From: a virus
Taxonomy: Duplodnaviria; Caudoviricetes
Reading direction: 5' to 3' (one strand)
Virus record (IMG/VR): IMGVR_UViG_3300028366_000011
Span: 1 to 25,122 of that record
Length of the DNA stretch: 25,122 bases
Shown: in pieces, positions 1 through 25,122 of the stretch
Layout of the letters: each line of letters starts with the position of its first letter
Position numbering within the stretch: position 1 is the stretch's first letter
Program-made: the position numbers and the translations under genes
Notes under the pieces: model-generated
The model's database searches: none
What the model was told of the DNA's origin: nothing
Seen by the model: only the letters and a program-made list of their open reading frames with translations

Positions 1-3000
1 GGTACTGCCGGAACAACAACTGCGACGCTTCCTGTAGCTGTGGAATGACCGCGTCCGGCGAGGTGCCGCGCTTGAAGTCGGTCAAAGCTGGCAACAGGAC
101 TGCGGCAGCGCCCGTCTCCTGCATACGCTCCGATTCGCTGACAAGCCTCACGACGCTTTCTAAGCGGTCAATCGGCGGCTGTGGCGCGGTGGGCGCGGGT
201 TTGGGCGTCGCTTGGGGCTGCGGACGCTTCTCTACCGCGCGCTGCGCAGAACTCAGCGCCTTCTGGATTGCATCGGCCCGGCTGGTCTCGCTGATCCCCT
301 CGTATGTGCCCCACGAATAGGGCTTAGACGTCGTGACGATCGCCTTCACGGCCGGCCACGACACGCCTGCATCCTTGGCCTGCGGCTTCGTCATGCGATT
401 GATCGCCGTAAGCTGGAACCCGGCGGGCATATCAGGGTCGTTGACGTTGCTTTCGTCCACGGTGGTCTTGGGCTTGGCCTGCGCCCCTGCATCCTGCTGC
501 TTGGCAGGGCGCGAAACCGGGCCGGTCGTGTCGCCCTCCAGCCATTTTTTAAAGCCCTCCACGGTCATCTTGCGCATGCCGCCCAAGCGGGCCTCGGCCT
601 TTCCGTCTTCAAACGCGTCCATGTAGGTTTCGGCGGCTGCGTTCACGCTGTCAAAGCCCAGCATGACCTTGTGTTCATCGAAGCGGCCGGTCTCGGCGTC
701 CATCTGGTCAATCACCCAGACAGCATCGGAGCCCGGACTATCGCCCATGTAGAAATCGACGTGATCGCCGTCCGCGCCCTCGGTGCGCAGGATCCGCCCG
801 TAATGCGCGGGCATGGTGACGGACCACTCGTTGCCGTTGGCGTCGGTGCCGCTGCGCTCGCCGCCTTTGCGGTTCTCGAACGAAAGGGTCAGCCCGGCCC
901 ATTGCGCCTTGCCGGTCTTGTAATTCTCGGCCTCGGCCTGCGCGGGCGTTGGATCCGGGTCGGTTTCGGCGGCGGCAGCCTCGATCGCCGCGGCGGTTTC
1001 GGGTTCGCGCGCTTTTTCAATGGCGCGTTCGACTTTCCCCTCATCAACATCATGCTCACCCACGAAGATTTGACGCCCCTTTGGGTCTCGAACGGTCGTG
1101 CGGTTCACTTCGCGCGTCACCACAAAACCGTCTTCGGTCATGCGCTCTTGAGTGGTAGTGGACTCGCTCCCTTCCATGCGGCGCGTATACCCGGGGCGCG
1201 TCGTCATTCCACGCGTGGGCGCTTGCGGCGCGGCCTCGTTATCCTCACCGGTTGCGGGTACGTCTTCGGGCTCGGCGGCGTCTTCCGCCGTGGGCTCGGC
1301 CATCGCGCTCTTGCGCACGCCGATAAACCCGCCTTTAACCTCGCGGATCTCGAAATCCTCGACCTTCTGCCCGCGATTCTTGATCGCCTGGCGCACGCCG
1401 GGCTTGCTCTTTGACGGCTGGTCGCCTTGGCGGCCAATGCCAATGACGGGCTGATCCTTGTACGTCTCGGTGACGCCGGTGCCGTCCGTGTCGATATTGC
1501 CGCGGGCGATGAGCGCGCCGTCATTTTCGATCGGCTCGCCCTTGGCGTTGAACCGGCGCAGCATCGGCTTGTCGCTGTCCAGATCGGCCTTTAGAACGCG
1601 GCTCTTATCGCCATAGACGTCGGTGACGGTGATAAGCTCGGGCTGGTCCGGGGTGGCCGGCGCGGGTTCGGGCTCGGGTGTCTCAACCGATGCCGGCGGC
1701 TCGGCGGCGATCGGCTCGGGTTCGGACGGGGCTTCGACGACCTCGGGCGCCTCAACCTGCCCCTGCTCGCCCATTTCTTGCGCGTCGGGGATGGCCGCCT
1801 GCTCGTCAACGGCACGCTGTTCTTCCATGCGCCGCTGGATCATCTCGAGCGCGCGGGCCTCGGCGCTTGCCCGGTCCATGCCGGCGCCTTCTTCCAGGAT
1901 GGCGGTCCGTTCTTCAAAATCGTCGCGGTCGACGCCCTCGGGCAACTCGATTTCGGCCGCCGGCTGCGTCATCTCAGGCGGGGTCTCGTCGTCCATGGCA
2001 AGCGGATCGGCTTCTTCCTCGGCCGCCGGCGCTTCACCCTCTGCTTCATCCTCACGCTGCGCCTCTGCGCGCGCCTCGTCAAACTCTTGCGCGGACATCG
2101 GAACTTCCTGCCCGGCGATCCGCACGGTGACGCCGCTCTGATCCTCGCGCAGAAACACGGCGTTGTAATCCCGGCCGTCCGCATCGCGCAATGCGACTTC
2201 GCCGCCCGGCTTCATGTCGGGGAACATGCCGGTCTCTTGGCCCTGCGCCATGGCTTCGGCGGCGCCCTCGGGCGCCTGCTGCGCGGCCCGGCTGATCGGC
2301 CCGGTCGGTTCGGGCATGGCCTCGGGCGCCATGATCTCGCCGTCGATCGGTGCGTCGGGCGCGGGTAGCTGCGCTTGCGGCGCAGGCTGGCTTTCTTCCT
2401 GCTGTTCCTCGCGCTGTGTGACAAGCCCGCCGGCGGCCCCCAGCGGCCCACCGCCAAGCGCGCCAAGGATGGCGGCCCCGAAAGATCCCTCCCACAAATC
2501 CACGTCCATGCCAGTCGCGTCGGAGGCGCCCTTGCGCGCGGCCACACCCTCGGCCGTCTCCTGCGCGGCTTCCTCGGTGGCGCTGAGCGCCGCGCCGCCG
2601 GCGACGCGCGTGCCAACAGACCGCCCGGCGAGGCTTTTGACGCCGCCGGTGACGATGCCGCCGGTGATTGCGCCACCCAGGGCACCGACCGGCGCGGCAT
2701 AGGTCGCGGCCAGCCGCCCGGCCGCCTCGGCGGTTTTCTGCGTGGCGACTTCATGGCTTTCGCCGTCCGCGCGGAGATCGCGGTAATACTGGCTGTCAGC
2801 CTCGAGGCGTGAAATCTGTTCGCCGTCCGGCCCCTCGACCATCTCATTGGCCGCCGCCATGACAATCCCGCGCGCCTCTTCCGCTCCAGCCCCGCCCGAT
2901 TGCAGGCCGCCGGCCACGGCACCGGCACCGGGACCGCCGATCACGGACGCCACCACGACCGGCGCGAGCGAGCCCAGCACGTCCATCGTCAGCATGGTGT

Positions 3001-3802
3001 AGCCGCGCACGCTCGGATCTTCGCCCAGCGTCCAGGTGGACGGCTTGAAGATATCGCCGTCCGGGGTGCTGGCCTTGATCGCGTCACGGCTTTCCTTGGT
3101 CACGCCTTCCTGCACAGTCTTGCCGTAATCGCGCATGCTGTCCGCGACCTTGCGCGTCGCGTCGCTGACCTGCTTCTTGCCTTCCTCGTTGATCAGGTTG
3201 AGCGGATCATAGAACCGGCTGCTGCGGAGAATGCCGAAGCCCTCGACCGCGGCCCCGGCGCCTTTCGCCACGCCGCCGGCGACCTGCTTGCGCGCATCGG
3301 CGGCATTGTCGCTTTGCAGAAGCCCAAGCGGATCATAGGCGCGGCTCGGGTCGAGCCATGACCGGCCGCCGTCATCGCCCGCGGGCTTGTCCTTGTCGCT
3401 GTCCACGCCCACGCGCTCGTATTCGGGCACGGCGCGCGCGGCGGTGATCAGGTCGTCGACCGGCGCATCTTCGCCCAGAACCGCCTTGAGCGCGGCCTTG
3501 GCGTCTTTGCCGCCGGAAATTTCTCGGCCGATCCGGCTGGCGGCTTCGGTTGCGAACGCGCCTTTCTGCGCGCCGTCCTTGAGCCCGGCGGCCTCGGTGA
3601 GCGCGATCACGAGATTGCGCGGCACCTGTGTTTCGGTGGCGATCTTGGCGTAATCGGGCGTGCCGTCCGCGTTCAGCGCGGGCGATGGCGTCTTAGGCGC
3701 CTTGTCCTGCGTGCCGAAAATGCTGCGGCCTTGCCGATCAGCTTTCTGGCGTTCCAGTTCATAATCTACGGGATTGAGCGCAAAGACGTTTTCGCGAGCC
3801 AC
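1..3802 (-). CDS. Giant virion/ejection protein, polyvalent (DarB-like) type, 3' end outside window (>=1267 aa)
   Basis: GTG at 3802 preceded by AGGAG. Manual translation begins MARENVFALNPVDYELERQK. The same frame reads sensibly at ~900 and at the left edge. It is absent from the ORF track, consistent with no stop inside the window. Contains a Gly/Ala-rich hydrophobic segment (~2440-2990), acidic Pro-rich linkers and an InPase-like domain. Confidence 0.85.
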   Translation of the reverse strand, partial: MARENVFALNPVDYELERQKADRQGRSIFGTQDKAPKTPSPALNADGTPDYAKIATETQVPRNLVIALTEAAGLKDGAQKGAFATEAASRIGREISGGKDAKAALKAVLGEDAPVDDLITAARAVPEYERVGVDSDKDKPAGDDGGRSWLDPSRAYDPLGLLQSDNAADARKQVAGGVAKGAGAAVEGFGILRSSRFYDPLNLINEEGKKQVSDATRKVADSMRDYGKTVQEGVTKESRDAIKASTPDGDIFKPSTWTLGEDPSVRGYTMLTMDVLGSLAPVVVASVIGGPGAGAVAGGLQSGGAGAEEARGIVMAAANEMVEGPDGEQISRLEADSQYYRDLRADGESHEVATQKTAEAAGRLAATYAAPVGALGGAITGGIVTGGVKSLAGRSVGTRVAGGAALSATEEAAQETAEGVAARKGASDATGMDVDLWEGSFGAAILGALGGGPLGAAGGLVTQREEQQEESQPAPQAQLPAPDAPIDGEIMAPEAMPEPTGPISRAAQQAPEGAAEAMAQGQETGMFPDMKPGGEVALRDADGRDYNAVFLREDQSGVTVRIAGQEVPMSAQEFDEARAEAQREDEAEGEAPAAEEEADPLAMDDETPPEMTQPAAEIELPEGVDRDDFEERTAILEEGAGMDRASAEARALEMIQRRMEEQRAVDEQAAIPDAQEMGEQGQVEAPEVVEAPSEPEPIAAEPPASVETPEPEPAPATPDQPELITVTDVYGDKSRVLKADLDSDKPMLRRFNAKGEPIENDGALIARGNIDTDGTGVTETYKDQPVIGIGRQGDQPSKSKPGVRQAIKNRGQKVEDFEIREVKGGFIGVRKSAMAEPTAEDAAEPEDVPATGEDNEAAPQAPTRGMTTRPGYTRRMEGSESTTTQERMTEDGFVVTREVNRTTVRDPKGRQIFVGEHDVDEGKVERAIEKAREPETAAAIEAAAAETDPDPTPAQAEAENYKTGKAQWAGLTLSFENRKGGERSGTDANGNEWSVTMPAHYGRILRTEGADGDHVDFYMGDSPGSDAVWVIDQMDAETGRFDEHKVMLGFDSVNAAAETYMDAFEDGKAEARLGGMRKMTVEGFKKWLEGDTTGPVSRPAKQQDAGAQAKPKTTVDESNVNDPDMPAGFQLTAINRMTKPQAKDAGVSWPAVKAIVTTSKPYSWGTYEGISETSRADAIQKALSSAQRAVEKRPQPQATPKPAPTAPQPPIDRLESVVRLVSESERMQETGAAAVLLPALTDFKRGTSPDAVIPQLQEASQLLFRQY
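524..960 (-). other. Inorganic pyrophosphatase-like (InPase) domain within the giant ORF
   Basis: Manual translation PTPAQAEAENYKTG...SFENRKGGERSGTD...WSVTMPAHYGRILRTEGADGDHVDFYMG...VIDQ...FDEHKVMLGF...FKKWL matches the InPase domain pattern of phage/plasmid polyvalent proteins. Confidence 0.85.
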
Positions 3803-3831
3803 GGCAGTCTCCTAGATGGAGTTTCAAGCGG

Positions 3832-3848
3832 CCACACATCATGCGCGG
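3832..3848 (-). promoter_or_regulatory. Leader hairpin CCGCGCA-TGA-TGTGTGG (conserved motif, copy 4)
   Basis: Core CGCATGATGTG at 3835-3845, about 32 nt upstream of the giant ORF start. 7-bp stem including G-U pairs. Confidence 0.7.
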
Positions 3849-3898
3849 TATGTCTCGCGCACAGTAGCAAATACTGGGGCGACAGGAAAGCGCACAAT

Positions 3899-3931
3899 AA
3901 GAAAAGACCCGGCGGATGGACTCGCCGGGCC
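3899..3931 (-). terminator. Rho-independent terminator
   Basis: GGCCCGGCG-AGTCCATC-CGCCGGGTC followed by TTTTCTT on the minus strand. Confidence 0.8.
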
Positions 3932-3989
3932 TTCCCTCTTGGAACTCGATCACGTTACGCGGCGGACGAGACCTGCAACAATGACCGAT
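3899..3989 (-). ncRNA. Candidate ~90-nt small RNA
   Basis: Lies between a sigma70-like promoter (3996-4024) and the terminator. Has a 13-bp stem (3988-3975 pairing with 3958-3946) and a small hairpin TTCC-AAGAG-GGAA (3932-3944). Confidence 0.45.
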
Positions 3990-3995
3990 GCCGAT

Positions 3996-4024
3996 CTTGT
4001 ACGTTGATGCGCGCGCGTGGTCAA
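3996..4024 (-). promoter_or_regulatory. Putative sigma70 promoter TTGACC-N17-TACAAG
   Basis: -35 TTGACC at 4024-4019, exact 17-nt spacer, -10 TACAAG at 4001-3996. Intergenic position. Confidence 0.55.
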
Positions 4025-4029
4025 TCGCG

Positions 4030-5871
4030 TTATTGGAGGCGCGGTGGCTCCTGCTGCGGCGCCCCGCCGCCCTGGCCGGTCGACGCCCCCGCCGACATGC
4101 CGAGACGACGGTAGACGTTCTGCCGCGCGATCTCTTCAATCTGGTCCTCGGTCATCTTGTCGGTGTTGAACTCCTGCGACGTGCGGATGCTGTCGGCCTC
4201 GCGCCGGATCTCCTGCGCCATCTCCATGCGGTCGATCGGTTCCACCGCGCTGCGCTGGTTCTTCATGCGCATTTCGCGTGCCTGCTGGCTCAAGCCCCAG
4301 AGGTATTCGAACGTCTGTTCGGGCGCGAGCGTGTAGACCGCCATCTCGACGATGTCCTGCTGGTTGTCGTACTCCTGAACAGAGACCTCGCCGGTCTCGT
4401 CGTTGCGCACAGCCAGCGTCGCGCCGGTGATGTTGCCCTGCCGGTCATGCTTGAACCTGGTCTGTTCCGGGTCGATCGACATGCCGTCGTCGATGGCGTT
4501 GTACGTGGCGGACAGGTGTTCGATGAATCGGTCCTCATCGCCGTTGGTGATGGCCCAGATCGCTTTCGACCAGCTTGCCATCTGGCCCTTGACCTTCTGG
4601 CTGTCGGCCCATTCCTGGAACGCGGTGGCTTTCTCCACGTCGCCTTGCTTGAGGAAATGGTCGATGATCTTGGGAACCGCCGTCTCGGCATAGTGCTGCA
4701 TGAAGGTCTGCGAAGCGCGCTCTTCGTCGGCGGGGTTCACGTCTCCGTTGCCCATGACGCCGCGCGACGCCTGCTGCGTGTCCTGCATGGCTGCGCTGGC
4801 CGACGTGACGGACGGGGCCCCGCCTTGGCCGGGCGGGTTCTGGGTCGCCTGCTGGTCAAGCTCTGCCGTGGACGCCTCGCGCACATCGAGGTTGCCCGCC
4901 TTCGGGGCGGCTCCGGGCGCACCGGGGCGCGCGGGCGCGGCGGGGCGCTGCTGATCCGGCGCGGGCTGCTCGGGGGTGCCGGGCCGGGCCGGGCCGGGCG
5001 TGCCGCCGGTGGGGCCGGGACCGATCGGACCATCACGTCGGGCCGTCATGCCGCTTGGTGCTTGCGGCGCGGGCGGCTGCTGCGCGGCCATTTGCGGGCG
5101 TTGGCCGCCGGGCGTCGTCGGCCGCGTCTGCGGCGGCGTTGGCGTTTGCTGGCCATCCATCTGCGCGAAAAGCTGCTGATCCTCGGGGCGCATGCCCGCC
5201 CAAAGCTGCTCGATACCGATGCCGACCTGCTGCGCGGCCTGTTGCGCGCGCGGGTTCTCGGCAAAGCTGCGCGGCATGGGCGCGTCGGGGCCGGTCGGGG
5301 CCGTGCCGGCGGATCCGCGCACCGATCGTCCGGGCTGCGGCATGGCGGCGGGACCGGGCGGCACGGCAGGCGCGGCGCCCTGTTCCGGCCCCGGCGCTTG
5401 CGGCGGCTGGCCGTTGGACGCGGCCATGGGCTGCTGCGGCCCCTCGCTGCTGACACTCGGCTGTTGGGCAATGCTGCGCGGGCGCATCTGCGGGCGCTGC
5501 GGGGCGGCCTCGGGCGGTTGTTCCGCGGCGGGCTGGCTCATGATGCTGCGCGACGAGGTGCGCGGCTGCGATTCCGTTTCCGGCTGTCCATCGGCGCCGT
5601 AGCTCTCGCGCGCGTCCGTGTAGATGCCGGCGATCGCCTCGCGGTCATCCTCGGCGCGCTGCCATTGGTCCATCTGCCGCTCGCGCTGCGTGCGGGTATA
5701 GTCGCGGTTCTCGCGGGTCCAGTCTTGGTTTTCACGCTGAACGTCGCGGCTTTCCTGCTCCCACTCCCACCGCTTGTCGTTGCGCTTGCGCTGCGTCTTG
5801 CGATCCTTGACCTTCTCGCCGTACTCGTAGCCTTGGAAAGCGCCTTCGATGAATGAACCCAGACCGGCCAT
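4030..5871 (-). CDS. Probable internal virion/DNA ejection protein, 613 aa
   Basis: Amphipathic Gly-rich N-terminus, charged coiled segment, long P/Q/A-rich disordered middle and folded C-terminal part. Sits between the tail genes and the giant protein. Confidence 0.7.
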   Translation of the reverse strand: MAGLGSFIEGAFQGYEYGEKVKDRKTQRKRNDKRWEWEQESRDVQRENQDWTRENRDYTRTQRERQMDQWQRAEDDREAIAGIYTDARESYGADGQPETESQPRTSSRSIMSQPAAEQPPEAAPQRPQMRPRSIAQQPSVSSEGPQQPMAASNGQPPQAPGPEQGAAPAVPPGPAAMPQPGRSVRGSAGTAPTGPDAPMPRSFAENPRAQQAAQQVGIGIEQLWAGMRPEDQQLFAQMDGQQTPTPPQTRPTTPGGQRPQMAAQQPPAPQAPSGMTARRDGPIGPGPTGGTPGPARPGTPEQPAPDQQRPAAPARPGAPGAAPKAGNLDVREASTAELDQQATQNPPGQGGAPSVTSASAAMQDTQQASRGVMGNGDVNPADEERASQTFMQHYAETAVPKIIDHFLKQGDVEKATAFQEWADSQKVKGQMASWSKAIWAITNGDEDRFIEHLSATYNAIDDGMSIDPEQTRFKHDRQGNITGATLAVRNDETGEVSVQEYDNQQDIVEMAVYTLAPEQTFEYLWGLSQQAREMRMKNQRSAVEPIDRMEMAQEIRREADSIRTSQEFNTDKMTEDQIEEIARQNVYRRLGMSAGASTGQGGGAPQQEPPRLQ

Positions 5872-5880
5872 GCTGCCCCC

Positions 5881-6609
5881 TTACCTGTAGAATTGGCTGA
5901 CGATGCTTTCGCCCTGCCCCATGATGCTGCGCTCGTTGGCCGGGGCCGCGCCGCCGGTGGATGGGCCGGTGTAGGTGTCGCGCCCCGCATCCGCGCGCCC
6001 GAACACATGGTTGCCGATGCGGTGCCAGTTGCCACCGCCGCCCTGCCCCCATTCGGGGTTGGCGGCCGCCGGGTTGTAGTAATGCGTCGCGCCGCCGGTC
6101 GGATCCTTGTAATCGCCAGACAAGATCGCGTCCGCGGCCTTGTAGGCGTCCTGCGACGGGTTGCGCTTCGACATATCAAGCCCGCCCTCGCCGCCGGCGT
6201 ATCCGGTCACGCTGTTCCAGGCGCTGAACTGGCCGGGCTTCATGATGACCTCGCGCACGTCGCCGCCATACCCGCCTTCCTTGGCGCGGTTGGCGATGAC
6301 CGATCCTGCGGCGAGCATGCCGTCATAGCCTTCGCCCGCGGCCTCTGCGTCGAGCGTCATAGCCAGAAGGTCGCGCTGGTTCTCGGGGGCGGCGCCGCCC
6401 CCGGCGATCGACCGCCCGCGCAAGCGCGTGCCGCCGCCTTCCGGCACGAACGGCGGCGTCCCGGCATAGCCTTCTTCTCCGGGCCGCGCATGATCGCCGC
6501 TCTTTTTCGCCATATCCTCGAGAATACCGCGCTCCTTGCGCCGCTCCTTGATGCCCTCGCCGCCCTGGTAGCCGCCGACAAGGCCACTGAGAAAAGCGCC
6601 TGTGCTCAT
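5881..6609 (-). CDS. Virion-associated cell wall hydrolase (SleB/Hydrolase_2-like), 242 aa
   Basis: Motifs LAMTLDAEAAGEG, VIANR, VIMKPGQFS, DPTGGATHYYNP and IGNHVF are typical of SleB-family lytic transglycosylases. Confidence 0.85.
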   Translation of the reverse strand: MSTGAFLSGLVGGYQGGEGIKERRKERGILEDMAKKSGDHARPGEEGYAGTPPFVPEGGGTRLRGRSIAGGGAAPENQRDLLAMTLDAEAAGEGYDGMLAAGSVIANRAKEGGYGGDVREVIMKPGQFSAWNSVTGYAGGEGGLDMSKRNPSQDAYKAADAILSGDYKDPTGGATHYYNPAAANPEWGQGGGGNWHRIGNHVFGRADAGRDTYTGPSTGGAAPANERSIMGQGESIVSQFYR

Positions 6610-7658
6610 TGTGCCGCTCCTGCAATGCTGCGTGGTGCCGGGCCGGTCTGCATGCCCTCGGTCATCTCACGGTCCATGACGCTGCGCTTCTTCGGGCCCT
6701 TGCCGCCTTCCAGCTTGTCGACCTTGCGGGACAGTTCCTGAACCGCGCCCAGGGTGACGCCCATCATGTCCTGCATCGGGATGGTCTTGCCATCACCCTT
6801 GCCTGTGGCCGCTTGGAAATCCTCGGCATAGGGGCCGATATGCCGGCCCTCGTCGGCGATGCCGTCCTTGTAGGACCATTCCTCGACCGGCATGCTATTG
6901 GCAACTTCGAGCACGCCGCGCGCCGGGCGCTTGTCTTCCTTGTAATCTTTCGAACTCATGGCGAGCGACATCCCAAGCCCGGCCACCGAGCCCAAGCCGC
7001 CCATCATGGAACTGCTCTGCTGCTGGTCCGCTTTCCACGTTTGAAGCTGCTGATTGTATTGCGTGTTCAGCATTTGCCCCTGCTGGCCATAACCCTGCAT
7101 GGCGCCGCTGAACCCCTGCGAGGTGGCGTTGTTGGATAGCCCCAGCGAGGTGGCCGGGTTCACGGCCATGCCGGATCCCATGTTGATCGCGTTGGCGACC
7201 TCGGCGTCGTTCTTGTCCTCGGCCCGGTTGCGCTGTTGCAGGCGCGTGGTGTTGCGCGCGCCGGTCGTGCCAAGGGCCTCAGTCAATTCAGACCGCCGCG
7301 TGGCCTCTGTCGATCGGCCAGCCGCCGGGTTGACCCCGGACGCGGCCAGCCGGCGCTCTTCCTGCCCTTGGGCAAGGCTGAACTGCCGGCGCGCGTCCGC
7401 GCCCGCGCGCTCGACCGCGGCGTCGACTTCGGAATAATCCGGCCCGGCCATCGCGTCGGTGATGTACTGGTCCTGCATCGGCTCAAACACGGTCTTGTAG
7501 CGTTCGCGGTCGTCAGCCGCCCACCGGTTCGAAACCGCGGCCTGCTCCTTCATGAAGCCGAGATAGTCCTCGCCGATCTGCGCCGATTTCATCGCGGCCT
7601 TGCCAATGTTCGGATCCGGTTCGGGCGCGCTGCCGCCGCCGCCGCCATAAATGCCCAT
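6606..7658 (-). CDS. Probable ejection protein with C-terminal peptidase S74 (intramolecular chaperone) domain, 350 aa
   Basis: Start reassigned to ATG 7658 (TAATG overlap with the upstream stop). N-terminus MGIYGGGGGSAPEPDP. C-terminal SSKDYKED...WSYK...HIGPYAEDF...LGAVQELSRKVDKLE fits the S74 pattern. Confidence 0.8.
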   Translation of the reverse strand: MGIYGGGGGSAPEPDPNIGKAAMKSAQIGEDYLGFMKEQAAVSNRWAADDRERYKTVFEPMQDQYITDAMAGPDYSEVDAAVERAGADARRQFSLAQGQEERRLAASGVNPAAGRSTEATRRSELTEALGTTGARNTTRLQQRNRAEDKNDAEVANAINMGSGMAVNPATSLGLSNNATSQGFSGAMQGYGQQGQMLNTQYNQQLQTWKADQQQSSSMMGGLGSVAGLGMSLAMSSKDYKEDKRPARGVLEVANSMPVEEWSYKDGIADEGRHIGPYAEDFQAATGKGDGKTIPMQDMMGVTLGAVQELSRKVDKLEGGKGPKKRSVMDREMTEGMQTGPAPRSIAGAAQ

Positions 7659-8119
7659 TATTCGGCCTCCCACTGTTCAAAGGTTTCGGGCGACGCCTGG
7701 TGGCTAAATTCTTGAATTTGCTGCGCGACTTCCTTGGCGTGATCATACCCGCCGCAGATGAACGCGACGGTATAGGCGACGTGTTCAATGGCCTCGCGCC
7801 CCACGAAGCCGAACATACGCGTCTTGCGATTACTGCTGTGGCGCCAATGCTCGCTCATGTCCCACATGAGAACGCCGTTCATCATGCTGGCACCCAAAGC
7901 CGCGCTGTGGCGCTGGAAAAACGGGTTGGTGGCGTGTTCGAGCCATGCTCTGATCAGAAGGTTGGACATATCACCGACCGGATCCATGGTGTCCTCGTCG
8001 GCAATGTCGTCGGCAAGCCGGACCATGTGCATGACGTTCACGAGAAACCGCGCCGCCTCGTCATCGCCGCGAGCCCATTCGAGCGCCAGATCGTTCAACT
8101 GATGAGATGGAAGCGGCAT
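7658..8119 (-). CDS. Hypothetical helical protein with DDxxD motif (isoprenoid synthase/prenyltransferase-like), 153 aa
   Basis: RLADDIADED at ~7991-8020. AAAGG upstream. Translationally coupled to the next gene. Function is inferred from the motif only. Confidence 0.6.
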   Translation of the reverse strand: MPLPSHQLNDLALEWARGDDEAARFLVNVMHMVRLADDIADEDTMDPVGDMSNLLIRAWLEHATNPFFQRHSAALGASMMNGVLMWDMSEHWRHSSNRKTRMFGFVGREAIEHVAYTVAFICGGYDHAKEVAQQIQEFSHQASPETFEQWEAE

Positions 8120-8157
8120 GATATGACGGGCCTTTCGTCTGATCTAAGACTGTCGGG

Positions 8158-8174
8158 CCGCACATCTTGCGCGG
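8158..8174 (-). promoter_or_regulatory. Leader hairpin CCGCGCA-AGA-TGTGCGG (conserved motif, copy 3)
   Basis: Core CGCAAGATGTG at 8161-8171, about 41 nt upstream of ATG 8119. 7-bp stem. Confidence 0.7.
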
Positions 8175-8222
8175 GGATGCCGCACGAATACCACATCTGC
8201 GCGCAGAATAGAAGATGAAGCG

Positions 8223-8849
8223 TTACAGGTCGCGTCTCGTGGAATTGACCATCTTGCAGGTATGGCAGCGGCCACACTCGCGAAAGCCGTAGCGGCCAGT
8301 GATTGACGACCTGGGATTGCGGCACGTCCAGCACATATCGACCAGGTCGGGCGCGAGGTATTGCATGGTTTGCAATTTCGTCGGCCAAGGAATCGTTTTC
8401 AGCTGCGGCGGTTTCTCGGGCCAGCATCCGGCCTGCATGGCTGACCTCAAGCAATGGGCCCGGTTCTTCATCTTCTGGTACGGGCTGTCGAGATCTTCAA
8501 GGCACTCGCCAAAGTACCATTCTGTCGGCATGACGCCCATTGTGTTCTTGAAATTGACCGCGGCGATTCCGGCTTCGAAAGAGACGGTCATCACGTCGAA
8601 CCCGAAAAAACCTGTCATGCCGGTTCGGTCGATGTTGGATTCGCTGTAGAAAAACGTGCGATAATTGGCTTTGCAATAGTCGATGATGGCTTGGCAGGCT
8701 TTGGTTTCGGCCTCGCCCCTGCGATCCGGGTTTGCCAAGTGAATGTGATGCACGCAGATGACGCCGTCAGTTTCCGTCAGGAACTTCTTGAGGACGTATG
8801 TGCTATCCAGACCCCCGGAAAACATGAGAAGACGGCACGCGAGCTGCAT
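8223..8849 (-). CDS. QueC-like PP-loop ATPase (7-cyano-7-deazaguanine synthase family), 208 aa
   Basis: N-terminal LLMFSGGLDST PP-loop and C-terminal WTC...CGRCHTC Zn-binding cluster. TGATG overlap with the upstream gene. Confidence 0.8.
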   Translation of the reverse strand: MQLACRLLMFSGGLDSTYVLKKFLTETDGVICVHHIHLANPDRRGEAETKACQAIIDYCKANYRTFFYSESNIDRTGMTGFFGFDVMTVSFEAGIAAVNFKNTMGVMPTEWYFGECLEDLDSPYQKMKNRAHCLRSAMQAGCWPEKPPQLKTIPWPTKLQTMQYLAPDLVDMCWTCRNPRSSITGRYGFRECGRCHTCKMVNSTRRDL

Positions 8850-9373
8850 CAGGATGAAACCGGCCAGTAGCTGTCATCGGTGTAATCTTGCGGTATCGGG
8901 TTGGCGTCCTTGAGATCCCACATTGCGCTGTAAAGCGCCTGCGCTGCCATGCGCGCACCCGAGACCAGTTCCAGCATCTGCGTCGGCGTCAGCATGTGCG
9001 TGACATTGTCCCGGTCGCGAAAGGGCAGGACAGCGGCCGTTATGCCGGCTTCCTGCAATTCCTTCGCGCTGTCCCGCAGGTTGGGGAATATGGCCATGTC
9101 CCGATCGCGGCCCTGCACCGGAATGTCGCCAATACCCGTTACGGCAATTCCCGTACCCATGCGCAAGCGTCGCTCAATCTCTGCATCCACATGGTCGGGC
9201 ATCACCGGCACTACGCGGTCGAAAAGCGCCCCACCGGACACTTCAAACGCTTCCAGAGGGGTGATCGGCGTGTCGTCGGGTACGTTGATGTAATCACCCG
9301 GCGGCGGCGCGTCCGGGTCGCCGTCGACTGTGAACAGAACATTCCCGTTGTCCGAGGCATAGTAAATCAGCAT
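8849..9373 (-). CDS. Tail fibre-associated protein (DUF4376-like / fibre assembly), 174 aa
   Basis: Directly follows the tail fibre. FRDRDNVTHMLTPTQMLEL and the C-terminus LKDANPIPQDYTDDSYWP resemble this family. Confidence 0.65.
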   Translation of the reverse strand: MLIYYASDNGNVLFTVDGDPDAPPPGDYINVPDDTPITPLEAFEVSGGALFDRVVPVMPDHVDAEIERRLRMGTGIAVTGIGDIPVQGRDRDMAIFPNLRDSAKELQEAGITAAVLPFRDRDNVTHMLTPTQMLELVSGARMAAQALYSAMWDLKDANPIPQDYTDDSYWPVSS

Positions 9374-9375
9374 GG

Positions 9376-12300
9376 TCAGGGCCCCATTTTGAAGAACAAA
9401 AACCTGATTGTTTTGGAAATTCCAGCCGGGATAATGACGTCAGGCGTCTTTGCGGAAACCAAAGAGATATAATCGCTGGTTGTGGCTATCACTTCGCCGC
9501 CAGACTCATCAAGTTCAATTTTCCCCATGTTCAAAGAGGTTCCATCCAATGTGTGAAACACCCAGAAGCCAGCGCCATAATCCGGAAACGGACCGTGGCT
9601 GCTGGCGGAGCCTTTCTGTGTTGCCAAAAGCGGGATGACATCAGCGGGGATGTCCTCGCTGTTGCTCTCTGCAACTTGGACCCGACCAGGCGAGCCACCC
9701 CCTCCCGATGCGGATCCGCTGGCACCAAGCCCGGCAGCGCCAATATCCGTAATTTCCAACGTGGGCGCAGACATGCCTGAAATATCGTAGCCAACAATGG
9801 AAACGAGTGGGCTTGATTGACCGCCCAAGCCGCCGCCGTCTTGCGGTTGACTTGCGCCGCCGCCCCCGCCGCCTGCGCCGTATCCCGTTGCATTACCGCC
9901 GGACGTTTCATCGACTGGACGCGTTGCGAGCCTAGTGTCACCCTCGCCGCCGGCATTTTGATCATACGTCTCGTAGGACAAATTGGCACCGGCCGCGCCG
10001 CCGGTGCCCCACGGGCTCGACTCTCCGCGCGTTGCGGGGGCACGATTCCGCACGGATTCAACCTCCGGCTGCCCGCCCACTGCGGTCCAGGTTTCAATCA
10101 CCGTCGCGCCATCTTTCAGCACGACAACAGTGTCACCGCCGGCTGTGCCCTGCCCGTCGAGGTCGCCGGCGTTGCCGCCCGCGCCACCGCCGACCAGAAA
10201 GATATCGACCCGGCTGTAACCGGTCAGGTCTACAGTTTGCGGATCGGTGTAGAGCAGGGGATTGAGCGGCACGGACAGGGTGCGGTAATGGTTGGCGTTG
10301 AACAGCCGCACTCCGTTGCGCCGGGTCGCTTCTATGGATTGGCGAAGCCCTGTGATATCATCGGTCTTGGAAAACGCCAAACCGAACCCGATGGAGCCAT
10401 CCAATTCGTTTGTGCGGCCCATGTAGATGCCATCGCTGTTAACATCATAAGCACTTGTTTTGTCGATGGAAAATCCGGCACTACCAGAGTCGAGAAACAG
10501 AAGGTCGTCAATTTTCATCTGGCTGGCGCGAATGAAACCGCCGGTGATCCAATCGGCGTTTAAGCGGCCTTCAATGTTCACCTGCGTCACGTCGATGCGC
10601 AGCGCAGAAGTCGGCCCGTTTATCGGGTCATCAGCGGCGACAAGTTCCAGCACGCCCTCGGCGGCCCCGGCCAACGCGCGCAGCGTGTATGTCGCTCCGG
10701 CGAAACTCTCGATAGTTGCAACTGCGTTGGCGGTCTGCGTCACCGAGGCGTCGGTTGTGGCGAGGTTGGCGGAAACCGTCGAGATATCGGATGCGAGCGC
10801 GCTGTCCGCGTTTGACCGGGCGATCTGCTCGCCGGCGATCTCCGCCTCTGCGCTTCCGACGCGCGTCGTCAGTGACGTGATGTCCGTGGCCAAAGCACTG
10901 TCTGCTGATGCTCGCGCTGATTGCTCGGACGTGATGTCCGCTTCGGCCCCATCTACTCGCGTGGTGAGCGCAGTTATATCGGACGCCAAAGCATCGTCCG
11001 CATTGGAACTCACAATGCTTTCGCTGATGATGCTTGATTCGGCGGTGTCGACTCGCGTGGTGAGCGCGCTGAGGTCTATTGCGATCGCACTATCCGCATC
11101 GGTTCGGGCGGTCTGCTCACTGGTGATGTCGCTTTCCGCATCACCCACCCGAGTCGTCAGCGTGCTGATATCAACCGCCAGAGCGTTATCTGCATCAGAC
11201 CGGGCGATCTGCTCGCCGGCGATCTCCGCCTCTGCGCTTCCGACGCGCGTCGTCAGTGTGTTCAGGCTGGTGGTGAGCGCGCTGTCAGCGTTCGCACGCG
11301 TCGCCTGCTCGCTTGTCAGGTTTGCGGAGACCGTATCAATGTTCGATTGCAAGGTCGCCTGAGCGGCGCTGATTGCCTGCGTCGTGTCGGCCGAGGTAAA
11401 GTAATCTTCCGTCAGCGTCGCGTTCAGCGTGCCGATCTGGCTCTCAAGGCTGGACTGGAGCGCGGTGGTCGCGGTGGAGATCGCCTGATCGGTTTCCGCG
11501 ATCGTCAGATAGTTTTGCTCCAGAGTTGCAGCGACCTCCCGGCTATCGGTCACCTCCAGCAGGGCTAGTTCATCCAGTTCGACAATAGAATCAGGCCCCT
11601 GCTGATTGCCAAGAGATATTTGGGGATAGGCTTTGAACGCGCCCGCTGGAAACGGATTGTCTGTCCCGATGCCGCTCATTATTGAAACCGACACCCACGC
11701 GCCATTGTTCTGGACGGGGGTGTTGTTAACTCCGAGCCCGAAGCCGGCGGGAAAGTAGTCGGAAATGTAGTCGCCGTTCACGTCCTCAAAGCGGATGACA
11801 AAGAAGATCTCGCTTGGGACAGTTCCCACCACGCGAAAACGGGCCTTAACGCGATATGCGCGGGCTGTGTCGATGACGGTTTTCCGGCTGTCGACCGGCG
11901 CCAGGAAGTTGGTGCTGTTGAGGACGCCCACCTGGCGGAACGCCTGCCCGCCAATGAACTCCGGGCCGGTCACAATGCTGTAGCTGCCCTGGTCGATTGC
12001 CTTGCCCCGCCAGCCAGTAATCCCCTGCGAGAAATCGAAGTTGGGAAACGTCTCGGCGACCTCGGAGATATCGGTCTGCAGCGAGGCTTCAAGGCTGGTC
12101 GTTGCGGCGCTGATTGCGGTGTTTGTCTCGGTCTTCGTGAAAAAGTCCGCGTCTAGCCGGGCGCTCAAGGTCTGAACTGTCTCGGACCCATCACCGGCTG
12201 CGATAATGTTGTTGATCTCCGTCTGCAGAGAACTTTCGAGCGTTGTGACCGCGCTGCTGATTGCGCTGTCGGACTGAACGATCGTGTAATAGTTGTTCGT

Positions 12301-12807
12301 CAGGTCGGCGCTGACGCCATTGATCTGGGATTGAAGCCCGGTTTCTGCGGTGTCGATCTGCGCAGTCGCGTCGTTACGCGCGGCGGTGATCGCCGCTTCC
12401 AGATCGGGCAGCGTCCCGGTGTAAGCGCCGGTCAGCGTGTCGATCTCGCCCTGTGCGACGTTGACCGCATCCAGCGCGTCGTTACGCGCATCGGTGATGG
12501 CCTGATCCAGATCCGGCAGGGTGGCGCGCGCGTCGGCGGTCAGGTTGCCGATGAAAGTGGTCGTGCTGTCAATCGTCTGGTTGATCTGCTGCACGCTCGG
12601 GCTGGTGTTGGCGATATAGTCTTCGAGCGCGGACTCGTCTATTGCGCCAGCCGATCCGCCGCCGGTACTGACGCCGCCATCGGTGAAACTCTGCGCGACG
12701 CGCCGGGTAATCTGGTCGATCTCGTCCCAAAGCACCGCGCGCTGCCCGGTGTTACCGCGGCGGCCCGCGAGTGTTTCAAGGTCTCGTGTGTTGCGTCCCT
12801 TGAACAT
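9376..12807 (-). CDS. Tail fibre / receptor-binding protein, 1143 aa
   Basis: N-terminal anchor (LETLAGRRG), long helical S/T/A-rich repeats, an inserted beta-rich domain and a Gly-rich C-terminal region. Located after the tail-tube genes. Confidence 0.8.
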   Translation of the reverse strand: MFKGRNTRDLETLAGRRGNTGQRAVLWDEIDQITRRVAQSFTDGGVSTGGGSAGAIDESALEDYIANTSPSVQQINQTIDSTTTFIGNLTADARATLPDLDQAITDARNDALDAVNVAQGEIDTLTGAYTGTLPDLEAAITAARNDATAQIDTAETGLQSQINGVSADLTNNYYTIVQSDSAISSAVTTLESSLQTEINNIIAAGDGSETVQTLSARLDADFFTKTETNTAISAATTSLEASLQTDISEVAETFPNFDFSQGITGWRGKAIDQGSYSIVTGPEFIGGQAFRQVGVLNSTNFLAPVDSRKTVIDTARAYRVKARFRVVGTVPSEIFFVIRFEDVNGDYISDYFPAGFGLGVNNTPVQNNGAWVSVSIMSGIGTDNPFPAGAFKAYPQISLGNQQGPDSIVELDELALLEVTDSREVAATLEQNYLTIAETDQAISTATTALQSSLESQIGTLNATLTEDYFTSADTTQAISAAQATLQSNIDTVSANLTSEQATRANADSALTTSLNTLTTRVGSAEAEIAGEQIARSDADNALAVDISTLTTRVGDAESDITSEQTARTDADSAIAIDLSALTTRVDTAESSIISESIVSSNADDALASDITALTTRVDGAEADITSEQSARASADSALATDITSLTTRVGSAEAEIAGEQIARSNADSALASDISTVSANLATTDASVTQTANAVATIESFAGATYTLRALAGAAEGVLELVAADDPINGPTSALRIDVTQVNIEGRLNADWITGGFIRASQMKIDDLLFLDSGSAGFSIDKTSAYDVNSDGIYMGRTNELDGSIGFGLAFSKTDDITGLRQSIEATRRNGVRLFNANHYRTLSVPLNPLLYTDPQTVDLTGYSRVDIFLVGGGAGGNAGDLDGQGTAGGDTVVVLKDGATVIETWTAVGGQPEVESVRNRAPATRGESSPWGTGGAAGANLSYETYDQNAGGEGDTRLATRPVDETSGGNATGYGAGGGGGGASQPQDGGGLGGQSSPLVSIVGYDISGMSAPTLEITDIGAAGLGASGSASGGGGSPGRVQVAESNSEDIPADVIPLLATQKGSASSHGPFPDYGAGFWVFHTLDGTSLNMGKIELDESGGEVIATTSDYISLVSAKTPDVIIPAGISKTIRFLFFKMGP
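10762..11316 (-). repeat. Tandem 96-bp (32-aa) coding repeats in tail fibre, about 5.7 copies
   Basis: Unit similar to xSEQxARxxADxALAxDIxxLTTRVxxAExxI. Includes an exact 61-bp direct repeat at 10814-10874 and 11198-11258 (offset 384 = 4 x 96). Confidence 0.9.
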
Positions 12808-12810
12808 GCG

Positions 12811-14400
12811 TCAGCCCCATATCTCTTCGATTTCACCGGCCAGCGTAATCCGGCTGATCTCGACCTTGCCTTTCACGCGCACCGACCACCGGCGCCCCAG
12901 CCCGTCCTTGAGCCGGCAGGGCTCATTGAGGCGCGTCACGGTCGTATGCATCTCGCCATCGCGGTAGACGGTCGCCTCGAAGGATGACGGGTCGTCCAGC
13001 GCGTCACCTTCCACCAAGAGCACCCCGAAGCTCGTCAGGGTCGGCAGGTGAAACTGCGACGATTGCCAATCGGCCGCGATGTAGCCGGCTTGGCTGCTGG
13101 CGAACTCCTGGATGATCGCGGACCCGTCGATGAAATGCAGGTTGCCGGTATAGACGTCAAAGCGCAGCTTTTCCGCGCCGTTGGACGTGCGAATGTAGCT
13201 CGGCTGGTCCGCGCTTAAGGCGATCATCGCCGTCTGTCGTCCGCCGCCGTCGCCCGGGTCAAAGCTGAACACGTAGGATCCATCGCGTCGCCCGGCGCTG
13301 AACGTCTCGGGCCGGAATTCGCGCCATTGGTCGCGCTCGAACAGGCCGCGGGTGATGTTCTGCGCGCCGCCCGACTGCGACAAGGTGATCAGCCCGTCCG
13401 TGCTGGGATAGGCTGCCGCATAGCCAAGATCGACAATGCCATCCTTGGACACGCATGGCGCGCTCTGCTCGATCTTTTCCATGATCAGGTTCTCGGGCGC
13501 GGTGCCTTGGACGACATAGGGCTCGCCCGTCGTCAGGACGGCCAGCATTGAGCCGAACGCGGCCAAGCCGACGATCGGGTTTTCGCTGATCAACTCGTAA
13601 CTCAGCGGCCACGCATGCGGCCTGTACGGCTCGCAGAAATAGAGCGATTTGCCGGCGAACGCGGCTATCATCCCCGATTGCATGCCTGTGATGCCGCGGA
13701 GATCGTCGACCGGCGGGTCGTAATTGGCGCTCGCGAGCAATTCTTGCAGAGGATCGGTGTCGAGGTCGTTCACATAGAGGTTGGTCGCGGCCTCGAGTTC
13801 CTTCACGAAAAAGAACTCGGTCGCGCCCAGCGCGGTCGTTTGGCTGCGGTAGATGCGCACGCGATTGATCCGGCTCCCACTCGGCGGCTGGTCGATCAGG
13901 CTGATCTCGACCGTGCTGCCATCGGGCACGGCAAGCGGCGTGCTGGGCGGGCTCGGAATGCTCTCTTCGTCGAGGCTCGAGACCCACGTATAGACGAACA
14001 GCACTTCGGACTCTTGCGTCGCGCCGGAATCGGTGGCGATGGACGTGATCGGCGGCGCGGGCGGGGTTGGCAAAGCAAGCGGATACTCGGCCCCGCCATC
14101 ACTCATGACCTTGACGATCGGGACGTCGTTCTCGCGCGTGATGTAAAGCCGGTCATCGGCCACCGGCCCCGGCACCACGTCGACATTCTTGTCGAAGGTC
14201 AGCCATGTCGCGCCGTTATGCAGGTAGAAATCCACCGGCGGCGTCGCCCCGGCGTCATGCAGCGCCAGATCGTCATGCAGCGCCTTGATGGTGCCGCGCT
14301 CGTGGTTGGTGTCTAGCGCGACCTGTGCGGCGCCCTCGGGCAACAGCGTCTTGTAGAGCCGCGGGTATTCGCCTTGGAAGGTGTTGAGGCGCATGCGCAT
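12811..14400 (-). CDS. Probable tail tube/nozzle (stabilisation) protein, 529 aa
   Basis: Beta-rich. Segments RIYRS, LYFCEPYRPHAWP and YPSTDGL are typical of podovirus nozzle-like proteins. GGAG RBS. Position supports the call. Confidence 0.65.
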   Translation of the reverse strand: MRMRLNTFQGEYPRLYKTLLPEGAAQVALDTNHERGTIKALHDDLALHDAGATPPVDFYLHNGATWLTFDKNVDVVPGPVADDRLYITRENDVPIVKVMSDGGAEYPLALPTPPAPPITSIATDSGATQESEVLFVYTWVSSLDEESIPSPPSTPLAVPDGSTVEISLIDQPPSGSRINRVRIYRSQTTALGATEFFFVKELEAATNLYVNDLDTDPLQELLASANYDPPVDDLRGITGMQSGMIAAFAGKSLYFCEPYRPHAWPLSYELISENPIVGLAAFGSMLAVLTTGEPYVVQGTAPENLIMEKIEQSAPCVSKDGIVDLGYAAAYPSTDGLITLSQSGGAQNITRGLFERDQWREFRPETFSAGRRDGSYVFSFDPGDGGGRQTAMIALSADQPSYIRTSNGAEKLRFDVYTGNLHFIDGSAIIQEFASSQAGYIAADWQSSQFHLPTLTSFGVLLVEGDALDDPSSFEATVYRDGEMHTTVTRLNEPCRLKDGLGRRWSVRVKGKVEISRITLAGEIEEIWG

Positions 14401-14411
14401 GGTTCACTCCC

Positions 14412-15074
14412 TCAGAAGAACGCCGCGCGCGAACGCGGCCGGGCGCGGTGCTGCCCGCGCACGCGAGCGCCGTTGGCATTGTCGACGCCCTGGTCGAAGC
14501 GCCGGCCATGCAGCATGGCAAGATCCGGGTTGGTGAACGGCTGCTGCGGCATGACGAGAAGGCGCGCAATGGCGCCGGCGGCGATGGTTTCCGAATAGCG
14601 CGAGTGCAGGAACGCCGGCACGCTGTCATAGGCGTTCTGCAGAAACCCGTCCGCGCCGATCTGCATGTCGTCACCGTGGCGCGGCTTGAGGATCAGCGAA
14701 ACCTTCAATGTCCCGGCCTCGAAGGGCACGATCGACACTTGGTTGAACATCTCCTGCGTGATCATGGCCGGCGTGGTGCCGGCGCTGGTGTCGATGTCCT
14801 CGAACGGCACATCGTCAAACTGCACGGGCGTCAGGCGCATATCGTTGAACTCGGCGCGCTCGATCTCATGGATCTCGGACTCATCCGGCGCGACAATGGC
14901 CTGACCCTGTTCGGTCAGGTCGATCTCGGCCCGGTGGCGCCAGCATCGCGTGCGCTCGCAGAACTCGATCGCTGATTGCCGCAACGCTTGCAGCATCTGT
15001 TGGGAGGCGGCACCCGGAGCGTGCGGGTTCACCAGATGCAGGAAGGTGGTCAGGTTGGTCATGGGGGTTGCCAT
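14412..15074 (-). CDS. Probable head-tail adaptor / tail tubular protein, 220 aa
   Basis: AIEFCERTRCWR and IAAGAIARLLVMPQQPFTNPDLA. GGAGG RBS. Position supports the call. Confidence 0.6.
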   Translation of the reverse strand: MATPMTNLTTFLHLVNPHAPGAASQQMLQALRQSAIEFCERTRCWRHRAEIDLTEQGQAIVAPDESEIHEIERAEFNDMRLTPVQFDDVPFEDIDTSAGTTPAMITQEMFNQVSIVPFEAGTLKVSLILKPRHGDDMQIGADGFLQNAYDSVPAFLHSRYSETIAAGAIARLLVMPQQPFTNPDLAMLHGRRFDQGVDNANGARVRGQHRARPRSRAAFF

Positions 15075-15095
15075 GGCGGGGCCTCCTGTCTGGTG

Positions 15096-15788
15096 TCAGG
15101 TCGTGTCGGGTGTCGCCACGGCCTCGATCTGGCGCCGCGCGCCGAGTTTGGTCATGAAGGACTGGTAATATGCCATTGCGCGCTGGCTGGAGCCCGCAAG
15201 CTGCATGTCCTTGGCGAAGGCTTGGTAGAGGATGAAGTCGATAAGCACGCTCTTGTAGACCGGGTTCAGGTCGATCTCGTCGGTGTAGCTGGCAAGGTCG
15301 GTCGGGTCGCCCGGGATGGTGATCAGCGTCGGCGTGACCGCAACCATGGCCTCCATGCGCCCGGTGCCGTCATTGCCCGGGAACACGTAGAAGTCGGTCG
15401 GATTCATCGGGTCGGTGATGACGTGCTGCACCAGCGACGTGCGCGGGTAGGTGGCGGCGGCGTGCCAGCCGGGGATTTGGTTGTCCAAGGCGTCGCGCTC
15501 GATCGGTGTGATGGCCGGGCCGGCGGCGCGCGGCGCCTCTGCCGCGCTGGTGATGTTGCAAACGGCGCGCAGGAACTGCGCCTGATCGGCCTCGAGCTTC
15601 TGCAAAGTGCCGGGCTGCAGGTTGAGGATGACCGTCTCCGCGCAGGCGGATGGCTTGACCAGGCAGATTTCCAAGAGCGCGTCATTGAGCGCGGTGGCCA
15701 GTTCGAGAATCGGCCACCGCACGGCGTCGGGGTCTTGCAGAAAGGTCTGCGCGCGCTCGAGCACGTCCTTTGCGATCAGGGCCGGCAT
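15096..15788 (-). CDS. Probable adaptor/neck protein (DUF6682-like), 230 aa
   Basis: LQDPDAVRWPILEL...LNDA, FYVFP and LIDFILYQAFAKD. Located downstream of the capsid genes. Confidence 0.65.
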   Translation of the reverse strand: MPALIAKDVLERAQTFLQDPDAVRWPILELATALNDALLEICLVKPSACAETVILNLQPGTLQKLEADQAQFLRAVCNITSAAEAPRAAGPAITPIERDALDNQIPGWHAAATYPRTSLVQHVITDPMNPTDFYVFPGNDGTGRMEAMVAVTPTLITIPGDPTDLASYTDEIDLNPVYKSVLIDFILYQAFAKDMQLAGSSQRAMAYYQSFMTKLGARRQIEAVATPDTT

Positions 15789-15799
15789 GGCGCCGTCCC

Positions 15800-16267
15800 T
15801 CAGTTGGCCCGCGCGGCGCGGGCCTCACGGATCTCGCGGATGATGCGGTCGCTCTTCATCTTGTGGTGCGGCTTCTGCATGAACTCGTCGCGGTATGCCT
15901 GTGCAAGCGAGCCCTCGTCGTAATCGTCGAGCCCGTCATCCTCGGGCGCTGTGTCCTGAACGTCGTCGCTTTCATCGTCCACGGATTCGATCCCATCGCC
16001 TTCGGGCGCGGTGTCGTCGGGCTGCGGTTCATCAACCGGCGTCGCCAGAAACGTGGTTTCGGCATCAGCCGCGACGGCGCGCATGGGGAATGAGCCATCA
16101 GCCGCGGCAAACCCCTCGGGGATGGACAGAAGGCGCTTCGCGTGCGCGTCGTTCTCGACGTCGCAGATATGCGGGCCGCCGGCCTCGCGCTCTTCGAAGA
16201 GGTATTCGGCGCCGTCAAGGCTGACGCGGGTACCGCCGACGCGCTCGATTTTCGAGATGATCAGCAT
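15800..16267 (-). CDS. Hypothetical acidic protein, 155 aa
   Basis: AGGAG RBS. Fills the gap in the operon. TGA immediately precedes the next RBS. Confidence 0.75.
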   Translation of the reverse strand: MLIISKIERVGGTRVSLDGAEYLFEEREAGGPHICDVENDAHAKRLLSIPEGFAAADGSFPMRAVAADAETTFLATPVDEPQPDDTAPEGDGIESVDDESDDVQDTAPEDDGLDDYDEGSLAQAYRDEFMQKPHHKMKSDRIIREIREARAARAN

Positions 16268-16290
16268 CTTGCTGGACTCCTGGAATGGGG

Positions 16291-16315
16291 AAAGGCCGCC
16301 CCGCGAGGGACGGCC
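16291..16315 (-). terminator. Weak intrinsic terminator after capsid gene pair
   Basis: GGCCGTCCC-TCGC-GGGGCGGCC followed by only TTT. Confidence 0.55.
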
Positions 16316-16330
16316 AGATCGCGTCCGAGA

Positions 16331-16771
16331 TCAGTGGACGTAATGAAGGACGACGGTCAGTTTCTTGCCGGAACCGACGGTCACATTGCCGCTCAGGGTC
16401 ACGCCCAGCCCGCGGTGGTCGTTGGTGCGCCCGACGGCGAGGCAGTCCAGTACGGTGGCAGGGGCCTCGTTGTCGTTGACGGACACGCCATCGAAGATCA
16501 GATCGGTGGTCAGCGCGCGGCCGGAATCGGTGGACCCCGCTTCGCCGTCGAGCACGCCAATATCTGCGGTGATGGCCCCGAGACCTTCGCCGATCAGCGT
16601 GGCGCCGACGATCTGGGCCCCGCCCGGCACGAAGCCGATTTCGAGCACGTCATCCGCGCTGGTGAAGTCGACAGGGAAGTCGTAGGTCAGAATGGCGGCG
16701 CAGACGAGGCCCGAGGAATAGCCCACGGGTTGATTGGCGCGACCATATGCGAAGTCGTTCTGTTTCAGCAT
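16331..16771 (-). CDS. Probable capsid decoration/cement protein, 146 aa
   Basis: Small beta-rich protein directly after the major capsid gene. AAAGGA RBS. Confidence 0.6.
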   Translation of the reverse strand: MLKQNDFAYGRANQPVGYSSGLVCAAILTYDFPVDFTSADDVLEIGFVPGGAQIVGATLIGEGLGAITADIGVLDGEAGSTDSGRALTTDLIFDGVSVNDNEAPATVLDCLAVGRTNDHRGLGVTLSGNVTVGSGKKLTVVLHYVH

Positions 16772-16810
16772 GGGTCTATCCTTTGTTTCAGGCTGACGTC
16801 AGGGGCGGCA

Positions 16811-16830
16811 CGGGCGCCCGGAGGCGCCCG
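16811..16830 (-). promoter_or_regulatory. GC-rich stem-loop after major capsid stop (no U tract)
   Basis: CGGGCGCC-TCCG-GGCGCCCG, a perfect 8-bp stem. Possible mRNA stabiliser. Confidence 0.5.
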
Positions 16831-16839
16831 CGTCGGTCT

Positions 16840-17934
16840 TTAGTTCTCGGGCTTGGCGTAGGTGTCGATCGCCATCACCCCGAAGTCGCGCCCGTTGAAC
16901 CGGGTCTTCTTCAGGCCGACAATCGTACCGGCGGCGATGCTCGGCGTGTTGTCGTAATCGTCGACCTCTTCCTTCCACATGTACCGCTGGCCTGCGGTCG
17001 TGCCGTAGGCGCAGACGGCCGCTTGGCGACCCATGAAAAGCCCACGTGCGGCGGGAAGGTCGCTGCCGGTCCCGTAGTCGTCGAAGCGGATCACGCGCTC
17101 GTGGCTGTGCAGGATCACGTTGTTGATCATCCCGAGACCACCCTTGAAGATCGGGTTGTTGCGACCCTCGGCCGCAGCGGCGGCCTTCTGGATCTCGAGC
17201 CAGCCCGACCCTTCCTCGGTGCGCATGTCCTGCTCTTGGTTGGGAGACATGACCGTGACGTAGCGATCCTCGCCCTCGACACTGACCGGCATCATGTTGG
17301 CGGTATCGGGGTCGGTGGCGCGCATCATGCGGGCCTTGGTGACGGCGCGCTCGATCAGCTTCCGGCTCATCTTGTCCGAATTGGTGATCGTCGCTTTCGA
17401 CACGGCCGAGCCGCCGTAAATCATGTGCTGCGCATCGGGTGTCTGCAGGGCGTTGCCTGCGTGGCCGGCATAGTCGGTGTCCTCGATGAACTCCTGGTTG
17501 ATGCCGCGGACGCCGGACAGATAGATGAACATCAGCTCGTCCATGTATTTCGACCAGTAATCGCCGAGACGGTTGCGGCCCGTGGTGCGCATGTCGTGCG
17601 CGGTGCGCTTGCGCGTCATCCGGCCACCGGCGGAGACCGAGTGCCGCAGCTGGTCGATGATGACCTCGTCGGTGTAGAACTTGAGGCTCTCTTCCTTGCC
17701 TTTCACGCGGTTGTCACCGCTGGTCGGCTTGCCGCGCAGCTGCACGGACAGGTCGAAGCTGATGCGCTCGCCCTGCTCGGTTTCGAGATCCGTCTTCTGT
17801 TCGATGACGTTGTTTTCGCCCTTGCCAATGAACTTCTTGGAAAAGTAGCTCTTTTTGACGGAGTCGACGGCGAGATTCGAGGACCATTTCTTCTGGGCCT
17901 TGACGTCGCCAAAGGGGATGATGGTTTGGGGCAT
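16840..17934 (-). CDS. Major capsid protein, N4-gp56 family-like, 364 aa
   Basis: GERISFDLSVQLRG, GKEESLKFYTDEVIIDQLRH, NPIFKGGLGMINNVILHSH and GLKKTRFN..DFGV. GAGGA RBS. Confidence 0.9.
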   Translation of the reverse strand: MPQTIIPFGDVKAQKKWSSNLAVDSVKKSYFSKKFIGKGENNVIEQKTDLETEQGERISFDLSVQLRGKPTSGDNRVKGKEESLKFYTDEVIIDQLRHSVSAGGRMTRKRTAHDMRTTGRNRLGDYWSKYMDELMFIYLSGVRGINQEFIEDTDYAGHAGNALQTPDAQHMIYGGSAVSKATITNSDKMSRKLIERAVTKARMMRATDPDTANMMPVSVEGEDRYVTVMSPNQEQDMRTEEGSGWLEIQKAAAAAEGRNNPIFKGGLGMINNVILHSHERVIRFDDYGTGSDLPAARGLFMGRQAAVCAYGTTAGQRYMWKEEVDDYDNTPSIAAGTIVGLKKTRFNGRDFGVMAIDTYAKPEN

Positions 17935-17965
17935 AACGATTCCTCATGCGGGTTTGAGACCTGCA

Positions 17966-17984
17966 TAAGCACATCATGCGCCTA
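17966..17984 (-). promoter_or_regulatory. Leader hairpin TAGGCGCA-TGA-TGTGCTTA (conserved motif, copy 2)
   Basis: Core at 17970-17980, about 35 nt upstream of the capsid ATG. 8-bp stem. Flanked by the variants GCAAGACG and GCATGAGG, the latter overlapping the RBS. Confidence 0.75.
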
Positions 17985-18016
17985 GCGTGCGTCTTGCATA
18001 CCATATGTTGTGTCCG

Positions 18017-18041
18017 AAAAAAAGGGGGCTTTGCGCCCCCT
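18017..18041 (-). terminator. Rho-independent terminator
   Basis: AGGGGGC-GCAAA-GCCCCCT followed by a T run (7 T in total). Overlaps the stop of the CsrA-like gene. Confidence 0.85.
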
Positions 18042-18246
18042 AGTCTGCCGGCCCGATTATCACCGCGCGGGGTGGGTCATCGCCGCACGCGTCGATCTCT
18101 TCTGGATCACCGGGTTCATTGCGGATCGACACATGATCCGGGGCCCCGAAGGCGATGCGGACACGCCCGGCGCCGGCGTCCTTGATTTCCAAGGTTATGT
18201 CGCCGATGCGCACCACGTCACTCTTCTTCAACTTCAAAACCAGCAT
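18040..18246 (-). CDS. csrA: CsrA/RsmA-like RNA-binding protein (divergent), 68 aa
   Basis: MLVL...VVRIGDITLEI...VRIAFGAPDHVSIRNE aligns with the CsrA pattern MLIL...LMIGD.V.V.V...VRIGVNAPKEVSVHREE. AAGGA RBS. Confidence 0.75.
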   Translation of the reverse strand: MLVLKLKKSDVVRIGDITLEIKDAGAGRVRIAFGAPDHVSIRNEPGDPEEIDACGDDPPRAVIIGPAD

Positions 18247-18278
18247 GCGGGCGTGTCCTTATGGCAGGGGCTTGAGGG

Positions 18279-19271
18279 TCAGAGGTTCGCCGAAGAGAAC
18301 TCGTCCCGCTCAGCGTCCGACAACTTGGCGATCTCGGCCTCGATATCGTCGGGATGCGCGTTTCGGTCGTTCATCATGCGCTGCAGATATGCGAACTTGC
18401 TGTCCCCCTCGTCGCTGACCTTGGACGCCGGCACGCGGGCGAGGGTCTGCGGCGGTGTATGAAGCTCCTTGCCGTCCTCTTCCTTCTTCGCGGCCTTCTT
18501 CTGCTGCGGCGCGGGGTCTTTCTTCGCCGCCTTCTTGCTGGGCGGCACGTTGGACAGACCAAGGTCTTCGGCGGTAGCTTCAAGCCGGCGATGCGCCAGG
18601 GAAAGCTGTTGCTCGAAACTGAGCTTGGAGTAGGCCGGGTTGCTGGTGACGTCTTTCACCTCGGCGTCGAGGGCCGACATCACCGCCTGGTCGGCCTTGA
18701 GGTCGGGGAACGCCTTGAAGTAGCTCGCGACGGCATTGTCCCATTGCGTTTCTTCGGCGGCGACGCGCTGGCGGTAGGTCGCGCGTTCCTCGATGATGGA
18801 CTCGGCCTGCGTCTGGATCTCGCCTTCCTGCTCCGCAAACTCCTGCTCGTCGATCTCGCCATCGTTGAACTTCTGGAACAGGTCGGTGCGCTTGTCGCGC
18901 AGGTCTTTCATCTGCGCGTCGTGCTGCGGCGTCTGCACCTGCTTGGGATCGCGCGGCTGCGGCGCAGCGGCGTCAGGCTCGGCGGCCTTTTCCGGCTCAG
19001 GATCATCCTCGGCGGCGGCGTCCGCGCCTTCAGCGTCCTCGTCGGAACCATCCTCGTCGCTTTCGTCACCGGACGCGGCCTGCGCCTCGACGTCTTCGGC
19101 AGAGTCATCCTTGTGCGCATGCTCGCGCGCCCAGCCATTGTCGACCCATTGCTGGGTGTCTTCGCCGGTCAGCGATGCGCTGCCGTCGATTTCCTCGCCT
19201 TCGTCAGCCTCAAGCGCCGCGCGCTCTTCGTCGGTGAGAAGTTCGAGATCGTCGTCTTTGTCGTTTGCCAT
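18279..19271 (-). CDS. Probable capsid scaffolding protein, 330 aa
   Basis: Very acidic N-terminus, coiled-coil middle and helical C-terminus. Lies between portal and capsid. AAAGGAG RBS. Confidence 0.7.
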   Translation of the reverse strand: MANDKDDDLELLTDEERAALEADEGEEIDGSASLTGEDTQQWVDNGWAREHAHKDDSAEDVEAQAASGDESDEDGSDEDAEGADAAAEDDPEPEKAAEPDAAAPQPRDPKQVQTPQHDAQMKDLRDKRTDLFQKFNDGEIDEQEFAEQEGEIQTQAESIIEERATYRQRVAAEETQWDNAVASYFKAFPDLKADQAVMSALDAEVKDVTSNPAYSKLSFEQQLSLAHRRLEATAEDLGLSNVPPSKKAAKKDPAPQQKKAAKKEEDGKELHTPPQTLARVPASKVSDEGDSKFAYLQRMMNDRNAHPDDIEAEIAKLSDAERDEFSSANL

Positions 19272-19334
19272 GGTGTTGGCTCCTTTCGTTGGTCAGAGGT
19301 CGTCTAGGCCGCGAGAAAACACGTCAACGGAAGT

Positions 19335-19694
19335 TCACTCGGCGGGATAAGCCAGGCGCCGCACCTGAACGGCCAGCCCATCCAGCCCAAGGATCTCGGG
19401 CAGGGCTTCCAGCAGGTCCGTCGCGTCGGTGAAAGCGTGCCGACGGTCGGGATAGCACCGGGGGTCTTTCGCCCCTTCCTCGACGATGTACCCGCCGTTT
19501 GCCGCAGCGATGTTGTGCGTGCCATGCACGATCATAGACCCGTCGTGCCGGCGCGCGATCGTCAGAAGCTCGACGGGTTCGGATGCCATGGTGCCCTCCA
19601 TGACATCCGAGGGGGAGAACAGTTGCCCCTCCGGCGCATTGAAGTGCACCGGATCGCCGGTCAGGCTCACGATCTTGTCGTCGTGGTCGCTCAT
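19335..19694 (-). CDS. Hypothetical protein, 119 aa
   Basis: Start reassigned to ATG 19694 (ATGA overlap with the upstream stop, GGAAGG upstream). Begins MSDHDDKIVSL. Confidence 0.65.
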   Translation of the reverse strand: MSDHDDKIVSLTGDPVHFNAPEGQLFSPSDVMEGTMASEPVELLTIARRHDGSMIVHGTHNIAAANGGYIVEEGAKDPRCYPDRRHAFTDATDLLEALPEILGLDGLAVQVRRLAYPAE

Positions 19695-20173
19695 TTCGCG
19701 CCACCTTCCGCCGAATGGCGCTTGGCGCTCATGCCGTGCTTGGCCGCGATCTGCCGCTTCATCGGGCTGGCCCAATCGGGCAGCATGAGAAGAACGGCGA
19801 TTTGGTCGCCCTGCTTCTCCGGGTCGCCGATCTCCCTGCACGCGCTGCCGGGGTATTTCCCCTCGGGCAGAAGATCCCATCGCCCGACGCGCACGCTGAC
19901 GGAGCCCTTGATCCCGCCCTTGATCACGTTGTCGCCTTCTGCGCAGAGGCGGATCTGTGCGCGGCCCTCGTCCTGCCCGCGACCGATGAGAAGCTCCATG
20001 CGGTCCGTCTCGGGGTTGATGGCGCGTCCGAACAGGCGGTTCTGCGTTTCTGCGTTGAACGTGAGGCGCACGACTGCCAGCCGCGTCTTGCTGACTTCAC
20101 TGAGAGACATGGAGATCCCCGTGGCGGCGGCTTTGCTCGCGGTGGCGATCTTCGGGGCTGGCGTAAATCCCAT
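19691..20173 (-). CDS. Hypothetical protein, 160 aa
   Basis: AAAGGA RBS. Co-oriented with the operon and coupled to the next gene. Confidence 0.75.
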   Translation of the reverse strand: MGFTPAPKIATASKAAATGISMSLSEVSKTRLAVVRLTFNAETQNRLFGRAINPETDRMELLIGRGQDEGRAQIRLCAEGDNVIKGGIKGSVSVRVGRWDLLPEGKYPGSACREIGDPEKQGDQIAVLLMLPDWASPMKRQIAAKHGMSAKRHSAEGGAK

Positions 20174-20185
20174 GGTCGTATCCTT

Positions 20186-20198
20186 TCACATCATGCGA
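20186..20198 (-). promoter_or_regulatory. Leader hairpin TCGCA-TGA-TGTGA (conserved motif, copy 1)
   Basis: Core at 20187-20197, directly abutting the AAAGGA RBS of the gene starting at 20173. Confidence 0.7.
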
Positions 20199-20221
20199 CA
20201 AGTTGGGTTGGTGGTCCGGGG

Positions 20222-22561
20222 CTAGTAGGTGCCCATCGGGTCGGCGGGTTGCGGGGCAGGCGGCTGCATCTGCTGCGGTGCCGGCTGCGGCGCGGGTTGA
20301 GGCGGTTGGGACATCGGGGCGCCTTGTCCCTGCCCGGCGGGCCCGGGCTGATACCCGGACTCGTCCAGCACGCTGTCGGCCACGCTGTTGAGCGCGGGCG
20401 AACCGAGGATCTGTGCGGCGGCCTCCATCGCCTTGATCTGCGTCTCGACGTTCTGACCGGCGACTTTCGAAAGGATCTCGCGAATGTTGGCGATGACCTT
20501 GGCGCCCTCGGCCCCGGTCTTTTCGGCTTCGGCAGCCTTCTTCTTCGCCTCGGCCTCCTTGGTCTCGACCTCGGCATTGGCAAGGCGGCCTTGCATCTCG
20601 GCCTCGGCCTCTTTCTGCTGGTTCCGCTTGATGGTTTCCTCGTCGGGGTTGTTCGGATCGGCGTCGGGGTCTTCCTGCCCGGTGATCTTGCGGATTCGCT
20701 TCACCAGTTCTTCCTGCTGCGGCAGGTCCATCACTTCGACGACGAGATCGAGCAACGACATGACCAGTTCCGGGCTCACTGACCCGAGTTGCGTCATGAA
20801 CTCGATCAGCTGGTCGACCTGCGATTGGCGCATGGTGGCCTTCCAGTCTTCCTCACTGATGATGAAGTCGGCCTTGGTTCTGACGATATCGCTTTCGGGC
20901 AGGATGGCGCCGGTCTCCGGGTCCATCTCGTTGACCTTGGGAAACTCCGGGTTGCCGCGCATGTTGGTGATGCGGAACTGGCGTTCCTCCGACATGAACT
21001 GCTCGACGAGAGACAGCATCTTGGCCCCGTGCGCCTGCCGGGCGAGCCGCAGGTTGTCGAAGATCGACGCGGTGGCCAGCGACCCCTGATCCTGACGCGC
21101 GATGATTGCCTTGCCCGAGGTGGCGTTGGTGGTGCGGCCAAGGTTCTCGTCGGTGATCCCGGATAGCTGCTGGATCATCTCGATCGACCGGCTCATGAGG
21201 TCAAGATGCGCGGGGGCAAGCTCGCGGTCGACATTGAACTCCAGATACTTGCCCGGATTCTTCACGATGGTCGCGTCGGCGCGGGCGATCTCTTCCTGGA
21301 ACTCGTCGAGATCGTCGACGGCGCCCTTGTCCATCACGGTCTTGTTGCTGGACAGGATATGCAGGGCCTTGGACGCGCGCTTGTTAATATCCTCCTGCGG
21401 CCCGCGCATCGCGCGCACCACGCCATATGGCAGGTTGTTCTTGCCGCGGCGGTAGCACCAGATCGGCGTGAACGGGAACTGGTTGTGGCGGTATGGGCTC
21501 TTTGCCATGTAGAGCAAGCCATCCTCGGCCATGATGACCACATGCATGCGCATGCGCACCTTGGTCAGCACCGATGCGCGGTTGCGCTCGATCTCGGCGC
21601 GGTGGCCGCGGCTGCGCGGGTCGAATATCTCACCGCCGAATTGCCCGCCGCGCATGAACCGCTCTTCGGTCGGGATGCGCACCCAGCCCTCGATCAAGCG
21701 GACACGCGCGCGCTCCGAGATATGCCCGTCATAGCCGCCATGGACGTTGGTGTGGCTCCATTCTTCTTCGGCGGCGTCCATCTGCTCATCCCCGGCGCCG
21801 TCGAGGCTGGCGGTATAGGTCAGCGCCGTGCTGGCCGATCGGTCAATGACTGCCTTGCGCTCGGGAAACATGGTCTTGGCGATATCGACATCGACCCATT
21901 TGGTCCGAAAAAGATACCGGCCATCGGACAGGTCCATCTCGGTCGCCATGCTGTCATAGATCATGTTCCGCCATGTTTCGTAGCGGTCATAGATCGCTTC
22001 GCCCTCGTCATCCTCCTGGATGCCGGACTCGATCCAGCCAAGCCCGGGGATTACGGTATCCTTGAACGCGCGGCTGACATGGAACTCTGACTTGTTGACG
22101 TCGGACAGGTACTTGAGAAGCTGGCTCTTGCGCTCGGCTGCTTTGCCGCCTTCCTCGCGCCGGGGCAGGATCTTGTAATCCGTGCGGCCCCGCTTTTCGG
22201 TGCCCAGCATCCAGTTCACAGTGGTCGAGATGACGTTGTAGACCAGAGGGTGCTGGCCGCGGGCCTCGAGCGTCGCCTTGTCTTCCGCGTCCCACTGGTC
22301 GCCGTCGTAGAAATCCTCGTCGAGCCCCATTTCGTTGCGGTTCTCGCCCTGGCGCTCGATCTCGCGCCGGTAATGCCCCATGAAATTGGTGAAGAGATCG
22401 CGGGCGCGCGGGCTGTCGAGATCCTTGGACTTCCCGAGGCGCTGGACGCGCTTCTCGTCAATGCCGCCGCCGAAATCCATGCGGTCGAGCGGATCGGCAT
22501 TGCGCTTCCGCCTGGACGTGATGTGATTGCGGTTCTCGGGCTGATCTTCGGTTTCAAACAT
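20222..22561 (-). CDS. Portal protein (P22-like), 779 aa
   Basis: DFYDGDQW, RGQHPLVYNVI, PYRHNQFPFTP, YGVVR..RGPQEDINKR and SGKAIIARQDQG. C-terminal coiled-coil barrel and P/Q tail. Confidence 0.9.
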   Translation of the reverse strand: MFETEDQPENRNHITSRRKRNADPLDRMDFGGGIDEKRVQRLGKSKDLDSPRARDLFTNFMGHYRREIERQGENRNEMGLDEDFYDGDQWDAEDKATLEARGQHPLVYNVISTTVNWMLGTEKRGRTDYKILPRREEGGKAAERKSQLLKYLSDVNKSEFHVSRAFKDTVIPGLGWIESGIQEDDEGEAIYDRYETWRNMIYDSMATEMDLSDGRYLFRTKWVDVDIAKTMFPERKAVIDRSASTALTYTASLDGAGDEQMDAAEEEWSHTNVHGGYDGHISERARVRLIEGWVRIPTEERFMRGGQFGGEIFDPRSRGHRAEIERNRASVLTKVRMRMHVVIMAEDGLLYMAKSPYRHNQFPFTPIWCYRRGKNNLPYGVVRAMRGPQEDINKRASKALHILSSNKTVMDKGAVDDLDEFQEEIARADATIVKNPGKYLEFNVDRELAPAHLDLMSRSIEMIQQLSGITDENLGRTTNATSGKAIIARQDQGSLATASIFDNLRLARQAHGAKMLSLVEQFMSEERQFRITNMRGNPEFPKVNEMDPETGAILPESDIVRTKADFIISEEDWKATMRQSQVDQLIEFMTQLGSVSPELVMSLLDLVVEVMDLPQQEELVKRIRKITGQEDPDADPNNPDEETIKRNQQKEAEAEMQGRLANAEVETKEAEAKKKAAEAEKTGAEGAKVIANIREILSKVAGQNVETQIKAMEAAAQILGSPALNSVADSVLDESGYQPGPAGQGQGAPMSQPPQPAPQPAPQQMQPPAPQPADPMGTY

Positions 22562-22991
22562 GGTCCACGGCCTCCGCTTCGGTCGTTTTGCCTGTGTCCG
22601 TGTCGGTGATCAGCACGTCGGCGACGACTTCCCGCTGATCTGCGGGGAACATCGGCATGCGCAGCAGGTCGCCGAGGCAATCGCGCACGACGGACGTGAC
22701 CTTGATCACGTTGCGCATCTCCATGGGGTTCATCCCGAGACCGGCGGCGAACTGAAAGCTCATGGCGGCGGTCTCGGCGGCGTCGCCTGTGACCTCGTCC
22801 CATGCGAAGGCGATATCGAGCGGCACGATGCAGGGCATGGTGCGCTCATGCGTGGGCATGATCTTCGTCGGTACGAGAACCATGCACGGGCGCTGGTTGG
22901 ACAGCAGCCAGGTGAAGATCACGGTGATATCGCCGCGCACCAGCGTCTTGTGGCGCAGGTCGAGGTCGAGAATGGGCTCTGAATCGGTCAT
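22554..22991 (-). CDS. Hypothetical protein between terminase and portal, 145 aa
   Basis: Overlaps both neighbours (4 and 8 nt), consistent with translational coupling. Confidence 0.8.
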   Translation of the reverse strand: MTDSEPILDLDLRHKTLVRGDITVIFTWLLSNQRPCMVLVPTKIMPTHERTMPCIVPLDIAFAWDEVTGDAAETAAMSFQFAAGLGMNPMEMRNVIKVTSVVRDCLGDLLRMPMFPADQREVVADVLITDTDTGKTTEAEAVDHV

Positions 22992-25122
22992 ACGGTCAAT
23001 GCGCCTCCTTGCCGCCGGCGCTTGGGCCGGGTCGCACCTGAGAACAGTGCAGGGTCATAGCCTTGCGCCCACTGGCGCAGCGCGTCCGCGGCTTCGGAAT
23101 GTCCATCCAGTTTTTCGGGTTCGTCCGAGAACACGCCAAGGCGCGCGTTCCATTTCTTCTTGTAGAGCTCGACGTGTTTCAGCCCGGCTTCGCAGTCTGC
23201 GCCCGAGCCATCGACGTTGAACCAGGCTTCGGGGAACTTGTCGCGCACCATCTGGACGCCGTTGGTGATGTGATCGACGCGCGGGACGATCTGGAAATTC
23301 CAGTCCGGGGCGATCTCCTGCAGCAGCATCAACGGGCTGGCGACGCGGTTTTCCATCTGGCGCTCGTGGTTGGCGTCGTGCGGCAGGTAATGCACTCCGA
23401 AGTTCCAGCCGGTTTCGCGCAGCAGGCGCACGAAATGCCCGTAGCCTTGCGCCCAATCCTCGAAGTAGCGAATGAAGCGGTGGCGCGTGCCGACGTCCTG
23501 CATTGCCCAGATACCCGTGCCGTCGCCTGCGCCGATGTCCCAGAAGGTGTGCACAGGGACGTTGTTGACGTGTGGGATCTGGCAGATGCGGCCTTGCGCG
23601 CGCGCTGCAGCGATCTGCGGGGCGTACCATGTGCCCTGCGTGCTTTGCTGCCAGCACTCGGCGGGCGTCGACGGGTATTCCCGCCACATCTTTTCGGTGT
23701 CGCCGTTCTGCTCGTTTTCGAGCGTCATGATGTACCAGGCGCGCTGTGGCAGGATCAGGCGCTTGTTGCGCTCGATCTCGACCTGATCGAAGTAATCGTG
23801 CCATTCGGGCGCAATGCGCACATGGCGCGGATCGGTCTGGTATTCCGGCAGATCGTGCCATGCGAAGAAGTGAAACTTCATTTCCTTCGGCGCAAGCGGG
23901 CGCGGATCGAGGGCGCGGCGCTCGGCGCGGGTTGCTATCTTGTGGAACTCGCCTTCCTGCCCCTCTGCGGTGCTTTCAATGCTGGCGATGCCCGATGCCG
24001 GTACTGCGGCCAGCGAACCGGTGACGATCTCGACGGCCTTGCCCGGATGCTCGGCGGCGATCTTGCCCATCTCCGAGACGTGCAGGCGGTGGATCGTGCC
24101 TGACCGCATGGACGTGGCAACGCGGATCGACGAGTTGTTCTTGAAAAGGATCTCGCTCGTGTTGCTCGTCTGGATCGGATAGAGGTCTTTCACGATCTGC
24201 GGCAGGTTGTCGTAAGCGAACTTCGCCTTGTCGCGGAAGAACGATTCCGCATGCGGCAGCGACTGCGCGATGATCCCGCACCTCTGGTTGTCGTTGAAGA
24301 TGGCGTGATCGGTGAATGAGATCACGATCACCGTCGTGTTGTGGCTGACCATCCCCTCGGCGATGAACGTGCCGGTGCTGGTCTCCAGCGCGATCATGTC
24401 GACCTCACCGACCGGCTCGATGGAGACGATCTCGTTCCAAGCGGCGTTGTCCATGTTCCTCTTGCCGGGCATTTCCTTGCCCTCCCAAAACCGGAAGCTG
24501 CGCTGCAATCCGCGCGTCGGGCGTGTCTCTCCGATCAGACGAAACAATTCATTCGTGCGGCTGAACACCAGCTTGGGAACCGGCGTTGTGCCGTGCTTGG
24601 ACTCGCGCTGCCCTTCATCGTGTTCAATGCGATAGTGGTACTGCCTGTCCTGCGCATACGAGACCATGCGATCCCATACGGGTCCGGGGCGCTGCGACAC
24701 GCATACCGACGCACCAGACCGAGACGGCAGCGACAGACTGCCTTCCCCATCAATCATGCCGCCAAACCATCCATCTTCGAACTGTCCGGCTTCCCATGGC
24801 ACGCAGATAGAGCGCACCTGATGCCCTACGGTTAGATTGCGCTCTGCGTTCGGCGCCTTCCGGTCCATTGCCCGCCAGAACGGTTGCCTTTTCACTCCAC
24901 TGCGAGCCAGCCATGGGTGTTGATCCGTGCAAACGACTGCCCGGCCATCCGCAAACTGGACGCGATATCCGTAGCGCCGAACCTTTTTGCATGCTTGCAC
25001 CGTTGCCGTGCGCATCTTTCGGGCCGCGCCACGGCCGCCTGGCACATGTTCATCGACGCCAATGACCTCGTCACCAGGTTGAAGGGTGTCGATGCGGACC
25101 CACTGCAAATCGGCGGTCACAA
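22988..25122 (-). CDS. terL: Terminase large subunit (intein-containing; 5' end outside window)
   Basis: The C-extein has Walker B LHVSE, coupling motif ESTAEG, and nuclease motifs FWDIG and SEAADALR. The true start lies beyond the window. Confidence 0.92.
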   Translation of the reverse strand, partial: VTADLQWVRIDTLQPGDEVIGVDEHVPGGRGAARKMRTATVQACKKVRRYGYRVQFADGRAVVCTDQHPWLARSGVKRQPFWRAMDRKAPNAERNLTVGHQVRSICVPWEAGQFEDGWFGGMIDGEGSLSLPSRSGASVCVSQRPGPVWDRMVSYAQDRQYHYRIEHDEGQRESKHGTTPVPKLVFSRTNELFRLIGETRPTRGLQRSFRFWEGKEMPGKRNMDNAAWNEIVSIEPVGEVDMIALETSTGTFIAEGMVSHNTTVIVISFTDHAIFNDNQRCGIIAQSLPHAESFFRDKAKFAYDNLPQIVKDLYPIQTSNTSEILFKNNSSIRVATSMRSGTIHRLHVSEMGKIAAEHPGKAVEIVTGSLAAVPASGIASIESTAEGQEGEFHKIATRAERRALDPRPLAPKEMKFHFFAWHDLPEYQTDPRHVRIAPEWHDYFDQVEIERNKRLILPQRAWYIMTLENEQNGDTEKMWREYPSTPAECWQQSTQGTWYAPQIAAARAQGRICQIPHVNNVPVHTFWDIGAGDGTGIWAMQDVGTRHRFIRYFEDWAQGYGHFVRLLRETGWNFGVHYLPHDANHERQMENRVASPLMLLQEIAPDWNFQIVPRVDHITNGVQMVRDKFPEAWFNVDGSGADCEAGLKHVELYKKKWNARLGVFSDEPEKLDGHSEAADALRQWAQGYDPALFSGATRPKRRRQGGALTV
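24338..25122 (-). mobile_element. Intein with LAGLIDADG homing endonuclease motif
   Basis: N-terminal block ..TADLQWVRIDTLQPGDEV, block B CTDQHPWL, LAGLIDADG-like WFGGMIDGEGS, and C-terminal LETSTGTFIAEGMVSHN followed by Thr(+1) at 24337-24335. Confidence 0.92.

Follow-up and report, generated by a model that had tools for sequence, protein, structure and literature searches.

What does a small CsrA-like gene do in front of the capsid gene of a podophage, and how is it connected to four copies of one 11-mer that stand before structural genes of the same phage? The stretch analysed here (the window, 25,122 nucleotides) is a fragment of a Bcep22/PEp14-like podophage, as indicated by a capsid protein 64-69% identical to those of Bcep22, PEp14 and Gervaise and by a Bcep22/PEp14/Gervaise-like gene order: terminase, portal, scaffold, csrA-like gene, capsid, adaptor, tail, ejection genes and a DarB-like giant (Table 1). 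The same gene occupies the same pre-capsid place as the 'CsrA-like regulator' of Bcep22, JC1, CSP3, PEp14, Gervaise, Itty13, Skulduggery, Parlo and ZX1. The available portions of four reports term the phage gene a moron or a possible regulator of host physiology or anti-CRISPR, and in those portions name neither a target site nor a late-gene role (PMC9144972, PMC10269572, PMC8450108, PMC7366521). Among its neighbours, the putative scaffold is so called from position and composition, and the post-portal gene has no match in Pfam or PHROG, Atlas matches that are hypothetical phage proteins, near-identical viral relatives plus the relative L009, and an orthologue in L009/L553. The 153-aa gene heads a cluster of an S74 virion protein, a cell-wall hydrolase and a virion protein; its identification as the Bcep22 acetyltransferase was rejected, the two having no similarity. 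The giant gene continues in the near-identical contig L550.

Table 1. Features of the window discussed in the text
Feature	Positions	Strand	Remarks
Portal protein	20222..22561	-	PF16510, phrog_156
Site 1 hairpin, AUGAU loop, post-portal leader	20183..20202	-	family model 11.3 bits, rank 12
Post-portal gene, 160 aa	19691..20173	-	no Pfam or PHROG match
Acidic scaffold-like protein	18279..19271	-	phrog_8246 (unknown function); directly upstream of csrA-like gene
CsrA-fold protein, 68 aa	18040..18246	-	between scaffold-like and major capsid genes
Intrinsic-terminator-like hairpin and T run	18017..18041	-	stem 18041-18023; directly after csrA-like gene
Candidate extended -10 (ACATATGG-TATGCA), capsid leader	17995..18008	-	predicted
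Site 2 hairpin (predicted ON fold), AUGAU loop, capsid leader	17966..17984	-	21.8 bits, best family-model match; site belonged to the model's training set
Site 2 partner strand (capsid Shine-Dalgarno and AUG)	17931..17949	-	pairs loop and 3' arm, predicted OFF fold
Major capsid protein	16840..17934	-	PF13252, phrog_334
Candidate extended -10 (AGATGTGG-TATTCG), site 3	8185..8198	-	predicted
Site 3 hairpin, AAGAU loop, 153-aa gene leader	8158..8174	-	family model 20.6 bits, rank 2 of 50 listed
Site 3 partner strand	8117..8132	-	runs through AUG of 153-aa gene
153-aa gene	7658..8119	-	phrog_21390; opens ejection-type cluster
Candidate -35/-10 (TTTCCT, 17 nt, TACTGT), before site 4	3861..3889	-	predicted
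Site 4 hairpin, AUGAU loop, giant-gene leader	3832..3848	-	family model 19.1 bits, rank 3
DarB-like giant virion protein, N-terminal part	2..3802	-	phrog_10089; GTG start; extends past window edge

The sequence-only reading had described the 11-mer CGCAWGATGTG on the minus strand, in intergenic DNA 13-41 nt ahead of start codons and between complementary flanks, and each of these points holds. The 11-mer occurs exactly four times (20187-20197, 17970-17980, 8161-8171 and 3835-3845), upstream of the post-portal, major capsid, first ejection-cluster and giant genes, with 13, 35, 41 and 32 nt respectively between motif end and start codon and with the claimed flanks T/A, TAGG/CTTA, CCG/CGG and CCG/TGG. 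Four copies compare with a mean of 0.02 and a maximum of 1 in 100 shuffles of the window, while 19 matches with two mismatches allowed against 19.25 expected indicate that the window holds no further family of near-copies. All four sites present the loop on a short stem with a C-G closing pair; the loop is AUGAU at three and AAGAU at one, and the canonical A(N)GGAX loop appears at none.

These 11-mers are the window's copies of a leader element shared across the family, GCGC-A-N-GA(N)-GUGC. Of 216 dereplicated relatives gathered through the capsid gene, 202 have it ahead of that gene. The hairpin was present in 120 of 121 capsid leaders of a first set (95 by strict pattern, 25 by eye; 10 of 205 loci dropped for too short a leader) and, by a fixed rule, in 82 of 95 leaders of a held-out set (shuffle mean 1.2), for which 11 of 335 loci were dropped for short leaders and one of 96 new representatives as too distant. 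Stem covariation reaches 0.277 against 0.145, with 0 of 500 shuffles as high and every slid register lower, although stem counts are biased by the 25 hairpins read by eye and by an alignment anchored on the hairpin. This covariation, together with promoter-like boxes upstream of the motif, supports the earlier proposal of RNA hairpins in leaders. The element often also precedes giant-protein, ejection and endolysin genes in relatives, and was seen before endolysin, giant-protein, nozzle and S74-virion genes in PEp14, Skulduggery, Atu_ph08, POI1126, PBC5 and prophages. Rfam 15 returned no matches in the window at gathering score, and on eight loci only two sub-threshold, unrelated ones.

A promoter-like pattern lies 10-24 nt upstream of the hairpin in 44 of 118 leaders (shuffle mean 4.2), and a TG[GC]TA-type element stands 15-23 nt ahead of the stem in 21 relatives. 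A strict sigma-70 scan of the window lists none of the candidate promoters of Table 1, nor does the same terminator/promoter scan list a terminator-like hairpin read by eye at 3902-3929, ahead of the candidate promoter of site 4. The fairly fixed spacing of the motif after the -10-like box, mostly 12-17 nt, would suit a role in transcription, either as a DNA operator downstream of late promoters (an imperfect palindrome, GCGC-N5-GTGC) or as a boxB-like antitermination RNA site, as would the lack of a Q-family match (PF06530) in four element-carrying genomes, Bcep22, PEp14, H66 and the Roseovarius prophage; PF06323 matched no genome or control and is hence uninformative. We nevertheless consider a transcriptional role very unlikely. 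Loop length is 4, 5 or 6 nt in 77, 115 and 10 of the 202 leaders and varies within one genome too. One stem position is mostly G-U (176 of 202), and 12 of 202 leaders close the loop with U-G in place of C-G, pairs that suit one RNA strand only. Neither role needs covariation with the ribosome site. An antitermination role in addition to a switch may exist.

That covariation, absent from the sequence-only reading, points to a second fold, as the loop and 3' arm are also complementary to the Shine-Dalgarno/AUG region. In the first set, duplexes within the own leader reached -14.7 kcal/mol, as compared with -9.9 kcal/mol for those with other leaders; no permutation went below -11.2, and controls taken upstream and in coding sequence were flat. 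The held-out set gave -13.6 against -9.8 (63 of 82 non-overlapping). The default leader fold is predicted to be closed, and the forced hairpin to halve the cost of opening the ribosome site: the first-set median was 13.2 in free leaders and 6.5 with the hairpin forced, as compared with 7.8 and 7.2 in shuffles. The gain exceeded 2 kcal/mol in 110 of 120 leaders (8 shuffled) and in 70 of 82 held-out leaders (13 shuffled), protein-driven opening being mimicked here solely by forcing the hairpin in folding.

Within the window, modelling suggests clear switches at sites 2 and 3, a weak one at site 4 and none at site 1. Prediction and covariation indicate that the ribosome site is sequestered in the free leader at sites 2 and 3 and across the family, weakly at site 4 and not at site 1. 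When whole leaders are folded with 12 nt upstream, the small hairpin is at none of the four sites the minimum-energy fold, and in the capsid and 153-aa leaders a longer start-region helix beats it by 7.5-7.6 kcal/mol. The capsid leader (-24.9 kcal/mol, z -2.87) has an opening cost of 13.2 free and 6.2 with the hairpin forced, and some strain variants disrupt one of its OFF pairs. At site 3 (-24.9, z -3.23) the cost goes from 12.0 to 5.2 with 12 nt upstream and from 9.3 to 9.2 with 20 nt, and the helix is predicted to be still present in the strain variant L002 (z -0.58). The two folds lie close in the giant-gene leader, where a slightly shifted folding window makes the hairpin lowest, the gain is 0.5-3.2 kcal/mol, and a local hairpin (3809-3821) also masks the Shine-Dalgarno; this site is kept in the Roseovarius prophage. 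The post-portal site has a different geometry, which the sequence-only reading had missed: its 3' arm enters the Shine-Dalgarno (AAAGGA, 20186-20181), 13 nt from the AUG, the opening gain is absent, and in the Roseovarius prophage orthologue forcing the hairpin raises the cost from 6.1 to 8.6. This geometry is likely repressive.

Since the default is predicted to be closed and the hairpin to open the ribosome site, the CsrA-fold protein most likely activates late-gene translation. The earlier claim that it tunes morphogenesis genes thus stands as regards a leader RNA element, but not as undirected tuning, since the competing fold gives activation as the direction. Repression is the usual mode of CsrA (PMC7492729), and a protein that bound the hairpin and repressed or dampened late genes through a second half-site near the Shine-Dalgarno would accord with a second GCAUGA at the capsid-leader Shine-Dalgarno and with the repressive geometry of site 1. 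Such repression of the late genes seems distinctly improbable, however, given that 24-75 nt separate the end of the loop from the AUG in capsid leaders, that the free leader is predicted to be closed already, that forcing the hairpin opens 180 of 202 leaders, and that the second GCAUGA serves as partner strand in the OFF helix.

The open reading frame that had been read as CsrA-like matches Pfam CsrA (PF02599) at 32.1 bits (cut-off 27) and falls below the equivalog level of NCBIfam csrA (TIGR00202; 20.3 bits, cut-off 70.1). The phage-family profile matches RsmE (2JPP) at 1.8e-13 and CsrA at 2.7e-12, while direct tblastn of the 68-aa protein against named phages gave nothing relevant. Its predicted structure (pLDDT 91.5) has the five-strand CsrA core, and its top PDB matches are all CsrA/RsmE/RsmA (TM 0.80; rmsd 0.9-1.0 Å over 44 residues, with a Foldseek E of only 4e-3). 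The full-length model has no C-terminal alpha helix, and Asn43 aligns to RsmE Arg44, so that the arginine of GGA binding is missing.

Gene-hairpin co-occurrence and a loop-Arg44 association, both read from sequence, favour this protein as the best candidate ligand, as had been proposed. H66, with a distant capsid, carries the family gene and three sites together at another place in its genome, and is the one case beyond capsid-related phages in a collection made by capsid gene. D80, CF418P1 and VT2-Sakai, the last of which has antiterminator Q, show no gene match and background family-model scores. In L526, L536 and L529 both gene and hairpin are absent (opening costs 5.1, 6.6 and 8.9), such losses occurring in two lineages only. 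The records of L054 (a fragment) and L123 hold a hairpin and no gene match; gene-absence calls are weak because the profile search overlooked divergent genes in L505 and L507. These two records would suit a two-state leader that is worked by another factor, be it a phage protein such as the scaffold, a host RNA-binding protein, or co-transcriptional folding kinetics by which only nascent RNA is translated, and the folding and covariation results hold for any ligand. We judge another factor unlikely, as H66 keeps gene and sites together, the three phages that lost both retain the scaffold, and five alphaproteobacterial host genomes show no csrA match except the prophage genes.

The loops bear on the same question. 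GGA occurs in 96 of 202 family loops, nine of which are textbook ANGGAN hexaloops, and the Arg44 equivalent is found in 58 of 86 GGA-loop phages (9 of 9 with hexaloops) and in 9 of 89 non-GGA phages, 27 of the 202 hairpin leaders being left out for want of an alignable protein residue. In the first set the Arg44 column had the best loop association of 46. The RsmN structure paper places this arginine at N7 of the first G and has its loss lower binding more than 1000-fold (PMC3791407). That the loop-associated column is a known RNA-contact arginine, and that GGA loops are so frequent, argues against another factor. In favour of one, tree correction leaves the Arg-GGA association borderline: the first set gives a median p of 0.25 and the full set 0.03 or 0.125, depending on direction, with 0.18-0.29 for Arg-or-Lys and with column 6 scoring nearly the same. 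The RsmE paper argues that non-GGA loops misfit the fold, the A(N)GGAX core bases being read by backbone hydrogen bonds and not substitutable (PMC4005645). Loop base 2 may likewise be set by folding rather than by the protein, because it covaries with the OFF partner (in 54 leaders U goes with the A of AUG, and in 53 G goes with a C upstream). L219 (AGGAU, Arg) has a capsid 89% identical to that of L009 (AUGAU, Asn); exceptions to the Arg-GGA link are PEp14 (AUGAC, Arg) and H66 (AGGA, Asn).

The idea of an orthogonal protein independent of GGA-type sites finds no support in these loop counts, and the nearest prophage, with the same Asn, mixes AUGAU, AAGAU and AGGAU sites. There is also little to be orthogonal to, because the five alphaproteobacterial host genomes show no other csrA match. 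Relaxed A-N-GA recognition would fit the sequences better. Escape of non-GGA loops from host CsrA is unproven. PEp14, Parlo, ZX1, Itty13 and Skulduggery, whose hosts presumably belong to CsrA-bearing groups, have no AGGA loops. Against the idea, the rows of these five, or of the nearest copies to them, belong to a single clade of 14 rows, the P. aeruginosa phage H66 uses AGGA and most AUGA loops occur in alphaproteobacterial phages.

We posit that the leader is a two-fold RNA and that the phage CsrA-like protein probably activates late-gene translation by binding its small hairpin. In a ligand-free leader the long helix would bury the ribosome site (OFF). The protein would be made from a terminase-portal-scaffold-csrA transcript and, with the small hairpin forming first during transcription, could capture the A-N-GA loop and keep the ribosome site accessible (ON). 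Translation of the capsid, ejection, giant-protein and lysis genes would then await the start of portal and scaffold production, and these genes would be shut in the lysogen. Loss of Arg44 (Asn here) may relax recognition of the first G and allow AUGAU and AAGAU loops, and at the post-portal site binding would block the ribosome.

The lambdoid Q protein is an antiterminator that targets RNA polymerase at a single promoter. As proposed here for the CsrA-like protein, one small phage protein switches on morphogenesis and lysis genes, whereas the switch of the present family would work on translation at several leaders. E. coli CsrA activates ymdA by opening a Shine-Dalgarno hairpin, and a CsrA-fold protein is likewise predicted here to open a leader structure that hides the Shine-Dalgarno; ymdA, however, is one host gene under a host global regulator with two GGA sites (PMC7492729), as opposed to a phage-encoded paralogue and, by prediction, several late genes with one conserved, often non-GGA, two-state hairpin. 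The complexes RsmE-hcnA and RsmE/RsmN-RsmZ (2JPP, PMC4005645, PMC3791407) share the fold in residues 1-44 and have a C-G-closed A(N)GGAX loop, the GGA of which recurs in 96 of 202 loops of this family. They differ in that the window protein has Asn for Arg44 and no predicted C-terminal helix, that family loops are mostly 4-5 nt with U or A for the first G at the four window sites, and that hcnA is repressed. Com of phage Mu is also a small phage protein that activates translation by binding a loop beside a start-codon structure, in mom, but it is a zinc finger with a single target gene (PMC6483171), whereas here the fold is that of CsrA and the predicted targets are several genes for structure and lysis. 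A literature search found no published description of such a phage CsrA leader switch; phage CsrA proteins that could be relevant to its range are listed in the supplements of PMC7366521 and PMC8450108.

The CsrA-like gene of Bcep22-type phages, long annotated as a moron of unknown purpose, thereby gains a specific proposed job, that of the master switch by which capsid, ejection and lysis genes would be turned on. It is conceivable, if somewhat short of probable, that a large temperate podophage clade runs its late programme at translation, with no Q-type activator, leaders shut by default and a domesticated CsrA that opens them and shuts at least one earlier gene, Arg44 setting the need for GGA while protein and RNA co-evolve and natural variants bind non-GGA loops barred by the solved structures. 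If true, the switch would offer, at the level of translation, an alternative to late control of the Q or activator type, and would explain the prophage silence of structural and lysis proteins behind ordinary-looking promoters. The family also offers about 175 natural protein-RNA pairs for the study of specificity change in the CsrA fold, some of which may serve as small ON switches of translation that host CsrA does not see.

The 11-mer CGCAWGATGTG occurs four times on the minus strand of the window, against 0.02 copies expected by chance, and each copy precedes a gene start as the sequence-only reading had claimed; relaxed matching within the window gave no excess over chance. The window covers the morphogenesis region of a podophage of the Bcep22/PEp14/Gervaise type (capsid identity to these phages 64-69%). 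Its closest named relative, at 80%, is a Roseovarius prophage, which makes an alphaproteobacterial host likely. A fifth site lies 9 kb past the window in the near-identical contig L550, downstream of the giant gene and ~390 nt upstream of the lysis genes. It precedes a 24-codon ORF; the matching site in the Roseovarius prophage precedes a 521-aa fibre-like gene instead.

Coordinates of leader sites and other features in the window and its relatives
Sequence	Position	Strand	Feature
Window	20187-20197	-	Site 1, 13 nt before post-portal gene
Window	17970-17980	-	Site 2, 35 nt before major capsid gene
Window	8161-8171	-	Site 3, 41 nt before 153-aa gene (product unknown) opening ejection-type cluster
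Window	3835-3845	-	Site 4, 32 nt before DarB-like giant gene
Window	18040-18246		csrA-like gene
Window	17995-18008; 8185-8198		A(C/G)AT(A/G)TGGTA element
Window	22988-25120	-	Terminase large subunit, cut by window end; intein-like insert (residues 1-261, homing-endonuclease-type motif) ending His-Asn before Thr; intein-containing model match 4.7e-13
Window	8223-9373	-	Lower GC (57-59%); QueC-like and DUF4376 genes adjoining tail fibre
Window	5881-6609	-	Free-standing cell-wall hydrolase (PF07486) within ejection-type cluster
L550	9823-9943		Fifth site
PBC5 (L072)	956-977		18.9-bit hairpin match, annotated integrase start codon in loop
PEp14 (L066)	48695-48717	-	20.3-bit hairpin, 21 nt ahead of leftward early-region gene
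Phage H66	33124		CsrA-family gene, unannotated, among virion genes; three AGGA-loop sites nearby
Phage H66	16915		Second CsrA-family gene, on the opposite strand to the first
Vibrio phage D80 (L076)	3859-4155		Acb2/Tad1-family gene between portal and gene preceding capsid

A scan of related phages, as the sequence-only reading had proposed, revealed that the element is not local but common to the family. From 205 capsid loci, 195 of which had a leader, 121 representatives with capsid identity below 90% were retained, and 120 of these carry the hairpin (95 by strict pattern, 25 more by eye). In a held-out set of 95 further representatives, fetched afterwards and scored by a fixed rule, 82 were positive compared with 1.2 in shuffles, and most of the 13 misses have variant hairpins when read by eye. 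The consensus is GCGC-A-N-GA(N)-GUGC with a loop of 4, 5 or 6 nt. Motif and position recur across leaders and the stem covaries, in an alignment anchored on the hairpin and thereby biased towards covariation; wobble pairs in the stem are compatible with the sense strand only. The same element lies ahead of endolysin, giant-protein, nozzle and S74-virion genes in named phages and prophages, and in Bcep22 and Gervaise is clear at the capsid gene only. Five capsid leaders (L049, L125, L490, L524, L528) carry a tandem pair of hairpin copies, with a changed UGCAC loop in L049.

The initial view of the leader as a hairpin only overlooked a second pairing: the loop together with the 3' arm is complementary to the segment running from Shine-Dalgarno to AUG, and the two sides change together. 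Duplexes within a leader averaged -14.7 kcal/mol versus -9.9 with other leaders (0 of 10,000 permutations below -11.2), an effect absent in two control segments. With overlapping segments excluded, the values were -14.3 versus -9.7 kcal/mol (107/120 leaders), and -13.6 versus -9.8 in the held-out set (63/82). Two folds are predicted: OFF, a long helix over the ribosome site, and ON, with the hairpin formed and the site free. The predicted median cost of opening the ribosome site is 13.2 kcal/mol in the free leader and drops to 6.5 once the hairpin is forced (7.8 and 7.2 for shuffled leaders). The gain is above 2 kcal/mol for 110 of the 120 real leaders versus 8 shuffled ones, and for 70 of 82 versus 13 in the held-out set. 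Since opening is costly unless the hairpin is forced, the default state is predicted to be OFF, and whatever holds the hairpin would turn translation on.

Within the window, the predicted switch is clear at two leaders, that of the capsid gene (cost falling from 13.2 to 6.2) and site 3 (12.0 to 5.2, but without gain when the folded segment takes in 20 nt upstream), and weak at the giant gene. No gain is predicted for the post-portal site, where the hairpin extends into the site's own Shine-Dalgarno, and in its Roseovarius orthologue the hairpin raises the predicted cost. Protein binding at the PBC5 integrase hairpin would repress integrase, and the PEp14 early-region hairpin is a second candidate repressive site. 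Upstream of the capsid genes of L526, L533 and L536 lies a distinct common element, GGTTC then ATAGCC, possibly a replacement control; in L533 the csrA-like gene is retained, the hairpin is degenerate and the ribosome site open, and L526 and L536 have lost both gene and hairpin.

The window's csrA-like ORF scores above the Pfam CsrA cut-off and below that of the NCBIfam csrA equivalog. A profile of 46 phage homologues matches RsmE at 1.8e-13, and the predicted model, in which no C-terminal helix appears, superposes on CsrA, RsmE and RsmA. The product is a divergent CsrA-fold protein rather than an ordinary CsrA, and it has Asn at the position equivalent to Arg44. CsrA-like ORFs of L014, L227 and L488 look internally duplicated or extended.

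Motif and gene mostly occur together, a check that the sequence-only reading had suggested: scored by rule, the 86 held-out representatives with sufficient upstream DNA divide into 67 with both, 8 with just the gene, 7 with just the hairpin and 4 with neither. Most gene-only cases have variant hairpins on inspection. Of the hairpin-only cases, L227 and L505 have divergent CsrA-like ORFs, L390 has the leader of Atu_ph08, in which an inversion relocates the gene, and the remaining four stand as hairpin-only by the rule. L507, scored as neither, has a divergent gene; L526, L536 and L529, two lineages nested in the clade, lack both. The gene lies elsewhere in PBC5, L126 and L122; L054 and L123, which have a hairpin, gave no gene match. 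In H66, a family gene and three sites are located at a distance from the capsid gene. No gene match was found in D80, CF418P1 or VT2-Sakai (top family-model scores: none, 16.4 and 16.7 bits, respectively); seven gene-bearing phages score 17.7-25.6 bits, Gervaise, at 17.7, barely exceeding this gene-less background.

Arg44, which contacts the first G of GGA according to the RsmN structure paper (PMC3791407), tracks GGA loops: 32/51 GGA versus 4/51 non-GGA in the first set, where it is the best of 46 alignment columns, 24/35 versus 4/38 held-out and 58/86 versus 9/89 overall. Tree correction leaves the link borderline (median p 0.25 in the first set; in the full set between 0.03 and 0.29, depending on coding and direction), a second column scores nearly as high, PEp14 and H66 are exceptions, and loop base 2 is also set by its OFF-fold partner. 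Stem covariation and sense-strand wobbles favour an RNA hairpin, and the neighbouring CsrA-like protein is the best candidate ligand: co-occurrence and the Arg44 link favour it, and the borderline correction, the two exceptions, the second constraint on loop base 2 and the statement of the RsmE structure paper that the core bases are not substitutable (PMC4005645) weigh against it. The further claim of orthogonal, GGA-independent recognition is not supported. GGA occurs in 96 of 202 loops; L069, L112 and L114 mix GGA and non-GGA loops; and the Roseovarius prophage, with the same Asn in place of Arg44 as the window protein, combines AUGAU, AAGAU and AGGAU sites. Five alphaproteobacterial host genomes yielded three csrA matches, each coinciding with a prophage gene, and two of the five have none. 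These data are more consistent with relaxed recognition than with a switched code, and insulation from host CsrA would be one-way at most.

In 44 of 118 leaders (4.2 in shuffles), a sequence resembling a sigma-70 promoter is found, its end lying 10-24 nt before the hairpin, and 21 leaders have a TG[GC]TA element at similar distance. In the window, a predicted terminator follows the csrA-like gene, and the capsid hairpin is preceded by a candidate -10. Members of a Rhodobacterales-type clade (the window and L550-L554) share A(C/G)AT(A/G)TGGTA before hairpins, several of these leaders lacking a TTG box; it may be an extended -10 or a site for a separate transcription activator.

We consider it likely that the csrA-like gene is expressed together with terminase, portal and scaffold, and that its protein captures the hairpin. 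The hairpin would be the first structure formed during transcription, and its capture would leave the ribosome site free and translation on; binding, activating direction and timing are what we infer here. VT2-Sakai has Q and lacks the hairpin/csrA-like system, and PF06530 (the Q family) has no match in four carriers (Bcep22, PEp14, H66, Roseovarius prophage), a pattern that fits alternative late control without proving it.

The proposed switch is a new variant of a known mechanism, whose closest examples are E. coli CsrA on ymdA (PMC7492729) and phage Mu Com on mom (PMC6483171). No description of site or switch was found in openly readable papers, nor in searches against Rfam. The element is real and family-wide, and is probably an undescribed phage translational switch. 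Phage CsrA genes appear in print as morons or putative regulators of the host (PMC9144972, PMC10269572, PMC7366521, PMC8450108), with one peptide of JC1 CsrA detected in virions; if the switch is true, such genes would control late genes.
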